Shown here piece after piece: positions 1 through 47,112 of a DNA stretch of 47,112 nt. The DNA lies in sequence record NC_024210.1; one strand, written 5' to 3'. Positions within the stretch are counted from its first letter, which is position 1; each line of letters begins with the position of its first letter. The position numbers and the translations under genes were made by a program. This DNA comes from Escherichia phage e4/1c. The notes beneath the pieces were generated by a model. That model did no database searches and had not been told where the DNA came from. It saw only the letters and a list, made by a program, of their open reading frames with translations.

Positions 1-2
1 AC

Positions 3-539
3 ATGCCAGAAGAGAAAAAAATTCACCAGAAGATTGGTAACTTCAAGGAGCTTTACAATAAGAAGTATGGCGACATTGCCAATCTTAAGATTAACCACAG
101 ATACACTCCCGAGCAGGTCTTCGACATGGCTGTAAGGTATTTCAGCTGGGCTGAAGAGCAGGCAATTAAAGCTATCGAGACAGCAAGCTTTCAGGGTGTC
201 GTAACGGAAAACCTTGTTCACAAGCCGAGGGTATTTACGATAACTGGATTCCAGCTTTTCTGCGGCGTTGGTCATAATGCTATTAGCAAATGGCGCTCAT
301 CACCAGGATTCGATGAAGTTATGGAGTTCGTCGACTCAGTTATCTTTGAACAGAAGTACCAGTTGGGTGTTAACAACATCGTCAACCCTGGACTTATTGG
401 CAAAGACCTTGGTATTGATAAGCCACAAGAGGTTAACATCAATAACGCTTCAAATGCCGCAGTGAACGATGAAGAGGCGATGAAGGCCGCTCTGGCTTCT
501 GTAATGGATAAACTCGTATCTCTTGCTTCGTCTGCATGA
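3..539 (+). CDS. putative terminase small subunit (178 aa)
   Basis: ORF directly upstream of the large terminase; ATG at position 3 so upstream context is not visible; assignment by position only. Confidence 0.4.
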   Translation: MPEEKKIHQKIGNFKELYNKKYGDIANLKINHRYTPEQVFDMAVRYFSWAEEQAIKAIETASFQGVVTENLVHKPRVFTITGFQLFCGVGHNAISKWRSSPGFDEVMEFVDSVIFEQKYQLGVNNIVNPGLIGKDLGIDKPQEVNINNASNAAVNDEEAMKAALASVMDKLVSLASSA

Positions 540-609
540 TGATTAGATATTACATTTTCTGGTTTGTTGTTCCATCAATTGCCATTGGTGCACTAATGGA
601 GATGATTCA

Positions 610-2178
610 TTGAAGACATTAGTTTGGGAAGAAATGACGCCAGCCGAAAAGCTGGCAGTTAAGGCGCTATCCACTCACAGCTTCGAGGGATTCCTTAGGG
701 TGTGGTTCCAGCTATCTCAATCAGAACGATACATTCCTAACTGGCACCATAAATACCTATGCAGAATCATTGATGAGATAGTTTCTGGCGAGAGGAAGGA
801 TACGATTATAAATATTTCGCCGGGAGCCGGAAAAACCGAGATTACATCGATACACTTTCCGGTTTATTCGATGCTTAAGCTGAAGAAAGTAAGGAACCTT
901 AACCTTTCGTTCTCTGATAGCCTTGTAAAGCGCAACTCTAAGCGTGTTCGCGACCTTATCAAGTCAGTGGAGTTTCAAAGTCTTTTCCCATGCAGGTTTG
1001 GGACCTGTAAGGATGATGAAATTCAGGTTCTGGATGATTCTGGAAAGGTTAAATTTGAATCCATATCCAAGGCAATTGGCTCTCAGATTACGGGTAGTCG
1101 TGGTGGTTATATTACAGACACATATAGCGGATGCATCATGCTAGACGATATCGATAAAGCCGATGATATGTTTAGTAAGGTAAAGCGCGAGTCTGTTCAT
1201 ATGCTGCTAAAGAACACCATTCGCTCTCGTAGGGCAAGTAGCTTAAAGGGTAAATCAACTCCAATTATATCAATTCAGCAAAGGCTTCATACGCAGGATT
1301 CAACGTGGTTCATGACTTCTGGCGGCATGGGTATCGACTTTGATGTGGTTAAAATACCAGCACTGGTTACTGAGGACTATGTGAATGAGCTTCCTGACTG
1401 GATTCGCGAGCAGTTCGAAAAGGACGTCCTTTCATCTGAATCAGTTGAGCGTGACGGGGTCAGGTACTATAGCTACTTCCCGCAAAAGGAATCTGTGCAT
1501 GACTTGGTCGCCATGTGGGACTCAGACCCGTATACATTCCTAAGCCAGTACCAGCAAGCGCCAGTAGCCTTAGGTGGAAACCTGATTAACGTAGATTGGT
1601 TTGTTCGTCTTGATGAGAATAACAGGCCGCCAGTCAAGTATGACTACCGATTCATCACGGCTGATACTGCATTAACCACTAAGAGCTATAGTGACTATTC
1701 AGTGTTCATGTTGTGGGGAGTAAAGGACAGGAAGGCCTACGTGCTGGACATGGTTCGAGGTAAGTATGAGAGCCCGGAGCTAGAGAAGACGCTTGTTGAA
1801 TTTGAGGCCAAACACCGAGCAAACAACAAGACTAACGGCATCCTTAGGAAGATTATCATAGAGAAAAAGGCTTCAGGCATAGGTCTAATCCAGTCAGCGA
1901 GCAGGACGATGCGCACACCTATTGAGCCATACATCCCTGATGTCGACAAGCTTACTAGGGTTATGAGTGCACTGCCGCAGGTTAAGGCTGGTAACGTATT
2001 CCTACCGCAAGAAGCACCATGGCTAAATTCTTTCTTGTCTGAGTTTGCCGCCTTCACTGCCGATGGAACTCACAAACATGATGACATCGTGGATACATTC
2101 ACCATGGGCGTAAACCTTGAGTTGAACTTAGCAGATGATCCAAAAGCCAGGTTAATGAGGTTAGCCGGAGTTAAGTAG
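610..2178 (+). CDS. terL: terminase large subunit
   Basis: 522 aa; Walker A-like SPGAGKTE near N-terminus, acidic nuclease-type C-terminal half, position before portal; start may be TTG 610 or ATG 634. Confidence 0.85.
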   Translation: MKTLVWEEMTPAEKLAVKALSTHSFEGFLRVWFQLSQSERYIPNWHHKYLCRIIDEIVSGERKDTIINISPGAGKTEITSIHFPVYSMLKLKKVRNLNLSFSDSLVKRNSKRVRDLIKSVEFQSLFPCRFGTCKDDEIQVLDDSGKVKFESISKAIGSQITGSRGGYITDTYSGCIMLDDIDKADDMFSKVKRESVHMLLKNTIRSRRASSLKGKSTPIISIQQRLHTQDSTWFMTSGGMGIDFDVVKIPALVTEDYVNELPDWIREQFEKDVLSSESVERDGVRYYSYFPQKESVHDLVAMWDSDPYTFLSQYQQAPVALGGNLINVDWFVRLDENNRPPVKYDYRFITADTALTTKSYSDYSVFMLWGVKDRKAYVLDMVRGKYESPELEKTLVEFEAKHRANNKTNGILRKIIIEKKASGIGLIQSASRTMRTPIEPYIPDVDKLTRVMSALPQVKAGNVFLPQEAPWLNSFLSEFAAFTADGTHKHDDIVDTFTMGVNLELNLADDPKARLMRLAGVK

Positions 2179-2218
2179 CACGAATTGCTAAACACAAGGC
2201 TCATGGATGAGCTATTAT
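2176..2218 (+). promoter_or_regulatory. palindrome-type promoter unit (TAGCACGAATTGCTA, 22 bp, TATTAT) upstream of HNH gene
   Basis: palindrome 2176-2190 starts on terL stop codon TAG; -10-like TATTAT 2213-2218. Confidence 0.5.
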
Positions 2219-2241
2219 TAAAAGAAATGGAGGCGATTAAG

Positions 2242-2720
2242 ATGATTGAAAGATTCTTTGTAGATGATGATTTTTTTGTTAGGTGGGCTGACGGCCCAAA
2301 CAAGGGCAAGGTGGCACAAAAGATATCAAGGAATGGTTACGCAACGGTAAGGGCAAATGAAAAGGTAATGATGGCTCACAGAGTTGTCTATGAGTTAATG
2401 GTTGGTAATATACCTGACGGTATGGACATTGATCACATAAACCACAATAAGCTTGATAATAACCCATCGAACTTAAGGTGTGTAACAAGGTCAGAAAACA
2501 TGAGGAATATGAAAAAACCAGCAATAACACTAGCGGATTTACCGGGGTAACATTCAACAAGTCAAAAGGTAAGTGGCAGTGCCAGGCGCAAATAGATGGA
2601 AAGTATAAGTACTTAGGTTTGTTCGATGATTTAGATCAGGCTATATCAGCAAGGAAGAGATTTAATATTGATAATGGATTTCATGAAAATCATGGCAAGA
2701 CACTAAAAGCCAATGCGTGA
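2242..2720 (+). CDS. HNH-AP2 homing endonuclease, reading frame interrupted by -1 shift at A6 tract (2512-2517)
   Basis: HNH motif region HRVVYELMVGNIPDGMDIDHINHNKLDNNPSNLR in frame of 2185..2550; AP2-like part NTSGFTGVTFNKSKGKWQ continues in ORF 2478..2720; intact paralog at 26791..27294 shows the two parts are contiguous. Confidence 0.6.
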
Positions 2721-2726
2721 TACAAT

Positions 2727-2750
2727 GCCCCTTACTCAGGGGCTTTTTTA
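2727..2750 (+). terminator. rho-independent terminator
   Basis: GC stem gcccc/ggggc followed by T6. Confidence 0.7.
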
Positions 2751-2763
2751 TTGGAGAAATTAC

Positions 2764-3930
2764 ATGGTAAAAGCAGATAGCTACGCAAACATCTTTCTTA
2801 ATGGGAGTGATGGTAGCGAGATTTACGGAAAGCTTGGTGGGCTTGGGCTAACAGCTCCAGCGCAGCTTGAGCAGCTTTACGTCAACAGCGCACTGGTTCG
2901 CCGAATCATTGATATCGTGCCGGAGGTTGCACTTGGTGCTGGCTTTAACATCGAAGGCATCGGCGATGAAGGTGCTTTCTGGTCTCGATGGGATGATTTA
3001 GACCTTTCAGATAGCGTAATTGACGCCTTGGCGTGGGCAAGGTTATACGGTGGCGCAGCTGTAGTAGCAATCGTTAAGGATGGTAGGGCACTAACTAGCC
3101 CAGCTCGTGAAGGTGCGGAGCTCGAAACCGTTCGCGTATACGACCGGCAGCAAGTAAAAGTGCAGACTCGCGAGGAGAATCCACGAAACGCTCGATTTGG
3201 TAAGCCATTAACTTACCGCATCACGCCAAATGGTTCAGCTACGTTCTATGATGTACACTACACACGTTGCCATATCATTGATGGCGAGCGAGTGCCTAAC
3301 AATTTACGTCGTAATAACGATGGTTGGGGCGCAAGCGTGCTAACTAGTGACTTAATCGACGCGATTGACGACTATCAGAACTGCGAGAGACTGGCTACTC
3401 AGTTACTGCGTCGTAAACAGCAGGCTGTATGGAAAGCTAAGGGCCTTGCTGACTTGTGCGATGATTCGGATGGATTTGGCGCGGCTCGTTTACGTCTGGC
3501 TCAGGTAGATAATAACAGTGGCGTTGGTCAGGCTATCGGGATTGACGCGGAGAGTGAAGAGTACAACGTTCTCAACTCAGATATTGGCGGGATTGATACA
3601 TTTCTGAGTCAGAAGTTCGATCGAATCGTTGCTCTGAGCGGCATCCATGAAATTATTCTCAAGGCTAAGAATACTGGCGGTGTATCAGCTAGCCAAAATA
3701 CGGCTCTGGAAACTTTCTATGGTTACGTTGACCGCAAGCGCAAGGCTGAATTACTGCCCCTTCTTGAGTTCCTGCTTCCATTCATTGTAACTGAGCAGGA
3801 ATGGTCAGTAGAATTTAACCCTCTATCGCAGATTAGCGACAAGGATAAATCTGAGATTCTTGAGAAGAACGTCAATTCAGTTGCCGCATTGATTGCAGCT
3901 GGAATCATTGTTGCGCGCAATTTCAACTGA
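2764..3930 (+). CDS. portal protein
   Basis: 389 aa from ATG 2764 with RBS GGAGAAA; position after terL; size and acidic/aromatic content typical; ORF-track start 2713 would span the terminator. Confidence 0.7.
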   Translation: MVKADSYANIFLNGSDGSEIYGKLGGLGLTAPAQLEQLYVNSALVRRIIDIVPEVALGAGFNIEGIGDEGAFWSRWDDLDLSDSVIDALAWARLYGGAAVVAIVKDGRALTSPAREGAELETVRVYDRQQVKVQTREENPRNARFGKPLTYRITPNGSATFYDVHYTRCHIIDGERVPNNLRRNNDGWGASVLTSDLIDAIDDYQNCERLATQLLRRKQQAVWKAKGLADLCDDSDGFGAARLRLAQVDNNSGVGQAIGIDAESEEYNVLNSDIGGIDTFLSQKFDRIVALSGIHEIILKAKNTGGVSASQNTALETFYGYVDRKRKAELLPLLEFLLPFIVTEQEWSVEFNPLSQISDKDKSEILEKNVNSVAALIAAGIIVARNFN

Positions 3931-3974
3931 GGTTAAGATTGGCGAAGGCTCAATTCAAACGGAGGTTGTAATTA

Positions 3975-4739
3975 ATGAATCAGAAGACCCGCTGGATGTA
4001 TCCGCAAACAATTGAGAGCCAGATTAACCGCAGCCTTTTGGTTGCGGTATCTGAACTTATTGAGCAAATGAAGTTATCTGCAAAGAGGCTAAAAATTGAC
4101 ACAGCGCAGGAGATTGAAGAGGAAGATTCAGACCTTTCAGATGTAATCTCAGCGCTGCTATCTGGTTTTGTTTCCACTCTGCCTGCGCTGGCACTAGCAA
4201 TATATCGTTATAACTCGGCGCAATTCCTTAAGGTGGCCAACAACTCCGGAGGTAAGAATAATCCTGTAGTTCTTGCGCTAGGATTGTATGGTATTAACGC
4301 GGATGAACCATGGTGGCTCGACACCAGGAGCTCCTGGATTGTTGGCACGCAGTTAAGTGCATCAAAGCTGCTAAACAACATCAAGGATGATTTCATAAAC
4401 AACGCCATTACTGCGCAGGCTGGTAACACTGTTGACCTTGATGATAGATACCGAATCTACAGAAAGAGAACGGCAAATATCGCTGCTGGAATTACAGGGT
4501 CTCTAAACTCAAACCTTATGCGGAGAAGGCTTGAAGATGCCGGTGTATCTCAGTATGTTTGGCGTGGTAGACTTGACGACAAAGAGCGACCATCTCACGC
4601 TTTGCGTGAGGGGGTTAGCTTTAAATCAGATGGTTCGGACGCTGGAAAACTTGACGGCCTTGCGACATTCCCCGGTCAGCAATACGGGTGTCGTTGCTGG
4701 GCTGTTCCTAAATGGGAGAATTTAATTAATGAAGAGTAA
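3975..4739 (+). CDS. head morphogenesis protein (SPP1 gp7 / Mu F-like)
   Basis: 254 aa; C-terminal motif LREGVSFKSDGSDAGKLDGLATFPGQQYGCRCWAV typical of this family; follows portal. Confidence 0.7.
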   Translation: MNQKTRWMYPQTIESQINRSLLVAVSELIEQMKLSAKRLKIDTAQEIEEEDSDLSDVISALLSGFVSTLPALALAIYRYNSAQFLKVANNSGGKNNPVVLALGLYGINADEPWWLDTRSSWIVGTQLSASKLLNNIKDDFINNAITAQAGNTVDLDDRYRIYRKRTANIAAGITGSLNSNLMRRRLEDAGVSQYVWRGRLDDKERPSHALREGVSFKSDGSDAGKLDGLATFPGQQYGCRCWAVPKWENLINEE

Positions 4740-5838
4740 AATGCGTTATGATAGCGCCAAGGTAAAAGCCCATTTCGATGAGAACGGGTTTCTCGTGGAC
4801 ACTCCAGTGGTTGCTCGCGTAGGTGTACAAACCTACTATATGCCAGATGGTTCAGAGCGCCGAGAGTTCCGTCCGGCTTCAGAGGTTTTTAAAGCTGACT
4901 CCTTGCAAAGCTACCAGGGTAAGCCACTTACTCTGGGGCACGTTGTGGTTAACTCTGAAAATGCTAAAGAGGTTGTCGTTGGTTCTGTATCTGGATCAGC
5001 CATGCGTCAGGATTCGGCAGTGGTTGTTCCTCTTACCGTTTACGACAAGGAGGCAATTGAGAAGGCAAAGTCTGGCGTTGCTGGTGAGCTCTCGGTTGGA
5101 TATAACACCATTGATGTTGAATCTCCTGGTTGGGGCAGCAATGAAACAGGTGAGTATAAGCTGGACGGAGAATACGCAAGTCAGGATGAGATTCCTGCTG
5201 ATTGGGTACGCTTTGATGCACTGCAAACAAATATCGTTGTGAACCATGTCGCTCTTGTATATAAAGGTCGCGCAGGTATTGCTAAACTCAATCTGGACGC
5301 GGAACAGGAAAACCCGTATACTGATACCGTTCAATCAAATAAAGAGGATAAATTGATGATTAAGATTAAACTGGATGGCGAGAAGGAGTTCGAAATCGCC
5401 CCGGAAGTTGCTAAGCACATCGAGGCTGTTAAGGCTGATGCAGAGCAAGCAAAAGCCAAAGCTGACACCCTCGAAGCCGAGCGTGATGCACTGAAAGCTA
5501 AAGTTGATGGCATCCCAGCCGAAATCGAAGCTGCTGTAGCCAAAGCTAAAGCTGACGCTGACGAACTGGCCGCTCTGGTTGCTACCGCCGCAGAAGCTGG
5601 CGTTAAATGTGATGGTCTGGATGCTAAAGCAATCAAAGTTGCTTACGTTAAAGAAGTATCTGGCATTGAAGTTGCTGAGAAATCCGATGCGTACATCGAT
5701 GCGGCCTTTGATATCGCCAAATCTTCTGATAAAATGGCTGAAGCCCGTGTAGCAGTTGCTGGCGCGGAAAAATCTGATGCAGCACCGGAAGTTAAGACTC
5801 TTAACCCGCGTGCTCGCCTCGCTAAATTGAAAAAATAA
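4729..5838 (+). CDS. capsid scaffolding protein (globular N-domain plus Ala/Lys/Glu-rich coiled coil)
   Basis: C-terminal half is low-complexity AKA/EAE-rich heptad-like sequence; position between head morphogenesis gene and capsid genes. Confidence 0.55.
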   Translation: MKSKMRYDSAKVKAHFDENGFLVDTPVVARVGVQTYYMPDGSERREFRPASEVFKADSLQSYQGKPLTLGHVVVNSENAKEVVVGSVSGSAMRQDSAVVVPLTVYDKEAIEKAKSGVAGELSVGYNTIDVESPGWGSNETGEYKLDGEYASQDEIPADWVRFDALQTNIVVNHVALVYKGRAGIAKLNLDAEQENPYTDTVQSNKEDKLMIKIKLDGEKEFEIAPEVAKHIEAVKADAEQAKAKADTLEAERDALKAKVDGIPAEIEAAVAKAKADADELAALVATAAEAGVKCDGLDAKAIKVAYVKEVSGIEVAEKSDAYIDAAFDIAKSSDKMAEARVAVAGAEKSDAAPEVKTLNPRARLAKLKK

Positions 5839-5849
5839 GGAGTCTTAAT

Positions 5850-6374
5850 ATGGCAATTCGTTCCGTAGCACTGGCTGGTATGGTTTCTGACACTTCTCTG
5901 TATAACATCGACGGCGCCTGTGTAGTTGGCGGCGCAGCGGCAATTCCGGTTGGCACTGTCGTTGGTGTTACATCCGCTCAGCCTGTAGATGGTCACAAGG
6001 TTGTTGGCCTTCCCGCCGTAACTGGTACGCCAGTTAAACCTTATGGTGTTGTTGTTAAATCTCATTACGAGACCCCAGATGGTACGGCTCGCTTAAATGA
6101 AGCAGTTAACGTAATGACTCATGGTCGTATCTGGGTCCGCACCACCCTAGCATCTGCGCCAGTTTTTGGTAGCAAGGTTTTCGTAAACGCGAGTGGCGTT
6201 GTTGTTGCTGAGACGGCAGGCACTACTTGGGAGACCGGCTTTACATTTGCTGGCGGTTACGCTTCTGCTTATGCTAATAACGGCACTGACCCAATCAAGC
6301 AAGGTGAAAGCTACGATGGTGCAATCGTTGAGGTTCAGCTGATTCAATCCGCTGACTCAGCTGTCGCAGCTTAA
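5850..6374 (+). CDS. putative head structural/decoration protein
   Basis: 174 aa Gly/Val/Ala/Thr-rich beta-type sequence, strong RBS AAGGAG, in head module; function not resolvable from sequence. Confidence 0.35.
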   Translation: MAIRSVALAGMVSDTSLYNIDGACVVGGAAAIPVGTVVGVTSAQPVDGHKVVGLPAVTGTPVKPYGVVVKSHYETPDGTARLNEAVNVMTHGRIWVRTTLASAPVFGSKVFVNASGVVVAETAGTTWETGFTFAGGYASAYANNGTDPIKQGESYDGAIVEVQLIQSADSAVAA

Positions 6375-6380
6375 TTACAT

Positions 6381-6400
6381 GGCCCTTCGGGGCCTTTTTT
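6381..6400 (+). terminator. rho-independent terminator
   Basis: ggccc-ttcg-gggcc hairpin plus T6. Confidence 0.7.
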
Positions 6401-6413
6401 AATGGAGGCTTTT

Positions 6414-6560
6414 ATGATTTATTCATTCGATAAAATTTCAATCTCATACTACGACTCACCAGAATCTCTTATTGAAGAATTCAATCTCGAGGTTAAGGGT
6501 GTTCTTGATTCTGGTTTCAGGTATTTATATTCAGAACTCGCAGATGTTTTTTACTCATAA
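6414..6560 (+). CDS. hypothetical small protein (48 aa)
   Basis: ATG 6414 right after terminator; not in ORF track (below size cut-off); AT-rich. Confidence 0.25.
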   Translation: MIYSFDKISISYYDSPESLIEEFNLEVKGVLDSGFRYLYSELADVFYS

Positions 6561-6593
6561 CAAGAGTTAGGGCATGAAAAATCCCCAGACATA

Positions 6594-6983
6594 ATGGAGT
6601 CAAGATTCTTTGTGAGAACACTCCCACTCTCGGATAAGTCATCATCTGGAAGGGAAATTGAATCCATAGTTGCCAAGATATATGTTAAAGATATTGATTA
6701 CGGTTATGATGGTGGCCCATCCTTGCAAGAGTTAATTGATTCATTTTGCGTTGAAAATGGTTACGGCTACGTTCCGGCATCCGCAGGATCAAATGCAAGC
6801 GTCATAAATAAGGAAGAGAGTGAACCATTCGCTGTTCTTGAGAACGGGAAGTGGGTAACCTACCATAGAGCAAAGAAAAGACAAGCGACATTTGTGACTT
6901 ACATTAAATACTCAAAAGATTCATTGCAGAAAAAGTCTGGCTGGGCTTTAGTTAAGTACGAAGAAGTTGACGCTCCAGAGTAA
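6594..6983 (+). CDS. hypothetical protein (129 aa), possible moron
   Basis: ORF bracketed by two terminators inside head module; AT-rich relative to neighbours. Confidence 0.4.
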   Translation: MESRFFVRTLPLSDKSSSGREIESIVAKIYVKDIDYGYDGGPSLQELIDSFCVENGYGYVPASAGSNASVINKEESEPFAVLENGKWVTYHRAKKRQATFVTYIKYSKDSLQKKSGWALVKYEEVDAPE

Positions 6984-6988
6984 ATTTA

Positions 6989-7011
6989 AACCTCCTTCGG
7001 GAGGTTTTTTT
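6989..7011 (+). terminator. rho-independent terminator
   Basis: cctcc-ttcg-ggagg hairpin plus T7. Confidence 0.7.
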
Positions 7012-7064
7012 ACACCTATAATCTGTTAGACTTATCAGGTCTATTAACTAATCAGGAGATTAAG

Positions 7065-8582
7065 ATGGCTTTAGAATTTAAGCAAATCCTTGCCGGTAAC
7101 ACAGCTTCACTTAGCCACAAGGTGCTAGAGGCAATTGCGGAAGGTTGGCAGCCGTTCGATAGAGTCTTGACCGGAACTGGATCTAACACTATTGGCATGG
7201 TTGTAGCTAAGGGAACTAACGCAGACATTACCGACTTCATGGTTCTGAGTGCAACCAGTCGCCAAAAGCTAATTGATAGAGTAAATGAAATCACTCACGA
7301 AGGTTGGGAGGTGTTTGGCGAACCTTCATCTGAGTCAAATCAGTTTGCAGTTTCTTTAACTAAGGGTTTTCAGGGTACATCTGGTAGGGATGGAATGGCA
7401 GGACCACAAGGCCCACAAGGTCCACGTGGCGAGGTTGGCCCTGAAGGTCCGCAGGGTCCAAAAGGCGACGATGGTACGCCTGGTGAAAAGGGTGAGCGTG
7501 GAGCGGTAGGGCCACAAGGCACGGTTGGGCCTCAAGGCATTCAGGGACCTCAAGGTATTCAAGGACCAGCCGGATTGAAGGGTGACAAAGGTGATAGGGG
7601 TGATACTGGCCCACAGGGACCGCAAGGCTTGAAGGGTGACACTGGAGAGAAAGGTGATCCTGGCGAAGTCGGGCCTGCTGGTTTAACATTCCGTGGGCAA
7701 TGGGTTCCCGCCACTGATTATACAAAAGATGACACTGTAGTTTACGGTGGATCAACCTACTTCGCAGTTAGCAACATTGCAGCAGATGAGGAGCCTGGAG
7801 TATCACCTTTGTGGGTTGTTCTTGCCGCTCAGGGAACTAAGGGTGATAAGGGTGAAAAAGGTGATCCTGGCGATACTGGGCCTCAAGGCGAGAAAGGTGA
7901 TACAGGACCGCAGGGGCCAAGAGGAATTCAGGGTCAGCAAGGCATTCAAGGCTTGCCTGGTGATCAAGGACCAAAAGGTGATCAAGGATTGCAAGGTATC
8001 GCCGGACCAACCGGACCACAAGGCCCTAAAGGTGATACCGGACCGCAGGGCATTCAAGGTCAGCAGGGTATTCGTGGGTTAACTGGCCCAGCCGGTCCAC
8101 AAGGTCCTCAGGGTGGAAGGGGTGACGATGGCCCTCAGGGTGTAAAAGGTGATAAAGGTGATAAAGGTGATAAAGGTGATGCTCCTTACACATTATTTAA
8201 CTCAAGTAACGTGACGACGACATATATTGAAATACCCATCCCACAAGTAACAAACACTGTCCTAAGGGTTAGGCTTTCTGGTGCCAACTTTGAATACAGC
8301 GTTTTGAGCAAAGGTGGAGCGAATAGATATGTTGACTTTTACACATTCATTCCGTCATTAACCAGTTCAACTGGTAACATCTATACAGGAACGACTACCC
8401 TGACGCCAACTGGTAGCCTTTTTTTGGGTAACTCTCCTGTAGCTCTTGGGTTGAGGGAATTGACAATAACACTCAAGGAGTGGGGTGATAGGACTCTAAC
8501 CACAATAAAGGCTATACATCACGGAAGAACAGGTGATAACACAAGGCCTTTGCAGATAACTATGTTTAGTAATAAGTATTAA
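7065..8582 (+). CDS. collagen-like repeat protein (two Gly-X-Y blocks), putative head/virion fibre
   Basis: 505 aa; long runs GPQGPQGPRGEVGPEGPQGPKGDDG... (approx aa 106-205 and 258-365) separated by a non-collagenous insert; 130-aa C-terminal non-repeat domain. Confidence 0.8.
   Translation: MALEFKQILAGNTASLSHKVLEAIAEGWQPFDRVLTGTGSNTIGMVVAKGTNADITDFMVLSATSRQKLIDRVNEITHEGWEVFGEPSSESNQFAVSLTKGFQGTSGRDGMAGPQGPQGPRGEVGPEGPQGPKGDDGTPGEKGERGAVGPQGTVGPQGIQGPQGIQGPAGLKGDKGDRGDTGPQGPQGLKGDTGEKGDPGEVGPAGLTFRGQWVPATDYTKDDTVVYGGSTYFAVSNIAADEEPGVSPLWVVLAAQGTKGDKGEKGDPGDTGPQGEKGDTGPQGPRGIQGQQGIQGLPGDQGPKGDQGLQGIAGPTGPQGPKGDTGPQGIQGQQGIRGLTGPAGPQGPQGGRGDDGPQGVKGDKGDKGDKGDAPYTLFNSSNVTTTYIEIPIPQVTNTVLRVRLSGANFEYSVLSKGGANRYVDFYTFIPSLTSSTGNIYTGTTTLTPTGSLFLGNSPVALGLRELTITLKEWGDRTLTTIKAIHHGRTGDNTRPLQITMFSNKY
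8148..8179 (+). repeat. tandem 9-bp repeat (GGTGATAAA)x3.5 inside collagen-like gene
   Basis: encodes GDKGDKGDKGD; slippage-prone. Confidence 0.8.
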
Positions 8583-8595
8583 CAAAAAGCCCACC

Positions 8596-8624
8596 ATTGC
8601 GTGGGCTAAAAACTCGTGTATAAT
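8596..8624 (+). promoter_or_regulatory. candidate promoter for capsid gene (perfect -10 TATAAT at 8619-8624)
   Basis: TATAAT 39 bp upstream of MCP start; -35 region weak and overlaps hairpin 8588-8607. Confidence 0.35.
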
Positions 8625-8662
8625 GAATCCGTAGACACCTAACTGAAAAGGAACAATAAAGA

Positions 8663-9610
8663 ATGGCCATTAAATTTGATGCAGAACAAGCAAAAATCAC
8701 CGCTCACCTCGAGCAAATGGGCGTAGAGAAAGCAGACGCAGCTGGTATCTGGACCGTCAAGCAGCTTACAGAAACCCTAAAACGTAACTACGAGAAGGAA
8801 TACCCGGATAACTCCGTTGTTAATATCTTTCCTGTAAGTAACGAAATTCCAAGTCACGCAAAGTATTTCGAATATCCAGAATTTGATGGCGTTGGTATCG
8901 CTCAGATTATCGCTGATTACTCTGATGACCTGCCGCTGGTTGATGCCTTCATGACTGAGAAGCAGGGTAAAGTGTTCCGTTTCGGTAACGCATTCCTGGT
9001 TTCCGTTGACGAAATCAAAGCTGGTGCGGCAACTGGTCAGCCTTTGCAAACTCGCAAACAGGCTCTGGCATTTGAAGCACACGACAACCTGTTGGATAAA
9101 CTTGTTTGGCAAGGTTCTGCACCTCATGGTATTACCAGCGTATTCAACGCGCCTAACGTCAACCAGATTACTGCTAACGCAAGTGGTTGGACTGATGCGA
9201 AGAACGCGGTTGATGACATTACCTCAATGATTGATGCGGTTGAAATTGCTACCCAGGGCATTCACCATGTAACTGACATCATTCTTCCGGCATCCGCTCG
9301 TCGAGTAATGCAGGGTCTGGTTGCTGGTACTACCATTAGTTACGGTGAACTGTTTACTCGTAACAACCCTGGTCTTACCATTCGTTACCTTCAGTTCCTG
9401 GACAACTACGATGGTGCAGGCGGCAAAGCGGCTCTGGCATTTGAGAAGGACCCGCTGAACCTCAGCGTTGAGATTCCGGAGGCGACCAATGTGTTGCCAG
9501 CACAACCGCGAGACTTGCATTTCCGTTATCCTGTTACCTCCAAGTCTACTGGTCTGGTTATCTACCGACCGCTGACTGTATCTGTACTAAAAGGTATTAC
9601 CTATCCTTAA
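8663..9610 (+). CDS. major capsid protein
   Basis: 315 aa; strong RBS AAGGAAC; followed by strong terminator; position and size; preceded by perfect -10. Confidence 0.65.
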   Translation: MAIKFDAEQAKITAHLEQMGVEKADAAGIWTVKQLTETLKRNYEKEYPDNSVVNIFPVSNEIPSHAKYFEYPEFDGVGIAQIIADYSDDLPLVDAFMTEKQGKVFRFGNAFLVSVDEIKAGAATGQPLQTRKQALAFEAHDNLLDKLVWQGSAPHGITSVFNAPNVNQITANASGWTDAKNAVDDITSMIDAVEIATQGIHHVTDIILPASARRVMQGLVAGTTISYGELFTRNNPGLTIRYLQFLDNYDGAGGKAALAFEKDPLNLSVEIPEATNVLPAQPRDLHFRYPVTSKSTGLVIYRPLTVSVLKGITYP

Positions 9611-9616
9611 TAAATC

Positions 9617-9638
9617 GCCCTCTTCGGAGGGCTTTTTT
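9617..9638 (+). terminator. rho-independent terminator
   Basis: gccctc-ttcg-gagggc hairpin plus T6. Confidence 0.75.
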
Positions 9639-9702
9639 ACGCCTGTACGAAACCAAAACGATAGGTTATAATCACCACTAACAGATAACAAAGGAGATTA
9701 AA

Positions 9703-9948
9703 ATGATTCGTTTAGAACACACTGGCGCTTGCTTTATCATGATTGATGGTAAGGGTTATGTTCCAGGTGATTTTATTGAAACCAAAGTGCTTAGCGCTGG
9801 AATTAAACAGCTAATTGCAGAAGGCCGCCTCACTCTGGCTGATGACCCTAAGGAATCAAAAAAGATTGCTGAGGAGATTGCAAGTAAGCGCAAGCGCAAA
9901 GAACCGAAAACCATCTCCGAAGCTGAGACTGGTAACGAGTACAAATAA
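9703..9948 (+). CDS. hypothetical head/neck protein (81 aa)
   Basis: RBS AAGGAG; lysine-rich C-terminus; between MCP and connector genes. Confidence 0.45.
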   Translation: MIRLEHTGACFIMIDGKGYVPGDFIETKVLSAGIKQLIAEGRLTLADDPKESKKIAEEIASKRKRKEPKTISEAETGNEYK

Positions 9949-9991
9949 CAAACAGGGCGCTTCGGCGTCCTTTATTGTATGGAGATATCAA

Positions 9992-10393
9992 ATGAATGAA
10001 GAAGTAATTGCGTACATGCGCACGCTTTACCCTCCCCTTAAGAGTCAGCCAGATGATGTTCTTAACGCATGGATTGAGGTGGCTAAGCTTTTTATCTGTC
10101 TGGATAAGTTTGGCGACAAGCAGGTTCAGGCATTGGCATTCTACACGCTTCACTTGCTTAGCCAGGATATCGCACTTAATACTGAGAGCGATTCAAGCCA
10201 GACATCCTCTGAGCGGGTTAAGTCCTACTCACTTTCAGGCGAGTACACGATTAGCTATGATACCAGTACTGCTGCTGCGAGCTCATCTAACCTTGAAGCA
10301 TCCTCGTGGGGTAAGCTTTACATTGATTTGATGCGTCGCAAGGTTGGCCGCTGGGGTTTGATTACCTCTGGTGGGTCGAGGTGCTACCGATGA
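9992..10393 (+). CDS. putative head-tail connector (gp6-like adaptor)
   Basis: 133 aa from ATG 9992 (RBS GGAGAT); motif ALAFYTLHLL as in phage gp6-type head-tail connectors; gene order. Confidence 0.45.
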   Translation: MNEEVIAYMRTLYPPLKSQPDDVLNAWIEVAKLFICLDKFGDKQVQALAFYTLHLLSQDIALNTESDSSQTSSERVKSYSLSGEYTISYDTSTAAASSSNLEASSWGKLYIDLMRRKVGRWGLITSGGSRCYR

Positions 10394-10761
10394 ATCATGC
10401 ACTTTTGCAGCAGCAAATTAAGGCTGGTATTAATCTCCTGTCAGATGGTGATGGCGTTTTCGAAGCTACGACTCAACCAACCATCTCGATAGTAAATGGC
10501 TACGAAGTGCGCACGCCTGGCACTTCATACACAGTGCGAGGTGTTGTCCGTGAATTCAAGGCGCGAGACATTGACGGTGACATCATAAAATTCGGTGACC
10601 GTCGCGGAATTTTTACTGCTGATTCAGTTGTATCGGAAGGCGACCGCATCTACATTGACCAAGAAGCCTATACAGTCATCGACCCGCGACCAGTGAAGCC
10701 TACTGGAACTGTAATCGCATACAGGCCAGTATTGCGGAGGGCTGCAACTTATGGCCAATGA
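10390..10761 (+). CDS. putative head closure / head-tail joining protein
   Basis: ATGA overlap with upstream gene; gene order in neck module. Confidence 0.35.
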   Translation: MNHALLQQQIKAGINLLSDGDGVFEATTQPTISIVNGYEVRTPGTSYTVRGVVREFKARDIDGDIIKFGDRRGIFTADSVVSEGDRIYIDQEAYTVIDPRPVKPTGTVIAYRPVLRRAATYGQ

Positions 10762-11179
10762 CGTTGTTAGTTTCAGGAACTCAATTAACGCATGGATTGA
10801 TGGCGTCACTAATGGCGTAGAATTGATTGTGGAAGGTACATTAACTAAAGCAGCCAACGATATAGTTAAGCTATCTCCCGTTGATACGGGTCGATTCAGG
10901 GGCAACTGGCAGGCTACTGGCAATTCACCAGCCGCGCAGTCGCTGAATAGTTACGACACTGACGGCAGTGGGACCAGGAACTCTCTTCGCAGGCAAATCT
11001 ACGCACTAGCCAGGGATAACAATACGAACGTAATTTACATTACCAACCGTCTTGATTATGCGCAAGTTCTTGAGTTTGGTTCATCCAGTCAGGCACCTTC
11101 TGGTGTTCTTGGCGTTGTCCAGAAAAGGCTTGGTCGATATTTCGCCGAGGCGGTACAGGAGGCTAAACGTGCACTATGA
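10751..11179 (+). CDS. putative neck / tail completion protein
   Basis: 142 aa, overlaps previous gene; gene order. Confidence 0.35.
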   Translation: MANDVVSFRNSINAWIDGVTNGVELIVEGTLTKAANDIVKLSPVDTGRFRGNWQATGNSPAAQSLNSYDTDGSGTRNSLRRQIYALARDNNTNVIYITNRLDYAQVLEFGSSSQAPSGVLGVVQKRLGRYFAEAVQEAKRAL

Positions 11180-11180
11180 A

Positions 11181-11567
11181 ATGATGGTTGCAGCAAGAAA
11201 GCTTGTTAGCGATGCAGCAGTTGATATTGCTGGCAGTATACCCGTGGCTTACGAGAACTGCGGATTCACACCGCCTAAAAACGGAAGTTCATGGCTTAAG
11301 TTTGATTACACGGAGGTTGATAGTGTGACATGGGGATTGCAGCGAACATGCAGGTATTACGTAGGCATGGTTCAGGTCTCTATATTCTTTTCACCAGGTG
11401 AGGGGACTGATAGGCCTCGCCAATTGGCTGGGCGATTGTCAGAAGCTTTCGCCGATGGTACAATGCTTGACAGCGGATACATTTATGAAGGCGGATCCGT
11501 ATTTCCTCCAGTGAAATCGCAATCCGGCTGGTTCATTCCTGTCCGATTCTACGTACGTATGGATTAA
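11181..11567 (+). CDS. putative tail terminator protein
   Basis: 128 aa from ATG 11181, 1 nt after upstream stop; immediately precedes major tail protein. Confidence 0.3.
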   Translation: MMVAARKLVSDAAVDIAGSIPVAYENCGFTPPKNGSSWLKFDYTEVDSVTWGLQRTCRYYVGMVQVSIFFSPGEGTDRPRQLAGRLSEAFADGTMLDSGYIYEGGSVFPPVKSQSGWFIPVRFYVRMD

Positions 11568-11581
11568 TTAAGGAGATTTAC

Positions 11582-12232
11582 ATGGCCCATCTCAGCAATG
11601 GCACACAAATTTTTTTGCAAGGCTCTAAATCTGAATCGGTAGCCGTAACGGCTATCACTAACGCAGCTCAGCCAGTTATGACGGTAGCTGACGCTTCAAC
11701 TTTCGCAGCTGGTGACTTCATTGTTGTTGAGTCATCTTCATGGTCTAAACTTTCAGAGAAACAGTTGCGAGTAGTGACATCAACGGCTACAACAATTACC
11801 GTTGAAGGCATTGACACTACTGACCCGCTTCAGTTCCCAGCTGGCGGAACGGCATCGATCTACAAGGTTCTTACCTGGTATGAAATGCCTTGTGTTCAAG
11901 ACGTTTCAACTGATGGCGGAGAGCAGCAGTTCGTTACTTATCAGTGCCTGGCTGATGACCGTGAGCAGCAGATTCCAACCTATAAGTCAGCGGTAAACAC
12001 GACCTATACGTTTGCTCACGAGTTCACCAACCCGATCTACCCGGTACTCCGTAACTACGACGAGTCTGGCGCGCTGATTGCGATTCGTGCATACGTTCCT
12101 AAAGCTGGCGAAGTTCGCCTTTGGACTGGCACTATCGCGTTTAACGAAACTCCAAACGTTTCCGTTAACGAGATCGAAACTGTATCCGTAGCAATTACGG
12201 TACGTGGACGCTACAGCTTCCTGGCTGCATAA
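11582..12232 (+). CDS. major tail protein
   Basis: 216 aa, RBS AAGGAG, followed by strong terminator then chaperone and tape measure genes. Confidence 0.55.
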   Translation: MAHLSNGTQIFLQGSKSESVAVTAITNAAQPVMTVADASTFAAGDFIVVESSSWSKLSEKQLRVVTSTATTITVEGIDTTDPLQFPAGGTASIYKVLTWYEMPCVQDVSTDGGEQQFVTYQCLADDREQQIPTYKSAVNTTYTFAHEFTNPIYPVLRNYDESGALIAIRAYVPKAGEVRLWTGTIAFNETPNVSVNEIETVSVAITVRGRYSFLAA

Positions 12233-12239
12233 CAATCAA

Positions 12240-12262
12240 GCCCCTTCACAGGGGCTTTTTTT
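12240..12262 (+). terminator. rho-independent terminator
   Basis: gcccc-ttcaca-ggggc plus T7; followed by TGnTATAAT at 12264-12272. Confidence 0.7.
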
Positions 12263-12305
12263 ATGTTATAATTTCAACTCAAACAAACACGAGAGGATTA
12301 TTTAA

Positions 12306-12620
12306 ATGGCGAAATTCAAATTAAAATTAGGCGCGCTCCCTGATTTCAAGCTTCCGGTTAAGTTCCAGATGATCAACGGCGAGGAAGCTGAGGTTATCTT
12401 CAATGCCAAGCACCGTAAGGCTAAGGAGATTCAGGAAGTATTCCAGACCGAAGGCCTTAAGGATTTTGACTTTGTTAAAGAGATTTGCAGCGGCTGGAAC
12501 CTTGAAGAAGAATTTAACGACGAGAACATCGAAGAGCTGGTATCTCTGTTCCCCGCATCCGTTCTGGCACTGACTAATGCTTACATGCAAGCTCTGGCGG
12601 GCCAGCGCGCAAAGGTCTAA
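12306..12620 (+). CDS. tail assembly chaperone (lambda G-like)
   Basis: 104 aa acidic protein directly upstream of tape measure gene. Confidence 0.5.
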   Translation: MAKFKLKLGALPDFKLPVKFQMINGEEAEVIFNAKHRKAKEIQEVFQTEGLKDFDFVKEICSGWNLEEEFNDENIEELVSLFPASVLALTNAYMQALAGQRAKV

Positions 12621-12682
12621 AGCGCGCAGTATATCTACAGTATCAAAGAGAGCCAACGGACGCCGAACTTGAAGCTATTGGA

Positions 12683-12937
12683 ATGCGGCGTTCCGATTAC
12701 GAAGATGAGGAGCCAGAGGAGTTACACTTCGATGATGACATGATGCTGGCATGGACTGTTTATCAGGCAGCTTCAACTCAATGGCGTGTAGGTATGAACG
12801 GCGCTACCGGAATAGATTATTCAGTACTCCCTTTCCTCTTTGATGTGTATAATGTCAAGGACAAAGAGATGACTTTAAATGACTTGCGAATACTGGAGTG
12901 CAAAGCACTTGAGATGATGCAAGTAAGGCAAAAATAA
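12683..12937 (+). CDS. tail assembly chaperone T-like segment (-1 frame relative to G-like ORF)
   Basis: frame is open from 12578 (overlapping end of G-like ORF) to 12937 in the -1 frame, as in lambda G/GT; no canonical slippery heptamer identified. Confidence 0.35.
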   Translation: MRRSDYEDEEPEELHFDDDMMLAWTVYQAASTQWRVGMNGATGIDYSVLPFLFDVYNVKDKEMTLNDLRILECKALEMMQVRQK

Positions 12938-12960
12938 CCTCCCTTTGTGGAGGTTTTTTT
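12938..12960 (+). terminator. hairpin plus T-run (attenuator-like) before tape measure gene
   Basis: cctcc-ctttgt-ggagg plus T7. Confidence 0.5.
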
Positions 12961-12971
12961 ATGGAGGTTAC

Positions 12972-15900
12972 ATGGCAGAATTTGCAGGTATCACACTTGG
13001 CGTTGACGTTCGCCAGGTTGACCAGGGCATAAAGTCCCTGCAAGAATTTAAACGTGCCAATGAACAGGCGGCAGCTGGAGTTAGCGAGTTCGTTAACGCT
13101 GAGCTGGTTGCGAAGAATCAGGCTCGCGACACTGCAAGGTATCTTTCTGAGCAGAGAAGTGCTTTTCAGTCGCTTCAGTCGGCAATTGATCCAACAGCTT
13201 CGAAATTGCGAAAACTTCAAGATGCAGCAAGTTCTCTTGATAGGGCCTTCTCCGCAGGGGTTGTTCCAGAGGCTGAGTTTTACAGGCTTGGTGAAGCATT
13301 AGAAACGCAAACAAATAGGTTAATAAGGTCTAGGTCAGCATTAACTGAGGAGGGTAGGGCGGCTATAGAAGCTGCAAAAAATAAAGAGTCCGCTGAGAGG
13401 CAAGCGCAATCATTTATTAGGTCGCTTCAAGCGCAGGCTGACGCAGCGACATTAAGTAGGGATGAGTTCTTAAAGTTAAGGGCGGCACAGCTTGGAGTTA
13501 GCGATCAGGCAGCACCAATAATAGATAGAATAACACAGGCATCAAGTAACAATACTAACGCTATAGCCAATCAAAGTAGGGCGTTTCAGGCGGCTGGGAT
13601 ATCGGCAGGTCAGTACAATCAGGCTTTAAGGTTCCTTCCTGTACAGATCAATGATATCACCAGCTCGATTGCTAACGGTATGCCTTTATTTATGGTGCTT
13701 ACCCAGCAAATACCGCAGATTACAGATTCATTTGGTGGATTTTCAAATACATTATCAGCTGCGCAAGGTGCAGTTATAGATTATGTATCATCAATAGGCG
13801 AGCTGAGAAGTTCATTTGCTGATGTTAGGACTCTTGGTAATGATGCTATCTTAAGGTTTGGTCGTGCTGCAACTATATTTGGTGGCGCGATAGTTGCTTC
13901 ATTAGCTGTTCTTGGTAAAGCCGCTTACGACTCATTTATTGAGGTTAGGCAACTTAATAACGCAATAATTGAAACTGGAAGGTCGTCGACTTTATCAGTT
14001 GCCGCTATCAAGGATTACGCTGATCAGCTAAATGAAACATCAAGGGCAACAAAAGGTTCTATTGGTGACATTTACCAGTCGCTAGTATCAAACGGAAGGC
14101 TTACTGTTAGTCAGATTAACTTAATCGCTAAGTCTGTTGCTAACCTTTCAGCTGTTAGTTCAAGGTCTGCGGAATCAATAATATCTGACTTTGATAAGAT
14201 AGCAAAAGATCCAGTTAAGGGGCTGATAGAGTTAGATAAGCAATTTAACTTTCTTAGCGAAGGGCAGTTGACCCTAGTTAACAACCTAAAAGAAACGGAA
14301 GGGCAAACAGCAGCAGTAACAGCAGCTTTAGAAATATTTGCAGCTAGAAATGAGTCAGTTACAAAGCAGATTGAAGGCTCGCTTACACCTCTTGAATTGG
14401 CTTGGGGCGATTTCCGTAAGTTCGTTTCAGACACATGGGATGCTATAGGTGACAGGACTATAGGAGCTCTAAACCTATTTACTGACGTCATAGCTGCGAC
14501 TATTGAGCAAATAAGACTGATAATTGGCACTGGCGACAAGCTAATAAATGATTTCGTAATACGCGGGATAGAGGCTTTACAAAAGATACCAGGAGCATCT
14601 GGCGTTGGTAATGGAATAGCCGAACAACTAAGGAAGGATAATGACGCAATAGAAAAGGAAAACATAAGGCTAGCTAAATCTATCGCTGATAGGGATGCAA
14701 GGGTTCGCAGGGGTGAGACTGGTTACTTGAGTGTTGGAGAGGGTTCAGAAAGTCAAACTGGAACTTCTGATAGAGATTCAGAATCAAGAAGAAAGGCTTT
14801 GGCCGATGAGATTAAAGCAATTGAGGAGAGAAGTAAAAAGACAAAATCTGGAGCAAAAGAAGAGAGGGATTTGACTATAAGTTATGAGTCTGGCGTTCTA
14901 GCTCTGCAGGCTCAGCTTAAGGTTCTTCAGGAACACCGCCAGATTATTGATGTTATCAGTAACGAACGCAAGCAGCTTTTTGCGGAGGAAGCTAAGTTTG
15001 CAATCCTTAATGAAAGGCTTGCAGACGGAACCATCACAAAGCAACAGCGATCATTACTGTTGCAGCAGGATAAAATCTTAGGACTTGCTCGCGAGAAGGC
15101 TGAGATTGGCGACCAGATTGTGCTGCAAGAAAGGGCCAATAAACTGCTTGATGACAACATCAAGAAGACTCGCCAGATCAACGCTGAAGCGGCATCAATT
15201 AGTGTTGGAGCAGGATTATCTCAGCGCGAAGCGGAAAGGCGGCGTGAGTTGGCGGCGCTAGAAGCCCAGCAAATTTCTAAAGGTGGCTCCGTAGATGACA
15301 CTGACTTCCAGGCTTTACTTCAGGCTCGTCAGAATTTCTACAATCAGGAAGATGCATTGCGTGGTAACTGGCTGGCTGGCGTTAAATCTGCGTTTGCTGA
15401 GACGGCTGATGAATTGGCAAAATTCAATCAGATTGGTTCCGAGCTAGCCATGAGTGCCTTTAACGGATTGACTGACCAGATAACAAACCTGGTAACTACT
15501 GGAGAGGCTAGCTTCCGTGAGTTTACCGCATCGATTCTGAAGCAGATTGCACGCATTGCAACGCAGCTACTTTTAATTAAGGCGATTGAATCAACCATCT
15601 CCAGTTTTGGCGGTAGTGGTGGTGCAATTGGCTCTATTGGTAGCGCATTTGGTTTCGCTTCTGGCGGTTATACTGGAAACGGTGGTAAGTACGAGCCAGC
15701 TGGCACGGTGCATAAAGGTGAATTCGTCTTTACGAAGGAGGCAACCTCAAGGATTGGCGTTGATAACCTTTATAAGTTAATGCGCGGGTACGCAAACGGC
15801 GGCGTGGTTGGTTCCGGTCCTGGCTATGCAACTGGTGGGCTTGTTGGTGGGAGTAACGTTAACGTTGGTGGTGTGAATGTTACCGTTCAGACGGGTCTTG

Positions 15901-16025
15901 GCGGCGGTGGCGGTAATGACGCTAAACAGTTAGAATCAGGCATCAGGGTTATCATTGCGGAAGAGATTACTCAATCCTTCCAGCAGGGCGGAACGGCTTA
16001 CCAGTTCTTGCGCGGTTACAGTTAA
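12972..16025 (+). CDS. tail tape measure protein
   Basis: about 1017 aa from ATG 12972 (RBS GGAGG); long alpha-helical coiled-coil content, Gly-rich C-terminus; position before minor tail genes. Confidence 0.85.
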   Translation: MAEFAGITLGVDVRQVDQGIKSLQEFKRANEQAAAGVSEFVNAELVAKNQARDTARYLSEQRSAFQSLQSAIDPTASKLRKLQDAASSLDRAFSAGVVPEAEFYRLGEALETQTNRLIRSRSALTEEGRAAIEAAKNKESAERQAQSFIRSLQAQADAATLSRDEFLKLRAAQLGVSDQAAPIIDRITQASSNNTNAIANQSRAFQAAGISAGQYNQALRFLPVQINDITSSIANGMPLFMVLTQQIPQITDSFGGFSNTLSAAQGAVIDYVSSIGELRSSFADVRTLGNDAILRFGRAATIFGGAIVASLAVLGKAAYDSFIEVRQLNNAIIETGRSSTLSVAAIKDYADQLNETSRATKGSIGDIYQSLVSNGRLTVSQINLIAKSVANLSAVSSRSAESIISDFDKIAKDPVKGLIELDKQFNFLSEGQLTLVNNLKETEGQTAAVTAALEIFAARNESVTKQIEGSLTPLELAWGDFRKFVSDTWDAIGDRTIGALNLFTDVIAATIEQIRLIIGTGDKLINDFVIRGIEALQKIPGASGVGNGIAEQLRKDNDAIEKENIRLAKSIADRDARVRRGETGYLSVGEGSESQTGTSDRDSESRRKALADEIKAIEERSKKTKSGAKEERDLTISYESGVLALQAQLKVLQEHRQIIDVISNERKQLFAEEAKFAILNERLADGTITKQQRSLLLQQDKILGLAREKAEIGDQIVLQERANKLLDDNIKKTRQINAEAASISVGAGLSQREAERRRELAALEAQQISKGGSVDDTDFQALLQARQNFYNQEDALRGNWLAGVKSAFAETADELAKFNQIGSELAMSAFNGLTDQITNLVTTGEASFREFTASILKQIARIATQLLLIKAIESTISSFGGSGGAIGSIGSAFGFASGGYTGNGGKYEPAGTVHKGEFVFTKEATSRIGVDNLYKLMRGYANGGVVGSGPGYATGGLVGGSNVNVGGVNVTVQTGLGGGGGNDAKQLESGIRVIIAEEITQSFQQGGTAYQFLRGYS

Positions 16026-16056
16026 TAAATGGGGCTTCGGCCCCTAAGGATTTTAA

Positions 16057-16407
16057 ATGGCATTAGATACTTTTACTTTTTGTACGCAGGTTCAGAATGG
16101 TGGCGGCTCATTTACCAACGCAAGCAATGTAAGGAGTGTTTCATTCGGTAATGGCTACACCCAAATTGGTACCGGAGGCTACAGAACCAACACGCGCACT
16201 TACAACATGACCTACACCAACACTAACTGGAAGGAAGTGTTAGATTTCTGTTTTGCACATATCATTACCCCTTTTGCCTGGACAACTCCACAGGGTGAGC
16301 TCAAGCTGTTTGTTGTAGCTCAAGATAGCATTAGCGTCACACCGAACACTAAAGAGGTACAGACTGTATCAATGCAGTTTACCGAAGTTTTTACTAGCAT
16401 GACATAA
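16057..16407 (+). CDS. minor tail protein (lambda M-like)
   Basis: 116 aa, first gene after tape measure; lambda-like order M-L-K-I-J. Confidence 0.55.
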   Translation: MALDTFTFCTQVQNGGGSFTNASNVRSVSFGNGYTQIGTGGYRTNTRTYNMTYTNTNWKEVLDFCFAHIITPFAWTTPQGELKLFVVAQDSISVTPNTKEVQTVSMQFTEVFTSMT

Positions 16408-16418
16408 AGTGTTAATAT

Positions 16419-16440
16419 GGGCCCTACGGGGCCCTTTTTA
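16419..16440 (+). terminator. rho-independent terminator/attenuator
   Basis: gggccc-tacg-gggccc plus T5. Confidence 0.6.
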
Positions 16441-16453
16441 TTGGAGAAATATC

Positions 16454-17218
16454 ATGGCAACGCCATTAAGCACTAAGTTTGAGAATCAATTACAAAGCTT
16501 GTTCCCTGGTGAGGTCGTTACACTAATTGAAGTTGACGGCAGCAAGTTTTCGGCACCAACATATCGCTTCCACGGAGAGAACATTAGCTACACAACAGAA
16601 GAAATAATGATGTCTCAGTCAACTGGACAGCCGCTACCAGCAAAGACAATCACTTTCCGCGGCGAAGAGTACGGTGCAAGGCCTTTCGGTATTCAGGGAA
16701 TTAACATGACTTCAGACGGTAAGGCAAACAAGGTAACACTGGTTGTATCCAACGTTGACCAAAACATCTCGGCTCTTATCCGCACTTACAACGGTCTTGT
16801 TCAGGCTAAGGTTACTATCTGGATCACCCTTCGCGAGAATATTAACGAAGATGGCACCATTGCTGATGGGGATTACCGCAAGTTGGTTTACTTCATTGAG
16901 CGACCTAAGCAGGTTGACTACAACACGGCCTCATTTGAATTAACCAGCCCAATGGATATGGATGGTATTTATATTCCGGCCAGACTTGTTCAGTCAGTTT
17001 GTTATTGGGCTCAGCGCAATCAGTACCGATCAGGGAATGGATGTAACTATATGGGTGATAGATACTTCGACAAGGACAACAATCCTGTTAGCGACCCATC
17101 CCAAGACTTCTGTGCCGGAACGGTGACGGCCTGCAAGTTAAGGTTTGGCGCTAACAATCAATTAGACTTTGGCGGTTGTGCTGCTGCAAGCCTGCAAGCT
17201 AAAGCCAACCAAAACTAA
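16454..17218 (+). CDS. minor tail protein (lambda L-like)
   Basis: 254 aa from ATG 16454; conserved Cys cluster near C-terminus; gene order. Confidence 0.6.
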   Translation: MATPLSTKFENQLQSLFPGEVVTLIEVDGSKFSAPTYRFHGENISYTTEEIMMSQSTGQPLPAKTITFRGEEYGARPFGIQGINMTSDGKANKVTLVVSNVDQNISALIRTYNGLVQAKVTIWITLRENINEDGTIADGDYRKLVYFIERPKQVDYNTASFELTSPMDMDGIYIPARLVQSVCYWAQRNQYRSGNGCNYMGDRYFDKDNNPVSDPSQDFCAGTVTACKLRFGANNQLDFGGCAAASLQAKANQN

Positions 17219-17228
17219 GGAGAGGCTA

Positions 17229-17975
17229 ATGTTAACGCCTAAAGTTAAGATCGAAATATTTCGCCACGCCAACGAGGTTTACCCGCAAGAATCTTGCGGG
17301 GTTGTAACTCAGAAGGGGATGGCGCAGAAGTATCACAGGATTACAAACGTATCCAAAACACCAGAGCAATCATTCATTCTTAACCCAATGGAATTAATTG
17401 AGATTTCTGACAATGAAAGCATTGTTTATGTTGTACATTCACATACTGGTGATGGTGCTACTACTAGGCCAAGCGCGGCTGATATTTGTAGCTGCAATGA
17501 GTGCGAGCTGCCTTATGTTATTGTTTCTGTACCTGAAGGGGACTTACGGATTATTCAGCCAGAAAAGATGCCGCTTGCTGGTCGCCCATGGGGTCTTGGC
17601 AGCTTCGACTGCTGGGGTTTGGTTATGGAATTTCACAAGCTAAACGGCGTTAAGCTTAACGATTATCGCGTAGATTATCAGTGGTGGACCAATGAATACC
17701 CTGACAATATCTACGATGATAATTGGGAGTTAGAAGGGTTTGAATTAGTCAGAAGCAATGATATTCCAATTGGCTCAATGGTTATGATGCAGATTCAGAG
17801 CGAGAAGACCAACCACGCCGCCATCTACATTGGTAACAATAAAATACTACACCATTTATATGGTAAGATGAGTAAGGTTGATTTGTACGGCGATTACTAT
17901 CGTGAGCGGACTGTACGAATCGTAAGGCATAAAGATTTACCGGAGGATGCGGGTTATGACCCAGAACGTGATTGA
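17229..17975 (+). CDS. tail assembly protein K-like (MPN/JAMM plus NlpC/P60 domains)
   Basis: VVHSHTGDGATTRPSAADI (HxH...S..D metalloprotease-like) and FDCWGLV ... NHAAIYIG (Cys/His papain-like). Confidence 0.7.
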   Translation: MLTPKVKIEIFRHANEVYPQESCGVVTQKGMAQKYHRITNVSKTPEQSFILNPMELIEISDNESIVYVVHSHTGDGATTRPSAADICSCNECELPYVIVSVPEGDLRIIQPEKMPLAGRPWGLGSFDCWGLVMEFHKLNGVKLNDYRVDYQWWTNEYPDNIYDDNWELEGFELVRSNDIPIGSMVMMQIQSEKTNHAAIYIGNNKILHHLYGKMSKVDLYGDYYRERTVRIVRHKDLPEDAGYDPERD

Positions 17976-18522
17976 TGTTAAGTTGGGATTAGGTTTAGGA
18001 AGGAAGTTTGGAAAGCTACATAAACTGTGCGTTAAGACAGTTCCAGAGGCAATGCGAGCTCTCTCTGTAAACATCCCTGAATTTAAGGAATTCATGCGTA
18101 GCCATGTAGGCCAGAACACAAGGTTTGCTGTATTCGTTGACGGCAAGAATGTTAACGAACACAAGATTAATGACCTGGAAACTGTCCGTGAAATTAGGAT
18201 CATGCCAATCCCACAGGGTAGAAAATCAGGTGGATTATTCCAGACAATCCTAGGCGGCGTTCTACTTGTGGCATCTTACTTCTTCCCCGTTCTTTTGCCA
18301 GTGGCTGTAGGCCTTCTTGCTGGTGGCGTAGCTCAGTTATTGGCACCGCAAGCAACAGGATTGAATGACCAGGCATCACAAACAAGCAACCGAGCTTCAT
18401 ACGCATTTGGCTCAGCAGTAAACACCATTGCTGCTGGCAACCCTGTTTGCTTACCATATGGGTATAGAACTGTTGGTGGTGCTGTATTTTCGGCAGGCTC
18501 ATATTCCGAGGACATTAGTTAA
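17956..18522 (+). CDS. tail assembly protein I-like
   Basis: overlaps K-like gene; hydrophobic C-terminal half; gene order. Confidence 0.55.
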   Translation: MTQNVIDVKLGLGLGRKFGKLHKLCVKTVPEAMRALSVNIPEFKEFMRSHVGQNTRFAVFVDGKNVNEHKINDLETVREIRIMPIPQGRKSGGLFQTILGGVLLVASYFFPVLLPVAVGLLAGGVAQLLAPQATGLNDQASQTSNRASYAFGSAVNTIAAGNPVCLPYGYRTVGGAVFSAGSYSEDIS

Positions 18523-18529
18523 AATCACA

Positions 18530-18552
18530 ACCCGCCTAGTGCGGGTTTTTTA
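18530..18552 (+). terminator. rho-independent terminator
   Basis: cccgc-ctagt-gcggg plus T6. Confidence 0.7.
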
Positions 18553-18602
18553 TTTAGTGTAGAATGGCATAAATGGTTAAACAAACAACGAGGTTATATG
18601 AT

Positions 18603-21600
18603 ATGGCCGATTTGCCAAAGATTTATGGAAGCAAGGGTGGCAGCCAAAAGCAGCACACGCCAGTAGAGCAAGAAGATAACCTTATTTCACTTAACAAGAT
18701 TAAGGTTCTGCTTGCGGTTGCTGATGGTGAGGTTGACTCTAGCTTCTCGCTTAAGGATGTTTACCTTGCTGACGTTCCAGTTCAGAACCAGGACAACTCA
18801 TTCAACTATGAAGGTGTGACAGCTGAGTTTCGCCCCGGCACTCAATCCCAAGATTACATCGCAGGACTAGATGGCGCGGCATCAGAGATTCAGGTTAGTC
18901 GTGAAATTAACAACGACACACCTTACATCATCGGAGTTAACAACAGTCAGTTGTCAGCAATCCGTGTAAAGCTGTTCTGGCCTCGTCTCGTTAAGCAAGA
19001 AGAGAATGGAGATTTAAATGGTACAAAATGTGAATATGCAATCGATTTATCAGTTAATGGCTCAGCGTACACTGAATACACCAGAGGCGTGGCTAACGGT
19101 AAAACTACAACAGGTTACGACCGCAGTATCAGGGTTAACTTACCAGCCGAGTTTAGCAGCGCTCTTGTTCGTATTAGGAAGCTAACTCCTGACTCAAAAA
19201 GCAGCACGCTGGTGAACGGAATGCAGATTACAACCTATCAGGAAGTAATCGACGCTAAATTCCGCTACCCTCTTACAGCACTTGTTTATGTGGAGTTCAG
19301 TTCTGACCTGTTCCCTAATGGCATCCCAACGATAGCCATTAAGAAGAAGTGGAAGCTTATCCGCGTGCCGACAAATTACAATCCAGAGACAAGGACTTAT
19401 AGCGGTACATGGGATGGCACTTTTAAAATGGCATGGTCTGACAACCCGGCATGGGTTTTATATGACCTGGTGGTTAGCCAGCGTTACGGTTTAGATCAGC
19501 GAGAACTTGGTGTAGAGATTGATAAATGGGGGCTGTATGAAGCGGCGCAATTCTGTGACCAGATGGTTCCGGATGGTAATGGTGGAATGGAGCCGCGATA
19601 TACTTGTAACGTTGTCATTCAGCAGAAAGTGGAGGCGTATCAGCTTATTCGTGACATCTGTTCTATCTTCCGCGGTTTAACCTTCTACGATGGTGAGCAA
19701 ATCGGTATTGTTGTAGACAGGCCGCGCCAGCCTAGCTATGTGTTTACCAATGATAACGTTGTTGATGGTTTGTTTAACAGGACCTTCTCTAGTGATAAGT
19801 CTCTTTACACTACAGCAAACGTTCAGTTTGATGACGTAGAGAATAACTATCAGCAAGATGTTGAACCAGTGTTCGACCTTGAGGCAACTCGCCGCTTTGG
19901 TTATAACCCTGTAGATCTGACTGCAATTGGATGTGTAAGGCGTAGTGAGGCTAACCGTCGAGGTCGATGGCTGCTTAAAACAAACCTACGCAGTGAAACG
20001 GTAACTTTCACAACTGGCCTCGAAGGCATGATTCCGATGATTGGTGATGTAATTGCTGTCAATGACCAGGCCTGGTCTAGCAACTACACGTTAAACCTTT
20101 CTGGTCGAATCGTTGAGGCTGCAGGTTTGCAGGTTTTTGTACCATTCGCTATTGATGCGGACCCGGGCGACAGGATTTTAATCAACAAGCCAGATGGAAT
20201 CCCAGAGTACAGGACTATCGCTTCCGTATCTGCCGATAAGTTGACGCTTGAACTGAATACAGCATTCAGCTTCACGCCGCAGCCAGATACAGTATTTGCA
20301 ATAGACAAGCAGAATCTGGCTTTACAGAAGTATGTGGTGACCGGGATTCAAAAAGCTAACACGGACGGAGAGGACTCATTCCAGTACAGCATCACAGCCG
20401 TTCAGTATGACCCTAACAAGTACGATGAGATTGACTACGGTGTAAACATCGACGACAGGCCAACAAGCATCGTTGACCCTGACAGGATTTTGCCACCGCA
20501 GAACATCACCGTTACTAGCTACAGCAAGGTAGTTCAGGGTTTAAGCGTTGAGACGATGGTTATTGGTTACGACAAGGTGCAGTATGCGAAAACATACAAC
20601 GTACAATGGCGTAAGAACAATGGTAACTGGATTAACGTACCAGAGACGGCTAACACTGAGGTTGATATTGAAGGCATTTACGCTGGCATTTACGACGTCA
20701 GGGTTCGTGCTGTAACTGACCAGAAATCAGTGTCTGCATGGTCTGATATCACGACAGTCAGCTTGACTGGCAAGATTGGAGAGCCATCAGCGCCTCCTGT
20801 AATTACCGCATCTGATGATGAGGTCTTCGGGATTAGGGTTAGGTGGGGCTTCCCTACTGACTCAGCCGATACTGCGTACACCGAGCTTCAGCAGGTTCCG
20901 GATAATGGTGACGGTACATACAATCCAGAGAATGCATCACTGCTTACGCTGGTTCCTTACCCGCAGTATGAGTACTGGCACACAACTTTACCAGCAGGTA
21001 ACGTGAGGTGGTACAGGGCAAGGATTATTGACAGGATAGGTAACGTATCTCCATGGACTGATTTTGTCAGGGGTATGGCATCTGATGATGTAAGTGCAAT
21101 CATTGGCGACATCAAGGTTGATATAGAAAACTCCGATGGGTACAAGTATCTTCTCCAGAACGCTATTGATGCAAATACTGACATCCAGAACCAGGCCGAA
21201 GCAATAATCGAGAATGCCCTGGCAAACGACACTGATGTTCGCGTTATGAAGCGCGAGAATGGGGCAAGGAAGGCTGAATATCGCCAAGCTGTAAGTTTGA
21301 TTGCTGATGAAACTCAAGCGCGTGTAGACGCTCTCACGGAGCTTAAAGCGCAGATTGATGATGAGATTGTTGGTCAGATTACGACAATTGAGACCGCGCT
21401 AGCTACTGAGACCGAAGCAAGGGCTACAGCTGATACGGCTCTCAGTGCAAGGCTTGGGGATAACGAGGCGGCTTTGAATCAGAAGCTTGACTCTTATGCC
21501 ACAGTCGAAGGCGTTGGTGTTCAGTACGGCGTTAAGCTAGGCCTGAAGTACAATGGAGTTGAGTATGGCGCTGGTATGAGCATGGAGTTAACTGGTAGCG

Positions 21601-21989
21601 GTGGAAATGTTCGTAGTCAGTTCATTTTCGATGCTAACAGGTTCGCAATCAGCAACGGTATTAGTTCTGGTTCCGGTCAGTGGTCGCTGCCTTTCGTTGT
21701 CGAGAGTAACCAGGTATTCATCCAGAGCGCGGTGATTCAGGACGGCTCAATCACTAACGCGAAGATTGGCAACCGCATTCAATCAAACAACTATATACAA
21801 GGAAGTCAGGGGTGGGCGATTGATAAATCAGGAAGTGCTGAGCTAAACAATGCCACTGTTAGAGGAAGCTTATATGCAAGCAATGGTAACTTTGCATTTA
21901 ACGGAACAAATAACACAGTAGTAATCAACAACAATGGCATCACAGTTAACTTACCGGGAGGTGGAAGGGTTGTAGTTGGCGTGTGGTAA
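18603..21989 (+). CDS. tail tip / central fibre protein (lambda J-like)
   Basis: about 1128 aa; N-terminal GSKGGSQKQHTPVEQEDNL resembles J-type N-termini; last gene of lambda-like tail block. Confidence 0.85.
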   Translation: MADLPKIYGSKGGSQKQHTPVEQEDNLISLNKIKVLLAVADGEVDSSFSLKDVYLADVPVQNQDNSFNYEGVTAEFRPGTQSQDYIAGLDGAASEIQVSREINNDTPYIIGVNNSQLSAIRVKLFWPRLVKQEENGDLNGTKCEYAIDLSVNGSAYTEYTRGVANGKTTTGYDRSIRVNLPAEFSSALVRIRKLTPDSKSSTLVNGMQITTYQEVIDAKFRYPLTALVYVEFSSDLFPNGIPTIAIKKKWKLIRVPTNYNPETRTYSGTWDGTFKMAWSDNPAWVLYDLVVSQRYGLDQRELGVEIDKWGLYEAAQFCDQMVPDGNGGMEPRYTCNVVIQQKVEAYQLIRDICSIFRGLTFYDGEQIGIVVDRPRQPSYVFTNDNVVDGLFNRTFSSDKSLYTTANVQFDDVENNYQQDVEPVFDLEATRRFGYNPVDLTAIGCVRRSEANRRGRWLLKTNLRSETVTFTTGLEGMIPMIGDVIAVNDQAWSSNYTLNLSGRIVEAAGLQVFVPFAIDADPGDRILINKPDGIPEYRTIASVSADKLTLELNTAFSFTPQPDTVFAIDKQNLALQKYVVTGIQKANTDGEDSFQYSITAVQYDPNKYDEIDYGVNIDDRPTSIVDPDRILPPQNITVTSYSKVVQGLSVETMVIGYDKVQYAKTYNVQWRKNNGNWINVPETANTEVDIEGIYAGIYDVRVRAVTDQKSVSAWSDITTVSLTGKIGEPSAPPVITASDDEVFGIRVRWGFPTDSADTAYTELQQVPDNGDGTYNPENASLLTLVPYPQYEYWHTTLPAGNVRWYRARIIDRIGNVSPWTDFVRGMASDDVSAIIGDIKVDIENSDGYKYLLQNAIDANTDIQNQAEAIIENALANDTDVRVMKRENGARKAEYRQAVSLIADETQARVDALTELKAQIDDEIVGQITTIETALATETEARATADTALSARLGDNEAALNQKLDSYATVEGVGVQYGVKLGLKYNGVEYGAGMSMELTGSGGNVRSQFIFDANRFAISNGISSGSGQWSLPFVVESNQVFIQSAVIQDGSITNAKIGNRIQSNNYIQGSQGWAIDKSGSAELNNATVRGSLYASNGNFAFNGTNNTVVINNNGITVNLPGGGRVVVGVW

Positions 21990-21996
21990 TTGATTA

Positions 21997-22017
21997 AGCC
22001 CCTTTCGGGGCTTTTTC
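21997..22017 (+). terminator. terminator between convergent J and RBP genes
   Basis: agcccc-tttc-ggggct plus T-run. Confidence 0.7.
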
Positions 22018-22019
22018 TT

Positions 22020-22982
22020 TTAGTAGAAGTTTGGTATGAATGGTAGAGCCATTGATATGTTTGTATCGAATGGGAATTGTGCGCCAGTTTGAGTTGAATA
22101 GTTACCTATAACAGTACCAGGAACGGCTCTAACTGAACCGCCAGACATGCAAACACCCTTGTATCGTAAGTTATTATAGCCACCAGTGACTCTAGTTGTC
22201 GCTCCGCATCTAAGTATTGGGAAGAACCCACCATTAACTGACTGGTAACCATTACTAATCTGCATGAATCCACTTAGAACAAATGGCCTCCTGACGCTAG
22301 AGAAAACTATCTGCCCAGCGCTGTTTGATATCGTTAAACCCGGACCAGCTACTGGAGGTGTATTATTGAAAATAACCAACTGAACGTAAGTACTTGCAGC
22401 AACATCATCAATCCCATTGTACGTTATATCCCTGCACCATATCGTACTACCATCACTTTCAAGGGATACGTTTGGGTTATCCCATTTACCAAAAGGAATG
22501 CCGCCAACTGGCAATGATGCAGAGCCATTAACCTGGATACCACCAACCCAAGCAGCAGTCATTAATCTGGAATTGCTTGATATCGCTGTAAAGTCAGTCG
22601 AGTTCTCAATAAGGACACCAGGGCTTGATTGTGAGGATGCTGGTAAAATCTCAAAGCACTGACCGCCAAACTGTAATATGCGACCATTAGCACCGTTAAA
22701 GTTACTTAATGTAATCCTTCCAACCCCATCGTTAACCTTCGAGAACCCATTCATGTAATAAACTTCTGGTATAACATCATATGCATCAACATAAACAGCC
22801 TGAGTTGGCAGGCAGAATGCTGTTGAGCCAGGAGTCATAGTCAAACCGAAATCCCATGATGATGCTGGTGAGCTTAACCCACTAGTGTTTATTGAACCAG
22901 TCACGGCTGGGACTCTCAAACCCGCCGTTATTTCCATTGGCGGCCTTCCATCATTCAAATCTATCAAGATACCCTGAGGCAT
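22020..22982 (-). CDS. putative receptor-binding protein (RBP)
   Basis: 320 aa from ATG 22982 with RBS AAGGAG; Gly/Ser/Thr/Asn-rich beta-type protein; located downstream of J on the opposite strand and translationally coupled to a lipoprotein gene. Confidence 0.45.
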   Translation of the reverse strand: MPQGILIDLNDGRPPMEITAGLRVPAVTGSINTSGLSSPASSWDFGLTMTPGSTAFCLPTQAVYVDAYDVIPEVYYMNGFSKVNDGVGRITLSNFNGANGRILQFGGQCFEILPASSQSSPGVLIENSTDFTAISSNSRLMTAAWVGGIQVNGSASLPVGGIPFGKWDNPNVSLESDGSTIWCRDITYNGIDDVAASTYVQLVIFNNTPPVAGPGLTISNSAGQIVFSSVRRPFVLSGFMQISNGYQSVNGGFFPILRCGATTRVTGGYNNLRYKGVCMSGGSVRAVPGTVIGNYSTQTGAQFPFDTNISMALPFIPNFY

Positions 22983-23227
22983 TATTTCCACTCCTTAGAT
23001 CCGTGATCTGCAACTGAACCGCCGTAGCCTCCACCAACCTTTGACTCAATACCAGCATAACGAATATCAACCTCTCCAGCTGGAACAATAACGCCACCTT
23101 TCCACTTAGCTACGCATACACCAGAGGCCTGAGTTGCACACCATCCGTCAGGGCGCGGGCCAGAAGAACAACCTACTGTCATTATTACTGCTGTTGCGAT
23201 GATTGCTGATTTGATGAATTTGGTCAT
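22982..23227 (-). CDS. Cor/Llp-like superinfection-exclusion lipoprotein (putative)
   Basis: 81 aa; N-terminal [20 protein letters not shown] signal with lipobox-like VGC, Ser at +2; stop overlaps RBP start. Confidence 0.5.
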
Positions 23228-23267
23228 TTTGTATTCCTTATTAAGTATGTTTCGTTTCGATGGAGTA

Positions 23268-23311
23268 ACTATAGCAAAGGCCGATGCGGGAGTCTTTAGC
23301 AAATCGTGCTA
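23268..23311 (-). promoter_or_regulatory. palindrome-type promoter unit for lipoprotein-RBP operon
   Basis: minus-strand TAGCACGATTTGCTA (23297-23311), 23 bp, TATAGT, then CCATCGAAACGA leader. Confidence 0.5.
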
Positions 23312-23315
23312 TTTG

Positions 23316-23470
23316 ATATACGCGTAACCGATGTAACTCGATGTATACAATCTAATCCGAGGAAAATTGTATACGCTTTTTACGCGAGGATACGCATTAG
23401 TTACATTTATAAATCCTTATATATTAAGGGTTTAGAGTATTATTATTATTATATATATTACTATGTATAT
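23316..23470. repeat. regulatory repeat region A (homologous to 43180-43330)
   Basis: shares TATACGCGTA... and a near-identical 60-bp segment ATCCTTATATAT.AAGG..TTAGA.TATTATTATTATTATATATA with region B. Confidence 0.7.
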
Positions 23471-23760
23471 CTTGTAACTAATCTCTATAGCTATGTTGGT
23501 ATGTTTTTCTAAAAGACTATGTTTGATTTCCTGTTAAGGAGTAGATGCATATAGATATAGATATGGTGCAAAAGTGGTGGATACATTGGTTACAAGAGTT
23601 ACACTCAGCATCCATGCGGCGCACAGAGTTGCAAAGCGTATTCAGGTGCGTTTTACGTAGATATACAGATAGCTTTTTTGGTTTATTAATGAGCATTTAT
23701 TGGCAATTAAAGCGGTAGTTAATATCAATATTGCTACCTTGATTGCTAATGCCTGGCATG

Positions 23761-23804
23761 CGGTCAATAAAAATGTTGACTGTACGGTCAATAAAAATGT
23801 TGAC
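23761..23804 (+). promoter_or_regulatory. tandem 20-bp operator-like repeat (CGGTCAATAAAAATGTTGAC x2)
   Basis: two identical copies separated by 4 bp; each contains inverted arms GTCAA/TTGAC; second copy provides the -35 of the early promoter. Confidence 0.6.
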
Positions 23805-23828
23805 CGATTGAAATTTTTTCAGTAAATT
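23800..23828 (+). promoter_or_regulatory. sigma70-type early promoter (TTGACC, 17 bp, TAAATT)
   Basis: canonical spacing; followed by TCATCGATACGAG leader and gene at 23864. Confidence 0.6.
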
Positions 23829-23863
23829 TAGCTCATCGATACGAGCATGGGGTACGGCAGGAA

Positions 23864-24235
23864 ATGAGATTAACAAAGATTGAGATTATGAAGGTTTTAT
23901 CAGGCCATCCTGATTACGAATTTAAGTTATGGGAGGTTGGGGGCTTACCGATAGAGGCTAGAGATCTTTCTTATATAATGTTTGGTCACGAGGAAGGTGG
24001 AAAGAAGTCAAAAATGACTTGTTGTAAGCAAGCTCTAGATAGGATGGTAAATGATGGTTATCTGGAGTCGTCAAAGGTAACTATAAAACCACATACAGTT
24101 GATAACAGAAGCATGAGGGCGACTGTAAGCAGGTACAGAGTTAAGGGCTCTAACATTAGTTGGTTTAAGAAAACTGACGAATTTGCGAAGTGCAGAGAGA
24201 TAACGCTAACTAAAGAGGATTACAAAAGTGAGTAA
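23864..24235 (+). CDS. hypothetical early protein (123 aa)
   Basis: first gene downstream of early promoter; possible DNA-binding fold not confirmable. Confidence 0.5.
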   Translation: MRLTKIEIMKVLSGHPDYEFKLWEVGGLPIEARDLSYIMFGHEEGGKKSKMTCCKQALDRMVNDGYLESSKVTIKPHTVDNRSMRATVSRYRVKGSNISWFKKTDEFAKCREITLTKEDYKSE

Positions 24236-24806
24236 AGACATGATTTCAATTGTTGATTATTGCAACGCTTTATCATTTAAGCCAGCATTAGTTATTAAGG
24301 CTATAGAAGAAATTATTTGCTTTGATAAAGGAAGCCTCGCTGAGTGGGTTGATGGGATTTGCTTTATGAACAAAAGATTAATGATAGCCGTAACAACAAA
24401 GATCGATACTTCAAAGATTTATCTGGTGCTTGATTATATGGATAGGGTTGAGTCTGAGGTTAAAGATAGATTCAACACAATGGTTCAACTAAAAATTGAG
24501 AATGCAGTGGCGAGAGTTAATAATCAGCTAGCAATTGAAATGGCTCATAGTGAGCGACTTCATAAGCAGGCTGATATCTACTACAAGCAATTATCAAGAC
24601 TTGAGAGCAAGAAAACTACAGCAGAGTGCGTAAAGGAAGCTAACGCATCAGAACGCCAGGCATGGAACGATAGATGCAATGAACGCGAGGATGTCTTAGT
24701 CGCTAGGGCAAACATTCAGTCTCTTGAGCAAAAGGAGAAGATACTTCTTGCTAGTTCTGGTATTTCGTACCAATCAAGAGAATTCCTGGCTATAGGTAAA
24801 AACTAA
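24228..24806 (+). CDS. hypothetical early protein (192 aa), coiled-coil C-terminus
   Basis: overlapping start (GTG 24228 with RBS AAGAGGA, or ATG 24240). Confidence 0.5.
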   Translation: MSKDMISIVDYCNALSFKPALVIKAIEEIICFDKGSLAEWVDGICFMNKRLMIAVTTKIDTSKIYLVLDYMDRVESEVKDRFNTMVQLKIENAVARVNNQLAIEMAHSERLHKQADIYYKQLSRLESKKTTAECVKEANASERQAWNDRCNEREDVLVARANIQSLEQKEKILLASSGISYQSREFLAIGKN

Positions 24807-24879
24807 TAGGCAAAACCAATTGGATAAACTTAGCTACGGATGGCATAGTTAAACCACACAAACAGAGAGAGATATAGAA

Positions 24880-25074
24880 ATGGCATACTTCATTATTCAA
24901 GAGCGCAACAATCCTATTTTCGGCACAGTCTACTATTGCGAGGATGGATCTGGATACTGCGACCACAAAGCTGATGCTAAGCGGTTCGATACGAAAGCTG
25001 AGGCTATGGAGTGGGGTAGCATCAACGATGAAGAGTTGGGTGGCATTGTTAAAGTGATTAAGGTTAAGGAATAA
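24880..25074 (+). CDS. hypothetical protein (64 aa)
   Basis: RBS GAGAGAGA; precedes exonuclease. Confidence 0.5.
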   Translation: MAYFIIQERNNPIFGTVYYCEDGSGYCDHKADAKRFDTKAEAMEWGSINDEELGGIVKVIKVKE

Positions 25075-25077
25075 ATC

Positions 25078-26046
25078 ATGAGCTTCAAGGTTTACACTAA
25101 CGATGAGTTAACCAATGAAGCCTACCATCAGGAGTCAGATCATGTGTCTGGTTCTGGTCTGGCTCACATTTTCTCAACTTGCCCAGCTGCACACAAGTTC
25201 TCTGAGCATGATGACGAGAGTAAGGCACTTAAGTTTGGTACGTTGGCCCACACGGTAATTCTTGAGAACTCTGCGTTCGACGCAACTTATTACCGGCAAC
25301 CAGCGCAGGAAGAGTTTGAAGACCTGATCACCAGCAAGACTGCATTAGCCGCAAGACTTAAGGCGATGGGAATTACAGGCACATCAGGTAAGGATTACCC
25401 TGAATTAATGGAGATGCTGACACTGACCGGTGAATCACTAAACGTATGGTGGGATATCCAGCGATCTAGCGAGGTTAAAGCTGAAGCCCGAGAGATTGTA
25501 TCAGCTAAGGACTTTGACACCGTACAGGCTATGAGAGAGGTTCTATGCGGCATTCCTGCTTACAATGCCATAGTTAACAGTAAAACCGCTCAGCGAGAGT
25601 TATCAATCTTCGGTGAGATTAATGAGTGCGGAGTTAAGGTAAGGCTGGACCATGTTGATGTTGTTGGTGATAAAGTTGTGATCACAGATTACAAGACAAC
25701 ATCAGACGCATCTCCTGAATGTTTTGGTAGGTTGGCGGCTAACTATGGCTACTTGCTTAAGATGAGTTTACAGCGCGATCTATTTGTGCGTGCGTTCAAT
25801 GAGAAGCGCAAGGTTGTTGTCCAGTTACTGGCTCAGGAGAAAAAGGCACCATACCTTCCAATGCTTTACACATTATCAGATGCGCACATTGCTTTAGGTC
25901 GCAGGCAGTATATGGAAGCATTGGCAACATACAAACAGTGCAAGAAGTTTAATGTCTGGCCCGGTTACAACGCAATTGAGGATTCTATGGAGTTGCAGGT
26001 TCCAGAGTTTTATATGAAGAAATACGAAAACAGCACGAATAGCTAA
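25078..26046 (+). CDS. PD-(D/E)xK-type exonuclease (recombination exonuclease)
   Basis: 322 aa; motif VRLDHVDVVGDKVVITDYKTT; directly upstream of Erf. Confidence 0.6.
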   Translation: MSFKVYTNDELTNEAYHQESDHVSGSGLAHIFSTCPAAHKFSEHDDESKALKFGTLAHTVILENSAFDATYYRQPAQEEFEDLITSKTALAARLKAMGITGTSGKDYPELMEMLTLTGESLNVWWDIQRSSEVKAEAREIVSAKDFDTVQAMREVLCGIPAYNAIVNSKTAQRELSIFGEINECGVKVRLDHVDVVGDKVVITDYKTTSDASPECFGRLAANYGYLLKMSLQRDLFVRAFNEKRKVVVQLLAQEKKAPYLPMLYTLSDAHIALGRRQYMEALATYKQCKKFNVWPGYNAIEDSMELQVPEFYMKKYENSTNS

Positions 26047-26073
26047 AACAACATTAAATCGGTGAGGTATATT
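26031..26073 (+). promoter_or_regulatory. degenerate palindrome-type promoter unit upstream of erf
   Basis: CAGCACGAATAGCTA (overlaps exonuclease C-terminus), 22 bp, TATATT, then CCTCATCGACAACGAGAGGA. Confidence 0.4.
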
Positions 26074-26101
26074 TACCTCATCGACAACGAGAGGAAGAAA
26101 T

Positions 26102-26749
26102 ATGAAGACTTCGGAAAGTAATAAGTCAGTTTTACAGGCGCTTTTTAAGGCCCGCACAGGCTTCGCTAAGGCGGCAAGAGACAAGCAAAACAGTCACCTT
26201 AAGAATCGATACGCTACACTTGACTCCATGCTGGAGGCCGTAGTGCCAGCGCTTGATGACAATGACTTAATGATTATGCAGAGTATGTTAGAGACATCAA
26301 CTTCTGATAATCTTAATGTCGAAACAACTCTTTATCACGTTTCTGGTGAGTGGGTTAGCTTCTTTATGATTATGCCGATTGTTAAGAAAGACCCGCAAGG
26401 CGTAGGCTCAGCATTCACATATGCACGACGCTACTCATTGGCCGCAGCGCTTGGAATTAGCCAATCAGACGACGATGCTCAGATGGCGGTTAAGAGTGTA
26501 AAGGACTGGAAGCGAGAAGTAGAGAAGGCAGAGACTCGCGATGAACTTGTAGAGGTTTACAAGGCATGTAAATCACAAGCCGATGCCGCAACATGGGGTA
26601 TCGTTGAGAAAGCTATCATCGAAAAGCTAGCTGAGATAAAAATGGCATCAGCAAGTGGCTTCAACCCAGCAAAGCCTAAAGAAGTAACTAAAGTTGTTGC
26701 AAATGCACCGAGTGAGGCTGTAGAATCACAATCAATAGAAAAGTTCTGA
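26102..26749 (+). CDS. erf: ERF-family single-strand annealing protein
   Basis: 215 aa; motif GSAFTYARRYSLAAALG characteristic of Erf-type recombinases. Confidence 0.75.
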   Translation: MKTSESNKSVLQALFKARTGFAKAARDKQNSHLKNRYATLDSMLEAVVPALDDNDLMIMQSMLETSTSDNLNVETTLYHVSGEWVSFFMIMPIVKKDPQGVGSAFTYARRYSLAAALGISQSDDDAQMAVKSVKDWKREVEKAETRDELVEVYKACKSQADAATWGIVEKAIIEKLAEIKMASASGFNPAKPKEVTKVVANAPSEAVESQSIEKF

Positions 26750-26790
26750 ATTAATCGGGGCTTCGGCCCCAGAATAAAACGATAGTCATT

Positions 26791-27294
26791 ATGGCTGGAT
26801 ATATAAAGTACGATGATTTCTCAAAGTACTTGCATTTAGATAATGATGGTGATTTGTGCTGGAGCGTAAGCGTAAAATCATCTAAAGTTGGTAAGATGAA
26901 AGGCTCACCTGACAATTACGGTTATAAGCATTTTCACCTATTTGGAAAGAGATGGAAATTTCATAGAGTAATATACTGCCTACATAACAAGTGCGACCTA
27001 GATAGCTCAATTGAGGTTGACCATATTGATTTAGATAAAAGCAATAACAAACCATCAAATTTAAGAATTGCATCAAGGCACGATAACCAACAGAATAGAG
27101 GTAAGAATAAAAACAACACTAGCGGATACAAGGGAGTTTGCTTTCATTCAAAAACTGGCTGCTACTTTGGTAGAGTCTTGTTTGATGGCAAGGTTTACTC
27201 AACCAAATACCACAAACTAGAAGTAGATGCACACAAAGAACTTTGCAAAATCAGATCTAAATTTAAATCAACTTATGTAAACAACGGAGAATAA
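26791..27294 (+). CDS. HNH-AP2 homing endonuclease (intact)
   Basis: 167 aa; HRVIYCLHNKCDLDSSIEVDHIDLDKSNNKPSNLR (HNH) followed by NTSGYKGVCFHSKTGCYFGRV (AP2-like). Confidence 0.8.
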   Translation: MAGYIKYDDFSKYLHLDNDGDLCWSVSVKSSKVGKMKGSPDNYGYKHFHLFGKRWKFHRVIYCLHNKCDLDSSIEVDHIDLDKSNNKPSNLRIASRHDNQQNRGKNKNNTSGYKGVCFHSKTGCYFGRVLFDGKVYSTKYHKLEVDAHKELCKIRSKFKSTYVNNGE

Positions 27295-27295
27295 G

Positions 27296-27718
27296 ATGCA
27301 TACTTTAACTGGAAATATCCGCAAAGCGCCTTTCACAAAGACTGGGGAAAACAGTAAAGGCCAGTGGAAGATGTATAAGGTTGAACTTTCAGAGTCATAT
27401 AAAAATAAAGAAGGTGAAAGGAAATACACAAATTACTCAGTAACATTTTTTGCCAGTGAAGCGCAGATTAGTTGGTATGACGAAGCATTTCAGGAAGGTA
27501 AGGTTATCTCTGTGAGCGGTGACTCATTAGCAGTTAACGAGCGGGAACATAATGGTAAGTCATATATTACACTTGAGTTGCAGAATCCGCGATTGATGTT
27601 TAGCCAGCGAGGCGGGGAATTAGCACCACAGCAACAACAACAGCAACCACAGCAACAGCAGCGACAGCAGCCACAGCAACAAAGCCGATTTACTGAAGAA
27701 GATGATATCCCGTTCTGA
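27296..27718 (+). CDS. ssb: single-stranded DNA-binding protein
   Basis: 140 aa; OB-fold-like N-domain, Gln-rich linker, acidic tail EEDDIPF (canonical SSB C-terminus). Confidence 0.85.
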   Translation: MHTLTGNIRKAPFTKTGENSKGQWKMYKVELSESYKNKEGERKYTNYSVTFFASEAQISWYDEAFQEGKVISVSGDSLAVNEREHNGKSYITLELQNPRLMFSQRGGELAPQQQQQQPQQQQRQQPQQQSRFTEEDDIPF

Positions 27719-27728
27719 TGTAAAATAT

Positions 27729-27752
27729 AAAGCCCCTTTCGGGGCTTTTTTT
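27729..27752. terminator. bidirectional terminator between ssb and tail fibre gene
   Basis: agcccc-tttc-ggggct flanked by A-run upstream and T7 downstream. Confidence 0.7.
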
Positions 27753-30468
27753 ATTGCGATGTTACATCACCATTCAAGCTCAAAGATACTGATTGTTTTG
27801 TCAAATCAACACCACCTTTAAGTGAATAGTATCTTGAAGCGCAATAATCAGACTCATCTGAATAGCCGCCAACGTACACACCAAATCCATATCCAGAGCA
27901 AGCTACATCACCACCACCTTGACCTGAGTACATGGTAACATAATTACCAGCTGTTGTTAGTATAGGTCTGACATCAATATCTATATACTGAGAATCAAAT
28001 GACCTTCTAATTCTAAATCCAGTATTCAGGTTTAAGATGCTCCACCAAATCTTGCCGGATACATCAAAACCAAGAGCGATATTATAAATACCACCATTGA
28101 CCATTCTTGATGAGACTGGCAACACACCTGATAAAACTCTTGTTTCACCTGATGCTGATATTAACAATGATACACTGTGTTCTCCTGATGCCATCACGTT
28201 ATACTGCAAGTAAAGAGCATTACTATTAACTCCAAAACCAGTCCCTATAGCCATAAGGTTAAAGTCTTCAGCAACAGTTATGGTCGGCGATATATTGCAT
28301 GTAGCGGTGAAACCTAGTGACGGGTCAAATCCAGTGCATATAATCTTATCTTTATTTGCCTGTGAAAGCCTTAGCCAATATTGCTGCCCAACTGATGATG
28401 CCGCCGCGGCGAATACTGGTGTATTAGAGACCCCATCAAAAGCTGAAGTGTCGTTTGCTGGCTTAATTCTTGTCTTCCTTTTGTCTATTAGTCCGTTTAT
28501 CTTCAGGTTTCCTGAATACTCAGAAACATAGTTAGTGTCCCCTGAGAAATTTGGGCCAAAGTAACCAGATTCAACAACCCCATCGATCACAACATCAGAT
28601 CTTGAGTCAAGGAATCTGAAGTTGCCAGCGGAAGTTGGCCTTCCATCGCCATTGTTAGATACATAGTTAAGCCCAACAAAACCATAGATTCTTACAGAGC
28701 TATTTGAAAACGAAACGTTATAATCTCTGTAGTTTGAGTTTATGCTGTTCCTGTTACTATTTAATCCATTAAATACCACATTTCTAGAGTTTACAATTCT
28801 AACTCCGTCACCACCGCAATCCTGTGCTTCTATAGCTGACATGGTGATGTTTTGGCAGTTATCAACCAGGATGCCATAAGCATCATCAAGCTCATTGTAA
28901 GGCGACCAACCTGACCAAATAAACTTACCGCCAACAATCCTACAGTTTCCGGCATTCCTAAGTATTAGACAATTTCTTCCACAGGTGTTTACCTGTATGT
29001 TATTCCATGTGAAGTCTGTTGTTTCGTTAATCAATCCGTCTTTTTTTATGTGCTGAATAAGAACATCATCAAGAACGGGAGAGTAGTTACCAGCAGCAAC
29101 GAAAATTCCGTAAACATCAAACCCAGCAATGTGAGTGTTTCTTATCGTTAAGTCCCTCCTAGGGTCAGCACCAGCGTTGAATGGGTAATTGGTTGATAAC
29201 CCAGTCGGCGTAGGGATGTAAATCCCAGCAGTACCATCAGTAAACGCCGTGTCTTGCTGGGCTCCAGTGCCGTAAAGAGCAATTCCTTCAATATGAATGA
29301 GCGAGCAAGAATCAGATACCTCAATTAAAGAGCCAATTGATGAACTAAGCTGAGTTATTCTTGATTTGTGCTTGCCAAAACCAATTATAGAGCAAGATTT
29401 ATTTCTCATTACCAGGTTTGATGCCATGTAGTCGCTATTAAGCTTTAATGCCAGCCCAGAGTCTAGGATTTGCTGTATCTGTGTCGTTGAGTCTGATGTC
29501 GATGACTTAATAGCTCCAAGTTCGCAAGGCGACAGCTCCCCGCTACAGATTCTTTCCCAGTAATAACCGGTACTTGATTCAAAAACCAACCCTGAAGATA
29601 ATCCATATGATAACGATGACTCCGGCTTACAAACAAAGAACCCACCACCATAACCAAGACCACCAATGTAAGAATCACAATAGACAACCTCTAAGTCATA
29701 AATTCTGGCAGAGTTGGTCATTGCTGATACTGATTCAAACCTTCTTGTGTAATCCTGTTGAATCCAAAAACCAACTCCAATACCACCTGTAGACTGTGGT
29801 GATGAGTTTTGTGGTATGGATTTTGGAACGCTACCAGACCAGTAATAAACCGAAACATGATTGTCATTAAAGTAAATTGCAGGCTGAGTTCTTGAGTTTA
29901 TTTCTCCACCATTTGAGAAATCAACTACAAGAGCAGATGACACAGAAGCCGCAGCAGAGCTTGCTATTGTAGCTGAAGAGGAAGCCGAGTTAGCGCTACT
30001 TTCAGCTAACTGCCTATCAGAAGATGCCTGATCTTTGTCAGAAGAAACTTGAGCAGCATCAACAGCAACTTGCTGAGATTGCATGTTGACATTATTTACG
30101 CTTTGCTGGAAAGAATCAGAATCAAATTGATTAAAAGCATCAACTGCCGCTGCAACCTCTGTTTCACGGGACTGATAATAACGAAGTGTCTCAGCAACAT
30201 CCTGAGCAAGACCTTGGACAGTAATTCCGTCATGAGCAAGGATTGAGTACTGAGTCCCAGCTGGCGCAGTAAAACCTTTATCATTGAACACACGAATCTC
30301 TGTATCGCTTAAAATCTCAGCGATAGTAACAATGGTTGTCGGGGTGGTGTTAAAAATCATTGTTGCGCCAACTCGGATTAGCGTTAGTGGTTGCCTCCAC
30401 GTGGTGCCAACACCAGTTACAGTTCCGTCAGCCGCAAGCGATGCAGTTCCAGCGTCATAAATTGCCAT
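27751..30468 (-). CDS. lateral tail fibre / tailspike with beta-helix-like central domain
   Basis: about 905 aa from ATG 30468; N-terminus MAIYDAGTASLAADGTVTGVGTTW typical of tail fibre anchors; repeated N/G/I-rich segments consistent with a parallel beta-helix. Confidence 0.65.
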   Translation of the reverse strand: MAIYDAGTASLAADGTVTGVGTTWRQPLTLIRVGATMIFNTTPTTIVTIAEILSDTEIRVFNDKGFTAPAGTQYSILAHDGITVQGLAQDVAETLRYYQSRETEVAAAVDAFNQFDSDSFQQSVNNVNMQSQQVAVDAAQVSSDKDQASSDRQLAESSANSASSSATIASSAAASVSSALVVDFSNGGEINSRTQPAIYFNDNHVSVYYWSGSVPKSIPQNSSPQSTGGIGVGFWIQQDYTRRFESVSAMTNSARIYDLEVVYCDSYIGGLGYGGGFFVCKPESSLSYGLSSGLVFESSTGYYWERICSGELSPCELGAIKSSTSDSTTQIQQILDSGLALKLNSDYMASNLVMRNKSCSIIGFGKHKSRITQLSSSIGSLIEVSDSCSLIHIEGIALYGTGAQQDTAFTDGTAGIYIPTPTGLSTNYPFNAGADPRRDLTIRNTHIAGFDVYGIFVAAGNYSPVLDDVLIQHIKKDGLINETTDFTWNNIQVNTCGRNCLILRNAGNCRIVGGKFIWSGWSPYNELDDAYGILVDNCQNITMSAIEAQDCGGDGVRIVNSRNVVFNGLNSNRNSINSNYRDYNVSFSNSSVRIYGFVGLNYVSNNGDGRPTSAGNFRFLDSRSDVVIDGVVESGYFGPNFSGDTNYVSEYSGNLKINGLIDKRKTRIKPANDTSAFDGVSNTPVFAAAASSVGQQYWLRLSQANKDKIICTGFDPSLGFTATCNISPTITVAEDFNLMAIGTGFGVNSNALYLQYNVMASGEHSVSLLISASGETRVLSGVLPVSSRMVNGGIYNIALGFDVSGKIWWSILNLNTGFRIRRSFDSQYIDIDVRPILTTAGNYVTMYSGQGGGDVACSGYGFGVYVGGYSDESDYCASRYYSLKGGVDLTKQSVSLSLNGDVTSQ

Positions 30469-30492
30469 TATGTAAATTCTCCATTTGTAAAA

Positions 30493-30507
30493 TAGCACGA
30501 ATTGCTA
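30493..30507. promoter_or_regulatory. palindrome TAGCACGAATTGCTA in 5' region of tail fibre gene (atypical placement)
   Basis: perfect copy about 25 bp upstream of tail fibre start codon, downstream of a TACAAT -10-like hexamer on the minus strand. Confidence 0.4.
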
Positions 30508-30532
30508 AAGTGGATTGTAGCATCTTTCAGGC

Positions 30533-30557
30533 ATAAAAAAACCTCCCGAAGGAGGTT
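30533..30557 (-). terminator. rho-independent terminator after primase gene
   Basis: minus strand cctcc-ttcg-ggagg followed by T8. Confidence 0.7.
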
Positions 30558-31482
30558 AGCTATTCAATAAGTCACTCGCTTTGTATATTCGCTTCCTTAC
30601 ACCTGACTTGAATGAGTACTCATCATTAGGGATTACCACATCAATATTACGATCATCAGCAACGGCGAGTAAATCGAGAGAATGAAGAGTGCATGCAATA
30701 CGTAACTTGGAGTCTTTGAGCGCATAAGCAACCATTTCCATGTTGTAACTGGAGTAGCAAACAAGCACACAGCGGTTCCTAGTAGCGAGATGAACACGAT
30801 AGCCGTCAATGAAATTATCGACCAGATAAGCGTACTCATTATCCTTAAAGGAACCAATAACAGCCACAGACTGACGAGTGTAATCTTTTGCAGCATAACT
30901 AACATCCTCCTCTTCATTTATAAACATTACATTGCACATTTCTTCTGATATACCATCACTATAAGCCATGAAGCAAGGTATTGCATGGATTAATTCACCG
31001 GATTTTGTCTTACCAACATCAAATCCAAACTCGCTATAAATACCCTCGTATGTACTGAGCGGTGTTGATTCTACTCTTTCTGTCCTTTCCATTATTTCTA
31101 CGCATCTTTCGTGGTCAATCTGTGCGCCCATCTTGTATGGTGATGTTCTTGATGCTCTGATATTTGCGCTTTTTATTACTTCAACGGGAACCAGGTTTAG
31201 CCAGTCACCAAGAGCATTAATTGATTCACTAAAAGATTCACCTCTCAGCTTTTGAACCCACAAAATTCCATCTCCTGATCCGCATTGGTTGCAAATGATG
31301 CCACCATCACCAGGCTCACTAACCTTATCAGTCCAACGACTCCTGTCATTACCTCCACAATACAAGCAAGGTTGGTGTTTCTTTGTCTTGAAAAAATTGG
31401 GGTCAGCGCCGCAAATCTGAACCATTGCATCAGCCCACAAACCTTTCATCTTCTGCAAAACTTCTTTCTTGTCGTGATTCAT
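30556..31482 (-). CDS. putative DNA primase (zinc-binding plus TOPRIM-like)
   Basis: 308 aa; N-terminal Cys cluster PCLYCGGNDRSRW ... GGIICNQCG; adjacent to helicase region. Confidence 0.5.
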   Translation of the reverse strand: MNHDKKEVLQKMKGLWADAMVQICGADPNFFKTKKHQPCLYCGGNDRSRWTDKVSEPGDGGIICNQCGSGDGILWVQKLRGESFSESINALGDWLNLVPVEVIKSANIRASRTSPYKMGAQIDHERCVEIMERTERVESTPLSTYEGIYSEFGFDVGKTKSGELIHAIPCFMAYSDGISEEMCNVMFINEEEDVSYAAKDYTRQSVAVIGSFKDNEYAYLVDNFIDGYRVHLATRNRCVLVCYSSYNMEMVAYALKDSKLRIACTLHSLDLLAVADDRNIDVVIPNDEYSFKSGVRKRIYKASDLLNS

Positions 31483-31534
31483 TTTCTTTAATCCAATGAA
31501 AAAGGTTGCACCGATTATGGCACAACCTTAATTG

Positions 31535-32008
31535 TTACTCTTTAGCTTTTCGTGCTGCTTCGTTTGCTGCTTTAATTTTTCGCCATGAGCGACACTCTGG
31601 TTTGGTGGCTAATTCAGCATCAGTAACCACGCGTAGCATGTGTCGCTTTTTGCAACGAAGAGTCAGAGGCTTACCGTTGCCGTCAAACTGAAGGTCTGGC
31701 CGGCAGAATGTAGCCCTAAATCCTTCACCAGTTCGCTTATATCGATTATGTGCAAGTTGAGCGCCGCGGGCTGAAATCATTCCTCGAGTGCACCACTCTT
31801 CCACGGTCTGGCGAGTAACCTTTAACTGCTTAGCGAGATTTGCCTTACTGCCATAGAAGTCCAATACAATCTCAAGTCGAGCCCTTAGTCCAGCCCTTAC
31901 TTCATCCTTTAATACATAGTACCCTGAAGGTCGTTTGCGTGGCTTTTTATCTTCCTTTCGGATGGTTCCGTTATTGCCGTTAAGAGTACGTTTATCGACT
32001 TGATTCAT
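31535..32008 (-). CDS. HTH DNA-binding protein, candidate transcriptional regulator
   Basis: 157 aa from ATG 32008 (RBS GAGGTGA); HTH-like SKANLAKQLKVTRQTVEEW; basic; divergent from helicase gene. Confidence 0.5.
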   Translation of the reverse strand: MNQVDKRTLNGNNGTIRKEDKKPRKRPSGYYVLKDEVRAGLRARLEIVLDFYGSKANLAKQLKVTRQTVEEWCTRGMISARGAQLAHNRYKRTGEGFRATFCRPDLQFDGNGKPLTLRCKKRHMLRVVTDAELATKPECRSWRKIKAANEAARKAKE

Positions 32009-32022
32009 TTTTATCACCTCAA

Positions 32023-32065
32023 TAGCACTTTTTGTTAAACATTAGTTTCATTGGTTGTTATTATA
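32023..32065 (+). promoter_or_regulatory. palindrome-type promoter unit upstream of helicase
   Basis: TAGCACTTTTTGTTA 32023-32037, about 21 bp, TATTAT, then AATCGAACGAAC leader; palindrome lies 15 bp upstream of divergent HTH gene start. Confidence 0.5.
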
Positions 32066-32101
32066 ACGTCAATCGAACGAACATGAAAGGCATTTAAAAA
32101 C

Positions 32102-34045
32102 ATGACTATGCGCTTGAAAACAATACAGAAACAGATTGAAGAAATGGGTGAAGACAAGATCAAAGAGATTCAAACTAAATTCACCTCATATAATGGCATG
32201 ATTCCTTATAGCTATCAGTGTGTAATGTATAATGAGATTGCCAAGCGTATTGGTAAATATAAGCACCCGTTCATCGCAATGGCTTCAGTATCAGCTGGTA
32301 AAACTCTAGTTTTTGCCATGGTCGCTAAGCGCTGCTCTGAGATTGGTTTGCCAATGCTTCTACTTGCTCGTCAGGCTGAGCTTGTTAGTCAGAATGCTTC
32401 TGAGATTTCAGATTATGGTGTGCCTAACTCCGTTTACTGCTCAGGTCTTGGAATTAAGTCATCTTATTTTCCTGTAATTGTAGGCTCTGAGGGTACAGTT
32501 GTTGGTGGCCTTGATAAGGCGCTTGGTGACTTCTGTCCTGCTGTTGTGGCAATAGATGAGTGTCATCATCTGGATGATCAAGATATTGCAGAAGCAATAG
32601 ACAATAATGAGACATCACAGCAAGCTAGAGATAAAGGCCGGAGCCAGTACACGATAATTCTCCTCACGTTAATGGAGAGATGCCGCGCTAAGTATGGGCG
32701 TGAACTTAGGATATTTGGCCTGACTGGCTCTCCTTTCCGCGGAACAACACCAATTGTTGTGGAGAACCTTAAGGAGCTTGGGTTCTGGCGTGAAACGGCG
32801 ACTAATATTGATACCAACTATCTGGTTGAGTTCGGCTCTGTTGTACCCACAAATTTCGGGTCTACTGATGGTGTTGGCTATGATCTGTCTGAGTTTGACA
32901 CTTCAGCAGATGATGGTGTGCAGGACTTCACGAAATCTCAGCTAGAGGCAATGGAGAAGAAGATTCAGCAGTCAGGCACAATGACAGCAGAGATAATGAA
33001 GAAGGTATGGTTGGCAGCAAAAGATCGTAACGGCGTTCTTGTAACTTGCGCAGGCGAGCGACACTGCAAGGAGGCCGCAAGCTACCTTCCAGAGGGTGAG
33101 ACTTACTGCATAATTACTGGCAAAACTGGAGAGAAGCAGCGCAAGGAGCTACTGGATAAGTGCTTCTCTGGGGATATTAAATTTTGTTTTCAAGTTCAAG
33201 CTCTGACTACTGGTGTGTCAGTTCCACCATGGGATACTAGTGTAATTCTTCGCAAGATTGGTAGCCTCACGCTCCTGGTTCAGCTACTTGGTCGAGGAAT
33301 GCGTAAGCTTAAGAAGCTCCATGAAGATAAAGGAATGGTCAAGAATGACCACCTTGTATTGGATTTTGCTGGAACTATGGATTCAATGGCATCCCTTTAC
33401 TTCAACCCAATACTTGAACAGGCCCAGTATCAGCTACGCAAAAGTAATGGTAAAGAGATGAAGCAGTGCCCTGTTTGCGGCACTGAAAATAGCTTCTACG
33501 CTCGTCGCTGTATGCGTGTTGATGAGAACAATAAAAGGTGCGAATATTTCTGGGTTAGCCGCACATGTGAAGACCAAAAAGACCCGAGGACAGGAAAGGT
33601 TACCGTGAAAGGCTGTGGAGTTCAGAATGACGTTGCAGCTAAGATTTGTAGAGGTTGTGATTGCACCCTTCTAGATCCGAATCTTAAGTTAAGCGGAAAA
33701 CATTACAGAAAAAATGATTGGTTTGACGTTGTGGATTTCAAGGTTGGACTAACAAAGAACCAATCAGGAATCATCTACAACTACGTCCTTGATGATGGCA
33801 TGGGTGGGACATTCAAAGCTCATGAGGTTTTCTTTGTAGAGTCTGACCATCGAGTATGTAAAACGCTCTGGTTGAACAATGGAATTAAAGGTCACGTAGT
33901 CGACATGAACGCTAAGCGATATATGGCTGCATATCGCAATGCTCGCAAGATTATGGAGTATGCGCAGTACATCCATGCTCCTAAGAGGGTAACTCACCGC
34001 AAGACCGCTAAAGGTGGCGATAATATTGCTAATAAGGAGTTCTAA
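32102..34045 (+). CDS. superfamily II DNA helicase with C-terminal zinc ribbon
   Basis: 647 aa; Walker A SVSAGKTLVF, DECH box VVAIDECHHL, motif VI QLLGRGMRK, C-terminal CPVCG ... CRGCDC. Confidence 0.8.
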   Translation: MTMRLKTIQKQIEEMGEDKIKEIQTKFTSYNGMIPYSYQCVMYNEIAKRIGKYKHPFIAMASVSAGKTLVFAMVAKRCSEIGLPMLLLARQAELVSQNASEISDYGVPNSVYCSGLGIKSSYFPVIVGSEGTVVGGLDKALGDFCPAVVAIDECHHLDDQDIAEAIDNNETSQQARDKGRSQYTIILLTLMERCRAKYGRELRIFGLTGSPFRGTTPIVVENLKELGFWRETATNIDTNYLVEFGSVVPTNFGSTDGVGYDLSEFDTSADDGVQDFTKSQLEAMEKKIQQSGTMTAEIMKKVWLAAKDRNGVLVTCAGERHCKEAASYLPEGETYCIITGKTGEKQRKELLDKCFSGDIKFCFQVQALTTGVSVPPWDTSVILRKIGSLTLLVQLLGRGMRKLKKLHEDKGMVKNDHLVLDFAGTMDSMASLYFNPILEQAQYQLRKSNGKEMKQCPVCGTENSFYARRCMRVDENNKRCEYFWVSRTCEDQKDPRTGKVTVKGCGVQNDVAAKICRGCDCTLLDPNLKLSGKHYRKNDWFDVVDFKVGLTKNQSGIIYNYVLDDGMGGTFKAHEVFFVESDHRVCKTLWLNNGIKGHVVDMNAKRYMAAYRNARKIMEYAQYIHAPKRVTHRKTAKGGDNIANKEF

Positions 34046-34434
34046 TGGTTAAGGTTTTTCACGACAAAACAAGCACGGACAAGGCTAAAGAGGTTGTTCA
34101 CCAAATAAATTCAATAGCTTGGGTTCGCCACAACCATCCAGAGATATTTGCTTTTCACGTGAAGAATGAAGGTCTCAAGTCTATCGGCACAGCAATGAAG
34201 GACAAGCAGGAGGGAGTAATTAAGGGTGTATCAGATATTCTACTGATTGGACCAAATGGCTTTGCCGCAATAGAGCTTAAGCGAGCAATAAAATCAGATA
34301 GCAAGGTTTCAAAGGAGCAAAAGGAGTTCCTGGAAAAGGTATCAGAAACAGGAGGTTACGCGGCAATCTGTTATGGGTTTGAAATGTTTAAGTTGGCAAT
34401 TGCAGATTATCTATCAAATAGCACGAATTGCTAA
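34045..34434 (+). CDS. VRR-NUC domain nuclease
   Basis: 129 aa; GVSDILLIGPNGFAAIELKRA ... KEQKEF pattern typical of VRR-NUC PD-(D/E)xK nucleases. Confidence 0.6.
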   Translation: MVKVFHDKTSTDKAKEVVHQINSIAWVRHNHPEIFAFHVKNEGLKSIGTAMKDKQEGVIKGVSDILLIGPNGFAAIELKRAIKSDSKVSKEQKEFLEKVSETGGYAAICYGFEMFKLAIADYLSNSTNC

Positions 34435-34461
34435 AGAGATTTCGCAAGGATGCGATATAGT
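34419..34461 (+). promoter_or_regulatory. palindrome-type promoter unit
   Basis: TAGCACGAATTGCTA, 22 bp, TATAGT, then TTCATCGAAACGAAGAGAGAG leader. Confidence 0.5.
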
Positions 34462-34492
34462 TACTTCATCGAAACGAAGAGAGAGAAACAAA

Positions 34493-34687
34493 ATGACTAC
34501 TATCTACACTGAAAAGCTGTACAAGTCACGCAAAACTGGTTATGAATATGAATTAGCAATCACCCCTGAGGGTTATATTCTTGATGATGGAGACGGTTAC
34601 TCATTCGAAGTTAGCCCAACATACAAAGATGATTTAGAGACTGTTAAAAACGCATTCGGCGAAAAATTTGATGAGGTATCAGAATGA
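34493..34687 (+). CDS. hypothetical protein (64 aa)
   Basis: ATG 34493 downstream of conserved leader. Confidence 0.45.
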   Translation: MTTIYTEKLYKSRKTGYEYELAITPEGYILDDGDGYSFEVSPTYKDDLETVKNAFGEKFDEVSE

Positions 34688-34911
34688 TGGCTATCTTTAC
34701 TTTTGAGAATCAATGGGAAGTATTCCAGACGATGGTTGTTGAGGAGCTCAGCAAAGCTAAGTATAACAAGGGTGATGCGTGGTATTTGGCTGCATCACTT
34801 GATATGAGTTTCGAGGAAGACTACCTGAACACCGATATAGAAACATGGCGTGAACGAATGATTGCTGATATCGAAGAAATGAAGAAAGATTGCCCGGAGG
34901 ATTTTTCATGA
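34684..34911 (+). CDS. hypothetical acidic protein (75 aa)
   Basis: ATGA start/stop overlap with upstream gene. Confidence 0.45.
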   Translation: MMAIFTFENQWEVFQTMVVEELSKAKYNKGDAWYLAASLDMSFEEDYLNTDIETWRERMIADIEEMKKDCPEDFS

Positions 34912-35108
34912 TTACTGCGACTTGCGTAATGACGAACGGCTCATTCACCCTGCTCAATGAGTATGAATTCAAACTTGACCCGATTAATGACCAGGTTGAA
35001 ATAGTTAGCGATGAAGGATTTGCATGGAAGTTACATAATGAATTTGATGGTTACTACGGGTGTAATGATGCGAAAGGTAAGCATGTAAGTTTTCTTGTTT
35101 ATGAGTAA
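34908..35108 (+). CDS. hypothetical protein (66 aa)
   Basis: ATGA overlap; start inferred at second Met of ORF 34890..35108. Confidence 0.4.
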   Translation: MITATCVMTNGSFTLLNEYEFKLDPINDQVEIVSDEGFAWKLHNEFDGYYGCNDAKGKHVSFLVYE

Positions 35109-35109
35109 A

Positions 35110-35152
35110 TAGCACTTTTTGTTAAAACTAAAATACAAGGATGGATTATATT
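35110..35152 (+). promoter_or_regulatory. palindrome-type promoter unit
   Basis: TAGCACTTTTTGTTA, 22 bp, TATATT. Confidence 0.5.
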
Positions 35153-35182
35153 AATTACATCAGCAAATGAGAGGGTTAAGAG

Positions 35183-35308
35183 ATGAAAATTGTAGACAAA
35201 GAGATGTTAGAGATTGCTCAGTCTTTCGCAAATGACGCAGTTAAGACTGGATCTGAATATTGCTGGATGTGCGCTCGAGAATATTTAAAAATGGCTTACG
35301 GCCTATGA
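35183..35308 (+). CDS. hypothetical small protein (41 aa)
   Basis: RBS GAGGG; below ORF-track cut-off; ATGA-coupled to next gene. Confidence 0.3.
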   Translation: MKIVDKEMLEIAQSFANDAVKTGSEYCWMCAREYLKMAYGL

Positions 35309-35544
35309 TAGTTGAAACCGGACGCGCCGCTGTATGGGCGCATTGTGGAGAGGCGGGATTGCAGGATGACATCAAGATGATAGGTAAATACTTTGATATT
35401 GATGACATATCTGTAGTTTTCAATGGGAAGTTTAGTTATATGAACCAGCGGCCACGCAAGTATGTAAGAGTTCCAGCAACGCCTAGCCTCGCAATGTATC
35501 GTGAGGAAGGTAAGAAGATATTTAAGAAAGGTGCGAAGAAATGA
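35305..35544 (+). CDS. hypothetical protein (79 aa)
   Basis: in-frame part of ORF 35260..35544 starting at coupled ATG. Confidence 0.4.
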   Translation: MIVETGRAAVWAHCGEAGLQDDIKMIGKYFDIDDISVVFNGKFSYMNQRPRKYVRVPATPSLAMYREEGKKIFKKGAKK

Positions 35545-35798
35545 ATTTACCTGGTCTAGATTTTGATGAGAGTAAGTATCAGGTTGTGTTTTTTGGTGAG
35601 AAGCCTTATCGGAAGATTCCTTTCTCTGAGTGGATTCCTCCGGACTACCTCGATGTACTGGTGCAAATTGAGATTGGTAAGGCTGAGTTGATGTACTACT
35701 CACCTGGCTGCAATATGATGATGCCTAGTGAGTATTCTCCAGCAATTGCTGCGCTTGAAACTGAGTTTCTTGATTACTGGCTAAAAGAAGTTAAATAG
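35541..35798 (+). CDS. hypothetical protein (85 aa)
   Basis: ATGA overlap; stop TAG is first triplet of next palindrome. Confidence 0.45.
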   Translation: MNLPGLDFDESKYQVVFFGEKPYRKIPFSEWIPPDYLDVLVQIEIGKAELMYYSPGCNMMMPSEYSPAIAALETEFLDYWLKEVK

Positions 35799-35838
35799 CA
35801 CTTTTTGTTAAAACATATCGCCAGGGATGGCTTATAGT
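35796..35838 (+). promoter_or_regulatory. palindrome-type promoter unit
   Basis: TAGCACTTTTTGTTA, 22 bp, TATAGT, then TCATCGAAACGAGAGG. Confidence 0.5.
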
Positions 35839-35866
35839 GTGTTCATCGAAACGAGAGGCGGCTCAG

Positions 35867-35935
35867 ATGAAAACATTACTACCATTGCTGGCAGTGCCAG
35901 TAACCTTTATAATCATGTACTTCATAACCTGCTAA
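35867..35935 (+). CDS. possible 22-aa hydrophobic leader peptide (uORF)
   Basis: ATG 8 nt after conserved ACGAGAGG RBS; MKTLLPLLAVPVTFIIMYFITC; ends 14 nt before main ORF start. Confidence 0.25.
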   Translation: MKTLLPLLAVPVTFIIMYFITC

Positions 35936-35949
35936 TAGGAAAATATAGA

Positions 35950-37077
35950 ATGGCTATCGCTAAAATCACTAACGAACAACTTAAAGAAGAACTGGCAAAC
36001 GGTATGACTAACAAAGCAATCGCAGAGAAGTACGGCATGAACATTCGTAACGTAGAACTGCGCCGGAGCAAGCTGTCAAAATCTGGCGAAGGCCACGGAA
36101 ACGAAGGCATAAAGAAGCTAGTTCCGGATGGATACATGGTTAAAGGCACTTCAACCATGATTGATGCAGAAGGTAACGAGAAGATTCGTTGGGTTAAGAC
36201 TAGTGTTGATAATGAACGCCTTGAAGAGATTATTACTCAGGCACGCGAAGCATTTTGCTCAGAACTTCCTAAGGCCGAGCTAGTTAAAAATGAAAATGTT
36301 AACTTTGATGAGACATTAACTCTTTACCCTGTATTTGACATTCATATTGGTATGATGGCCCACGCTCACGAAGCTGGCGAGAACTACGACACGGCAACAG
36401 CTGAAAAATTGATGAACTCATACTTTGATTACTCAATCAGCAAGGCTCAAAATTCAGAGAAGGCGGTATTACTGATTGGCGGTGACTTCCTTCACTCTGA
36501 TGGCCTTGACGCTGTTACACCAGCAAGTAATCACGTACTTGATCAGGATAGTCGATTTGCTAAGTTGGTTTACGTTGCAATTCGATCTCTTCGAGCTACA
36601 GTAACTAAAATGCTTATGAAGCATAAAGAGGTTGAGATTCAGGTTATTGAAGGCAACCACGACCAGGCATCAATGATTTGGCTGCGCGCTGCAATGGCTG
36701 CATTCTATGACAATGAGCCACGAGTCCATGTTGATGTAAGTCCTGCAATCATGCACAAGACTCGATATGGATCAACTTTGCTTGGTTATACACATGGCCA
36801 CACCATGAAGAAAGCTGAGGGTCGACTCGCTGCCATGGCTAATGATTATCGCAAGGACTTCGGCGAGTGTGAGTTCGTTTACTGCCACTCAGGTCACTTC
36901 CATCATGCAACAGTAACCGAGTGCACGCTTGGTATTGACGAAGTTCACCCGGCATTAGCAAGCAAAGATGCATACGCAGCACGAGGCGGATGGAGAAGTT
37001 ACCGTCAGGCAGCAGTGATTGTTTACCACAAAGAATTTGGCGAGATTGGTCGATTCATTTACCGTCCGGGGATGTAA
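35950..37077 (+). CDS. HTH-domain plus calcineurin-like metallophosphoesterase
   Basis: N-terminal GMTNKAIAEKYGMNIRNVELRRSKL (HTH-like); phosphoesterase motifs VFDIHIGMMAH, GGDFLHSDG, EGNHDQ, GYTHGH, CHSGHFHH; start at ATG 35950 because ORF-track start 35827 would lie inside the promoter. Confidence 0.65.
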   Translation: MAIAKITNEQLKEELANGMTNKAIAEKYGMNIRNVELRRSKLSKSGEGHGNEGIKKLVPDGYMVKGTSTMIDAEGNEKIRWVKTSVDNERLEEIITQAREAFCSELPKAELVKNENVNFDETLTLYPVFDIHIGMMAHAHEAGENYDTATAEKLMNSYFDYSISKAQNSEKAVLLIGGDFLHSDGLDAVTPASNHVLDQDSRFAKLVYVAIRSLRATVTKMLMKHKEVEIQVIEGNHDQASMIWLRAAMAAFYDNEPRVHVDVSPAIMHKTRYGSTLLGYTHGHTMKKAEGRLAAMANDYRKDFGECEFVYCHSGHFHHATVTECTLGIDEVHPALASKDAYAARGGWRSYRQAAVIVYHKEFGEIGRFIYRPGM

Positions 37078-37081
37078 TGAA

Positions 37082-37267
37082 ATGTTAAAAGAAATACTAA
37101 GAATAATCCTTGGGGACAAGAGAGAATGCAAAAAATGCAGATTCGAGTATATAGATGACACAGACGAAGGTTCATTCTATGAGTGCAAGATTTGCGGAAA
37201 TGAAGTTTTGCTTGGTAAAAGTGGCGTTGTTAAGCAATCTAGAGTAACCGACTGCGATTATGACTAA
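37082..37267 (+). CDS. zinc-ribbon protein (61 aa)
   Basis: CKKC ... CKIC. Confidence 0.45.
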   Translation: MLKEILRIILGDKRECKKCRFEYIDDTDEGSFYECKICGNEVLLGKSGVVKQSRVTDCDYD

Positions 37268-37268
37268 A

Positions 37269-37311
37269 TAGCACTAATTGCCAAAACACAAATCAAAAGA
37301 TGGGGTATATT
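37269..37311 (+). promoter_or_regulatory. palindrome-type promoter unit
   Basis: TAGCACTAATTGCCA, 22 bp, TATATT, then CCATCAAAACAAAACGAGAGGA. Confidence 0.5.
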
Positions 37312-37344
37312 TACTCCATCAAAACAAAACGAGAGGATACAAAG

Positions 37345-37530
37345 ATGGCTAAGTTCACACAATCAGATGCACAGATTGAAGTTAAAGATGTTGGTTTTGG
37401 TAAGACATTTCGGATTGCACAGGCTTACGGAACTAGCGAAGAAGATGTAAAGGTTGACACTATTAACCTTACTGCTAAGAATGCACGTGAGATCGCTTAT
37501 GCAATCCTTGCGGCACTTGGAGGGCGTTAA
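37345..37530 (+). CDS. hypothetical protein (61 aa)
   Basis: ATG 37345 after conserved leader. Confidence 0.45.
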   Translation: MAKFTQSDAQIEVKDVGFGKTFRIAQAYGTSEEDVKVDTINLTAKNAREIAYAILAALGGR

Positions 37531-37718
37531 TGTTGCAAACAATTAAAGCTGATATGGTAAAGGTGGGTGATGAGGTTTTGTTCTCAAATTGCCAACGGCA
37601 AAAAGTTAAGGCCACAAGCCTTGAGTATTACCCTAGCTGTACGTTCGTAATGATTAAGACCATGGGCGGTAACTGCTTCCCAATTAATGTAAACACACTT
37701 ATTTGCGTAAACCGTTAA
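37530..37718 (+). CDS. hypothetical protein (62 aa)
   Basis: TAATG overlap with upstream gene. Confidence 0.4.
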   Translation: MLQTIKADMVKVGDEVLFSNCQRQKVKATSLEYYPSCTFVMIKTMGGNCFPINVNTLICVNR

Positions 37719-37730
37719 GAGATTATCAAA

Positions 37731-37904
37731 ATGACTAAATTATTCTGCGTTAGCAACAAATCAAAATCACTGCCTTTCACTGTAAACAACCCTTACAGTG
37801 GTGAGTACCAGGGGGATGGTAATTACAAGATTTATGGCGATGACATGACTTGGATCTTCGCCCCGATTGATGGAGAATTGGTGGAATTCATTATCGCAGA
37901 CTAA
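37731..37904 (+). CDS. hypothetical protein (57 aa)
   Basis: not in ORF track; ATG 37731, followed by terminator. Confidence 0.3.
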   Translation: MTKLFCVSNKSKSLPFTVNNPYSGEYQGDGNYKIYGDDMTWIFAPIDGELVEFIIAD

Positions 37905-37924
37905 CTTATAAGAAACATCAACTT

Positions 37925-37952
37925 GAAAACAGGCGGCCTTTAAGGCTGCCTT
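37925..37952 (+). terminator. rho-independent terminator
   Basis: ggcggcc-tttaa-ggctgcc plus T8. Confidence 0.65.
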
Positions 37953-38019
37953 TTTTTCGTTTATGTCAAAGTTTAATATCTGGTATTATTTAATCAAATC
38001 AACTTAAAGAGGCCGCAAC

Positions 38020-38235
38020 ATGAAGCATTTCTATGACGCAGCCGCCTTGTCCGGTAGCGGAGTAGCTATGGGCGGCGGCTTATCTGACAATACAATCATC
38101 GGCATTATTGGCTTAATCGTAGCCGTGTGCTTTGGTATCTTTGGAGCATGGCTGCGATGGAGGGACAGTAAGGCGCTACATAAAGCACTTGAGGATGGAG
38201 ATATCCGTGAGGCAATGAGAATCAGGAGTAAGTGA
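38020..38235 (+). CDS. holin
   Basis: 71 aa; hydrophobic segment IIGIIGLIVAVCFGIFGAWL, charged C-terminus; RBS AAAGAGG; first gene of lysis cassette. Confidence 0.7.
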   Translation: MKHFYDAAALSGSGVAMGGGLSDNTIIGIIGLIVAVCFGIFGAWLRWRDSKALHKALEDGDIREAMRIRSK

Positions 38236-38717
38236 TGAGTATAAAGAATAAAGTTATTGGCGGGGCCTTAGGCTCCGCTATTGCTATAGCTGTACCATTC
38301 CTGAACAAGTATGAGGGCGTTGAGTATAGGCCATACAAAGATGTAGCTGGGGTGTGGACTATTTGCGCAGGCATTACTGGCCCTGACGTTATTCGTGGCA
38401 AGGTTTACACTCAGCGAGAGTGTGATGCACTCCTTATGAAGCACCTGTCAATTCATCGCTCCGCTGTTGATAAAGCCCTGAAGGTTGATGTTCCAGTTAG
38501 CACCAGGGCGGCGCTGTACAGTTTTTCATTTAATGTTGGGACCAATGCAATGCGCAACTCAACTGTTATCAGACTCATGAATCGCGGCGATATTCGTGGT
38601 GGATGTGAGGCGCTATCAATGTGGAATAAAATTAGCGTTGGTGGCAAGAAGGTTGTGAGCAAAGGCCTGGTTAACAGGCGAAACGCGGAGATTAGGCTAT
38701 GCGTGTCGGAATTATAA
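38235..38717 (+). CDS. SAR endolysin (GH24 lysozyme-like)
   Basis: N-terminal weakly hydrophobic GGALGSAIAIAVPF (signal-arrest-release type) followed by YEGVEYRPYKDVAGVWTICAGITG with Glu/Asp/Thr catalytic pattern of T4-type lysozymes. Confidence 0.75.
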   Translation: MSIKNKVIGGALGSAIAIAVPFLNKYEGVEYRPYKDVAGVWTICAGITGPDVIRGKVYTQRECDALLMKHLSIHRSAVDKALKVDVPVSTRAALYSFSFNVGTNAMRNSTVIRLMNRGDIRGGCEALSMWNKISVGGKKVVSKGLVNRRNAEIRLCVSEL

Positions 38718-39103
38718 TTATTGCAATCACATTGCTGACCGGTTGCTCTGTTATGTCAGCTATCTCTGATTTATTACCGAGTAAGGATGGCATTGAAGCA
38801 ACAGCGCAGGTTGGTGAGTCTAACCAGAAGACGGGCGTTGGATTATCTAGCCAGATAGATAAATCAAGTTCAGTAGAAAGCGATATGCGCAACTCAACTA
38901 ACAGGGACGTAGATTCATCAAGCCAAAAAAAGACCGCTGCTACTGGTCTCTCAGCAGGCACAATAACAGCTGAAAAGATTGAAATTCACAGCACTGAAAA
39001 CTCTGGGGTTGACTCATTGGTCTGGGGTATTCTTGCAGGGTTAGTTTCAGGCTTGCTAACTTACTTCGCTTTAAGATTTGCAGGGAACAAAAAAGGAGCC
39101 TAA
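38699..39103 (+). CDS. unimolecular spanin (u-spanin, T1 gp11-like)
   Basis: N-terminal lipobox LLTGC plus single C-terminal TMD SLVWGILAGLVSGLLTYFAL. Confidence 0.7.
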   Translation: MRVGIIIIAITLLTGCSVMSAISDLLPSKDGIEATAQVGESNQKTGVGLSSQIDKSSSVESDMRNSTNRDVDSSSQKKTAATGLSAGTITAEKIEIHSTENSGVDSLVWGILAGLVSGLLTYFALRFAGNKKGA

Positions 39104-39118
39104 TGGCTCCTTTCTTTT
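39088..39118. terminator. bidirectional terminator between lysis cassette and minus-strand block
   Basis: aggagcc-taat-ggctcct flanked by A-run and T-run. Confidence 0.65.
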
Positions 39119-39452
39119 ATGCGAACAGTTGGTCGTCTGTCATTTCTTTTATGGTCATCATCTCATTAGTGTACTTATCGCTCTCACCTTCAAGGCATCT
39201 GAAGCTAAATTCGAAAGGTCGCTTCGTGCTTCCTTTGCTCCAGTAACTGCCATTAACTCCATCGATGTAACCTTCAGTCATGCATCTTGCCAGAAACTCC
39301 TTTGACGCAGATGATGCAAAGTAACGCGTATTAACTCCAGCTGCCTTAGCCATTCTTTCACATTCTTTGTGGCGGTAAATGAATGCCGCCAGGTGCTGCC
39401 TGTTAAACCTTTCGTAGCTCTCGCAGAACTTGAACACATCAAGGATGAACAT
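39117..39452 (-). CDS. hypothetical protein (111 aa), last gene of ATPase operon
   Basis: 5 nt downstream of ATPase gene stop on the same strand. Confidence 0.5.
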   Translation of the reverse strand: MFILDVFKFCESYERFNRQHLAAFIYRHKECERMAKAAGVNTRYFASSASKEFLARCMTEGYIDGVNGSYWSKGSTKRPFEFSFRCLEGESDKYTNEMMTIKEMTDDQLFA

Positions 39453-39456
39453 TTAA

Positions 39457-41040
39457 TTACCCCAGCAGCCGTGGATTGATATATACCTTGTCACCAATCA
39501 GGCAGGTATAGTTTTTCTCATCAAGCATCGGCAGTAAGTGGTCTTTAATTTTAGCCATAACACCAGCCTGTGACTCGAAAGGTCGAACCTTACGCGCAGC
39601 TTCATAAAGTGAACGCAAACCCACAACTCCTTTACTGTTCTTGCCTTGCTTGATAAGGATATCAATTAACTTGTTCATCTCAGCGTTATCGCCAGCATGA
39701 CCAGCTGCGTTAGCTGAAGATAAGTAAGTCTTACTAAGTTCTTCAAACATCAACAAAGCCTCTTGCATGGTTTCTAGTTCAATCTCCCTGGACTTCTGCG
39801 GACTACCACCATTCTCGTTAAACCAGTTACGGATAGTATGCAGAACCGAAGCGAGGCGAATCACTTGCTTGTCCATTTTACCTAACGCGCCACGAAGCAT
39901 TGTATGTGAATACTTCCCACCATCAGCAAGGTGTGGCTCCATTTCCTGTCGAGCACGGTTAAGGTACTTCATTGCTGAGTTACTAACAGTCAACTTCACA
40001 TCTTGCTCACTCATAATTTCATGAACAAGACGGAAGTAATCAGCCTTCAACGCTCCGTCAATCGGCTCATATGTTGACTCGCCATTATCATCGACGAAAA
40101 CACGCTCACCAAGGAATGACTTTTCACGCACAAGCAAGAAACGTTCGGATACACCAATACCGCGAGCACCAGCATTCATGATTGCGACTATTGTTTCATC
40201 CTGCGCAATTACAGAAATACACCCCATAGCAATAAAGCTCATGTTGTTCTCTGCGTTCGCACGCGCGATAGATACGCTACCAGCATCCCAGGCCTTCAGA
40301 ACAAGCTCGCTGTTAGTTTTCTTCGAGCCATCACCGTAAGTCATACCAAGAAGTGAGTTAACACTTGTCGCTTCATCAGAAATCACGGAGAAGTTACCCT
40401 GGCGGTTGTTGATTCGCGCAAGACCTTCCGGTGTAGTATCAGATACCGGAAACACAATGTCGCACAGCTTTTCTAACTTCTCTTCCAACTCCTCTTTCTC
40501 TTCGAATAATCCAGCCATCTCAGATGGTGACTTCTCTTGCTTCATTTCTTTTGCCAGGGCTGACAATTTAGCCATAATCTTCTTACGGTCACGCTTTCGA
40601 ATCTCATTTAGTCGCTCGGTCTCAGAAATCATTGGTGCGAGTGCAAGTGAGTTAATTGCTGATTTACCAGTTGATGGTGGCTGACTGGTGACTACATACA
40701 GTGATGTTGGTTGTTGAGTTCCGTGATACTCAACCGTAAAGCGACCTAACATAGCTGCCGAGACGCAACCAAGGAAGTGCATATAAGCAGATGATTCAGG
40801 AAACTGAACAGAACGAGCAGTATTGCTTGATAGTTTGCCAACTACATCATAGTCGTTACCCAGCGAGATAACAGGATACTTGTCGCCAGTAGAATCAATC
40901 TCAACCGGAGCTTTCCAGAATGATGCGCTCTGGCGATAACCGTTCGCATTAATAGCAACACGTAAAGGAGTTAATCCATCCTGAGCGGCAACAGCCATTA
41001 CTTGTTCAACAGTCAATTTGTCATCATTAAAATCAAACAT
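39457..41040 (-). CDS. P-loop NTPase with shared N- and C-terminal modules (paralog of 44156..44704)
   Basis: Walker A VTSQPPSTGKSA, Walker B FSVISDEA; N-terminal 42 aa about 70 percent identical to ORF 44156..44704; start ATG 41040 (MFDF) or 41046. Confidence 0.65.
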   Translation of the reverse strand: MFDFNDDKLTVEQVMAVAAQDGLTPLRVAINANGYRQSASFWKAPVEIDSTGDKYPVISLGNDYDVVGKLSSNTARSVQFPESSAYMHFLGCVSAAMLGRFTVEYHGTQQPTSLYVVTSQPPSTGKSAINSLALAPMISETERLNEIRKRDRKKIMAKLSALAKEMKQEKSPSEMAGLFEEKEELEEKLEKLCDIVFPVSDTTPEGLARINNRQGNFSVISDEATSVNSLLGMTYGDGSKKTNSELVLKAWDAGSVSIARANAENNMSFIAMGCISVIAQDETIVAIMNAGARGIGVSERFLLVREKSFLGERVFVDDNGESTYEPIDGALKADYFRLVHEIMSEQDVKLTVSNSAMKYLNRARQEMEPHLADGGKYSHTMLRGALGKMDKQVIRLASVLHTIRNWFNENGGSPQKSREIELETMQEALLMFEELSKTYLSSANAAGHAGDNAEMNKLIDILIKQGKNSKGVVGLRSLYEAARKVRPFESQAGVMAKIKDHLLPMLDEKNYTCLIGDKVYINPRLLG

Positions 41041-41079
41041 TATCATCTCTCTCTAAATGCCCCGAAGGGGCTTGATTAT

Positions 41080-41259
41080 TTACTTGATACGAACTTCAAT
41101 CATCTGACCTTTATGAGGAAGATACAGCTTTGCGCGACCTCTAATCATTACGGTGATGATATTCTCCTTAAGGTCAACGTGAAGTACTTTGCGGAACAGA
41201 GGCCCCATTTTTACCATCATGCCAGGTTTGATGTTTTCGATAGTAGTCATGATATCCAT
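41080..41259 (-). CDS. hypothetical small protein (59 aa), first gene of ATPase operon
   Basis: not in ORF track; MDIMTTIENIKPGMMVKMGPLFRK...; hairpin separates it from ATPase gene. Confidence 0.35.
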   Translation of the reverse strand: MDIMTTIENIKPGMMVKMGPLFRKVLHVDLKENIITVMIRGRAKLYLPHKGQMIEVRIK

Positions 41260-41297
41260 TTTTTAGCCCTTTTAATGTATTTCGTTTCGATGAAGAG

Positions 41298-41341
41298 AAT
41301 ATATCAATTTTTGTTGTTAAGTTCTTTAGCAAAAAGTGCTA
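41298..41341 (-). promoter_or_regulatory. palindrome-type promoter unit for ATPase operon
   Basis: minus-strand TAGCACTTTTTGCTA, 23 bp, TATATT, TTCATCGAAACGA. Confidence 0.5.
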
Positions 41342-41458
41342 TTAAAGACCAACCAGACATTTGCCAACTACAACAGCGATTGCGCCCATGAAGCCAAAGA
41401 AACCAAACTTAATTACTTGTTCCATTACCGCATCAACTGCTTTAGAGATGTTTTTCAT
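41342..41458 (-). CDS. small membrane protein (38 aa)
   Basis: MKNISKAVDAVMEQVIKFGFFGFMGAIAVVVGKCLVGL; start chosen at ATG 41458 with RBS AAGGTGA. Confidence 0.4.
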   Translation of the reverse strand: MKNISKAVDAVMEQVIKFGFFGFMGAIAVVVGKCLVGL

Positions 41459-41495
41459 TTTGTTCACCTTAGTGTTTGTCTTCTTGATGGAAACA

Positions 41496-41539
41496 AATAT
41501 ACCCGCCGAAGCGGGTAGTGTCATTAGCAAAAAGTGCTA
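41496..41539 (-). promoter_or_regulatory. palindrome-type promoter unit
   Basis: minus-strand TAGCACTTTTTGCTA, 23 bp containing hairpin cccgc-ttcg-gcggg, TATATT. Confidence 0.45.
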
Positions 41540-41540
41540 T

Positions 41541-41894
41541 TTATGAATATGAGCTTTCGAACTTGTAGAGGCCATAACCAACATCAAAGCCAACTTCTTC
41601 ATCACGCGTCAACTGCCAGCCCTCGCCGTCTTCATCATAAATATACCCAGCGTTACGACCAAGTGATGCAGTCATTGATACCTGGTAACGCTTACCCTTA
41701 CTGAAACTCTTCTTGAGTGGTGACTTGTGGTTCACGAAAGTGCAAAGCAAAGTCTTGGTCTTGACGTAACGACCCCGGCCAGTGAGATTTTGCCATTTAC
41801 CATGAATCTTGATTTGCTCAATACCATCTTTAACGCGAGCTTTAAACAGATTGTTATCTGAGCTGATCCAGTTTTTAGTGATAGTGGTAGCCAT
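41541..41894 (-). CDS. hypothetical protein (117 aa)
   Basis: RBS AAGGAAAA; second gene of a two-gene unit. Confidence 0.5.
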   Translation of the reverse strand: MATTITKNWISSDNNLFKARVKDGIEQIKIHGKWQNLTGRGRYVKTKTLLCTFVNHKSPLKKSFSKGKRYQVSMTASLGRNAGYIYDEDGEGWQLTRDEEVGFDVGYGLYKFESSYS

Positions 41895-41919
41895 TACTAT
41901 TTTCCTTTTTGGTTTGTTA

Positions 41920-42222
41920 TTAGTTAGCGTTATGACGTTCGATATAGTCGCGGATTGTTTCGCCTACGCTTTTAGCGGCACCAAAAGTGCCCTTTGCGTG
42001 GCGTGAGTCGCGGTACGTCTGGAAGAATTTACGAGCGATGTTTGCGAACATTGAACCAGTCACGCGAGCATCACCAAAATTTGTTTCGATAGCGTTGCTG
42101 ATGCCATCCTTGAACTCATTTTCAGTCATGAACATCTCTGCCATGCCAGCAGTCTCGAAAAGATTAGCTAATTCATTCATGTTGTTATGGTCGGCGGCTG
42201 TAAACAGGTTCATGTTAATCAT
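41920..42222 (-). CDS. hypothetical protein (100 aa)
   Basis: RBS AAGGAA after conserved leader. Confidence 0.5.
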   Translation of the reverse strand: MINMNLFTAADHNNMNELANLFETAGMAEMFMTENEFKDGISNAIETNFGDARVTGSMFANIARKFFQTYRDSRHAKGTFGAAKSVGETIRDYIERHNAN

Positions 42223-42256
42223 CTTAGTGATTCCTTAGTTTCGTTTCGATGAGATG

Positions 42257-42299
42257 AATATACAGTAAAAGCCCCGAAGGGCTTTAGCGATTCGTGCTA
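42257..42299 (-). promoter_or_regulatory. palindrome-type promoter unit
   Basis: minus-strand TAGCACGAATCGCTA, 22 bp containing hairpin, TATATT, TCATCGAAACGAAAC. Confidence 0.5.
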
Positions 42300-42449
42300 T
42301 TTCTTTGCTGCTTTTGCAATTGCCTTCTGGACGATATTGAAGCTCTCAATCAAATCTTCTTTGAAGTAGTCACCAACAGGCCAACCCTTACCGCTGTACT
42401 TGGCTATGGTTTCTAGATCGTAATAGTTCAAGTCAGATGGCTTTAGCAT
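42297..42449 (-). CDS. hypothetical small protein (50 aa)
   Basis: not in ORF track; start adjacent to upstream stop (TAAATG); stop TAG is first triplet of palindrome. Confidence 0.3.
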   Translation of the reverse strand: MLKPSDLNYYDLETIAKYSGKGWPVGDYFKEDLIESFNIVQKAIAKAAKK

Positions 42450-42689
42450 TTACTTCACCTCATCAAAAGTTGCAACACCAGGGATAAACATTCCAACCTT
42501 CCAGCCAGAGATAGCAATCCATCCAGAATCGTGCTTGTGCGGTCTCTCGGCGCCATTAATTACCCACTCGTTCGGGATTGTCTTACCGTTAATTATTAGA
42601 GGCTCAGCGTCGTATATAGAGCCTTTTACGAATGGTGTTAAAATCTTCTTGTCGGTGCTTTGGATGACGTTAGTGCAGCTAATCTTCAT
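42450..42689 (-). CDS. hypothetical protein (79 aa)
   Basis: ATGA overlap with upstream gene. Confidence 0.45.
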   Translation of the reverse strand: MKISCTNVIQSTDKKILTPFVKGSIYDAEPLIINGKTIPNEWVINGAERPHKHDSGWIAISGWKVGMFIPGVATFDEVK

Positions 42690-42916
42690 ACCAACACCTC
42701 GAACTCTTCATCAGAAATCTCACAAAGTTCATGTTTATAGATTGCAATAATATCATCGAAAACCACATCTTTTTTAGACTGAATCTGATAGGTTCCAGTG
42801 ATCATCTTGAAAGCTACAGCAATCTCACCTTCTTCATAACCCATCTCGCGCAAGCTTGTTGAGTCTTCATCATACTTATAGTCAACGTTAGTTAATTTAA
42901 TTTTTACCTGTTCCAT
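42686..42916 (-). CDS. hypothetical acidic protein (76 aa)
   Basis: first gene of minus-strand block; RBS GAGGAGAT. Confidence 0.5.
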   Translation of the reverse strand: MEQVKIKLTNVDYKYDEDSTSLREMGYEEGEIAVAFKMITGTYQIQSKKDVVFDDIIAIYKHELCEISDEEFEVLV

Positions 42917-42943
42917 GTCTATCTCCTCGCTGTTGATGTAATT

Positions 42944-42987
42944 AATATACCCAATCAGGACTGAATGTTCATTAGCAAAAAGTGCTA
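42944..42987 (-). promoter_or_regulatory. palindrome-type promoter unit (first of minus-strand block)
   Basis: minus-strand TAGCACTTTTTGCTA, 23 bp, TATATT. Confidence 0.5.
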
Positions 42988-43011
42988 TTCGTTCGATTTA
43001 TGGATTGTTGC

Positions 43012-43105
43012 GGATATTGCAATGATTAGATTCACCTTTGCGCACATAGCAATATTGCATCTATTGCAATGATTTTCTGTACTGTTGCGAAAATGGCAAT
43101 GATTG
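43012..43105. repeat. cluster of short palindromic iteron-like sites (ATTGCAATGATT family)
   Basis: TATTGCAATGATT at about 43015 and 43063, GCAATATTGC at about 43049, GGCAATGATT at about 43094. Confidence 0.6.
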
Positions 43106-43179
43106 ATGGATTGATGGAATGAAGGAGGACGCATCAACTGGTTGGTTGGTTTTCTCGCTCGCTCGGAGATAATCATTTG

Positions 43180-43330
43180 TATACGCGTAGTCCGCTGTCT
43201 ACCGATTGTCGACCGTATCCAGATTTACATTTGATACGCCTTGATACAATCCATATACATTAAAACATCCTTATATATAAAGGACTTAGACTATTATTAT
43301 TATTATATATAGTATTATGTATATATGGCG
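43180..43330. repeat. regulatory repeat region B (homologous to 23316-23470)
   Basis: TATACGCGTA plus 60-bp near-identical AT-rich segment shared with region A. Confidence 0.7.
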
Positions 43331-43381
43331 TATCCTTTGTACGCCACTATATAGGTGGGTTTGCTTAAATTTCTATTTTTA

Positions 43382-43398
43382 TTCCTACATTGTAGGAA
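43382..43398. promoter_or_regulatory. perfect 17-bp palindrome TTCCTACATTGTAGGAA with adjacent half-site
   Basis: perfect inverted repeat; half-site TTGTAGGAA repeated at about 43409. Confidence 0.5.
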
Positions 43399-43545
43399 TG
43401 GGACTACGTTGTAGGAAAATATAGGGTGTATCGCCAGAAATGCACTAATAATTTGGATACGGCGAGTACGCCATGACTACATCCAGCAATGAAGCGGCCT
43501 ACGGATGAGAAAATGTAATTATTTATCGAATACATAAAAAATACC

Positions 43546-43574
43546 TTGATATACACGTATCTACTTGCTATAGT
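43546..43574 (+). promoter_or_regulatory. sigma70-type early promoter (TTGATA, 17 bp, TATAGT)
   Basis: canonical spacing; followed by CCATCGAAACG leader and gene at 43614. Confidence 0.6.
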
Positions 43575-43613
43575 CACTCCATCGAAACGCGATAAAAAAC
43601 GAGAGGAATTAAA

Positions 43614-44156
43614 ATGAGCAAGTCAACACTTGGTGAAGTAATTCGATTCATGGCTAAAAAAGCACTCCAGTCAGAGAGCAAGGAGTGCAGAGTTCCAGTT
43701 CGTTCTATATTTAAAGAGGTGCGCGGAGAGGATTACCCAGAGGTTGACGTTAATGAGAAGGATGGATTAAAGAAAACAATTAAAAGTCGATCAATGACTG
43801 AGTTAAAAAACTCATACATTTACAATACAGTTTCACGCATGACTGAGCTGAGAGAAGCGAATGTTAGAGCTAGATATAAATTCATCTGGCTTGATGAAGA
43901 CAAAGAGGAGACAACCCCAGCTGCGTATGACGGTGACGGCGCAGATAAATACTTGGTAATCTATATTGAGAATGGCTCAGTCGAACCCAGGGCAAAGCAA
44001 AAGGAGAAGGCAAAGCAGGAGCAGGCCGCAATCGATAGGTTTAAGGCTCGACTTCTCAAGCTATCACCTAACGTGCTGGAGTTTGAAGGCGATGAGCTGA
44101 CTGGCGCAGTTAAGGCTATCCGCATGTATCAAGAGATGATCAAGGAGTTTAACTAA
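43614..44156 (+). CDS. hypothetical early protein (180 aa)
   Basis: RBS GAGAGGA; first gene after promoter. Confidence 0.5.
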   Translation: MSKSTLGEVIRFMAKKALQSESKECRVPVRSIFKEVRGEDYPEVDVNEKDGLKKTIKSRSMTELKNSYIYNTVSRMTELREANVRARYKFIWLDEDKEETTPAAYDGDGADKYLVIYIENGSVEPRAKQKEKAKQEQAAIDRFKARLLKLSPNVLEFEGDELTGAVKAIRMYQEMIKEFN

Positions 44157-44704
44157 TGTTTGATTTCGACGAAGATAAGTTAACTGATGACCAGGTGATG
44201 GAAGTCGCCAGGCAAGATAACCTGCCGCCACTTCGTGTGGCAATCAATGCTAATGGATACCGCCAATCATTCAAGTTCTGGCCGAGCGCCGAAGAGATGC
44301 TGTGCGTCAAGTTGAGCTACAAATACGGCGTCGTAGTGCATAAAATTAAGCACTTATGCGGCAATACAGGAATGCTTTACGTGAGCCAGCTATACCGGCA
44401 GATCAGAGAGGTCCAGCCATTCGTTGGTCGTGATGACATATTCAACGACCTTAGTAATATCATTCTGCCGTCACTCCAGGACGCCGGAATCACATGCCGG
44501 ATTGGCGATCAGGTGTTTGCGCATCCGTACCTGGTGGAAATGGATGAACGAGACGTGTACAGATGGTGCAGTCAGTACCTATCCGACGCACCAAGCTCAC
44601 ACTACGTGCGACCGCAGACAACAATCCATGGCTATGATGCCGATGAGGTGGAGAAGGCCATCCAGTTCTACCGGAAAGCGAAAGCTCTCCTGAATGGTGA
44701 ATAG
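44156..44704 (+). CDS. short paralog of P-loop NTPase gene (N- and C-terminal modules only, no ATPase core)
   Basis: MFDFDEDKLTDDQVMEVARQDNLPPLRVAINANGYRQS matches N-terminus of ORF 39457..41040; C-terminal LY..R.V.PF...LP.L...TC.IGD.V..P also shared. Confidence 0.6.
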   Translation: MFDFDEDKLTDDQVMEVARQDNLPPLRVAINANGYRQSFKFWPSAEEMLCVKLSYKYGVVVHKIKHLCGNTGMLYVSQLYRQIREVQPFVGRDDIFNDLSNIILPSLQDAGITCRIGDQVFAHPYLVEMDERDVYRWCSQYLSDAPSSHYVRPQTTIHGYDADEVEKAIQFYRKAKALLNGE

Positions 44705-44744
44705 CACGAATTGATAAACAAAAAACAGGGTATTCAGCTATGAT
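44702..44744 (+). promoter_or_regulatory. palindrome-type promoter unit
   Basis: TAGCACGAATTGATA starting on stop codon TAG, 22 bp, TATGAT, then CTATCAACCAAACGAGAGGA. Confidence 0.5.
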
Positions 44745-44775
44745 TACCCTATCAACCAAACGAGAGGAATAAAAT

Positions 44776-45009
44776 ATGATCGTAATTAACCTGTCTGAAA
44801 GGCAAGCAAAAGAGATTAAAGCGGTAATGATGCACTGCCTTAACCGAAAGCTATTTAGCTCCTCAGAATCGCTTACAGAGGTCGTAGAGCAGATTCGCAA
44901 TCAAGAGTTTGAAGATGTTCTGCCGTGGGAAGAGGATTTAGCCTGGCTTGAGTACGAGAAGATTTGCACGGTTCTTTCAGGTTGCCAGCTGGCTAGCCAA
45001 TACAAGTGA
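44776..45009 (+). CDS. hypothetical protein (77 aa)
   Basis: ATG after conserved leader. Confidence 0.45.
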   Translation: MIVINLSERQAKEIKAVMMHCLNRKLFSSSESLTEVVEQIRNQEFEDVLPWEEDLAWLEYEKICTVLSGCQLASQYK

Positions 45010-45127
45010 CCATCTACGAACACAAATTTAGTAGCAGCGGCATACCAATGTTGCTGCACTACGTAAGCGAAAAATACGCAATATTGATGCAGAAGACGCA
45101 TGGCGGGACAATAGCGAGGATTGAGAT

Positions 45128-45283
45128 ATGAATGAATTTAAAATTGAAGATATTATTCTTGATGATGCTGTTTATTATCACGAGAATGATGGCTTTGATA
45201 CTGAATGTATGGCTGATGATGGCATTGCTTTGATTATCGAGCGAGATAAGTTCGGCGAGATCGTTCAGTGGAGTGAGCAATAA
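45128..45283 (+). CDS. small highly acidic protein (51 aa)
   Basis: not in ORF track; RBS GAGGA; 15 of 51 residues Asp/Glu. Confidence 0.35.
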   Translation: MNEFKIEDIILDDAVYYHENDGFDTECMADDGIALIIERDKFGEIVQWSEQ

Positions 45284-45603
45284 TGAGCAAATACGACAAA
45301 GAGATTATTGGCTTGGATGGAACCAAGACGACAGTTGATGTATATCGTGTTATCGCAGCATTCGGCGTAACCGACCCAGCGTTACAGCACGCCATCAAAA
45401 AGGTACTGTGCAGCGGCATTCGAACGCGACACAAGGGTTACACCACTGACATCAATGAGGCCATTGTGTCGCTTCAAAAGGCTGTGGAATTTCATGGGCA
45501 AAGAGGCGCGCATGTTCAGGAGATTATTGATAAGTATCGCGATGGCTCTAAGATTCAGAAGGTAGTAAGCAATAGGAATTACCTAGATAGCTGGAGCAAA
45601 TAG
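45283..45603 (+). CDS. hypothetical protein (106 aa)
   Basis: TAATG overlap; stop TAG is first triplet of next palindrome. Confidence 0.45.
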   Translation: MSKYDKEIIGLDGTKTTVDVYRVIAAFGVTDPALQHAIKKVLCSGIRTRHKGYTTDINEAIVSLQKAVEFHGQRGAHVQEIIDKYRDGSKIQKVVSNRNYLDSWSK

Positions 45604-45643
45604 CACGAATTGCTAAACATAAATCGCAAGGATGCGTTACTAT
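45601..45643 (+). promoter_or_regulatory. palindrome-type promoter unit
   Basis: TAGCACGAATTGCTA, 22 bp, TACTAT, then TTATCGAAATGAGACGAGGA. Confidence 0.5.
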
Positions 45644-45675
45644 TAATTTATCGAAATGAGACGAGGAAAGATTAA

Positions 45676-45804
45676 ATGTGTGGATATGATGAGTTGCCAA
45701 TTGAATGGTGCAAAAAGATGATGGATGAGGCTAAAGATGGGGATGAAGTAATGGCGTACTTTGAGTTGATGAACATGTGGCGTGAGCGCGAGGAGAAGAA
45801 ATGA
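45676..45804 (+). CDS. hypothetical small protein (42 aa)
   Basis: not in ORF track; ATGA-coupled to next gene. Confidence 0.3.
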   Translation: MCGYDELPIEWCKKMMDEAKDGDEVMAYFELMNMWREREEKK

Positions 45805-46031
45805 AGATTTACGTATTCACTGGCAACTTATGGGCAGCCAACGATTCGGAGGCTGGTGACGGTAAGCGGGCAAATTCATATGTGGAGCAAGAAATCATGA
45901 TCTGGATTCATACGTACTACACTGGCAAGTTTAACAGCGTTATGCATAAGCGCGTGCACGATAGCTACGAATCAGCAAAGGCACAGCACGAAGTTCTCGG
46001 TGGCGACATTCAATCTTACAAGAAGGCTTAA
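45801..46031 (+). CDS. hypothetical protein (76 aa)
   Basis: ORF track; coupled start. Confidence 0.45.
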   Translation: MKIYVFTGNLWAANDSEAGDGKRANSYVEQEIMIWIHTYYTGKFNSVMHKRVHDSYESAKAQHEVLGGDIQSYKKA

Positions 46032-46033
46032 CC

Positions 46034-46273
46034 ATGTTCGGACTTACTCAACCACAATTCAACGCAGTACGCGCTCAGGCTAAGAAACTTAACGAGGCAG
46101 TGGATAAAATGACTGCAAAGCAGAAACAGGACAACGAGGTAATGAAGTATGTTATCTGCGAGTTTCACAGTCCGGTAAGCACAATCATCGAGAAGATACG
46201 CTTTGTTTGGGTGGCAGGATATCTTGCTGGTCGCGTGGGTAAGCGTGAGGATGGGGAACAAATATATGACTAA
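46034..46273 (+). CDS. hypothetical protein (79 aa)
   Basis: ORF track; 2 nt after upstream stop. Confidence 0.45.
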   Translation: MFGLTQPQFNAVRAQAKKLNEAVDKMTAKQKQDNEVMKYVICEFHSPVSTIIEKIRFVWVAGYLAGRVGKREDGEQIYD

Positions 46274-46460
46274 ATCACTAGGGCAAGTCGAATGCATTGA
46301 GTCTTACAATGATAATAAGTTCAAGGCTGGTAAGTCTTACAGCATTTTGTCATCACCCGCATATAACTGGGTTAAGTGTGAGTCAGAGGATGGATGTATA
46401 GAGATGGTTAAAGATGGCAATGACATTGAATTTGGTTACTTTCAGATAAATTATGACTGA
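46266..46460 (+). CDS. hypothetical protein (64 aa)
   Basis: start taken at ATG 46266 overlapping upstream stop (ATGACTAA). Confidence 0.4.
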   Translation: MTKSLGQVECIESYNDNKFKAGKSYSILSSPAYNWVKCESEDGCIEMVKDGNDIEFGYFQINYD

Positions 46461-46657
46461 GCTATCAATATGGTTACTTGCCGCTATGCTGACATGGATT
46501 TATTTCGTAGTCATGGCTTGACGAAAATGTTAAAGGTGGGTAGTATTAACCACGTAGACGTCAATTACCGTAACGCGCATCGCGGAGATGCAAGCCGATA
46601 GCCGGGCTGGATAAAGATACGAGGCAAATACCACTACACCAGCGCAAATGGTGTATG

Positions 46658-46697
46658 CCGGACCTTTCCGAGGATTGGCCGGACCTTCCGAGGATTG
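46658..46697 (+). repeat. tandem direct repeat 2 x 20 bp (CCGGACCTT(T)CCGAGGATTG)
   Basis: two adjacent copies differing by one T, about 40 bp upstream of the tRNA. Confidence 0.7.
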
Positions 46698-46735
46698 TGA
46701 AACCTCCCCGCATTCGGTAAGCGGGACTCATTCTA

Positions 46736-46811
46736 GTTCTGCTGGCGTAACAGGATAACGCAGAGACCTCCTAAGTCTCAGTTACTGGTTCGAGTCCAGT
46801 GCGGAACGCCA
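46736..46811 (+). tRNA. tRNA-Arg (anticodon CCT), CCA encoded
   Basis: manual cloverleaf: acceptor GTTCTGC/GCGGAAC (one G-U), D-arm GCGT-AACAGGATA-ACGC, anticodon stem GAGAC/GTCTC with loop CTCCTAA, T-arm ACTGG-TTCGAGT-CCAGT, discriminator G then CCA. Confidence 0.7.
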
Positions 46812-47041
46812 ATCATGGAGCATCCTAGTGAATAACTACGAAGTCCGTTTAACTTCCCGCCTAATGGGTCGGCAATGTAAATCTTGCCAGCAATCCTACG
46901 AAGGTAGGTTCCTTGCTAACAGCCCTGAAGAAGCAGTTGCAGCCGCAAAGGCAGCATTTAATATTGACCTGACAGTTCACAAGTTAAGCGTTGATAAAGT
47001 ATCCCTCGTTTGAGATTGATAATCTCGCAATGTATTACTTC

Positions 47042-47066
47042 GCCCTCCTAGTGAGGGCTTTTTTTC
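47042..47066 (+). terminator. rho-independent terminator
   Basis: gccctc-ctagt-gagggc plus T7; followed by TACAAT and AGGAGG that would serve the gene at position 3 if the ends are joined. Confidence 0.7.
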
Positions 47067-47112
47067 GTCTCCAGTCATGGTACAATGACTTTTAAAACAG
47101 GAGGAATATCAC

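Follow-up and report, generated by a model that had tools for sequence, protein, structure and literature searches.

A repeated element in the promoter-like units of Escherichia phage e4/1c probably corresponds to the marbox of host MarA/SoxS/Rob-type activators

The DNA of Escherichia phage e4/1c (NC_024210.1; 47,112 nucleotides, analysed over the full length and referred to below as the window) contains 15 forward-oriented promoter-like units and one additional, reverse copy of their upstream element. Judging from their sequence, these units are probably class II marbox promoters read by activators of the host, of the MarA/SoxS/Rob type; we put the probability of this reading at slightly below 60%. 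It suggests that the phage ties most of its non-structural transcription to host MarA/SoxS/Rob.

A preliminary description of the window had pointed out a recurrent 15-bp palindrome, TAGCA-N5-TGCTA, placed 21-23 bp upstream of a TATAnT hexamer. The enrichment of this repeat was confirmed: 8 exact matches occur in the window against 0.05 expected, and 17 against 2.2 when up to one mismatch is allowed, while genomes of the Drexlerviridae set carry 13-17 copies each, as opposed to less than one in shuffled sequence. All listed positions hold on re-check, and the list of units lacked a single degenerate member. The phage of the window is a T1-like phage of the Rogunavirus type. Alignment of 121 units from the window, Rogue1, T1, TLS, Rtp, KP1801, herni and CJ19 showed that the conserved element is longer than had been thought (20-21 bp, aATAGCACnnWTTGYTAAAAC) and not a palindrome. 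GCAC and TAAA are invariant, positions 7-9 are free or W, and the fixed C6 faces a T at the mirror position 10; position 13, where a palindrome would require C, is C in 59% and T in 37% of the units, and the flanks are unequal, with AA on the upstream side and AAAAC on the downstream side. Because conservation is asymmetric in this way, the idea of a palindrome read by a dimer is not supported. The spacing is kept in the relatives: the best −10 hexamer lies 21-23 nt past the motif in 105 of the 121 units (exactly 22 nt in 86), a count that rose to about 111 when outliers were inspected again. Nine more units, outside this set, were found in Vibrio phage Vc1.

The segment downstream from the box has the layout of a promoter. 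Strong hexamers (TATAGT, TATATT, TATAAT) occupy the −10 position, 77% of the units have the G of extended −10 elements at −14 and 67% have T at −17, and the predicted start, exactly 7 nt past the hexamer, shows C at −1 (71%) and A at +1 (89%). A common initial transcribed box, ATCGAAACGA, recurs among the units, and the leader of 17-34 nt frequently opens with AUCGAAACGA. The geometry of −10 and predicted start is canonical for sigma70; since the units are also enriched, intergenic, oriented with the genes and conserved in relatives, their description as promoter-like units for the host sigma70 RNA polymerase appears justified. So does the claim that a protein-binding element would occupy the class II position in place of a −35: the predicted box centre is at −40.5 in 86 of 105 units, and the match to TTGACA averages 1.7 of 6, compared with 1.9 of 6 in genuine class II promoters. 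Gene content makes the label "early/middle class" plausible, and the late structural block (approximately 2.7-22 kb) is free of the element, as had been noted.

Unit 1 (2175-2235, plus strand) combines a box at 2175-2194 (GTAGCACGAATTGCTAAACA), whose TAG serves the large terminase gene as stop codon, with TATTAT at 2213-2218 and a predicted start at about 2225, ahead of its target, ORF 2242-2550. Unit 2 (23251-23312, minus strand; box 23312-23293) is the sole promoter candidate of an isolated minus-strand gene pair (23227-22020); it has an extended −10, TGcTATAGT (hexamer 23273-23268), a CA start predicted at 23261 and the initial transcribed sequence ATCGAAACGAA, found also in Units 6 and 10. 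Two units are degenerate. Unit 3 (26030-26090, plus strand; box 26030-26049, ACAGCACGAATAGCTAAAAC) precedes erf (ATG 26102); its degeneracy had been recognized, but the spacing of 24 assigned to this copy (palindrome from 26031) was wrong, the best −10, TATATT at 26068-26073, being 22 nt past the palindrome, with a CA start at 26080. The overlooked Unit 4 (31497-31558, minus strand) lies upstream of the primase gene (ATG 31482). Its marbox-like sequence (31558-31539) is within the final codons of a regulator gene and its CATAAT (31519-31514; CA start 31507) in the loop of a terminator hairpin (31529-31502); TLS and herni have clean units at the equivalent position. Divergent to the same regulator gene is Unit 5 (32022-32081, plus strand), in which a box (32022-32041) fitting the marbox consensus given below at 14 of 14 positions is followed by TGtTATTAT (hexamer 32059-32064), a CA start at 32071 and the helicase gene (ATG 32102).

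Four units follow on the plus strand. Unit 6 (34418-34478; box 34418-34437) has a hairpin, CGCAaggaTGCG, in its spacer, TATAGT at 34456-34461 and a CA start at 34468; Unit 7 (35109-35169; box 35109-35128) has TATATT at 35147-35152 and CA at 35159. Unit 8 (35795-35855; box 35795-35814), upstream of an exonuclease gene, carries the hairpin GCCAgggaTGGC, TATAGT at 35833-35838 and CA at 35845, and in Unit 9 (37268-37328; box 37268-37287; CA 37318) the TATATT at 37306-37311 is enclosed by a straddling hairpin, GGGGTA...TACTCC. On the minus strand, Unit 10 (41281-41342; box 41342-41323) has an extended −10, TGaTATATT (hexamer 41303-41298), and CA at 41291; Unit 11 (41478-41540; box 41540-41521) has a terminator-like hairpin, CCCGCttcgGCGGG (41517-41500), adjoining its TATATT (41501-41496; CA 41488). 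Unit 12 (42240-42300; box 42300-42281) holds the spacer hairpin GCCCttcgGGGC with a T run, TATATT at 42262-42257 and CA at 42250, and Unit 13 (42927-42988; box 42988-42969) has TATATT at 42949-42944 and CA at 42937. The last two units are on the plus strand: Unit 14 (44701-44761; box 44701-44720), whose TATGAT (44739-44744; start 44751) is enclosed by the straddling hairpin AGGGTA...TACCCT, and Unit 15 (45600-45660), with a box of 14/14 fit (45600-45619), TACTAT at 45638-45643 and a predicted start at 45650. In Units 8, 12, 13, 14 and 15, the preceding ORF ends with the TAG of the box.

Position by position, the 20-bp element ATAGCACnnWTTGYTAAAAC fits the marbox of the monomeric activators MarA, SoxS, Rob and RamA. 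The 20-mer marbox consensus of Martin et al. from 1999 reportedly reads AYnGCACnnWnnRYYAAAYn; in this form, the boxes of the window match 12-14 of its 14 specified positions, and 15 boxes have at most one mismatch, against 0.8 in random sequence. The published 15-mer, GCAHWWWWTGYYAAA (PMC6900184), for which the search form gcannwwntgnnaaa has also been used (PMC12052159), is matched by the phage core GCAC(T/G)WWTTGYTAAA at 15 of 15 positions in the T group and at 14 of 15 in the G group. In the E. coli micF promoter the marbox ACAGCACTGAATGTCAAAAC is separated by 18 bp from TAGAAT, and the same 18 bp separate the phage 20-mer from its −10. On micF, the contacts of Rob are at −47G, −45A, −38G, −37T, −35 and −34 (PMC9178005); given the predicted +1, G3, A5, G12, Y13, A15 and A16 of the phage box fall at exactly these coordinates. 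Class II sites have been placed at about −41 (PMC8811837; PMC10268841). The element does not vary between subfamilies with protein identities of only about 45-50%, nor between phages of Escherichia, Klebsiella and Vibrio, a distribution that fits a conserved host reader. A search of 4738 six-frame segments from nine genomes revealed no MarA-like phage ORF (best E-value 0.38). From this agreement, the predicted starts may well be real, and MarA, SoxS or Rob may bind the boxes and thereby activate transcription in infected cells. A literature search on T1-like phages turned up no transcription-start, binding or genetic data on the units.

We propose that the asymmetric marbox, ATAGCAC-nnW-TTGYTAAAAC, facing forward at about −50 to −31, would replace the −35 hexamer, with a sigma70 −10 hexamer 18 bp past the box, often with G at −14, and a start at CA 7 nt further. 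A monomeric host activator of the AraC family would engage two successive major grooves, at GCAC (the A site) and at YTAAA (the B site). Rob, as a constitutive protein, is a candidate for this part, as are MarA or SoxS after induction and, in Klebsiella, RamA. Contacts of the activator with sigma70 region 4 and the alpha-CTD would then recruit the host RNA polymerase as in the solved micF structures, and the RNA hairpins nested in the units would act on transcripts coming in from the preceding gene.

The box could instead be read by a protein of the phage. Two readers had been suggested in the preliminary description. One, an "HTH-phosphoesterase" at 35950-37077, proved to be a DNA-repair exonuclease (35827-37077, phrog_704) with no HTH match. 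The other is the obvious candidate, a Cro-like "transcriptional regulator" (31535-32008, minus strand; phrog_2856) that has an HTH and is conserved among relatives; it might activate middle genes in class II fashion or, as a repressor ("stoperator"), shut off early ones, perhaps recognizing the box through its invariant N-terminal arm, DKRTxNGNNGTxRGxDKKxRKRP, instead of its HTH. Yet its recognition helix is highly variable (TRQTVEEW, SNQTVQGW, NLKTVWGW, CCVRLTNAY) among nine phages in which the DNA motif is invariant, and an asymmetric box is ill-suited to a symmetric dimer. The T4-like phage Lw1 keeps three complete units with no homologue of the regulator (best E = 0.26). Moreover, since most non-structural genes, including those at both genome ends, carry the box, a requirement for the regulator would create a bootstrapping problem, and that a different fold should have come to recognize a perfect marbox, precisely in the register of micF, would be coincidental. 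We consider the Cro-like regulator, and a phage-encoded reader in general, unlikely. Several observations weigh against host activators as well. Laboratory strains support good growth of T1-like phages without inducers of mar, sox or rob, and the −10 elements, strong or extended, could largely free the promoters from the need for an activator; the box would then serve another purpose, as a contact with RNA polymerase in the manner of an UP element or as a decoy titrating MarA/SoxS/Rob off the host stress and efflux regulon during replication. About 15 boxes of predicted high affinity per genome, multiplied by replication, would make an effective sink; still, a decoy needs neither the fixed 18-bp distance and orientation to the −10 nor the helical phase kept in Lw1, where two of the three units have a 29-bp spacer (18 + 11). 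UP elements, according to a consensus attributed to Estrem et al. in 1998, are said to be A/T tracts, and the phage units have fixed GCAC and TTGC where such tracts are expected. An UP element had already been considered for these repeats (PMC11447400). On balance, activator independence seems doubtful, and a little more so than a phage-encoded reader. As regards the marbox reading itself, Rob is described as being kept in a sequestered, inactive state as long as ligand is absent (PMC9178005), and unstressed cells contain little MarA or SoxS. The marbox is, moreover, a degenerate site, of which an E. coli genome has some 10,000 loose copies, most of them non-functional (PMC11633057). The phage box leaves less freedom than the host consensus, with A fixed at position 3 and TT at 11-12, which could mean an additional or different reader, and it is retained in Vibrio phage Vc1.

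RNA hairpins accompany the units. Stems of at least 5 bp are present in 33 units against 9.2 in trans permutations, and the units fold with an MFE of −9.8 versus −4.0 in shuffles. The structures are strand-specific (−9.8 sense, −7.7 antisense, p = 4e-9; 79 G.U pairs against 32); UUCG/GNRA loops recur and some hairpins, with T runs, score as terminators. The hairpins could suggest that the element is an RNA-level signal, for processing, stability or termination in polycistronic transcripts, and not a promoter. This is very improbable: the hairpins vary in sequence and position, whereas box, −10 and CA start are fixed; the box alone would form a 5-bp stem at most, without compensatory changes; an Rfam search matched no family; and isolated opposite-strand operons, such as 23227-22020, need a promoter and have the unit as their only candidate. 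It is more plausible that the hairpins are terminators or 3′-end structures nested in the spacer of the next promoter or around its −10. Lrp, a host protein conserved across gamma-proteobacteria, is scarcely a better prospect, even though TAGCA-N5-TGCTA agrees with YAGHA...TDCTR at all ten outer positions. Its 15-bp palindromic consensus, yAGhAwATTwTdCTr, was confirmed (PMC5554404). The phage element fits 11 of these 15 positions, its fixed C6 and central G/T-W-W conflict with W-ATT-W, the T13 variants (37%) break a half-site, and the AAAAC flank at the 3′ side and the strict class II register, all covered by the marbox, are left unaccounted for. A sigma54 (−24/−12) promoter has the consensus TGGCAC-N5-TTGCW, with which the phage TAGCAC-N3-TTGCT has CAC...TTGC(T/A) in common; this reading is effectively refuted by the spacing, as the elements are 8 nt apart and a sigma54 promoter requires 10. 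The phage box also has AG for the essential GG, and the −10 hexamer, fixed 18-22 bp further downstream, would be left without a function.

If the units are marbox promoters, their closest counterparts are micF and the other class II promoters of MarA/SoxS/Rob/RamA, with which they share the GCAC A site and YAAA B site 7 bp apart and a forward box that overlaps and replaces the −35, 18 bp from a canonical −10/start and centred at about −41. Unlike these, the phage boxes belong to the genome of a lytic phage, where about 15 are spread over 47 kb; they come far nearer the consensus than host marboxes do, vary less among themselves, and are joined to ATCGAAACGA and to nested hairpins. The class I marbox of marRAB, ATGCCACGTTTTGCTAAATC, is identical to the T-group phage box ATAGCACTTTTTGCTAAAAC at 16 of 20 positions, but it is reversed and about 60 bp upstream of the start, unlike the forward phage boxes at −40.5. 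In the lambda PRM/cI (at OR2) and CRP/FNR class II promoters, an activator near −41/−42 abuts sigma70 region 4 next to a weak −35, an arrangement resembling that proposed here (compare lambda cI-NTD bound to sigma region 4), except that those activators are dimers on symmetric sites and the best-fitting reader of the asymmetric phage site is a monomer with two HTH motifs. Replacement of the −35 by a specific box, with a good −10 retained, is also typical of T4 middle promoters (MotA box, sigma appropriation by AsiA) and of the Mu Mor/C promoters. The MotA box lies at −30, leaving 11-13 bp to the −10, and depends on the phage proteins MotA and AsiA, and Mor and C are phage-encoded dimers; the boxes described here are at −40.5 and the search for a phage-encoded reader gave none. 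The repeat as such has been published. Kropinski and colleagues (2024, PMC11447400) described 21-nt "direct repeats" in TLS, aaATAGCACnnnTTGnTAAAA, co-oriented with transcription about 76 nt before start codons, divided them into AAA/TTT/GAA subgroups, noted them also in T1, Rtp and Rogue1, and discussed a stoperator, an enhancer site or an UP element as possible functions. These repeats and the T1 "enhancers" of Roberts et al. (2004) are the same element as the boxes of the window, a new genome carrying it; the fixed distance to the −10 and the marbox identity are not described in those reports, and we found no paper linking the phage repeat to the marbox.

Two promoters without a box had been called canonical for sigma70. 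The one at 43546-43574 (plus strand; TTGATA-17-TATAGT with TG), before the first rightward genes (DUF7174), is good and is likely the immediate-early promoter; the one at 23800 (TTGACC-17-TAAATT) is mediocre. Finally, the copy at 30493-30507, rightly singled out as aberrant, is part of a box (30492-30511, plus strand) that is reversed with respect to the minus-strand tail-fibre gene and directly follows this gene's own extended −10 (TGcTACAAT, 30514-30522, minus strand), itself immediately after a terminator (30557-30540). The box lies at about +1 to +15 of that promoter, an operator-like position, and this arrangement is kept in Rtp, T1 and CJ19.

With its 47,112 bp, the window is a complete, or nearly complete, genome of a T1-like siphophage of the Rogunavirus type (Drexlerviridae). 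Over 8 kb it shares about 90% identity with phages JK06, AKS96, AHP42 and Rogue1, and it corresponds to the IMG/VR contig IMGVR_UViG_2706796748_000001. The palindrome TAGCA-N5-TGCTA occurs in it eight times without mismatch, against 0.05 expected, and 17 times with at most one mismatch, against 2.2 expected. All coordinates assigned to the palindrome copies in the preliminary description were found to be correct; the 24-nt spacing ascribed to the degenerate copy at erf is actually the normal 22 nt. An additional degenerate forward unit, missing from that inventory, lies on the minus strand upstream of the primase gene (box 31558-31539, CATAAT 31519-31514), and the window total is 15 forward units and one reverse copy. 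Once oriented by their downstream genes and aligned, the copies prove to have far more than the 15-mer in common. The sequence aaATAGCAC(G/T)WWTTG(C/T)TAAA(A)C, spanning the 20-bp element that we call the box, is separated by about 18 bases from a −10-like hexamer; another 5-6 bases lead to CATCGAAACGA, which precedes a Shine-Dalgarno sequence and the start codon. Intergenic space around the units is minimal: the preceding gene takes its stop codon from the TAG of the box in six of them and from the TAA of ..CTAAA in two more.

The analysis was extended to the whole genomes of Rogue1, T1, TLS, Rtp, Klebsiella phage KP1801, herni, CJ19 and Vibrio phage Vc1. The core is present in 13-17 copies per genome (nine in Vc1) and in fewer than one in shuffled sequences. 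Vc1's nine units were found separately; those of the window and the other seven relatives make up a set of 121. In 105 of these the best −10-like hexamer lies 21-23 nt past the 15-mer, at exactly 22 nt in 86, and several of the outliers possess a correctly placed hexamer that is out-scored by another, which raises the count to about 111. The fixed spacing noted in the window is therefore conserved in relatives. Anchoring the alignment on the hexamer yielded a −10 profile of T89 A100 T87 A71 A49 T100 (%), preceded by G at −14 (77%) and T at −17 (67%). Exactly 7 nt past the hexamer lies the predicted start, a CA step (C at −1, 71%; A at +1, 89%) that runs on into TCGAAAC(G)AA. This geometry is that of a textbook sigma70 −10, extended −10 and start site. 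A good −35 is lacking, as originally proposed: matches to TTGACA at the corresponding position average 1.7 of 6. In isolated operons on the opposite strand, such as 23227-22020, the sole upstream element is a unit of this type. From sequence, we predict with high confidence that host RNA polymerase uses the units as promoters. When the right half-site was used as anchor to remove the bias of the search expression, both halves of the box still co-occurred; in a search anchored on GCAC, background dilution was too strong to add much. TTGCTA was considered as a displaced −35 and discarded: a spacer of 22 bp is not compatible with that role, and TGnnnT, the hexamer found 17 bp downstream, does not resemble a −10. 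A second recurrent motif, AACCAATCAGGAG, corresponds to the ribosome-binding region of many unit-driven genes; Vc1 has nine copies, and it is found also in T1, TLS and KP1801.

An inverted repeat is present in two-thirds of the units, located within the spacer or spanning the −10 motif. Stems of at least 5 bp are found in 33 units, as compared to 9.2 in trans permutations, and the minimum free energy is −9.8 kcal/mol versus −4.0 in shuffled sequences. The sense strand folds better than the antisense strand (−9.8 versus −7.7; p = 4e-9) and accommodates more G.U pairs (79 versus 32), with recurrent UUCG and GNRA loops: the hairpins are sense-strand RNA features. Since the predicted start comes after their 5′ arm, they can form only in read-through transcripts from the upstream gene. 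Examples in the window include the terminator-like hairpins at 41517-41500, 42280-42269 and 31529-31502 on the minus strand, and those at 34443-34454, 37300-37322 and 44709-44747 on the plus strand. The −10 motif is sometimes placed in the terminator loop. These structures look like terminators or 3′-end structures nested in the next promoter, in a compact "transcripton" form. The initial transcribed sequence at the predicted start, (C)ATCGAAACGA(A), is conserved and is seen in the window at 34468-34478(+), 35845-35855(+), 23261-23251(−), 41291-41281(−) and 42250-42240(−). Common to all Drexlerviridae subfamilies and to the units of the T4-like phage Lw1 (see below), it could serve as a leader, a translation element or a second operator.

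In its fixed as in its free positions the box coincides with the marbox, the asymmetric site of the monomeric, two-HTH activators MarA, SoxS, Rob and RamA. The 20-mer marbox consensus of Martin et al. (1999) is reportedly AYnGCACnnWnnRYYAAAYn. All 15 window units match this form at 12-14 of the 14 specified positions; hits with at most one mismatch number 15 in the window, against 0.8 in random sequence. The phage core, GCAC(T/G)WWTTGYTAAA, agrees with the 15-mer marbox at 15 or 14 of 15 positions, and the C/T alternation at box position 13 is exactly the Y of the consensus. Published descriptions of the marbox include the consensus GCAHWWWWTGYYAAA (PMC6900184), the search form gcannwwntgnnaaa (PMC12052159), CACT-7X-AAA for micF (PMC8811837) and an A site GCAC with a B site CAAA overlapping the −35 (PMC9178005). 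For comparison, the micF and marRAB regulatory regions of E. coli K-12 were retrieved. In micF, the structural paradigm of class II, ACAGCACTGAATGTCAAAAC is separated by 18 bp from TAGAAT; in the phage units, ATAGCAC..TTGYTAAAAC is likewise separated by 18 bp from TATAnT. The marRAB marbox, ATGCCACGTTTTGCTAAATC, is identical at 16 of 20 positions to the phage box variant with T (rather than G) after GCAC. In the cryo-EM structure of the Rob-RNAP-micF complex, Rob reads −47G, −45A, −38G, −37T, −35 and −34 (PMC9178005); given the predicted +1, phage G3, A5, G12, Y13, A15 and A16 fall on these coordinates. All 15 window units point forward to the downstream gene, and the box is centred at −40.5 from the predicted +1 in 86 of the 105 units, at −41.5 in 11 and at −39.5 in eight. 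Published class II sites are also forward and clustered near −41 (PMC8811837, PMC12052159, PMC10268841). Genuine class II promoters average 1.9 of 6 TTGACA matches (PMC10268841), so that they and the phage units (1.7) alike have no recognizable −35. An asymmetric box, its register to the predicted +1 and a sigma70 −10 without a −35 would together make the units class II marbox promoters, as judged from sequence.

The repeat itself was already known. The 2024 re-annotation of TLS describes a 21-nt direct repeat, aaATAGCACnnnTTGnTAAAA, in 21 copies co-oriented with transcription and about 76 nt upstream of start codons, states that T1, Rtp and Rogue1 hold similar repeats, and could locate only three sigma70-like promoters in TLS; stoperators, enhancer-binding sites or UP elements were guessed as functions (PMC11447400). 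The window units carry the same aaATAGCACnnnTTGnTAAAA, are co-oriented with their genes and lie tens of nt before start codons. In papers on Rogue1-like phages the promoter search was limited to TTGACA-N15-17-TATAAT. T1-like phages have very few canonical sigma70 promoters, and the repeat, unexplained in their genomes since 2004, is the main candidate for early/middle gene transcription. Literature searches found no transcription-start mapping in any Drexlerviridae and nothing linking T1-like phages to MarA, Rob, SoxS or the marbox. The fixed distance to the −10 was not found documented before, and the putative class II marbox identity of the repeat was absent from the literature searched. As a kind of system the marbox promoter is well known; its genome-wide use by a lytic phage family would be a new member.

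Complete units are also carried by T4-like phages, namely Escherichia phage Lw1 (a Pseudotevenvirus) and 178-kb Klebsiella/Enterobacter phages. Those of Lw1 (NC_021344.2) lie at 10295, 10911 and 92339, all on the minus strand and co-oriented with early genes. In two of them a terminator hairpin is inserted and the box-to-−10 distance is exactly 29 bp, that is 18 + 11, one more helical turn, in line with a requirement for a bound protein to face RNA polymerase. The product of the gene behind one unit, gp166, is 66% identical to a Webervirus ORF, which suggests that cassettes of promoter plus gene travel between phage families. The Lw1 annotation contains neither motA nor asiA. In a separate observation, HNH homing-endonuclease genes in late regions bring their own marbox unit (Rtp 6317 and 21394, T1 41957, Rogue1 12049); at Rogue1 12049 a terminator follows the box and there is no −10.

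We then considered what reads the box. A phmmer search with E. coli MarA against six-frame ORFs returned only noise in nine Drexlerviridae genomes (best E = 0.38) and likewise in Lw1. Subfamilies with protein identities of about 45-50% carry an invariant box, as do phages of Escherichia, Klebsiella and Vibrio; a Vibrio phage related by its terminase and otherwise unrelated has no copies of the element. In a scan of IMG/VR, multi-copy contigs were confined to the 42-52 kb class. The lack of a phage MarA, the invariance of the box across subfamilies and hosts, and the existence of Lw1 units without the phage regulator favour a host-supplied reader, for which MarA, SoxS, Rob and RamA would be the obvious candidates. 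We place the probability that the units are class II marbox promoters read by these activators at about 0.58. Several points temper this estimate. MarA and SoxS are stress-induced and Rob is reported to be inactive without ligand (PMC9178005), yet T1-like phages do well on laboratory strains. Marboxes are known for their degeneracy (PMC11633057), and the phage box is under tighter constraint than the host consensus.

The palindrome had initially been viewed as the target of a dimer. Across the family its conservation is asymmetric: C6 of the box is fixed and T occupies position 10, its mirror; opposite the fixed G3, position 13 varies between C (59%), T (37%) and A (4%); and the flanks are unequal, AA upstream and AAAAC downstream. 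We rejected a palindromic operator for a dimeric HTH protein of the Cro/cI type, given that neither half-sites nor flanks have two-fold symmetry. That a phage-encoded protein reads the box seems unlikely, as units exist in Lw1, where no homolog of the Drexlerviridae regulator was found. This Cro-like protein (31535-32008, minus strand), the obvious candidate, has a variable HTH recognition helix in nine genomes in which the box is invariant. Its alignments (A2, A3) revealed instead an invariant N-terminal arm predicted to be disordered, DKRTxNGNNGTxRGxDKKxRKRP, and an invariant C-terminal motif, GxRAxFCRPDLxFDxNGK; the partner bound by the arm must be highly conserved. The other suggested reader, an "HTH-phosphoesterase" (35827-37077), turned out to be a DNA-repair exonuclease with no HTH match.

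Slightly less probable than a phage-encoded reader is that the promoters are activator-independent, their strong −10 elements sufficing and the box having some other role. The UP-element consensus consists of A/T tracts from −59 to −38 without fixed G/C positions; a box fixed at GCAC (−47 to −44) and TTGC (−40 to −37) was rejected as an alpha-CTD site. Three further readings are minor. A sigma54 promoter has the consensus TGGCAC-N5-TTGCW, with GG and GC elements exactly 10 nt apart, whereas AG and GC are 8 nt apart in every copy of the box. The Lrp consensus yAGhAwATTwTdCTr is matched at 11 of 15 positions, including the outer ten, but fails at the centre and in the T13 variants. As to an RNA-level element, an Rfam scan of the window for known families identified only a tRNA. 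GGATG, which recurs in several spacers and resembles CsrA sites, belongs to variable hairpins, where it makes up the loop and 3′ arm.

The copy at 30493-30507 runs in reverse to the tail-fibre gene, which is on the minus strand. The reverse box (30492-30511) lies at approximately +1 to +15 with respect to the extended −10 promoter belonging to the gene itself (TGcTACAAT, 30522-30514, minus strand), a promoter that directly follows the primase terminator; the arrangement is kept in Rtp, T1 and CJ19. In the MarA literature, marboxes overlapping the core promoter are treated as repression candidates (PMC12052159). By this analogy, and speculatively, the reverse box may act as a switch, a repression site on a late gene. 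In T1 (~18849, minus) and herni (~36716, minus), a complete unit with an extended −10 (TGaTAAGAT in T1) is directed antisense into the late tail operon from the intergenic region between the major-tail and tape-measure-chaperone genes; it may be an antisense promoter.

Taken together, most non-structural transcription units of the Drexlerviridae could be wired to host MarA, SoxS, Rob or RamA through optimised class II marboxes, with stress coupling, activator titration, a tail-fibre switch and mobile cassettes as further elements, a composite picture that we advance tentatively. If so, phage development would follow the state of the cell with respect to antibiotic, oxidative or bile stress; marR, soxR or ramR mutants, being resistant, would make better hosts, and cells without the activators worse ones; and replicating phage DNA would titrate activators off the host efflux regulon. 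Reverse boxes at the late tail-fibre promoter would constitute a built-in early-to-late switch, and cassettes of marbox promoter plus gene would be mobile between phage families, as in Lw1. A lytic phage family would then clearly have made a host stress/antibiotic-resistance regulon into a transcription system of its own. Against Klebsiella and E. coli, Webervirus and other Drexlerviridae are in wide use as therapy candidates, and over-expression of MarA, RamA or SoxS is a frequent origin of clinical multidrug resistance. Resistant over-expressers might then prove more permissive to these phages, and the pairing of phage with antibiotic or inducer could be tuned accordingly. For synthetic biology, the units would offer a compact set of near-consensus marbox promoters with nested terminators.

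The window has a sole strong canonical sigma70 promoter, at 43546. The first gene behind it (43614-44156, plus) encodes a DUF7174 protein (Pfam E = 2e-46), for which the JK06 and Rtp annotations note homologs as the first gene of the leftward end; the protein is likely immediate-early. Behind unit 8 (35795-35855, plus), the first start codon opens a 15-codon ORF (MKTLLPLLAVPVTFI, 35867-35914, plus) followed by a hairpin (35885-35903), and the exonuclease gene starts about 100 nt downstream; ORF and hairpin may represent a leader peptide or attenuator. Finally, a tRNA-Arg gene (anticodon CCU) is located at 46736-46811 on the plus strand, as in Rogue1-like phages.

Follow-up and report, generated by a model that had tools for sequence, protein, structure and literature searches.

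The genome of Escherichia phage e4/1c, a T1-like coliphage of the Rogunavirinae (47,112 bp; this whole stretch was analysed and is called the window here), carries two short coding frames between the genes for the large terminase subunit (terL) and the portal protein. GenBank lists them as two adjacent genes, encoding a 115-aa 'putative endonuclease' and an 80-aa 'putative HNH endonuclease'. The locus raises the question of whether these are two genes or a single homing endonuclease gene parted by a frameshift at a run of six adenines and, in the latter case, whether the frameshift is an element of expression, a step in the decay of the gene, or an error in the deposited sequence. The initial annotation, made from the sequence alone, had proposed the split gene and had named all three explanations.

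One HNH-AP2 gene in two frames

Translation in frame 1 from the ATG at 2242, which has GGAGG upstream at 2229-2233, ends at the stop codon at 2548-2550, and the 102-aa product terminates in ...MRNMKKPAITLADLPG, of which the last ten residues (PAITLADLPG) are an out-of-frame tail. The Pfam HNH_3 match of this product spans positions 2-46 of the 46-position profile and includes the complete motif D64 H65 ... N77 ... N86 N89. All five residues are invariant in the family alignment described below and are encoded 5' of the frame break, and the catalytic HNH (His-Me finger) motif of the e4/1c gene is accordingly predicted to be intact. The break lies within GAAAAAACC at 2511-2519. As had been claimed, the HNH frame stops shortly past this run, while the -1 frame, reading ...EKTSNNTSGFTGV... 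from the run onward, continues as an AP2-like half; the two frames overlap by 85 nt (2463-2547). Coordinates are collected in Table 1.

Table 1. Features of the terL-portal region of e4/1c and of the second HNH-AP2 gene in the window
Feature	Coordinates	Strand	Remarks
terL (large terminase subunit)	610-2178	+	left flank; stop TAG 2176-2178; Pfam Terminase_6C, E 2.7e-8
Inserted cassette, ~540 bp	2179-2717	+	relative to Rogunavirus genomes that lack it, from alignment with AKS96, phiJLA23 and Sd1; boundaries approximate
Leader module	2180-2218	+	ACGAATTGCTAAACACAA, 5-bp hairpin GCTCA-TGGA-TGAGC (2199-2212), TATTAT
HNH half	2242-2550	+	102-aa ORF; Pfam HNH_3, E 7e-22
AP2-like half, open -1 frame (frame 3)	2463-2720	+	coding from 2517 (ACC = Thr); stop TGA 2718-2720
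A6 run	2512-2517	+	Lys-Lys linker between domains; site of the frame break; A7 (intact) or A8 in relatives
Intrinsic terminator	2727-2749	+	GCCCCTTACTCAGGGGC then T6; terminator scan; identical element annotated in AKS96
Portal gene	2764-3930	+	right flank; Pfam Phage_portal_3, E 6.4e-68
Second HNH-AP2 gene, intact, 167 aa	26791-27294	+	inserted between recombinase and SSB genes

The expectation that one extra A would restore a single reading frame was borne out. Insertion of one A at the run yields a 159-aa ORF that joins HNH and AP2 through the junction peptide ...NMKKTSNNTSGF..., and the restored protein is 91% identical to an intact 159-aa natural allele with seven adenines; it aligns through the junction with this allele, with 22 homologues and with the product of the gene at 26791-27294. 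Taken by itself, the AP2 half of e4/1c gives a weak Pfam match (E 1.6e-3, under the gathering score, for the single sequence). The AP2 domain is present in e4/1c, but in the -1 frame and hence on a different polypeptide from the HNH domain, and it takes the extra A, as in the restored sequence or the A7 relative, to fuse the two.

A search with the restored protein against 5.8 billion proteins returned 25 relatives. In an alignment of 24 sequences the conservation runs unbroken over the junction (NLRxVTxSENxxNxxxxxNNTSGFxGV); HNH_3 is found in all 24 family members and AP2 in 14 of them, with a best E of 8.4e-9. When the family profile was compared with proteins of known structure, its N-terminal part matched the HNH homing endonuclease I-HmuI (1U3E, E 6.7e-10) and its C-terminal part matched AP2 domains, including WRI1 (7WQ5, E 7.7e-8) and TEM1. 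By these profile comparisons, the e4/1c locus is assigned to an HNH_3-AP2 homing family. Like members of this family, I-HmuI of Bacillus phage SPO1 combines a nuclease with a DNA-binding region in a single chain; it is, however, intron-encoded, nicks one strand, and has a helix-turn-helix rather than an AP2 domain as its C-terminal DNA-binding region. Independent translation of the AP2 half was considered as a candidate and rejected: its frame contains no ATG, and the sole possible start, GTG at 2478, has AAGG directly abutting it.

The two GenBank genes of e4/1c are therefore one broken HNH-AP2 homing gene, as had been proposed. Because GenBank lists the halves as separate genes, they would be better joined and marked as one disrupted gene, and this correction of the annotation is the main value of the analysis.

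The window contains a second HNH-AP2 gene, which had been described as an intact paralog of the broken one. It is intact and has an identical architecture, but its product shares only 36% identity with that of the broken gene over 101 aa, and it is therefore a distant member of the family and not a close copy. It is flanked by a recombinase gene (26102-26749) and an SSB gene (27296-27718), with a GC-rich hairpin at 26755-26772 ahead of the insert, and the annotation of the relative AKS96 shows no gene in the 47-nt gap from recombinase to SSB. Near-identical products of this second gene occur on about 10 metagenomic contigs of ~47.1 kb.

An inserted cassette between terL and portal

The broken gene lies in a cassette whose 5' edge falls directly past the terL stop and whose 3' edge is the point where the ancestral sequence resumes (TGATA(A/C)A..TGCCCC / TGATA(A/C)A..TGCCCCTTACTCAGGGGCTTTTTT). 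Its placement between terL and portal had been stated correctly. No counterpart of the cassette exists in AKS96, whose terL is 92% identical to that of e4/1c at the amino-acid level, or in phiJLA23; both are annotated as passing from terL to a terminator to portal. Megablast returned 27 matching phage records, with all matches in the flanks and none covering 80% of the query, and among the matches listed the flank matches come in two pieces. In the remaining 25 matching phage records, the flank spans found by megablast are too short for the cassette. With the cassette alone as the query, blastn against 50,697 phage records found only 50-70-nt matches to other HNH genes. Three metagenomic contigs (L004, L005 and L006) carry the cassette at this site, and in Sd1 the site holds a different, unrelated gene of 108 aa. 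Its presence thus varies among close relatives at a defined site, which marks it as mobile.

The cassette had also been credited with its own promoter and terminator. The latter claim fails: the terminator at 2727-2749 has an identical counterpart in the cassette-less AKS96, indicating that it is ancestral to the terL-portal region. The former holds in part, in that the hairpin motif of the leader is real and repeated, but it belongs to a shared intergenic module and is not specific to the cassette. A promoter scan finds the leader promoter-like and weakly similar to sigma-70 promoters (TAAACA-18 nt-TATTAT, 9 of 12 matches). The module recurs at 45605-45650 and is found also in Sd1, L004 and L005; in Sd1 it fronts the unrelated 108-aa gene at the terL-portal site and shows three compensatory changes in the stem. 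At 2180-2218, at 45605-45650 and at 2182-2230 of Sd1, the module stands directly past a TAG stop and before a small gene, and it has the consensus CACGAATTGCTAAA(C/T)A(C/T)AA, a 5-bp hairpin with an NGGA loop, and a TATTAT-like hexamer. Its stems covary (GCTCA/TGAGC, CGCA/TGCG and CGCCA/TGGCG). On this pattern it resembles a portable unit, either a promoter or a regulatory element, placed before different cargo genes. Rfam returned nothing relevant in this region; its lone match, to CRISPR-DR47 at 2220-2252, is below threshold (24.9 bits, with 39 required) and was taken as chance.

As a possible signature of co-conversion, we compared identity within and around the cassette, and found that it is 91-97% identical among carriers, compared with 75-95% in the mosaic flanks, a pattern that is suggestive of co-conversion but short of decisive. 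In a comparison of positions 1-7600 of the window with L004, L005 and AKS96, terL is strongly mosaic: its identity to every relative is about 75% at 800-1200 and 90-95% at 1600-2000. The deposited sequence of phiJLA23 (KC333879.1) shows at 2180-2355 a duplication of the terL 3' end and terminator with runs of N between, which is probably an assembly problem in that deposit.

An HNH gene also adjoins the terminase or portal genes in HK97-like phages (gp74 type). The gp74-type proteins are conserved packaging cofactors without an AP2 domain; most close relatives, in contrast, lack the e4/1c gene, which is a member of the HNH_3-AP2 homing family. On account of its absence from most relatives, we rejected a function of the gene as a terminase-associated packaging factor.

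Tract-length alleles and selection on the AP2 half

Two metagenomic relatives, with ~92% nucleotide identity to e4/1c, carry the same cassette at the terL-portal site, and they differ from e4/1c and from each other in the length of the run. L004 (Logan SRR29757536) has A7 and an intact 159-aa gene, the natural allele (P0001) to which the restored e4/1c protein was compared. In L005 and L006, from ENA assemblies, the run is A8 and the gene encodes a 97-aa product ending in ...MKKNQQQH. This A8 product is present on 14 contigs, and the two A8 loci that were read, 100% identical to each other over 5.85 kb, come from assemblies with different naming schemes (k111_ and NODE_ contigs), indicating that one strain was recovered repeatedly and therefore that natural phages do exist in which this run is out of frame. 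Each of the three lineages thus has a tract length of its own: one is in frame, one is shifted by -1 and one by +1.

In the alignment, the 22 other family members all have a different linker that lacks the run, which is therefore confined to the clade of e4/1c, L004 and L005/L006. With an intact A7 allele and an oppositely shifted A8 allele in relatives, the linker tract is, as read from these alignments, a hypermutable tract with three length alleles and not a conserved recoding site. Exact-pattern scans of IMG/VR, JGI metagenome contigs and GTDB genome contigs yielded no further tract alleles. Relatives sharing the six-A configuration had been named as a check on the locus; none was found, the other carriers having A7 or A8. 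Look-ups of exact products (the e4/1c HNH half, terL, terS and the prohead protease) matched no other contigs and so provide no independent assembly of an e4/1c-like phage; one deposited genome is the whole basis of the A6 state. In L004 the A7 allele has a 9-bp tandem duplication (TAGGTGATTAAGGTGATTAAGATG, within 4975-5000) in the ribosome-binding region, just upstream of the start.

To quantify the selective pressure on the half that lies beyond the break, we compared substitutions among the three alleles. Read in its own frame, the AP2 half gave dN/dS values of 0.12-0.18 for each of the three pairs, similar to those of the HNH half, and the same substitutions read in the other two frames were mostly non-synonymous. 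On the terminal branches, the AP2 half has accumulated four synonymous and one non-synonymous change in the A6 lineage and five and three in the A8 lineage, which are small counts (5 and 8). Of the 14 changes that separate the A6 from the A8 allele, 9 are synonymous, compared with a neutral expectation of ~20% that transition bias would lift somewhat (P = 3.5e-4). The AP2 half of e4/1c is free of other lesions. Judged from these substitutions, the AP2 half has been under selection for most of the divergence of the alleles, and it follows that the breaks are recent, reversible, leaky or, in the case of e4/1c, not real. A pseudogene long dead would not be expected to show purifying selection, as both shifted branches do. 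That two of three lineages are broken at one identical site, with no other lesion, would agree as well with leaky expression or a reversible switch. The A6/A7/A8 series, together with the purifying selection that persists downstream of it, is the one feature of the locus that merits attention.

Explanations of the break

We consider it probable that an HNH-AP2 homing gene inserted after the terL stop was broken by the loss of an A at an indel-prone run, and that the locus represents ordinary decay. In this account, whose homing steps draw on general knowledge of free-standing homing endonucleases, a free-standing HNH-AP2 gene would have inserted immediately 3' of the terL stop of a Rogunavirinae (T1-like) phage. 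In a cell infected at the same time by a cassette-less phage, the intact enzyme (A7, 159 aa) would recognize, through its AP2 domain, a site close to the terL-portal junction of the cassette-less genome; cleavage there by the HNH domain would be followed by recombinational repair, through which the cut genome would acquire a copy of the cassette. AAAAAAACC encodes the Lys-Lys-Thr linker that joins the two domains, and its run of seven adenines would be the most indel-prone site of the gene; it would have lost one A in e4/1c and gained one in another strain. With A6 in e4/1c, translation from the ATG at 2242 ends at 2548-2550, and the product would be the 102-aa nuclease core without its DNA-binding domain, full-length enzyme arising only through rare, non-programmed -1 events within the 2463-2547 overlap. 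Since the AP2 half is free of other lesions and bears the mark of purifying selection, the break would have to be young or occasionally reverting, a normal early stage in the decay of homing genes once homing is no longer needed. Of the three explanations offered in the initial annotation, that of a decaying pseudogene fits best, although the A7 and A8 relatives make it more exact to speak of a mutation at a hypermutable run. Under this explanation nothing at the locus changes what is known of recoding or homing, and the A6/A7/A8 series would serve as a clean, small example of homing genes failing first at their most mutable site.

Precedent for such decay comes from Vibrio phage ICP1. HNH-AP2 homing endonucleases are placed in phages, cyanobacteria and ciliates by Magnani et al. 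2004, as cited in PMC10448857. The HNH-AP2 homing genes of ICP1 have been reported to be unstable through frameshifts, and its gp115 (HNH) and gp116 (AP2) were interpreted as one frameshift-inactivated gene (PMC10448857). The e4/1c gene shares with these IPA-HNH genes an N-terminal HNH and a C-terminal AP2 domain, a free-standing position adjoining essential phage genes, and variable presence among close relatives, and in gp115-gp116, as in e4/1c, a frameshift parts HNH from AP2. The two differ in that the HNH domain of e4/1c is of the canonical Pfam HNH_3 type, a profile from which the ICP1 genes have diverged too far, and in that the e4/1c break lies in a homopolymer for which an intact A7, a -1 A6 and a +1 A8 allele exist. 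With a frameshift-split HNH/AP2 gene already described in ICP1, the e4/1c locus adds a further case to a known kind.

That the phage truly has A7 and an intact gene, the deposited consensus being short by one base, is the strongest of the alternatives, though we regard it as unlikely. The 454 chemistry miscalls runs of six or more, which would count in favor of such an artefact, as do the lack of any other defect in the AP2 half and its purifying selection. The 454 GS-FLX was the platform used for the sister phage e11/2, which comes from the same laboratory (PMC4241651), but we found no genome paper or platform statement for e4/1c itself, whose sequencing by 454 is assumed by analogy with e11/2. 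The assembly may also be imperfect 1.2 kb downstream, where the essential portal gene has a 23-bp gap. On the other hand, the window contains 37 A/T runs of at least six, and a comparison with 64 AKS96 proteins revealed no other homopolymer frame break; the only loci split across frames were the HNH-AP2 gene and the portal 3' end. Furthermore, the A8 frameshift at the same run is real elsewhere, being identical in two assemblies with its product on 14 contigs.

The portal gap is an observation in its own right. Within 3900-4015 of the window, after about 3913 (GGAATCATT|GTTGCGCGC), 23 bp found in the portal genes of AKS96 and L005 are missing, which shifts the frame so that the ORF ends at 3930; the event is near the 3' end and is not of the homopolymer type. 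The last 34 aa of the AKS96 portal protein are encoded with 100% identity in another frame at 3911-4012. Either the assembly is at fault here, or this essential gene has truly been truncated at its C-terminal end.

A more remote alternative is that the run acts as a reversible on/off tract (a contingency locus), replication slippage flipping it among A6, A7 and A8. It is conceivable, if improbable, that a minority of endonuclease-ON genomes would be favored in co-infection and an OFF majority in clonal growth. Three length alleles in three lineages with no other lesion agree with such a tract, as does the persistence of purifying selection on the terminal branches of both OFF alleles; these are, however, only three lineages with small counts, and the run is not conserved across the family. 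In addition, A7 runs change length far less than contingency tracts with more than nine repeats. There is a slim chance that the run serves either as a reversible tract of this kind or as a leak valve operating by non-programmed frameshifting, with an endonuclease that is mostly silent but recoverable. A reversible or leaky tract would explain the purifying selection on an AP2 half that is unread in both A6 and A8. If tract length proved heterogeneous within phage populations, the locus would offer a tractable case of phase-variable expression of a selfish gene in a virulent phage.

The least probable explanation is that the shifted gene is the functional state, a set fraction of product being made full-length so that a toxic nuclease is kept at a low dose. 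The route would be either -1 ribosomal frameshifting or transcriptional insertion of an A at the run. The Lys-tRNA on A runs is shift-prone, the 85-nt overlap leaves room for a shift, and the AP2 half is under purifying selection, all of which would favor slippage. Non-programmed -1 suppression of single-base deletions reaches 1-10% in aggregate in E. coli test genes (PMC10861913), which also counts for slippage, and a small non-programmed -1 leak at the e4/1c locus is possible. The features of a programmed site, however, are missing. The zero frame reads AUG AAA AAA CCA, so that the canonical heptamer A AAA AAG/C is out of register and no slippery X XXY YYZ lies in register at the run; because the base before the run is G, the P-site tRNA would have to re-pair with GAA. 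RNA folds on either side of the run were no better than those of shuffled sequences (z +0.4 to +2.5), and slippage would thus have no downstream structure to stimulate it. The only upstream candidate, GAGGA at 2502-2506, is just 5 nt from the run and absent from relatives; Shine-Dalgarno spacing of the dnaX type is ~10-14 nt, and 5 nt is too close.

Nor is the two-frame layout conserved, since the A7 allele needs no shift at all and the A8 allele would require one in the other direction. In published reporter data, slippage by E. coli RNA polymerase was undetectable on runs shorter than T7 or A8, and deletion slippage was not seen on poly(A) runs (PMC6260861), so that A6 is too short for slippage by the host enzyme; the annotation of the close relative AKS96 lists no RNA polymerase gene. 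In E. coli dnaX, Thermus dnaX, IS elements and Shigella mxiE, an A run likewise stands at the junction of overlapping frames. Those sites, which work by -1 frameshifting in E. coli dnaX and by transcriptional slippage in the others, are conserved among relatives, unlike that of e4/1c, and they have either runs of at least nine or a heptamer that is in register and flanked by stimulators, features that e4/1c lacks. The non-conserved layout, the absence of heptamer and structure, and the short run argue that the break is not programmed, and the suggestion of a slippage-dependent gene is not supported.

In further agreement with the decay account, splitting of an HNH-AP2 gene was also seen in another drexlervirid, phage AN_ECEAS (PP944860.1, 562-1022), where the gene is divided between two frames just before the IDHINH motif, at a different place from the break in e4/1c, and where the first 69 aa alone are annotated, as a 'putative HNH endonuclease'. 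Phage ES (OR466728.1) gives a two-piece match with the same query coordinates and identity as AN_ECEAS.

Follow-up and report, generated by a model that had tools for sequence, protein, structure and literature searches.

An optional gene for a collagen-like fiber protein between the cement-protein and major capsid genes of the T1-like coliphage e4/1c

Introduction

Escherichia phage e4/1c, a T1-like coliphage of the Drexlerviridae, encodes a protein with long collagen-like repeats in the middle of its head genes. What kind of protein is placed next to the capsid gene, and which part of the virion, if any, does it decorate? A sequence-only reading of this locus had proposed a head fiber or decoration protein. 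Here, the locus was analyzed computationally within its window, the whole stretch of 47,112 nucleotides studied (record NC_024210.1). Coordinates refer to this window, and features lie on the plus strand unless stated otherwise. If the attachment site is left aside, an optional trimeric collagen-type fiber of the virion is very probable. Its location on the head, suggested by the gene context, is the most likely one.

The Fiber Gene and Its Family

According to the list of open reading frames (ORFs), the fiber gene extends from 7065 to 8582, starts with an ATG and specifies a product of 505 amino acids. A Shine-Dalgarno sequence, AGGAG (7054..7058), is found 6 nt 5' of the start codon, and its GGAG is invariant in the alignment of the relatives. 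The same list contains ORFs inside the collagen region in antisense and other frames, for example, 7360-7755 (minus strand) and 7747-8082 (plus strand). These are probably not genes, and the composition of the repeats is enough to explain their presence.

The product belongs over its full length to a known family, phrog_5073: residues 1-503 match positions 1-516 of the 519-position profile (E = 1e-154), and the isolated N-terminal (E = 1.5e-23) and C-terminal (E = 7e-17) domains match it as well. It is 72% identical to the proteins of phages Phagiculus and MM01 and 51-53% identical to those of AugustePiccard and RobRod40. Drexlerviridae members of the family (AugustePiccard bas01_0010, Rogue1 gp21 and Phagiculus CDS0013) share the genomic slot and the domain order with the e4/1c protein. 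Intact full-length alleles in which this order is kept are present in many divergent phages. The database names of the family vary from 'tail fiber' to 'collagen repeat protein' and 'DNA polymerase', 'tail fiber protein' being the label in PHROG and RefSeq. No published function for any member was found in the literature searched.

Modular Architecture of the Protein

Only three Pfam families are recognized in the protein: Collagen, DUF1737 and CBM_5_12. The two long, unbroken Gly-X-Y blocks and the flanking non-collagenous domains described in the sequence-only reading were both recovered. Block 1 (7365..7688, residues 101-208) consists of 36 uninterrupted triplets and block 2 (7833..8183, residues 257-373) of 39, leaving an N-terminal region of 100 amino acids, an insert of 48 amino acids between the blocks and a C-terminal region of 132 amino acids. 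Pro, Asp and Glu predominate at position X, Gln and Lys at position Y. The match to the Collagen family (PF01391, E = 2.5e-35) reaches 120.5 bits against a cutoff of 27.2; hence, the assignment is far above chance.

Collagen-like proteins of E. coli prophages, with a similar composition, form true triple helices with a melting temperature of 42 °C when expressed in E. coli, and they possess a C-terminal trimerization knob (PMC3368898). With the prophage protein EPclA as precedent (PMC3368898), we infer a homotrimeric triple helix for the 505-amino acid protein; the structure models produced here are of monomers only. Using a rise of 2.9 Å per residue (PMC3368898), block 1 would be ~31 nm long and block 2 ~34 nm, provided that both are triple-helical.

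The N-terminal domain (7065..7364, residues 1-100) is modeled as two DUF1737-like beta-alpha-beta halves and is the putative virion anchor. DUF1737 (PF08410) scores 31.6 bits against a cutoff of 24 over the whole protein, with no single stretch passing alone; the related proteins P0133, P0168 and P0185 match this family more strongly. No structural relative of the domain was found. A word-indexed homolog search returned no match with the single sequence and one protein with the profile, and an exhaustive representative search was needed to retrieve the relatives.

The interruption between the collagen blocks (7689..7832, residues 209-256) resembles a small beta domain of the CBM5/12 type and would form a knob halfway along the fiber. 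As a single sequence, the insert stays under the Pfam cutoff for CBM_5_12 (19.1 bits vs. 26.2, E = 1.4e-3), while its family profile matches the chitin-binding domains of chitinases with E-values from 6e-5 to 6e-3. Five residues of the insert are invariant: Y219, D223, V225, P244 and W250. The Trp-Trp surface pair by which ChiC binds chitin is unaligned in the insert in a pairwise alignment, so glycan binding is only putative.

The C-terminal domain (8184..8579, residues 374-505) is confidently modeled as a beta-sandwich of 10 strands, and it is the putative trimerizing and ligand-binding tip. The C1q/TNF jelly-roll fold of BclA-type collagen proteins does not correspond to it.

An Optional Cassette in a Variable Slot

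In the head module, a protease gene (4729-5838) and a cement-protein gene (5850-6374; PF22758, E = 7e-26) precede the fiber gene, and the major capsid gene (8663-9610; PF09950, E = 2e-37) starts 80 nt past its end. The direct neighbors are those given by the sequence-only reading: an orphan ORF of 129 amino acids upstream (6594-6983) and the capsid gene downstream. A role of this ORF as a dedicated chaperone was considered and is unlikely, as it is an orphan that is absent or different in other fiber-carrying phages.

The upstream ORF is ended by an intrinsic terminator (6988..7011), which forms the left boundary of the cassette. Its stem (6988-7007, with the T-run continuing to 7011) has a predicted folding energy of -14.7 kcal/mol (z = -4.86) and is kept in eight relatives, with compensatory changes from CCTCC/GGAGG to CCCGC/GCGGG. 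This supports the earlier claim of a terminator ahead of the gene. The TATAAT at 7017-7022, which had been proposed as the promoter, does not withstand comparison: it has no -35 element, its sequence varies among the relatives, and it is not among the promoters predicted by the scan. The conserved element is located 7 bp downstream. It is an extended -10 promoter-like sequence (7024..7032, TGTTAGACT, pattern TGnTAnAnT), whose TG, T-12, A-11, A-9 and T-7 are invariant in eight loci, and it is likely the fiber gene's own promoter. On the right, the cassette is bounded by a hairpin (8588..8607; -12.6 kcal/mol, z = -4.2) lacking a T-run on the plus strand. This hairpin is conserved, also in phage SU57, which carries no fiber gene. 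Beyond it, and outside the fiber gene, a further extended -10 element (8617..8624, TGTATAAT) precedes the major capsid gene and is invariant in seven loci.

The fiber gene is an optional, self-contained cassette of terminator, extended -10 element and ORF, inserted in a variable slot between the cement-protein and capsid genes. The capsid family occurs in 839 records, compared to only 33 phage records, all from Escherichia, Shigella or Klebsiella phages, for the N-terminal domain. In SU57, the slot is empty, and the terminator joins the pre-capsid hairpin almost directly. Moreover, disrupted fiber alleles exist in viable phages. The split gene of Phleasolo could be taken for a frameshift; it is in fact caused by an in-frame amber codon in place of a Gln codon, and three related records have the same split annotation.

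A Chimeric Allele with an Exchangeable Tip

Just before the tip, Tandem Repeats Finder (TRF) identified a repeat with a period of 9 (8145..8180, 4.0 copies, 100% match, unit AAAGGTGAT) encoding (KGD)4. The perfect 9-bp repeat that had been noticed at 8148-8179 lies within this interval. The idea that its copy number may vary stands insofar as (KGD)n ranges from n = 2 to n = 4 among the relatives. However, rather than a copy-number switch only, the repeat is probably the site at which two parental alleles recombined, because the sliding identity changes parent at this place. Before about position 8100, identity is 0.74-0.98 to Phagiculus and 0.33-0.64 to AugustePiccard; after it, the values are 0.39-0.48 and 0.78-0.91, respectively. 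Unlike the other phrog_5073 members cited (AugustePiccard, Rogue1 and Phagiculus), the e4/1c allele is a new chimera, in which an anchor and shaft of the Phagiculus type are joined to a tip of the AugustePiccard type.

The C-terminal module is also found in T4-like and rV5-like phages, likewise among head genes. The homolog of the T4-like phage JS10 adjoins two Hoc-like genes. In the rV5-like phage A5-4 (Vequintavirinae), the homolog is located 3' of the capsid gene and 5' of the neck genes, and it is preceded by the gene of a 1263-amino acid collagen protein with a Fibritin_C foldon. The module is exchanged among T1-like, T4-like and rV5-like phages. The repeat junction and the cassette boundaries together offer a clean natural case in which collagen repeats serve as linkers for recombination, with tips exchanged between phage families.

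Probable Location on the Virion

We lean, with some reserve, towards an accessory trimeric fiber of ~65-70 nm on the capsid, with a weakly glycan-binding knob and tip, encoded by a swappable cassette. Several observations favor the head. The gene belongs to the head module and occupies the slot between the cement-protein and capsid genes. Its N-terminal domain is confined to this slot: wherever a locus with the domain was examined, the genome was T1-like and the gene was flanked by those two neighbors. A sister protein from another T1-like contig, P0130, has the same N-terminal domain in the same slot, combined with a different shaft, which passes the threshold for the phi29-type family Phage_head_fibr (PF11133, 35 bits vs. 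24.6). P0130 also matches phrog_1954, a 'virion structural protein' of the category head and packaging. P0133, another carrier of the domain, is encoded directly downstream of a portal gene. Furthermore, the C-terminal homologs adjoin Hoc-like genes in JS10 and follow the capsid gene in A5-4, and a gene for an SGNH esterase (phrog_9703, 'head decoration') adjoins the fiber gene in relatives. The support for the proposal of a head fiber or decoration protein thus comes entirely from the gene context (slot, anchor and C-terminal homologs).

Identity of the N-terminal domain follows that of the cement protein best (Spearman 0.66, vs. 0.35 for the capsid protein), a weak trend from seven phages that may reflect linkage alone. 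No relative of the 505-amino acid protein was found among solved structures; the entries for T1-like capsids (9kmg, 9kmh and 9kzj) list cement proteins and BIG2 decoration proteins. The only proteomics study found, on phages of the AHP24 type that possess the gene, covered just seven excised gel bands (Niu et al. 2014); the fiber protein is not among them, and that study is, for this reason, uninformative about it.

The family label itself points to the tail. The protein could be a side (lateral) tail fiber or tail adhesin whose gene is found by chance among the head genes, with the N-terminal domain docked on the tail or baseplate and the tip recognizing a primary receptor glycan, thereby widening the host range. 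Besides the name 'tail fiber protein' in phrog_5073 and many RefSeq records, collagen similarity occurs in 743 phage records, mostly of tail fiber or minor tail proteins, and the collagen-like prophage proteins of E. coli have been argued to be side tail fibers (PMC3368898). The layout of collagen, a CBM-like domain and a beta-sandwich is classic for side tail fibers, and a mosaic exchange of tips is typical of receptor-binding proteins. We nevertheless regard this location as unlikely. Similarity of the collagen repeats alone can explain the label. Pfam detects no N-terminal attachment domain of the lambda Stf type (PfN) in the protein, which contains only the three families mentioned above, and the N-terminal domain does not align with the N-terminus of e4/1c's own lateral tail fiber. 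The tail adhesins of e4/1c are encoded elsewhere, the central fiber J at 18573-21989 and the lateral fiber at 27751-30498, a layout that agrees with the host-recognition scheme of the Drexlerviridae (PMC8594841). Among the relatives examined, the fiber gene is never found in the tail-fiber locus, and shafts of the head-fiber type are seen in sister proteins that share its N-terminal domain. Side tail fibers are also dispensable in the laboratory; hence, dispensability does not discriminate between head and tail.

Attachment at the neck is improbable. The protein would then be a collar whisker similar to the T4 fibritin, located not on the shell but at the head-tail junction, where it would sense the environment or help in assembly. 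Trimeric fibers encoded near head genes can indeed attach at the neck, and the A5-4 homolog follows the foldon-containing collagen protein just 5' of the neck genes. In the Drexlerviridae, however, the fiber gene precedes the capsid gene, and several genes separate it from those of the connector. Pfam recognizes neither a fibritin nor a foldon in the protein, and the N-terminal domain co-varies, albeit weakly, with the cement protein and not with downstream genes.

It is very improbable that the gene specifies a moron-type collagen-like protein, secreted or cell-associated during infection, or is a decaying passenger without function. A promoter and terminator of its own, a patchy distribution and disrupted alleles would fit such readings, as would P0169 and P0185, two proteins distantly related to the N-terminal domain that stand alone in the replication regions of other phages. 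Against them, intact alleles of conserved domain order are kept in many divergent phages, the sequence (MALEFKQILAG...) shows neither a signal peptide nor a membrane feature when read by eye, a fiber with an N-terminal adaptor has the architecture of virion fibers, and the gene lies within the late structural operon.

Comparison with Known Decorating Proteins

The small decoration protein gp12 of phage SPP1 is encoded just upstream of the major capsid gene, like the e4/1c fiber. It is tiny (about 6.6 kDa), with few triplets and without a globular anchor, knob or tip. The e4/1c protein, in comparison, has 505 amino acids, 75 triplets and three globular modules. Both genes adjoin the major capsid gene among the head genes, here with a gap of 80 nt, and gp12 is, moreover, a non-essential decoration and a collagen-like trimer, as is predicted for the e4/1c fiber. 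Any sequence likeness between the two would be confined to their low-complexity triplets. Capsid binding is proven for gp12, whereas the e4/1c fiber is placed on the capsid by gene context. A review lists gp12 as trimeric, gives its site as the quasi-six-fold positions (hexamers) and presumes a function in host adhesion (PMC7602432).

The capsid of phage phi29 carries, at its quasi-three-fold positions, the dispensable trimeric fiber gp8.5, for which a function in attachment is assumed (PMC7602432). The likeness to this protein (PF11133) runs through P0130, which has the same N-terminal domain and slot as the e4/1c protein. The P0130 match is located in the shaft only and does not include the capsid-binding base of gp8.5. 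Pfam gives no PF11133 match in the e4/1c protein, whose shaft is collagen, in contrast to the helix-turn-helix supercoil of gp8.5.

The prophage proteins EPclA to EPclD form a triple helix in E. coli without hydroxyproline and are modular and exchanged by recombination (PMC3368898). As in lambda Stf, an N-terminal adaptor, a collagen stalk and a C-terminal trimerizing knob follow each other (PMC3368898), an order to which the e4/1c protein is similar. Those proteins, however, have a PfN domain and are encoded in tail-fiber loci, unlike the e4/1c protein with its DUF1737-type domain and its locus in the head module.

T4 Hoc is a dispensable, outward-projecting adhesin, for which a role in improving capture or dispersal has been proposed (PMC7602432). 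If the e4/1c fiber is capsid-borne, the two would share this proposed role, and the JS10 homolog is encoded beside Hoc-like genes. The Ig-like domains of Hoc are not matched: Pfam detects no Ig family in the e4/1c protein, and the structural likeness is that of a generic sandwich only.

Proposed Assembly and Implications

In the head-fiber reading, the C-terminal beta-sandwich would be the starting point from which three chains come together and wind up into two collagen triple helices (~31 and ~34 nm). A knob of three CBM5/12-like domains would separate these helices, and the whole fiber would be flexible and about 65-70 nm long. The tandem DUF1737-like domain would serve as the virion anchor, most likely docked on the capsid shell, either on or beside the cement-protein trimers or at the hexamer centers. 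The knob and tip may form weak, reversible contacts with surface or matrix glycans. Such binding would increase the capture of host cells or the retention near hosts, with infection still possible in its absence. The collagen repeats, in particular (KGD)n before the tip, would act as recombination linkers through which tips are swapped between unrelated phages. The benefit for adsorption is a prediction, as are the glycan binding, the capsid location and the trimeric state.

A broader and rather doubtful extension can be formulated. The slot between the cement-protein and capsid genes of T1-like phages might be a hot-swappable site for capsid accessories, and the DUF1737-type domain an unrecognized universal capsid anchor for ~65-70 nm fibers of the collagen, coiled-coil or phi29 type with exchangeable glycan-binding tips. 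Fibers of sister phages might work together with a capsid-borne SGNH esterase, and it might be the head, not the tail, that first captures polysaccharide of the host or matrix at long range and processes it.

The inconsistent annotation of the family (tail fiber, collagen protein, DNA polymerase) means that host-range predictions assuming a receptor-binding tail fiber may mislead. Should the fiber sit on the capsid, no longer head appendage of the collagen type would have been described for a coliphage, and the tandem DUF1737 would be a new anchor domain, usable for the display of cargo on T1-like capsids. Such a fiber would also add a head-mediated step of host capture to a phage family that is common in therapy collections and a notorious laboratory contaminant.

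Genome and Gene Neighborhood

The window covers the complete, or nearly complete, genome of a T1-like siphophage (family Drexlerviridae). Between 6000 and 10000, it is 80-88% identical at the nucleotide level to the Escherichia phages Phagiculus, MM01, RobRod40, AugustePiccard, and SU57. The local order runs from the terminase gene through those of the portal (2713-3930), a head morphogenesis protein, a prohead protease with a scaffold-like tail (4729-5838, DUF2213), and the cement protein (5850-6374, PF22758). Then comes a variable slot, shared by two orphan ORFs of 52 aa (6402-6560) and 129 aa (6594-6983) and the 505-aa collagen ORF (7065-8582), which has a good Shine-Dalgarno sequence. The major capsid gene (8663-9610, PF09950), a DUF7444 gene, and the connector and tail genes follow. 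The 129-aa ORF ends at its own terminator and has neither a Pfam nor a PHROG match; its sole match is a partial one (45%) in MM01, at the same position.

Compared with phage Rogue1, the protease shares 95% identity and the adjoining cement protein only 51%; compared with Phagiculus, they share 75% and 93%, respectively. Because the identities reverse between these two phages, a recombination breakpoint is placed at ~5840, the boundary of the two genes. PDB 9n01 / 9yix, solved entries of only five chains in total, include a near-identical counterpart of the window's major capsid protein (E 3.6e-181); no matching cement protein was found in them, and hence they may represent a complex rather than a capsid.

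Architecture of the Fiber Protein

The sequence-only reading had described a collagen-like ORF with a 9-bp tandem repeat, and both features are borne out. Two uninterrupted runs of Gly-X-Y triplets, 36 in residues 101-208 and 39 in residues 257-373, have mostly Pro, Asp, and Glu at X and mostly Gln and Lys at Y, and the protein matches the Pfam Collagen family with an E of 2.5e-35. Tandem Repeats Finder places the perfect repeat (9 bp x 4.0) at 8145-8180, where it encodes (KGD)4. With a collagen helix rise of 2.9 Å per residue (PMC3368898), the two blocks would form helices of ~31 nm and ~34 nm, and the fiber would measure ~65-70 nm in total, globular parts included.

The insert between the blocks (residues 209-256) is kept in all relatives, with Y219, D223, V225, P244, and W250 invariant. 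As a single sequence it scores 19.1 bits against Pfam CBM5/12, under the cutoff; its family profile matches chitinase binding domains with an E of 6e-5 to 6e-3. No counterpart of the Trp-Trp pair of ChiC was found in the insert. A CBM5/12-like fold is therefore plausible from these profile matches, and any ligand binding is putative. The top solved-structure match of the profile, above the chitinase binding domains, is All3316 (PDB 7b5h chain AE, E 1.7e-5), which forms part of the contractile injection system of a cyanobacterium.

In its architecture, the protein resembles the collagen-like side tail fiber proteins of E. coli prophages, which were shown experimentally to adopt genuine triple helices in an E. 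coli expression host, with a Tm of 42 °C and with nucleation at a C-terminal trimerizing knob (PMC3368898). Unlike these proteins, it has no Stf-type N-terminal domain and does not lie in a tail-fiber locus.

Family and Chimeric Composition

The fiber adds a new chimera to a known but uncharacterized family of collagen-stalked phage fibers. Along its full length the protein matches phrog_5073 (E 1e-154), and homology links it to no characterized family: memberships in the C1q/BclA, phi29 head-fiber, and Hoc families were tested and not found. Labels within phrog_5073 vary from 'tail fiber protein' and 'collagen repeat protein' to 'hypothetical protein' and 'DNA polymerase'. The label 'DNA polymerase' or 'DNA polymerase I' for the N-terminal part finds no support in sequence or model and looks like a propagated mis-annotation; it is carried by phrog_22681 and by RefSeq NC_007291, NC_024784, NC_047740, and others.

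The two ends of the protein differ in ancestry. The N-terminal domain is 97% identical to Phagiculus, 95% to MM01, and ~40% to AugustePiccard. The C-terminal domain shares 96% identity with AugustePiccard and RobRod40; with proteins of T4-like Dhakavirus (JS10, VR25, VR26) and rV5-like Vequintavirinae (A5-4, A7_1), its identity is 45-52%. A search with this tip alone gave no match in Phagiculus or MM01. Sliding-window nucleotide identity locates the parental switch at ~8100-8180. Since this coincides with the 9-bp repeat, the repeat marks the chimera junction and is probably a recombination or slippage hotspot. The suggestion that its copy number could vary also holds, as (KGD)n directly before the tip ranges from 2 to 4 copies among the relatives compared.

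The N-terminal domain is rare: phage records that contain it number only 33, their hosts being Escherichia, Shigella, or Klebsiella without exception, and the loci examined from this set are all T1-like genomes. For the capsid protein family, 839 records were found, 123 at >=60% identity. When 1.84 billion representative proteins were searched exhaustively with a profile of the domain, only 86 relatives emerged, 18 of them below E 1e-10. Two distant relatives, P0169 and P0185, are fused to coiled coils and encoded by lone plus-strand genes (L014 6001-6984 and L017 3044-4783) within minus-strand replication blocks of an unrelated phage type; therefore, the domain is not restricted to head modules.

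A Variable and Optional Cassette

All T1-like loci examined (AugustePiccard, Rogue1, Phagiculus, UDF157lw, Phleasolo, and the metagenomic contigs L008 and L013) have the fiber gene between those of the cement and capsid proteins. In an alignment of eight loci, the upstream terminator hairpin (6988-7007) and its T-run are invariant, two of the loci showing compensatory changes in the stem. The TATAAT at 7017-7022, pointed out in the sequence-only reading, is not conserved in this alignment; the positions important for an extended -10 promoter are all invariant in TGnTAnAnT at 7024-7032. Downstream, a conserved hairpin (8588-8607), without a T-run on the plus strand and terminator-like if read on the minus strand, precedes the invariant extended -10 TGTATAAT (8617-8624), which stands before the major capsid gene. 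SU57, a phage devoid of the fiber cassette, has both elements as well.

The slot holds three small ORFs in JulesPiccard, the fiber gene alone in Rogue1, and an SGNH/GDSL esterase together with the fiber gene in AugustePiccard, Phleasolo, and L013. The esterase (phrog_9703 'head decoration', E 5e-111), absent from the window, has roughly 430 aa and is encoded just upstream of the fiber gene (bas01_0009 of AugustePiccard, L001 3629-4918; Phleasolo_8, L011 133-1419; and L013 4621-5913). If displayed on the capsid, it would be of interest in itself.

In SU57, the fiber gene is absent and the terminator hairpin almost directly joins the second hairpin. Plaque-forming isolates also include disrupted alleles. 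The Phleasolo gene carries an in-frame amber TAG (L011 2029-2031) exactly where a GPQ triplet would have its Gln codon; the gene is similarly split by annotation in Opt-79, Opt-719, and Sadiya, the TAG itself having been read in the Phleasolo sequence only. With a supE (glnV) suppressor as host, the wild-type residue would be regained. The metagenomic allele of L008 (6001-7014) is ~0.5 kb shorter, with two frame shifts within the collagen repeats, and may reflect real decay or, in part, an assembly error from the repeats, although one and the same 154-aa N-terminal product came up in three samples. The empty slot of SU57 and the disrupted alleles of plaque-forming isolates thus indicate that the fiber gene is optional.

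Head or Tail

We lean slightly towards a fiber anchored on the capsid. The head-fiber idea of the sequence-only reading is a reasonable one that context, namely position, anchor, and neighbors, has strengthened, the capsid location itself staying putative. The gene sits inside the head module. Its N-terminal domain is specific to this slot in the T1-like loci examined and unrelated to the N-terminus of the window's own lateral tail fiber, the conserved attachment part in Drexlerviridae lateral fibers (PMC8594841); the tail adhesins of the window are encoded at other loci. In the same slot of L013, P0130 joins the same N-terminal domain to a different shaft, which scores above the threshold of Pfam Phage_head_fibr and hits 'head fiber' PHROGs; at full length, P0130 matches phrog_1954 'virion structural protein, head and packaging', these PHROG labels being annotations rather than experiments. 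The gene of P0133, a more distant relative of the domain, directly follows a portal gene. In a weak comparison of seven linked loci, identity of the N-terminal domain correlates with that of the cement protein (Spearman 0.66) and less with those of the capsid (0.35) and protease (-0.51). Elsewhere, the collagen-knob-collagen-tip module adjoins two Hoc-like genes in JS10, and in A5-4 it follows the capsid gene and precedes the neck genes. Between that capsid gene and the tip-module homologue, A54_224 (L007 2314-6105, 1263 aa) combines collagen repeats with a Fibritin_C foldon and so represents a second collagen fiber in a head/neck neighborhood.

Against the capsid reading stand the database labels of the family, which read tail fiber, and the overall layout with its exchangeable tips, as is common among side tail fibers. 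Also against it, gel-band proteomics of carrier phages did not report the protein, and no relative was found in the solved T1-like capsid entries 9kmg, 9kmh, and 9kzj, where cement and BIG2 decoration proteins are present. Of the other readings, a side tail fiber is unlikely, a neck whisker less probable still, and a product outside the virion very improbable.

What is new is the definition of a putative tandem DUF1737-type anchor, restricted to the head slot in the T1-like loci examined, together with the cassette boundaries and their conserved extended -10 element, the 9-bp repeat as a recombination junction, and the evidence that the gene is optional. In function, a capsid-anchored fiber would be comparable to SPP1 gp12, which sits on capsid hexamers as a collagen-like trimer, to the phi29 gp8.5 head fibers, or to T4 Hoc, all of them dispensable and thought to aid adhesion (PMC7602432).

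Follow-up and report, generated by a model that had tools for sequence, protein, structure and literature searches.

An LptD-type receptor-binding protein gene predicted to be coupled to a Rtp45-family exclusion lipoprotein gene in Escherichia phage e4/1c

Two overlapping genes of Escherichia phage e4/1c very probably constitute a module of the small T1-like siphophages in which a receptor-binding protein (RBP) of the LptD type is paired with an exclusion lipoprotein that blocks LptD. The module itself is already known, having been described by Maffei 2021, Black 2025 and Dunbar 2025, and the present locus is a real but ordinary instance of it. The window analysed here is the whole stretch of 47,112 nucleotides (NC_024210.1) from a Rogunavirus-like coliphage of the T1 family, whose DNA is about 92% identical to that of AKS96 and Rogue1. 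A preliminary description had proposed, at 22020-23227, an RBP co-expressed with a lipoprotein that blocks the phage's own receptor. This reading is supported by matches of the two proteins to structures solved on LptDE (9RPT and 9RPS) and by the LptD dependence of the related phage OzMSK, and the coordinates are exact, with an 81-aa and a 320-aa gene lying downstream of J on the opposite strand (Table 1). FhuA or BtuB, the receptors named at that stage, give way to LptD, which is indicated by the DUF6453 and PF24052 families to which the two proteins belong and by OzMSK.

Table 1. Features of the RBP and lipoprotein locus (window positions)
Feature	Position	Strand	Details or basis
J-like central tail fibre/tail-tip protein gene, predicted RBP carrier	18573..21989	+	1138 aa
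J-like protein C-terminal 40 residues SLYASNGNFAFNGTNNTVVINNNGITVNLPGGGRVVVGVW, putative docking site of the DUF6453 RBP	21867..21989	+	co-conservation
Terminator hairpin, GC-rich, separating the ends of J and the RBP gene	21996..22013	.	AAGCCCC-TTTC-GGGGCTT; terminator scan
RBP gene	22020..22982	-	320 aa plus stop; DUF6453 family, predicted terminal receptor LptD
Translational-coupling junction GGAGTGGAAATAATG	22980..22994	-	sequence
Lipoprotein gene	22982..23227	-	81 aa plus stop; Rtp45 family, superinfection exclusion
Codon of the putative lipid-anchor residue Cys20 of the lipoprotein	23170..23168	-	lipobox
Candidate promoter/operator region of the lipoprotein-RBP operon	23396..23482	.	palindrome and inverted repeat

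Both genes are convergent to the gene of a J-like protein that carries the Pfam domains FNIII-A_GpJ, Phage-tail_3 and Phage_Tail_Tip and falls into PHROG 31 ('central tail fiber J'). A distance of 30 nt separates the stop of the RBP gene (22020) from that of J (21989), and the counterpart of the intervening hairpin is annotated in AHP24 as a terminator on both strands; an Rfam scan gave no match in the locus. The lipoprotein gene starts with an ATG at 23227, preceded by AAGGA 7 bases 5', and ends with a TAA (22984..22982) whose last A is the first base of the RBP ATG (22982..22980). The 1-nt overlap described earlier is thus seen as a TAATG, and the strong ribosome-binding site ascribed to the 320-aa gene corresponds to a GGAG (22994..22991) located 8 bases 5' of its ATG, within the last codons of the lipoprotein gene. 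Judged from the sequence of this junction, the two genes are translationally coupled. The same TAATG occurs in AHP24, OzMSK, JeanPiccard and AugustePiccard, while SH6 has a 2-nt gap instead. Pfam E-values of 1e-139 and 7e-38 for the two products, together with hundreds of phage homologs, show that both open reading frames are real genes and did not arise by chance.

The 320-aa protein is, as had been noted, rich in Gly, Ser, Thr and Asn (37% in sum) and belongs to Pfam PF20051 (DUF6453; E 1.4e-139; 465 bits, cutoff 25), its residues 4-297 aligning to positions 1-291 of the 291 in the profile; an NCBIfam scan yielded no family for this protein or for the lipoprotein. It is 98% identical to the RBP of Rogue1 and matches chain C of PDB 9RPT, the RBP of Oekolampad (RBP_Oeko) solved on LptDE (PMC12685063), over residues 2-320 (phmmer, E 4.2e-67), at a moderate identity of approximately 45% as aligned by HMMER and 29% in the Foldseek comparison of the resolved part. 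The structure prediction called for in the preliminary description bears this out: the AF2 model (pLDDT 86, pTM 0.86) is all-beta, its sole significant Foldseek match in the PDB is 9rpt_C (E 3.5e-20), and the two superimpose with a target-normalised TM of 0.90 and an rmsd of 2.6 Å. In the conservation profile of DUF6453 the base is conserved and the tip variable, as reported by Black et al. 2025 (PMC13035648), and the receptor-contacting loops are the most variable parts.

Public annotation offers another identity for this protein, since PHROG 1265 bears the label 'membrane protein; moron, auxiliary metabolic gene and host takeover', RefSeq homologs are named 'membrane protein', and the gene lies on the strand opposite to the tail genes. 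That it is a non-virion moron product and that J itself binds the receptor is nevertheless extremely improbable. The protein contains no hydrophobic segment (maximum Kyte-Doolittle mean over 19 residues, 0.95), on which ground we reject the membrane protein annotation, and its AF2 model is that of a soluble all-beta protein. Moreover, DUF6453 genes adjoin gpJ in either orientation: they are convergent to it in OzMSK, Bas01, Bas02, SH6 and AHP24, and in Citrobacter prophages they directly follow J on the same strand, inside the tail operon. No lipoprotein homolog was found within 6 kb of the DUF6453 gene in these prophages.

The 81-aa protein matches Pfam PF24052 over positions 1-80 of the 80 in the profile (E 7e-38) and chain D of PDB 9RPS, which is Rtp45 on LptDE (E 3.6e-34; PMC12685063). 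The protein is 79% identical to Rtp45 over its whole length and 84% in the mature part; residues 20-43 are identical, including 30-35, which in Rtp45 form a strand pairing with LptD 318-323 (PMC12685063). Cys30 and Cys38, linked by a disulfide in Rtp45 (PMC12685063), occupy the positions of a conserved pair, and Cys20 is likewise present. Relative to Rtp45, the protein has a Gly-rich insertion of five residues at positions 61-65 (SKVGGGYGG versus GSSG). The lipobox and the Ser at +2 that had been pointed out are both there: a hydrophobic signal peptide (residues 1-19, with a core of mean Kyte-Doolittle value 2.0) precedes Cys20, which has Ser at +2 and +3. As the +2 residue is Ser and not Asp, the protein conforms to the sorting rule for the outer membrane; by these sequence rules it is probably lipidated on Cys20 and sorted there.

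The lipoprotein had also been called Cor/Llp-like, which holds as a functional analogy and not as sequence homology. In its strict form, this reading would have the protein inactivate FhuA or another TonB-dependent transporter and so exclude other phages rather than its own kind. Size, lipoprotein nature and genomic position are indeed those of T1 cor (reverse strand, just after the J locus), and some homolog records, such as that of vB_Ec-G8, bear the label 'Cor superinfection exclusion protein'. BLASTP, however, aligned only the signal peptide and lipobox with T1 Cor (20 bits, with a 13-residue gap) and only 22 signal-peptide residues with T5 Llp. Pfam returned PF24052 only, with no Cor family at E<=1, and the mature part is that of an LptDE-bound protein. 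We regard the Cor/Llp-type function as very unlikely. On the RBP side, BLASTP against T5 pb5 gave a best E of 4.3, and T1 gp31, the FhuA-type RBP, was rejected as a relative since it is unrelated by BLASTP.

LptD is the predicted terminal receptor of the 320-aa protein. The RBP families for LptD, FhuA, BtuB and YncD are reported to be mutually unrelated (bioRxiv 10.64898/2026.04.02.716166), so that membership in DUF6453 is informative on the receptor, and all experimentally typed members of the family map to LptD (bioRxiv 10.64898/2026.04.02.716166). YncD was rejected as a receptor for DUF6453 proteins because its RBP family is among those reported as unrelated (bioRxiv 10.64898/2026.04.02.716166). 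Infection by Bas01, Bas02 and Bas18 depends on LptD (PMC8594841), OzMSK cannot infect two independent LptD loop-deletion mutants (PMC13035648), and the RBP of Rogue1 had earlier been predicted to be LptD-specific (PMC13035648; PMC8594841).

We considered whether tip loops of the Rogue1 type, diverged from those of Oekolampad and Rtp, might instead recognise a different terminal receptor, or a second one besides LptD. Within the family, variation is greatest in the tip segments, the RBPs of JeanPiccard and AugustePiccard share only some 42% identity with the present one, and the Rogunavirinae phage Phagiculus uses FhuA, which shows that the RBP locus is swapped within the subfamily. In addition, Bas01, a phage with the LptD locus, also needs NupG, a requirement that acts via its J protein (bioRxiv 10.64898/2026.04.02.716166), so LptD may not be the sole requirement. 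Against this reading stands the RBP of OzMSK, which differs from the present one by scattered substitutions only and whose phage is stopped by either loop deletion, as well as the uniform LptD assignment of typed family members and their lack of relationship to the FhuA, BtuB and YncD families. The NupG need was mapped to a special C-terminal domain of J, whereas the J-like protein here has an ordinary LptD-type C-terminus. A different or additional receptor is therefore improbable, if somewhat less so than the alternatives discussed above, and LptD is retained as the predicted terminal receptor.

The claim that the RBP would define host range can be kept for the terminal receptor and not for the range of strains infected. 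LptD is an essential and conserved protein, and the RBP would be only partly host-range-defining; which strains are infected more likely depends on a separate tailspike (27751..30498) and on host immunity (cf. PMC8594841).

The C-terminus of the J-like protein is the putative docking site of the RBP. Its tip motif was present in every DUF6453 carrier examined (OzMSK, JeanPiccard, AugustePiccard, SH6 and a Citrobacter prophage), the last 54-60 residues of their J proteins being 65-88% identical to those of the present one, and was absent from the FhuA-type J of T1. The J protein of the Citrobacter prophage is otherwise only 34-50% identical, yet keeps the motif. Given this co-conservation, the conserved base of the RBP (residues 1-30, 121-140 and 161-235) may dock on the tip of J, which is consistent with bioRxiv 10.64898/2026.04.02.716166.

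Based on these homologies, we propose the following model, in which (i) both genes would be expressed from one leftward transcript starting in the intergenic region 5' of the lipoprotein gene; (ii) the RBP would be a monomeric, all-beta, two-sandwich protein with a tip made up of the variable stretches 31-50, 61-110, 241-270 and 291-310; (iii) the lipoprotein would be exported, lipidated and, having Ser at +2, placed in the inner leaflet of the outer membrane; (iv) like Rtp45, it would bind periplasmic LptD near strands 5-8, between LptE and LptM, and send a hairpin up the LptD lumen, shifting extracellular loop 4 by up to approximately 20 Å; (v) this shift would block RBP binding, as suggested by the high identity to the solved Rtp45. 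The infected cell and its debris would then no longer adsorb this or other LptD-dependent phages, so that superinfection would be excluded and progeny spared loss on debris. In the literature consulted, it is the structure and not plating assays that supports exclusion by proteins of the Rtp45 family (PMC12685063), and AlphaFold3 mispredicts Rtp45 and its complex, according to Dunbar et al. (PMC12685063).

The region 5' of the lipoprotein gene is a non-coding intergenic stretch of 636 bp. A palindrome-type promoter had been proposed for the pair, and an AT-rich palindrome with overlapping 9/12 sigma-70-like matches on both strands is indeed present at 23444-23463, between the arms of a perfect inverted repeat of 10 nt, ATTAGTTACA/TGTAACTAAT (23396-23405 and 23473-23482). 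Its function as a promoter is another matter: a consensus scan found 4 promoter-like sites in the region against 6.4 ± 3.0 expected, which is not above chance and so permits no promoter claim. The AHP24 annotators predicted a promoter at the equivalent position. With up to one mismatch, ATTAGTTACA is enriched in the window (11 copies versus 4.0 ± 2.0), and clustering is confined to the three copies in 23396-23594, so that a genome-wide operator cannot be argued.

The ancestries of the two genes are discordant. Relative to the pair described here, SH6 has an RBP that is 68% identical and a lipoprotein that is 44% identical, AugustePiccard shows the opposite (43% and 83%), and the values for Klebsiella Webervirus are 31% and 54%. 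One tentative explanation, which we consider possible but do not favour, is that the RBP and the exclusion lipoprotein are independently exchangeable LptD-directed parts rather than a co-evolving pair. If this were true, lipoproteins of the Rtp45 type would act as general blockers of LptD and cause cross-exclusion among all LptD-dependent phages, and LptD would be an unrecognised terminal receptor of Kuravirus podophages, whose adsorption is currently thought to end on the LPS core. Webervirus siphophages of Klebsiella and Kuravirus podophages of the phiEco32/SU10 type carry both the DUF6453 and the PF24052 family, in these cases unlinked. The DUF6453 gene of phiEco32 comes after gp20 ('tail tip fiber'), a gene in the tail-needle position by gene-order analogy to SU10.

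The terminal receptor and self-exclusion gene of a Rogunavirus-like isolate can thus be read from its genome. This may be used for picking non-redundant cocktail phages and for predicting cross-resistance, be it through lptD loop mutations or through Rtp45-like lipoproteins of co-infecting phages. Many public records name such genes 'membrane protein', 'hypothetical' or 'Cor', which is correctable. The biological interest lies in the use of an essential, conserved LPS translocon as a phage receptor, already established by Maffei 2021, Black 2025 and Dunbar 2025.

Among known systems, the pair of OzMSK (vB_ecoS_OzMSK / MSK, PQ659294; PMC13035648) is closest: its RBP gp038 is 87.5% identical over the same 320 aa with no indels, its lipoprotein gp039 (81 aa, 90% identical) shares the Gly-rich insertion, and gene order, TAATG overlap and position convergent to J are all as here. 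A DNA methylase gene oriented like the pair lies immediately upstream of it in OzMSK, where the present phage has the non-coding region. Rtp44/Rtp45 of Rtp, near-identical to the pairs of AugustePiccard (Bas01) and JeanPiccard (Bas02), share the locus type, the 1-nt overlap and a 79-83% identical lipoprotein; in these phages, however, the RBP has 311 aa and is only about 42% identical, the lipoprotein has 76 aa and lacks the five-residue insertion, and a methyltransferase gene lies upstream. RBP_Oeko/SE_Oeko of the Dhillonvirus Oekolampad (Bas18; PDB 9RPT, 9RPW, 9RQI; PMC12685063) share the RBP family and fold, with a strongly conserved N-terminus and central sheet and divergent tip loops, but belong to another phage group whose lipoproteins are only about 35-38% identical.

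With Cor of T1, phi80 and N15 the pair shares the slot immediately after J, the reverse-strand orientation of cor and the presumed role. The T1 proteins (gp32, gp31 and Cor) are nevertheless unrelated to those described here, the receptor is FhuA, the J C-terminus is different, and the RBP genes of T1 share the strand of J and are separate from cor. The logic of T5 pb5 (oad) and Llp is also shared, namely a monomeric siphophage tail-tip RBP and, encoded by an adjacent gene, a small periplasm-facing outer-membrane lipoprotein that disables the receptor. In contrast to the present system, pb5 and Llp, which have no sequence homology to it, are directed at FhuA and not at LptD; Llp exerts a long-range allosteric effect via the plug, while Rtp45 physically displaces loop EL4 (PMC12685063); and the T5 genes are divergent with separate promoters, whereas the two genes here would form one coupled operon.

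The small lipoprotein and the glycine-, serine-, threonine- and asparagine-rich protein encoded downstream of the tail-tip gene J had been read in a preliminary description as an exclusion lipoprotein and a receptor-binding protein (RBP), and homology to the structurally characterised RBP of PDB entry 9RPT and to the exclusion lipoprotein Rtp45, together with data on the related phage OzMSK, supports this reading, with the outer-membrane protein LptD as the predicted receptor. As a module, the LptD RBP/lipoprotein pair has been described before, with structures solved for close relatives. The window is an essentially complete genome, that of a T1-like, Rogunavirus-type siphophage; AKS96, AHP42, Rogue1 and relatives are about 92% identical to bases 12000-36000 (88-89% of the length covered), and AHP24 and Rogue1 match the RBP/lipoprotein region at 94.6%. 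Re-deriving the ORF layout from the sequence reproduced the earlier coordinates and description of both genes exactly: they lie on the minus strand, convergent to J, the 81-aa lipoprotein gene is upstream, its TAA shares one base with the RBP ATG (TAATG), and Gly, Ser, Thr and Asn make up 37% of the 320-aa RBP, whose gene has a ribosome-binding site. The one-base overlap and the internal Shine-Dalgarno sequence indicate translational coupling of the two genes. The TAATG junction is also present in AHP24, OzMSK, JeanPiccard and AugustePiccard, and SH6 has a 2-nt gap instead.

The RBP is a full-length member of Pfam family DUF6453 (E 1.4e-139), and in a PDB search its residues 2-320 matched chain C of 9RPT, 9RPW and 9RQI (E 4.2e-67), which together with 9RPS are entries of Dunbar et al. 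2025 (PNAS, PMC12685063). Structure prediction, proposed earlier as a check, gave a confident, all-beta AlphaFold2 model (alignment input of 76 homologs; pLDDT 86, pTM 0.86), whose sole significant PDB match was the LptDE-bound RBP 9rpt_C (E 3.5e-20; TM 0.90 normalised to the resolved chain). The 76-sequence alignment shows conservation at the N-terminus (residues 1-30), at residues 121-140 and at residues 161-235, and variability at residues 31-50, 61-110, 241-270 and 291-310, in agreement with the conserved base and variable tip described by Black et al. (PMC13035648). The RefSeq and PHROG labels 'membrane protein' and 'moron, auxiliary metabolic gene and host takeover' are misleading for this protein, because it contains no hydrophobic or transmembrane segment. 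Database annotation commonly lists DUF6453 members as 'membrane protein' or 'moron' (NC_019718, NC_024784, phrog_1265) and the lipoprotein sometimes as 'Cor', labels that conflict with the solved structures and the absent transmembrane segment.

The lipoprotein has a hydrophobic signal peptide and a lipobox Cys20 with Ser at +2, belongs over its full length to PF24052, 'Phage lipoprotein family' (E 7e-38), and matches 9RPS chain D (E 3.6e-34, PDB search), which is Rtp45, the superinfection-exclusion lipoprotein of phage Rtp, located on the periplasmic side of LptDE (PMC12685063). Identity to Rtp45 is 79% over the whole protein and 84% over the mature part, with Cys20, Cys30 and Cys38 in common. 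In Rtp45, residues 30-35 pair in a beta-sheet with LptD 318-323, and Cys30 and Cys38 form a disulfide (PMC12685063); the identical stretch of residues 20-43 spans both elements. The only difference of note is that the window protein has five additional residues, rich in Gly, at a site where Rtp45 reads K-----GSSG.

In small siphophages, terminal-receptor specificity is encoded by the locus directly downstream of gpJ, one allele of which is associated with LptD (Maffei et al. 2021, PMC8594841). Since the RBPs associated with FhuA, BtuB, LptD and YncD form four unrelated protein families (2026 preprint, 10.64898/2026.04.02.716166), family membership is informative on the receptor. The closest experimentally typed relative, OzMSK, which is unable to infect either of two strains with LptD loop deletions (Black et al. 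2025, PMC13035648), has an RBP of equal length that is 87.5% identical, with scattered substitutions and no indels, and a lipoprotein that is 90% identical. Black et al. 2025 (PMC13035648) also list, among RBPs predicted to bind LptD, that of Rogue1, which is 98% identical to the RBP of the window. Family membership, the LptD dependence of OzMSK and the Rogue1 prediction support LptD, with high confidence, as the predicted terminal receptor. Bas01 (AugustePiccard), an LptD-locus phage, additionally needs NupG via a special J domain (preprint 10.64898/2026.04.02.716166). Phagiculus, the sole Rogunavirinae phage in the receptor screen, was typed as FhuA-dependent (bioRxiv 10.64898/2026.04.02.716166, supplement); RBP loci are thus swapped between members of Rogunavirinae, and the receptor cannot be predicted from taxonomy alone. 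The earlier expectation that the RBP would define host range stands for the terminal receptor, but the RBP is unlikely to be the sole determinant: a separate 915-aa tailspike-like protein probably serves as a lateral fibre or spike against the O-antigen and determines strain range.

Based on these homologies, we propose that (i) the RBP tip would bind LptD; (ii) the lipoprotein would reach the inner leaflet of the outer membrane; (iii) there it would bind LptD between LptE and LptM and (iv) displace the LptD loop EL4, so that the RBP could not bind (steps iii and iv by homology, PMC12685063). The RBP base would dock on the C-terminal tip of J. The 40-residue C-terminus of J (LYAxxGxFAFNGTNNTVxINxNGITVNLPxGGRVVVGxW) is common to every DUF6453-carrying phage examined, is kept in a Citrobacter prophage with only 34-50% identity in the rest of J, and is absent from the FhuA-type J of T1. 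Co-conservation of this motif and the RBP base points to the J tip as the docking site, as likewise suggested by a 2026 preprint (10.64898/2026.04.02.716166).

Identities of the two proteins to their homologs are discordant: 43% (RBP) and 83% (lipoprotein) for AugustePiccard, 42% and 75% for JeanPiccard, 68% and 44% for SH6, and 31-32% and 54% for Klebsiella Webervirus phages. This implies that recombination separates RBP and exclusion genes despite their overlap, and one lipoprotein clade serves very different RBPs. The Webervirus siphophages have both families, separated by about 10 kb. The DUF6453 gene of lambdoid prophages in Citrobacter, Salmonella and E. coli directly follows J on the same strand and precedes a tail-fibre gene; no Rtp45-family homolog lies within 6 kb of it in the Citrobacter and Salmonella prophages, but the 40-residue C-terminal motif of J is kept. 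Records PP134917 (Pseudomonas phage PsgS01F) and MG065671/MG065675 (Campylobacter phages A120/A118) hold typical coliphage LptD modules. The PsgS01F RBP is 89% identical to that of the window, in a record with the length of an E. coli phage record (44,679 bp); the host labels of all three look doubtful.

Both families also occur, about 45 kb apart, in phiEco32/SU10-like Kuravirus podophages. The phiEco32 protein gp21 genuinely belongs to DUF6453 (Pfam E 1.2e-23) and has 9RPT_C as its only PDB relative; its gene directly follows that of gp20. The latter protein carries the annotation 'tail tip fiber', and gene order suggests it as the counterpart of gp18, the SU10 tail needle. The SU10 virion paper assigns gp18 as needle and gp20-24 as ejection proteins and never mentions gp19, the expected slot of the DUF6453 homolog by gene order. 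No Kuravirus-LptD connection appeared in the literature searched; LptD may be the terminal receptor of these podophages, a lead rather than a finding. We regard a modular, cross-excluding LptD toolkit extending to Kuravirus podophages as a tentative and rather doubtful proposition.

Upstream of the pair, OzMSK, AugustePiccard and JeanPiccard (Bas02) carry a DNA methyltransferase gene on the same strand, whereas the window has a non-coding region. The 'palindrome-type promoter' proposed earlier was not borne out: the palindrome exists, but promoter-like matches in a consensus scan of the RBP/lipoprotein region were not above chance, and therefore neither promoter nor expression timing can be stated. 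Each CGGTCAATAAAAATGTTGAC repeat holds the inverted repeat GTCAA-N9-TTGAC, and the two, located about 60-100 nt upstream of a rightward ORF, resemble operator sites in tandem that overlap a TTGAC -35 element. This ORF and the one overlapping it have no Pfam match; their place in AHP24 is taken by an ORF of 52 aa and a 'regulatory protein' of 209 aa, and this stretch seems to be one site of divergence from the closest relatives.

Coordinates of features in the window and in related genomes
Feature	Record	Coordinates	Strand	Remarks
J-like tail-tip gene	window	18573..21989	+	Pfam FNIII-A_GpJ, Phage-tail_3, Phage_Tail_Tip; PHROG 31
GC-rich hairpin	window	21996-22013		between convergent J and RBP genes
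RBP ORF, 320 aa	window	22982..22020	-	GGAG 8 bases 5' of ATG
Lipoprotein ORF, 81 aa	window	23227..22982	-	AAGGA 7 bases 5' of ATG
Non-coding divergent region, 636 bp	window	23228-23863		AT-rich; upstream of lipoprotein gene
Inverted repeat GTATACAAT/ATTGTATAC	window	around 23344-23376		
Inverted repeat ATTAGTTACA/TGTAACTAAT	window	23396-23405 / 23473-23482		perfect, 10 nt; flanks palindrome
AT-rich palindrome	window	23444-23463		overlapping 9/12 promoter-like matches on both strands
Third near-copy of ATTAGTTACA/TGTAACTAAT repeat	window	23585-23594		
Two direct repeats CGGTCAATAAAAATGTTGAC	window	23761-23804		perfect, 20 nt; 24 nt spacing
ORF, 123 aa	window	23864..24235	+	rightward
Overlapping ORF pair, 123 aa and 192 aa	window	23864-24806	+	
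Tailspike-like protein, 915 aa	window	27751-30498	-	Tail_spike_N and right-handed beta-helix
tRNA-Arg (anticodon CCT)	window	46736-46811	+	near right genome end; sole RNA gene by ARAGORN and Rfam
SH6 pair	L009 (Shigella phage SH6)	2501-3690		compared with AugustePiccard pair
AugustePiccard pair	L004 (AugustePiccard)	2001-3166		
RBP homolog, Klebsiella phage mtp9	OX335400	20541-21494		
Lipoprotein, Klebsiella phage mtp9	OX335400	10772-11002		
RBP homolog, Klebsiella phage Trimon	PV340598	19788-20741		
Lipoprotein, Klebsiella phage Trimon	PV340598	30345-30575		
Citrobacter prophage loci	L007, L008 (prophage contigs)	2825-8199		
phiEco32 gp21, DUF6453 homolog	L010 (EU330206)	3947-4978		
phiEco32 lipoprotein homolog, Rtp45 family	phiEco32	66089-66256		38-48% identical

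Sequence comparison shows no relation of the RBP to pb5 or T1 gp31, and a relation to these proteins is rejected. The lipoprotein had been called Cor/Llp-like, which holds as a functional analogy and for the shared genomic slot but not as homology: BLASTP against T1 Cor and T5 Llp aligned the signal peptide and lipobox only. The likeness in genomic slot lies in T1 cor, which immediately follows the J locus and is likewise reverse-strand. The mechanisms differ as well: Rtp45 sterically displaces EL4, whereas the effect of Llp is allosteric and runs through FhuA (Dunbar et al., PMC12685063).

Follow-up and report, generated by a model that had tools for sequence, protein, structure and literature searches.

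The origin of phage lambda and the origins of iteron plasmids, which nearby transcription activates, have four direct repeats beside an AT-rich unwinding region. Satellite phage P4 carries two clusters of the same short iteron, ori and crr, which lie several kb apart and are both needed in cis, and its alpha protein unites a primase, a helicase and a C-terminal winged-helix domain that binds the origin. Paired sites are also found in transcriptional control: lambda OL and OR are two homologous regions between outward-reading promoters, and one protein binds both. Phased short repeats beside AT-rich DNA occur in regulated promoters, DNA-packaging (pac) sites and partition sites as well, and their combination with an IHF site is known from pac sites such as P1 pac. 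At phage origins, DnaA boxes, GATC clusters and an IHF site are not obligatory. The Bacillus siphophage SPP1 has its oriL within the initiator gene. SPP1 is a pac-type phage of about 44 kb whose two origin regions, oriL and oriR, both bind the phage protein G38P; oriL is where replication starts, and oriR is believed to serve restart during the shift to concatemeric synthesis (PMC5615212).

Here we describe a pair of homologous non-coding modules, A and B, in Escherichia phage e4/1c. BLAST against phage records placed the window, the whole stretch of 47,112 nt that was analysed, among the T1-like siphophages (Drexlerviridae, Rogunavirinae, genus Rogunavirus), with AHP42, Rogue1, AHS24 and Jk06 as the closest relatives. 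The gene order is that of Rogue1, a small terminase gene stands at the start and a tRNA-Arg gene just before the end, and the 47.1-kb window is probably the whole, permuted genome. According to two recent genome papers, origins have yet to be located in T1-like phages (PMC11447400; PMC7718038). In the available literature we found no T1 origin mapping, no transcription start sites and no earlier description of the module pair, which is a family-wide feature and, as we argue below, the best candidate so far for the DNA replication origins of the T1 family.

The first-pass annotation had drawn attention to two AT-rich regions at 23316-23470 and 43180-43330, and both are indeed found at these positions, within non-coding stretches (23231-23544 and 42917-43613) that hold no credible ORFs. 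It had also described them as bracketing an early gene block. This is apt for the 19.9 kb from A to B, which hold recombination, replication and lysis genes, but small early-type genes also occupy the other side of B, from 43614 up to where the window stops. Along the window, cumulative GC and AT skew follow gene orientation and are uninformative as to origins.

The best local alignment joins the two 69-nt segments of Table 1 without gaps and in the same orientation, at an offset of 19,854 nt and with 59-60 of 69 positions identical (about 86%), in good agreement with the 60-bp segment of about 85% identity and the spacing of 19.9 kb first reported. A repeat search lengthens the match to 99 nt at 77% identity with the offset kept; the longest exact run is about 20 nt. 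The proposed common start, TATACGCGTA, has just two occurrences in the window (23317 and 43180), as has ATTATTATTATTATATATA (23439 and 43293). The observation is real, and the homology comprises the whole module of about 190 nt, beyond the 69-nt segment. Such long non-coding repeats had been called unexpected in a compact phage genome, which is a fair remark, yet the pair is a conserved trait of the family and not a peculiarity of e4/1c.

Similarity no better than that expected of AT-rich sequence had been named in advance as the result that would speak against the repeat. The Smith-Waterman score of A against B is 93, compared with 22.5 +/- 3.1 (maximum 36) for 500 dinucleotide-preserving shuffles, and with the alignment 23 standard deviations above the shuffles a chance resemblance is ruled out. 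A small RNA or peptide encoded by the module fared no better, and we leave these explanations, chance included, next to no probability, even though the core is low-complexity AT-rich sequence and a 68-aa ORF (23306-23512) overlaps module A. A peptide was rejected on the grounds that this ORF reads YYYYYIYYY across the ATT repeats and that related copies differ by 1-2-nt indels. A structured non-coding RNA was likewise rejected, as A and B share no fold (fold z-scores of -2.15 and -0.5, respectively, with unrelated structures) and no Rfam family: a scan of the window matched the tRNA alone, and nothing in region A or B.

Module anatomy was deduced from an alignment of both copies from e4/1c, Rogue1, AHP42, phiEB49 and Rtp, and from a larger alignment of 25 copies from two subfamilies of phages. 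The order of elements is the same in all aligned copies: box 0, (A/G)TAC(G/A)CGT(A/T); a variable spacer; four boxes with the core [T/C]AC[G/A]; TATATAnnAA followed by TTTA(G/C); (ATT)n, with 4 to 7 copies, followed by (AT)n; and TGTATA with a GTAAC- or GTAT-type box. The pattern used to gather many of these copies fixed TATATAnnAA and (ATT)4, so that invariance at these elements is partly imposed; it did not include the box array or box 0. As an IUPAC scan of viral contigs it returned mostly AT-rich noise from giant viruses, with about 15 loci being true homologues. In nearly all of the aligned copies, TATATA follows the box cores at distances of 46/47, 37, 27 and 16 nt, while the intervening bases vary, and the resulting spacing of 9/10-10-11 nt is found in A, in B and in nearly all 25 copies, the register of the B array being identical to that of A. 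The four-box array lies on a single face of the helix and keeps a constant distance to a very easily melted segment of 50-80 bp, with further boxes on the far side. Helically phased direct repeats of one short motif, a feature looked for in iteron-type origins, are present in both modules. The IHF core consensus is matched with one mismatch at the homologous site of both modules and perfectly (TATCAACCTTTTA) in Braunvirinae copies. DnaA boxes and GATC are absent from regions A and B. Right-hand boxes beyond each core (Table 1) would also belong to the modules, those of B by analogy with those of A. T1 has GGTTACAAGTGTTACGC where region A has its right-hand array.

Table 1 Features of modules A and B, their surroundings, the phage's own replication proteins and its Cro-like HTH protein in the e4/1c window.
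Feature	Position	Strand	Remarks
Leftward promoter element, dispersed 21-nt-repeat type	23250..23318	-	Abuts module A
Module A, box 0: TATACGCGTA with palindrome TACGCGTA	23317..23326	+	Column conserved in 25 copies
Module A, four-box array: TATACGCT, TTTACGCG, GATACGCA, GTTACATT	23370..23407	+	Starts 23370, 23379, 23389, 23400 (9-10-11 nt)
Module A, 69-nt segment	23402..23470	+	Repeated at B
Module A, palindrome CCTTATATATTAAGG	23415-23429		Inside 69-nt segment
Module A, IHF-like core TATTAAGGGTTTA	23422-23434		Inside 69-nt segment
Module A, TTTAGA	23431-23436		Inside 69-nt segment
Module A, (ATT)4(AT)n	23439-23460		Inside 69-nt segment
Module A, right flank CTTGTAACTAATCTCTATAGC (GTAAC box)	23471..23491	+	Conserved (BLAST and alignment)
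Region A, right-hand array ATACAT, TTACAA, TTACAC	23581..23604	+	Starts 23581, 23590, 23599 (9 nt); putatively part of module A
Sigma-70-like site TTGACC-17-TAAATT	23800..23828	+	Best of window, rank 1 of 90; 355 nt right of A core
Primase with zinc ribbon	30556-31482
Conserved Cro-like HTH protein (160 aa)	31535-32017
DEAD/ResIII helicase	32102-34045
DUF3987 protein, MCM-like	39457-41046		529 aa
Promoter element beside B, 21-nt-repeat type	42930-42990	-
GC(A/G)ATGATT repeats, candidate pac region	43008..43125	+	Left of module B, outside A/B homology
Module B, box 0: TATACGCGTA	43180..43189	+
Module B, four-box array: TTTACATT, GATACGCC, GATACAAT, TATACATT	43224..43261	+	Starts 43224, 43233, 43243, 43254 (9-10-11 nt)
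Module B, 69-nt repeat	43256..43324	+
Module B, CCTTATATATAAAGG	43269-43283		Inside 69-nt repeat
Module B, IHF-like core	43276-43288		Inside 69-nt repeat
Module B, CTTAGA	43285-43290		Inside 69-nt repeat
Module B, (ATT)4(AT)n	43293-43311		Inside 69-nt repeat
Module B, right flank, inverted box pair GGCGTATCCTTTGTACGCC	43327..43345	+	In strongly structured 43315-43460 (z = -3.7)
Region B, right-hand pair ATACGG and GTACGC	43457..43472	+	9 nt apart; putatively part of module B
Sigma-70-like site TTGATA-17-TATAGT, preceded by TG	43546..43574	+	Second best of window; 250 nt right of B core

Judged by nearest-neighbour free energy, no other 30-, 50- or 80-bp duplex window of the sequence is as unstable as those at the cores of A and B. 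At 50 bp, the lowest stability is found in B (43272-43322, dG -46.8 kcal/mol, z = 4.7), with A second (23420-23470, dG -47.0 kcal/mol, z = 4.7) and a third-ranked window at z = 3.2. By this measure both cores are predicted AT-rich unwinding elements adjacent to the repeats, as looked for in an iteron-type origin. The same ranking, with the module cores as the two least stable 50-bp windows, holds in seven of eight genomes from five lineages, namely e4/1c, Rogue1, Rtp (Braunvirinae), T1 (Tunavirinae), TLS and A127 (Tempevirinae) and Klebsiella phage mtp31 (Webervirus), the last with a genome of 50.7% G+C. In the eighth, phiEB49, the module cores rank second and third; its additional AT-rich segment (18579-18629) is without boxes and was rejected as a third module. 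Across genomes, one of the two core positions is upstream of the recE operon, the other in the divergent region that by convention opens the records. Meltability is the conserved property of the modules.

Comparison with related phages, a check that the first-pass annotation had suggested, revealed the module pair in all five lineages examined. Within-genome alignment of A and B gave scores of 66 in T1 (z = 16.8), 63 in TLS (z = 12.8), 141 in Rtp (z = 45), 112 in A127 (z = 38) and 174 in mtp31 (z = 63), with z taken relative to shuffles. In the cross-genome matrix, the B copy of e4/1c scores 93 against its own A, 47 against phiEB49 B and 69 against Rtp B, while for T1 B the score is 66 with T1 A and no higher than 58 with the B of any other genome. 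Each B is closer to the A of its own lineage than to the B of other lineages, which indicates concerted evolution of the two copies; this could reflect occasional gene conversion between them.

The box sequences differ between lineages and are enriched in both modules of each genome. Examples are ATACGC in e4/1c (7 of 22 genome occurrences in the modules, P = 1e-7), TGTAAC in T1 (7 of 24, P = 1.7e-7), GTTCAC in TLS (5 of 24, P = 5.5e-5), GAACAA in A127 (8 of 36, P = 2.8e-7) and GTAAGA/TCTTAC in mtp31 (14 of 26, P = 3e-18). GTTCAC and GAACAA are listed as box sequences for TLS and A127. Judging from these motifs, lineage-specific boxes common to both copies would be expected if one protein, itself differing between lineages, reads both modules; gene conversion fits them too.

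In distant relatives, BLAST conservation of region A extends from 23304 to 23490, and matches to region A were found in 133 phage records, at 183 places in total. The e4/1c type of B occurs in six phages only, among them AHP42 and Rogue1, whereas AHS24 and phiKP26 possess a phiEB49-type B. Relative to phiEB49, positions 23200-23599 are 93-95% identical, flanking genes 53-83% identical, and 23600-24800 unrelated; relative to AHP42, positions 43200-43399 are 94-95% identical, with 55-80% to the left and 63-72% to the right. Both modules are local conservation maxima beside mosaic DNA. A search of 5,426 E. coli genomes and 72,556 plasmids returned no module copies, and satellites or replicons borrowing the module were rejected on this basis.

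The mosaic surroundings raise the question of recombination. The initial suggestion that the repeats serve as substrates for deletion or inversion of the early block is unsupported as a function, as the repeats are direct, with exact runs no longer than about 20 nt, and a deletion between A and B would lose the replication and lysis genes. A different recombinational explanation would see the modules as conserved linkers, that is, homologous-recombination junctions for module exchange, with the A-B likeness maintained by gene conversion and no biochemical role of their own. The islands of 93-95% identity beside non-homologous or <60% segments (23600-24800 and 42700-43100), the different B types of close relatives and the RecE- and Erf-type recombination proteins encoded by e4/1c are all in keeping with it. 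It leaves unexplained, however, the fixed box geometry, the extreme meltability kept in T1, TLS and Webervirus despite changed sequence, and the lineage-specific box motifs on both sides of the core, and we consider it improbable.

As the first-pass annotation had it, a minus-strand promoter element and a sigma-70-like site on the plus strand flank each region. A position-weight-matrix scan covering both strands of the window gives 13.6-14.1 bits for these two plus-strand sites, its best matches, while the sites within the modules (weak pairs such as TTTAGA-17-TATATT and TTTACG-17-TACATT) reach 9.1-9.5 bits and rank 62nd to 85th. A -10-like hexamer is always present at 16-18 nt thanks to the (ATT)n tract, and the best predicted in-module promoter falls in an alignment column that differs between copies. 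With these low ranks and without a fixed column, strong sigma-70 promoters within the modules were rejected. In T1, TTGACT-16-TATAAT follows the A core about 280 nt to the right, and the sigma-70 promoters listed for TLS by its authors (523-549 and 29110-29137) are situated about 270-290 nt right of each TLS core.

The minus-strand elements belong to a 21-nt repeat of T1-like phages, aaATAGCACnnnTTGnTAAAA, a family described for TLS whose function is an open question (PMC11447400). Like the modules it is a dispersed, conserved non-coding element, and one copy abuts module A. Unlike them, it is present in at least 14 copies, which precede gene starts by about 76 nt each, and is not AT-rich; its sequence is different from the A/B homology and lies outside it. 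The upstream region of the conserved Cro-like helix-turn-helix gene contains the 21-nt repeat and no TACGC boxes, and the encoded protein seems tied to that repeat rather than to the boxes.

These data bear on the proposal of coordinated control hubs, which remains a live rival given the divergent setting and the shared boxes, but is weakened by the poor in-module sigma-70 sites. In this explanation, a phage regulator bound to the box arrays would switch the two divergent early regions together, much as at lambda OL/OR, and the AT-rich core would be a promoter or UP-like element. Both modules do lie between outward-reading transcription units, as OL and OR do, and their orientation with respect to the downstream operon is preserved in the rearranged Webervirus genome. 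Many copies have TTTAGA or TTTACT, 17-18 nt and TATATT at homologous positions, offsetting indels in AHP42 module A appear to hold a 17-nt spacer (manual count), the spacing of boxes 2 and 4 resembles that of -35 and -10 hexamers (TTTACG-17-TACATT), and lineage-specific boxes common to A and B would suit one regulator with two operators. Several observations point the other way. Each flanking operon owns a better promoter than any in the modules, in T1 and TLS as well; the best-scoring promoter shifts between alignment columns; box 0 adjoins a promoter in A but is about 200 nt from one in B; the conserved helix-turn-helix regulator carries the 21-nt repeat upstream instead of TACGC boxes; and the number of ATT units ranges between 4 and 7. 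The operators of lambda are 17-bp palindromes overlapping their promoters, whereas the e4/1c boxes are direct repeats with a 10-nt period, and 250-355 nt separate the cores from the strong promoters. We therefore regard a shared transcription-control hub as unlikely, although it deserves to be taken seriously.

A role in packaging, with the modules being part of the pac signal or an accessory terminase site, was also considered. The phased repeats and IHF-like site resemble P1 pac, and module B is located in the intergenic region where the T1 record puts the left end and the terminal repeat, and where the authors of the SU57 study place pac in T1-like phages (PMC7718038). Copy A, however, is 20 kb away in mid-genome, while the T1 record annotates a single terminal repeat. 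Furthermore, ATGATT repeats of another set, seen only to the left of B and in the T1 record around position 1, make a better candidate: in e4/1c, GC(A/G)ATGATT occurs on the plus strand only, at 3458, 23196, 43019, 43066 and 43096, with a tandem 47-nt repeat within 43008..43125, and position 1 of the T1 record, where the annotated terminal repeat starts, is set among similar ATGATTG repeats. A packaging function of the modules is accordingly very improbable.

Origins with an AT-rich unwinding element had been the first of the three functions proposed initially, and it is the one we favour, on account of the least stable cores, the phased boxes and their recurrence in five lineages. On sequence evidence, A and B would be two copies of a cis-acting, replication-origin-like module, a paired iteron-plus-unwinding-element; we hold this tentatively, rating it at slightly less than an even chance, and initiation at these sites is putative. 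A lineage-specific phage DNA-binding protein would load on the box array, perhaps assisted by an IHF-type bend, and open the (ATT)n(AT)n core, with negative supercoiling fed by the outward-reading flanking promoters easing this opening. The MCM-like DUF3987 replicative helicase and the primase would then enter at the opened core, and host polymerase III would perform synthesis. The two copies would be two origins, or one origin and a cis-acting partner site bound by the same protein.

Known origins offer precedents for such an arrangement. SPP1, likewise virulent and of similar size, has two distant origin regions served by one initiator and also encodes exonuclease and annealing-type recombination genes. 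In contrast to SPP1, the e4/1c modules are intergenic, far from the replication genes and without sequence similarity to that phage. The four direct repeats adjoining an AT-rich segment are reminiscent of lambda ori, which differs in that it exists once, within the initiator gene O, and has iterons of 19 bp; we know of no O-like protein in e4/1c. As to P4, the e4/1c primase hits a Pfam model that takes its name from the zinc-binding domain of primase-helicases, the T1 record notes the primase homologue as similar to an alpha replication protein, and the modelled e4/1c helicase ends in a predicted winged-helix topology. In e4/1c, however, the primase is a protein of its own, distinct from the helicase, whose model matches MCM-type AAA+ helicases, and the boxes have cores of 4-6 nt compared with the 8-mer iterons of P4. 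Points against the origin reading are the absence of DnaA boxes and of a GATC cluster, the weak sigma-70-like pairs inside the modules and the distance of 7-16 kb between the e4/1c modules and the primase and helicase genes; in its favour, the primase gene of mtp31 directly precedes module A.

Among the proteins that could read the boxes, the DUF3987 protein was modelled with AlphaFold (mean pLDDT 88.3), and its best Foldseek matches are MCM2-7 subunits (E = 4e-5, TM-score 0.3-0.37). The C-terminus of the model has the order helix-strand-helix-helix-strand-strand, typical of winged helix topology, and this winged-helix-like end is a candidate box-binding initiator as far as the model can tell. 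The C-terminal domain of the protein (residues about 450-529) is 87-97% identical among phages with TACGC boxes and 43-64% in lineages with other boxes, a pattern that tracks phylogeny and proves nothing alone. Across seven genomes, co-variation of box type with the primase, the helix-turn-helix protein and the helicase C-terminus only tracks phylogeny as well. Between phiEB49 and e4/1c, identity is 95% in module A but only 46% in the primase, and this speaks against the primase as box reader.

In a more specific version, which we think distinctly unlikely, the modules would form a bipartite replicon: one lineage-specific phage protein, possibly the winged-helix end predicted for the MCM-like helicase, would bind both arrays and join the sites, one of which would fire while the other would be an obligatory cis partner or a restart site serving the switch to concatemer synthesis. 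If true, this would be the first defined origin system of the T1 family and would explain the concerted evolution of the copies.

T1 is a classic coliphage, and phages related to it are frequent both as candidates for therapy and as contaminants in the laboratory. The conserved iteron-plus-unwinding pair provides two small, precise and directly testable targets in these genomes. The modules also mark the edges of the most mosaic genome parts, which is relevant to phage engineering and to the exchange of gene modules. Finally, the lineage-specific boxes offer a route toward the initiator and may explain replication compatibility among co-infecting T1-like phages.

Both modules of the window, the homologous non-coding pair A and B in which box arrays lie beside AT-rich cores, are accompanied by promoter-like sequences. 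Each of the top two sigma-70-like sites of the whole window (23800-23828 and 43546-43574) has an AT-rich core 250-355 nt to its left, and the same spacing between site and core was observed in the related phages T1 and TLS. These sites are probably immediate-early rightward promoters. To the right of module B, the non-coding stretch 43315-43460 folds with -42.8 kcal/mol (z = -3.7), far better than shuffled sequences; two hairpins, GGCGTATCCTTTGTACGCC and TTCCTACATTGTAGGAA, lie within it. This stretch could represent a leader or small RNA, or inverted box pairs acting at the DNA level.

Left of module B, a repeat region was identified as a candidate pac (terminase recognition) region. Its GC(A/G)ATGATT motif occurs in the window on the plus strand only (3458, 23196, 43019, 43066 and 43096). 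In the T1 record, the annotated 2.8-kb terminal repeat starts at position 1, amid similar ATGATTG repeats, and TGATT-rich repeats were found at the equivalent place in TLS and in the Webervirus Klebsiella phage mtp31.

The highly conserved modules are directly adjoined by hypervariable, mosaic segments (23600-24800 and 42700-43100), which are unrelated to, or less than 60% identical with, the sequences of the closest relatives Rogue1, AHP42 and phiEB49. Here, two ORFs (23864-24235 and 24228-24806), for which no above-threshold Pfam match was obtained, replace the relatives' gene for a Rha-like regulator. GATC is strongly under-represented across the whole window (67 sites versus 184 expected from its length) and is absent from its two large intergenic regions.

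In mtp31, the two module copies share 130 nt with approximately 88% identity, with at least ten GGTAAGAT/ATCTTACC boxes, oriented either way, on their flanks. The immediate neighbours of module A in this phage are the primase gene on one side and recE on the other, and in the record the two copies have opposite orientations. The phiEB49 genome carries a third extremely AT-rich segment of 50 bp (18579-18629), approximately 1 kb from its module A and just upstream of a gene start; the window has no counterpart of this segment, which is devoid of TACGC-type boxes.

Features identified in the window and in mtp31
Feature	Position	Strand	Remarks
Tandem 47-nt repeat with three GC(A/G)ATGATT motifs	43008-43125		Left of module B
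mtp31 module regions	15160-15674; 48150-48467 plus 1-390		Positions in mtp31
DUF3987 protein, 529 aa	39457-41046	-	Annotated helicase
505-aa ORF	7065-8582		Long collagen-like Gly-X-Y repeats (GGT GAT AAA and similar) at 7398-8186
HNH endonuclease gene	26791-27294		Pfam HNH_3
Dispersed element copies	2172-2234, 26027-26089, 30483-30510, 32021-32039, 34415-34477, 35099-35162, 35792-35854, 37265-37327, 44692-44719, 45597-45659	+	
Dispersed element copies	23250-23318, 31540-31560, 41280-41344, 41522-41542, 42239-42302, 42970-42990	-	

Among the individual genes, the DUF3987 protein yielded a confident AlphaFold model (pLDDT 88), for which Foldseek gave MCM subunits from eukaryotes and archaea as the best matches among solved structures (E = 4e-5, TM-score 0.3-0.37). 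Its C-terminus (residues ~453-523) is predicted to form a winged-helix-like domain, also found as a separate PHROG family. The HNH gene, flanked by an Erf-like recombinase gene and an ORF at the position of the Rogue1 SSB gene, is absent at this position from Rogue1 and Rtp and probably encodes a free-standing homing endonuclease. The collagen-like ORF is the counterpart of the Rogue1 gp21 region, which is variable among relatives.

Moreover, a dispersed element was observed in intergenic copies, always in the orientation of the gene. It is laid out as AAATAGCAC(nnn)TTGCTAAA, a gap of approximately 17 nt, and GATGnnnTATAgT...CATCGAAACGA. Its 21-nt part contains the palindrome TAGCA-N5-TGCTA and is the repeat reported for TLS, where its function was an open question (PMC11447400). 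Since the copy at 32021-32039 adjoins the start of the gene encoding the Cro-like HTH protein, this protein is a candidate reader of the 21-nt repeat.

Follow-up and report, generated by a model that had tools for sequence, protein, structure and literature searches.

Tandem 24-bp repeats at a sigma-70-type promoter of Escherichia phage e4/1c: a candidate operator pair in a variable regulatory cassette

The locus and its variable cassette

Escherichia phage e4/1c is a virulent T1-like Rogunavirus (Drexlerviridae), and the neighborhood studied here is 89% identical to Rogunavirus genomes such as BECP10, AHP42, AKS96, Rogue1, and others. The window, meaning the whole 47,112-nt stretch of DNA that was analyzed (NC_024210.1), contains a large divergent intergenic region between a minus-strand and a plus-strand gene set, and the tandem repeats and the promoter described below sit within it (Table 1). 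The operon downstream of the promoter encodes a 64-aa ORF, a RecE-like PD-(D/E)XK nuclease, an ERF recombinase, an HNH endonuclease, and a gene annotated as SSB in relatives. The insertion points of the HNH endonuclease genes differ by lineage (window 26791-27294; L017 4215-4703), which is further mosaicism of the recombination block. A literature search found nothing on e4/1c itself or on transcription start sites in the Drexlerviridae.

Table 1. Positions of the features at and around the repeat-bearing promoter in the window.
Feature	Position	Strand	Basis or remark
cor-type lipoprotein gene	22982-23302	-	PF24052 (Pfam)
Variable regulatory cassette, 1.13 kb	23674-24803	+	Hairpin, tandem repeats, promoter, ORF123, ORF192
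Long imperfect hairpin	23700-23749	+	RNA fold; just after the stop of the small ORF 23545-23718
Repeat unit 1, 24-mer CATGCGGTCAATAAAAATGTTGAC	23757-23780	+	Lineage-specific core 23762-23774 (-73 to -61)
Repeat unit 2, TGTACGGTCAATAAAAATGTTGAC	23781-23804	+	Core 23786-23798 (-49 to -37)
-35 hexamer TTGACC	23800-23805	+	TTGACC in L017, TTGACA in L019
-10 hexamer TAAATT	23823-23828	+	TAAATT in L019; TATCTT, preceded by TGT, in L017
Start site and initial transcribed sequence CATCGATACGAG	23834-23845	+	Conserved; predicted start A23835
ORF123, orphan 123-aa protein, predicted winged helix	23864-24235	+	Candidate repeat binder
ORF192, 188 aa from ATG 24240	24240-24806	+	Second candidate binder
Remaining operon downstream of the promoter	24880-27718	+	Pfam; relatives' annotations
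Bidirectional intrinsic terminator, operon end	27729-27748	both	
-10 starts of the phage-wide module	23823, 34456, 35833, 43569	+	
-10 starts of the phage-wide module	23273, 41303, 42262	-	
18-mer starts of the 21-nt repeat	2175, 26030, 30492, 32022, 34418, 35109, 35795, 37268, 44701, 45600	+	
18-mer starts of the 21-nt repeat	23312, 41342, 41540, 42300, 42988	-	

Alignment with AHP42, BECP10, and Rogue1 revealed near-identity from the cor gene through GATATACAGATAGC (23660-23673), after which similarity was lost completely; homology resumed at TAATAGGCAAAACC (24804 onward), where the last cassette gene has its stop codon. In Rogue1, AHP42, and BECP10 this slot is filled by a 21-nt-repeat promoter, a leader hairpin, and the rha gene, and most relatives carry rha and a different promoter. 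The promoter of the relatives consists of a 21-nt repeat variant, ATAGCACGAATAATCAAA, with TATAGT 20 nt further on; of the ancestral repeat, e4/1c retains no more than the five initial bases (ATAGC, 23669-23673), at the left cassette breakpoint. No other carrier of the cassette was detected by blastn and tblastn among 50,697 phage records, and tblastn found no coding sequence for ORF123 or ORF192 in them. The long hairpin near the left end of the e4/1c cassette has no U-run and its sequence is not conserved in L017 or L019; it is possibly an insulator or a terminator-like element. In Rha-type relatives (L001 3176-3244, L003 3170-3240), a GC-rich hairpin comes very soon after the variant 21-nt repeat, the 20 nt, and TATAGT; in AHP42 this hairpin is succeeded by a U-run and was annotated as a terminator by the AHP42 authors. 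A leader attenuator is one possibility for the GC-rich hairpin, a short RNA preceding rha another.

The non-coding DNA to the left of the cassette (23303-23673) is almost invariant among Rogunavirus relatives, whereas its flanks diverge, and it is rich in short repeated motifs (GTAAC/GTTAC and G/T-ATAC). It may be a regulatory hub or an origin; for T1-like phages, an origin has been reported as not found (PMC7718038). A 9-bp inverted repeat pointed out by the initial annotation, GTATACAAT/ATTGTATAC, is present in this DNA, with its arms at 23343-23351 and 23366-23374, upstream of the leftward cor promoter. Its arms are invariant in e4/1c, AHP42, BECP10, Rogue1, L017, and L019, while the 14-15-nt loop is variable, so that the arms look to be under selection, as a hairpin or as a protein-binding site. 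The remark on a (TATAGA)x3 run also holds: ATATAG occurs 2.7 times at 23549-23564, where it forms the first codons of a small plus-strand ORF (23545-23718; 57 aa, phrog_30596) with a strong Shine-Dalgarno sequence, AAGGAG. This ORF reaches into the variable cassette with its 3' end, which in the relatives overlaps the rha promoter of the 21-nt-repeat type. A 58-bp element at 23413-23470 recurs in the same orientation, with 90% identity, at 43267-43324 in another large divergent intergenic region. It contains a dyad, CCTTA-TATAT-TAAGG, followed by (ATT)n and TATATA. Its neighbors are alike in the two regions, with a leftward 21-nt-repeat promoter on one side and a rightward sigma-70-type promoter on the other.

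The promoter and the phage-wide start module

The proposed -35 hexamer TTGACC, 17-bp spacer, and -10 hexamer TAAATT are present as claimed, and they agree with sigma-70 usage in a -35 close to TTGACA, a 17-bp spacer in all three lineages compared below, and a -10 with A2 and T6. However, agreement with the sigma-70 consensus at 9/12 positions is too common to be significant alone. Five such sites were counted between 22000 and 25000 against 8.6 expected, and 29 against 43.9 expected between 22000 and 41999. Since promoter-like matches are fewer than in shuffled DNA, the case for the promoter must rest on other evidence, namely the conservation of -35, 17-bp spacing, -10, and start in three lineages, membership in a phage-wide module, and the concerted variation of the repeat cores.

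The phage-wide module, TAnnnT-N5-CATCGAnACG, occurs 7 times in the window against 0.19 expected, always ahead of a gene block. The stretch 23823-23843 fits it as TAnnnT-N5-CATCGAAACG, with the sequence TAAATT-TAGCT-CATCGATACG; the start is accordingly predicted at A23835 from the spacing and from the CATCGA context common to the seven sites. A literature search for the string CATCGAAACG returned unrelated primers only. Five of the seven module promoters have no -35 and instead carry AAATAGCACnnnTTGCTAAAG about 20 nt upstream of the -10. A sigma-70 -35 is found in only two, the promoter at 23800-23828 and TTGATA-17-TATAGT at 43546-43574, and these two are thus the best candidates for first use by unmodified host polymerase. 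T1-like phages are held in the published view to encode neither an RNA polymerase nor a sigma factor. The second promoter (43546-43589, plus strand) reads TTGATA-17-TATAGT-CACTC-CATCGAAACG. An A-tract precedes its -35 closely, and it has no tandem repeats like those at 23757-23804; it heads a block of small ORFs from 43614, the first of which encodes a DUF7174 protein. The initial annotation had called the promoter near 23835 the main early one. Early use is plausible, but with a second promoter of the same type in the window the word main is unproven, and the promoter heads the rare cassette and the recombination operon rather than the whole early region.

A 21-nt intergenic repeat has been described for TLS, T1, Rtp, and Rogue1, with its function listed as an open question (PMC11447400). 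In the window this repeat, ATAGCACnnnTTGnTAAA, has 15 copies against 0.66 expected. A -10-like TAnnnT follows 14 of the 15 copies at a distance of 19-21 nt, and in most of those 14 a start sequence related to CATCGAAACG comes 5-6 nt later, followed by a Shine-Dalgarno sequence and an ATG. None of the 15 has a -35 hexamer at 17 bp, and the palindrome of the repeat, TAGCA-N5-TGCTA, is centered near -42. This pattern suggests that the 21-nt repeat is the upstream element of a factor-dependent promoter class. Upstream of 23823, ATAGCACnnnTTGnTAAA is absent at the corresponding distance of about 20 nt from the -10.

A similar start also occurs elsewhere. In IMG/VR, TTGAC-N18-TAnnnT-N5-CATCGAAACGAG was found in 40 viral contigs (L022-L061), mostly of T1-like size and some of 70-360 kb. 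Several of these (L037, L038, and L052, and L043 with four copies) have 8-9-bp direct repeats that are specific to the contig, stand at about -46 and -21, and recur every 25 bp; L022, L030, and L058 have co-varying spacer palindromes (ATAACCGAT..ATCGGTTAT versus ATAACCACT..AGTGGTTAT). Operator-bearing promoters with a start of the CATCGAAACGAG type may be common. This start resembles the initial transcribed sequences of T7 A1 and A3.

The tandem repeats in three lineages

The 20-mer CGGTCAATAAAAATGTTGAC stands twice in tandem, at 23761-23780 and 23785-23804, exactly as first described. The true period of the repeat is 24 bp, and the TGTA that appeared to be a spacer between the 20-mers is part of a GTAC element conserved in related lineages. 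Unit 2 abuts the core promoter and ends within it, the 3' end of the unit being the first five bases of the -35 hexamer. No third copy of CGGTCAATAAAAATGTTGAC was found in the 47-kb window at up to three mismatches, and 100 shuffles gave 0 matches. The available DNA likewise holds no extra operator copies or half-sites for the repeat of any lineage, which indicates a local, autoregulatory circuit.

DNA was compared for three lineages: e4/1c, P0002 (L017 and L018), and P0004 (L019 and L020). L021 starts inside the gene and so lacks the upstream region, and P0003 is represented by its protein only. All three lineages have a direct repeat of two copies with a 24-bp period, copy 2 ending at the -35 hexamer. 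The units and promoters are CGGTCAATAAAAATGTTGAC twice with TTGACC-17-TAAATT in e4/1c, CGGTCGTTGTTTTTGTTGGT and a second unit ending in GAC with TTGACC-17-TATCTT (TGT before the -10) in L017, and GTACTGTAGTCGAAAAG twice with TTGACA-17-TAAATT in L019. When the units are compared as 24-mers ending at TTGAC, positions 6-18 form a core in which 13 of 13 positions are identical between the two copies in every genome. Between lineages, 11 of the 13 core positions differ, all of them concordantly in both copies, and core identity is 5-6/13, which is near random. The pairing score of copy 1 with copy 2 is 60 for the native pairs and 38-46 for every mismatched pairing. Within a genome, the copies differ only outside the core, at positions 23-24 in L017 and at positions 19 and 22 in L019. 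That the cores were kept identical while the flanks drifted makes a recent neutral duplication less likely. Part of this concordance could also come from slippage or gene conversion, as forms of concerted evolution.

The segments around the repeats behave differently. Between lineages, identity is 5-6/6 for the -35 hexamer, 6-8/17 for the 17-bp spacer, 4-6/6 for the -10 hexamer, and 11-12/12 for the 12 nt from 23834 (CATCGATACGAG), where the conserved initial transcribed sequence is CATCGA(A/T)ACGAG; it is 3-5 of 17-18 for the rest of the leader and 4-8/17 for the DNA upstream of the repeats. In the sequences at hand, this segment pattern is the footprint to be expected of a functional promoter with lineage-specific operators.

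The symmetry of the units fared less well in the comparison. The inverted arms GTCAA/TTGAC noted at first are present in both e4/1c copies, each unit being a dyad (CGGTCAATA/TGTTGACCG) whose right arm includes the -35, and the dyad of copy 2 is longer than first described (CGGTCAATA-AAAA-TGTTGACCG). As a general feature, however, the arms do not hold, since they are lineage-specific: the dyad is absent in L017 and differently placed in L019. As single-stranded DNA, the e4/1c repeat pair folds far better than shuffles (z = -5.1), against z = +0.6 in L017 and -2.1 in L019; the RNA fold of 23700-23870 gave z = -6.1 relative to shuffles. As far as the three lineages tell, the conserved property is direct 24-bp repetition and not inverted arms.

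A putative operator pair and its known counterparts

The two genes that follow the repeats encode proteins with no family assignment; neither ORF123 nor ORF192 matched Pfam, PHROGs, NCBIfam, PADLOC, or PDB sequences. For ORF123, a winged-helix fold is predicted with moderate model confidence (pLDDT 64.6), and a Foldseek search against the PDB gave no significant match (best E = 0.06). An exhaustive HMMER search (1.84 billion representatives) and a profile search (5.8 billion clusters), together with pattern scans of viral, metagenome, and genome contigs for more cassette carriers, defined the ORF123 family as four protein clusters: e4/1c, P0002 (74% identical), P0003 (54%), and P0004 (43%). 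All four occupy the same slot of Rogunavirus-like contigs of about 47 kb; a fifth match was discarded as a spurious repeat protein. The low-confidence model of ORF192 (AF2 pLDDT 57.9, N-domain below 50) has a small N-terminal helix-helix-beta-hairpin domain and a coiled coil of about 115 residues. In L019 this protein is split into a 61-aa N-domain, 32% identical to that of e4/1c, and a 125-aa C-domain of about 75% identity (P0008). Homology between ORF192 and Rha, the protein replaced, was looked for and not found.

Sites and protein change together: the cores are altered at 11 of 13 positions and the ORF123 proteins are 74% and 43% identical, in three lineages only. On balance, we therefore favor the interpretation that the two 24-bp units are a co-evolving operator pair for an autoregulator encoded by the cassette, probably a repressor. 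ORF123 is the most likely binder. The N-terminal domain of ORF192 also co-varies with the repeats and thus stays a predicted alternative, and because only three lineages have DNA, co-variation does not separate the two. Under this interpretation, host RNA polymerase would use the TTGACC-17-TAAATT promoter without phage factors, starting at about A23835, and transcription would cover ORF123, ORF192, and the recombination genes up to the terminator. As ORF123 built up, two protein units would fill the tandem sites from -73 to -61 and from -49 to -37 (counted from the inferred start A23835), and the bound protein would disturb polymerase contacts at or just upstream of the -35. The operon would thereby be turned down by negative autoregulation. 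Where transcription starts, which protein binds, and whether it represses are inferred.

The sign is where the strongest competitor enters. The initial annotation had proposed a repressor-controlled promoter, and comparison supports a sigma-70-type promoter behind two operator-like repeats at the head of a rightward operon, but the copy 2 core stops short of the -35, which leaves repression likely without being certain. The same operator pair might be an activator site, with the cassette protein at about -43 and -67 in positive autoregulation of the class II/class I type. We consider this unlikely. The copy 2 core leaves the -35 uncovered and is centered near -43, a position also used by class II activators, which counts against our own preference for repression; at the other promoters of this phage a 21-nt repeat centered at about -42 replaces the -35, so that the phage family does employ factors there. 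On the other hand, the -35 is consensus-like (TTGACC, TTGACC, and TTGACA) and conserved in three lineages at the optimal 17-bp spacing, while activator-dependent promoters normally lack such a -35 at such spacing. The promoter therefore appears to need no activator, and repression is favored. In e4/1c, moreover, the dyad arm includes the -35 bases themselves.

It is also rather improbable that no dedicated regulator exists and that the A/T-tract of each unit is an UP-like element, duplicated to strengthen or tune a constitutive early promoter. Each of the three lineages does have an A- or T-tract at about -42 to -38, ATAAAAAAT closely precedes the -35 of the sigma-70-type promoter at 43546 as well, and promoters of the AAAAATGTTGACA type occur in unrelated phage contigs. 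Yet UP-like elements leave unexplained the 13 contiguous positions that are identical within each lineage and near-random between lineages; non-A/T positions (GGTC and TGTAGTC) are copied too, and a 24-bp period is out of helical phase.

There is a small chance that the repeats are bound by another protein, either a host factor or a conserved phage protein, and not by the cassette product. AHP42, AKS96, BECP10, and UDF157lw carry AAACAAAAATGTTGAC-TGTA-CGGTCAATAAAAATGTTGACCG between the rha stop and the shared TAATAGGC boundary, and thus keep copy 2 (41/42 bases) downstream of rha in the absence of ORF123 and ORF192. The element amounts to 1.6 repeat copies without ORF123 (L001 4050-4100, L002 4047-4097), from which it follows that a site can persist without the proposed binder. 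Its copy 2 is identical to that of e4/1c, its copy 1 lacks the left half, and there is no -10 at 16-18 bp; it is probably a scar of cassette exchange, or a recombination relic. Against a conserved binder stands the divergence of the cores to 5-6/13, which such a protein would not tolerate; apart from the cassette, this relic is the one place where the repeats occur, and it has no -10. An exact 18-mer scan of IMG/VR gave 13 matches, all in unrelated contexts, and their homology was rejected since AAAAATGTTGAC is there only an A-tract and a -35.

We give little credence to the view that the repeats have no function and are a tandem duplication, or a scar left by recombination where two modules meet, homogenized by slippage. 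The repeats do lie in a mosaic cassette, and the AHP42 group has a partial copy at a different junction; however, exactly two copies with the same period and position are found in three lineages whose non-coding flanks are unalignable, and copy differences are confined to the unit flanks. Two tandem promoters, as the first reading of paired promoters had it, or hairpins acting as a terminator or attenuator for upstream transcription are very hard to sustain. Copy 1 does carry TTGACT, and a 9-11-bp hairpin can be drawn from each e4/1c unit. Yet no -10 stands 16-18 bp after copy 1, and in L017 and L019 its TTGAC has become TTGGT and TTTAC. A terminator, an attenuator, or a structured RNA was rejected in view of a structure that lacks conservation (z = +0.6 in L017), a U-run, and any Rfam match (23200-24300 searched). 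Iterons of a replication origin with an initiator were rejected as well; iterons usually number three or more beside an initiator gene in an essential, group-wide element, whereas there are only two copies here, in a dispensable cassette absent from nearly all relatives.

If the repeats are an operator pair for a cassette-encoded autoregulator, the locus is a compact, testable switch of about 80 bp of DNA and one or two small proteins, for which three natural specificity variants are on hand for swaps. The regulation of T1-like phages is almost unstudied, and published promoter predictions were made by consensus only. The recombination operon is wired in two ways in otherwise collinear phages. 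A wider proposal, which we regard as speculative and unlikely, is that strictly virulent T1-like phages swap control cassettes at the head of the recombination operon (a factor-dependent 21-nt-repeat promoter with rha versus a host-type promoter with a co-evolving tandem operator and an orphan winged helix) and that the cassette of e4/1c is an immunity-like specificity module. If so, it would shift the recombination functions to immediate-early expression and might affect relatives in the same cell by acting in trans. How promoters are built around the 21-nt repeat will probably interest more readers than the tandem repeats.

Among known systems, the lambdoid OR region has near-identical tandem sites at a sigma-70 early promoter whose first gene encodes a small DNA-binding protein (here a predicted one), and related phages differ in site sequences as specificity types. 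The center-to-center distance of OR1 and OR2 in lambda is 24 bp, as for the e4/1c repeats. In contrast, e4/1c is virulent, lacks a divergent repressor gene, and has two sites only, both upstream of the -10; its lineages conserve direct repetition and not dyad symmetry; and ORF123 is predicted to be a winged helix instead of a Cro/cI fold, with no detectable homologs outside the four clusters. The operator of the P2-type repressor C consists of two direct repeats about two helical turns apart at an early promoter. It resembles the e4/1c pair in its two direct repeats with a period of about 22-25 bp and in a sequence that varies among related phages, but the P2 half-sites lie within the core promoter, whereas the e4/1c sites are both upstream (-73, -49). 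No protein homology was found between P2 repressor C and the cassette proteins.

The T1-like 21-nt repeat, aaATAGCACnnnTTGnTAAAA, is the other upstream element at promoters of this phage (TLS paper, PMC11447400), and a variant of it stands where the e4/1c cassette begins in Rha-type relatives. The two arrangements differ in that the cassette promoter has a true -35 and lineage-specific tandem repeats, and their sequences are unrelated. As in OmpR/PhoB systems, a winged helix (predicted here) would act on head-to-tail repeats at or over the -35 region. The OmpR/PhoB tandem repeats recur every 10-11 bp and stand in for an absent -35, whereas the e4/1c period is 24 bp, the -35 is consensus-like, and ORF123 lacks a receiver domain. 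On the reading favored here, the e4/1c locus would be a new instance of a well-known type of gene switch, placed in a virulent phage within a cassette that is orphan and very rare.
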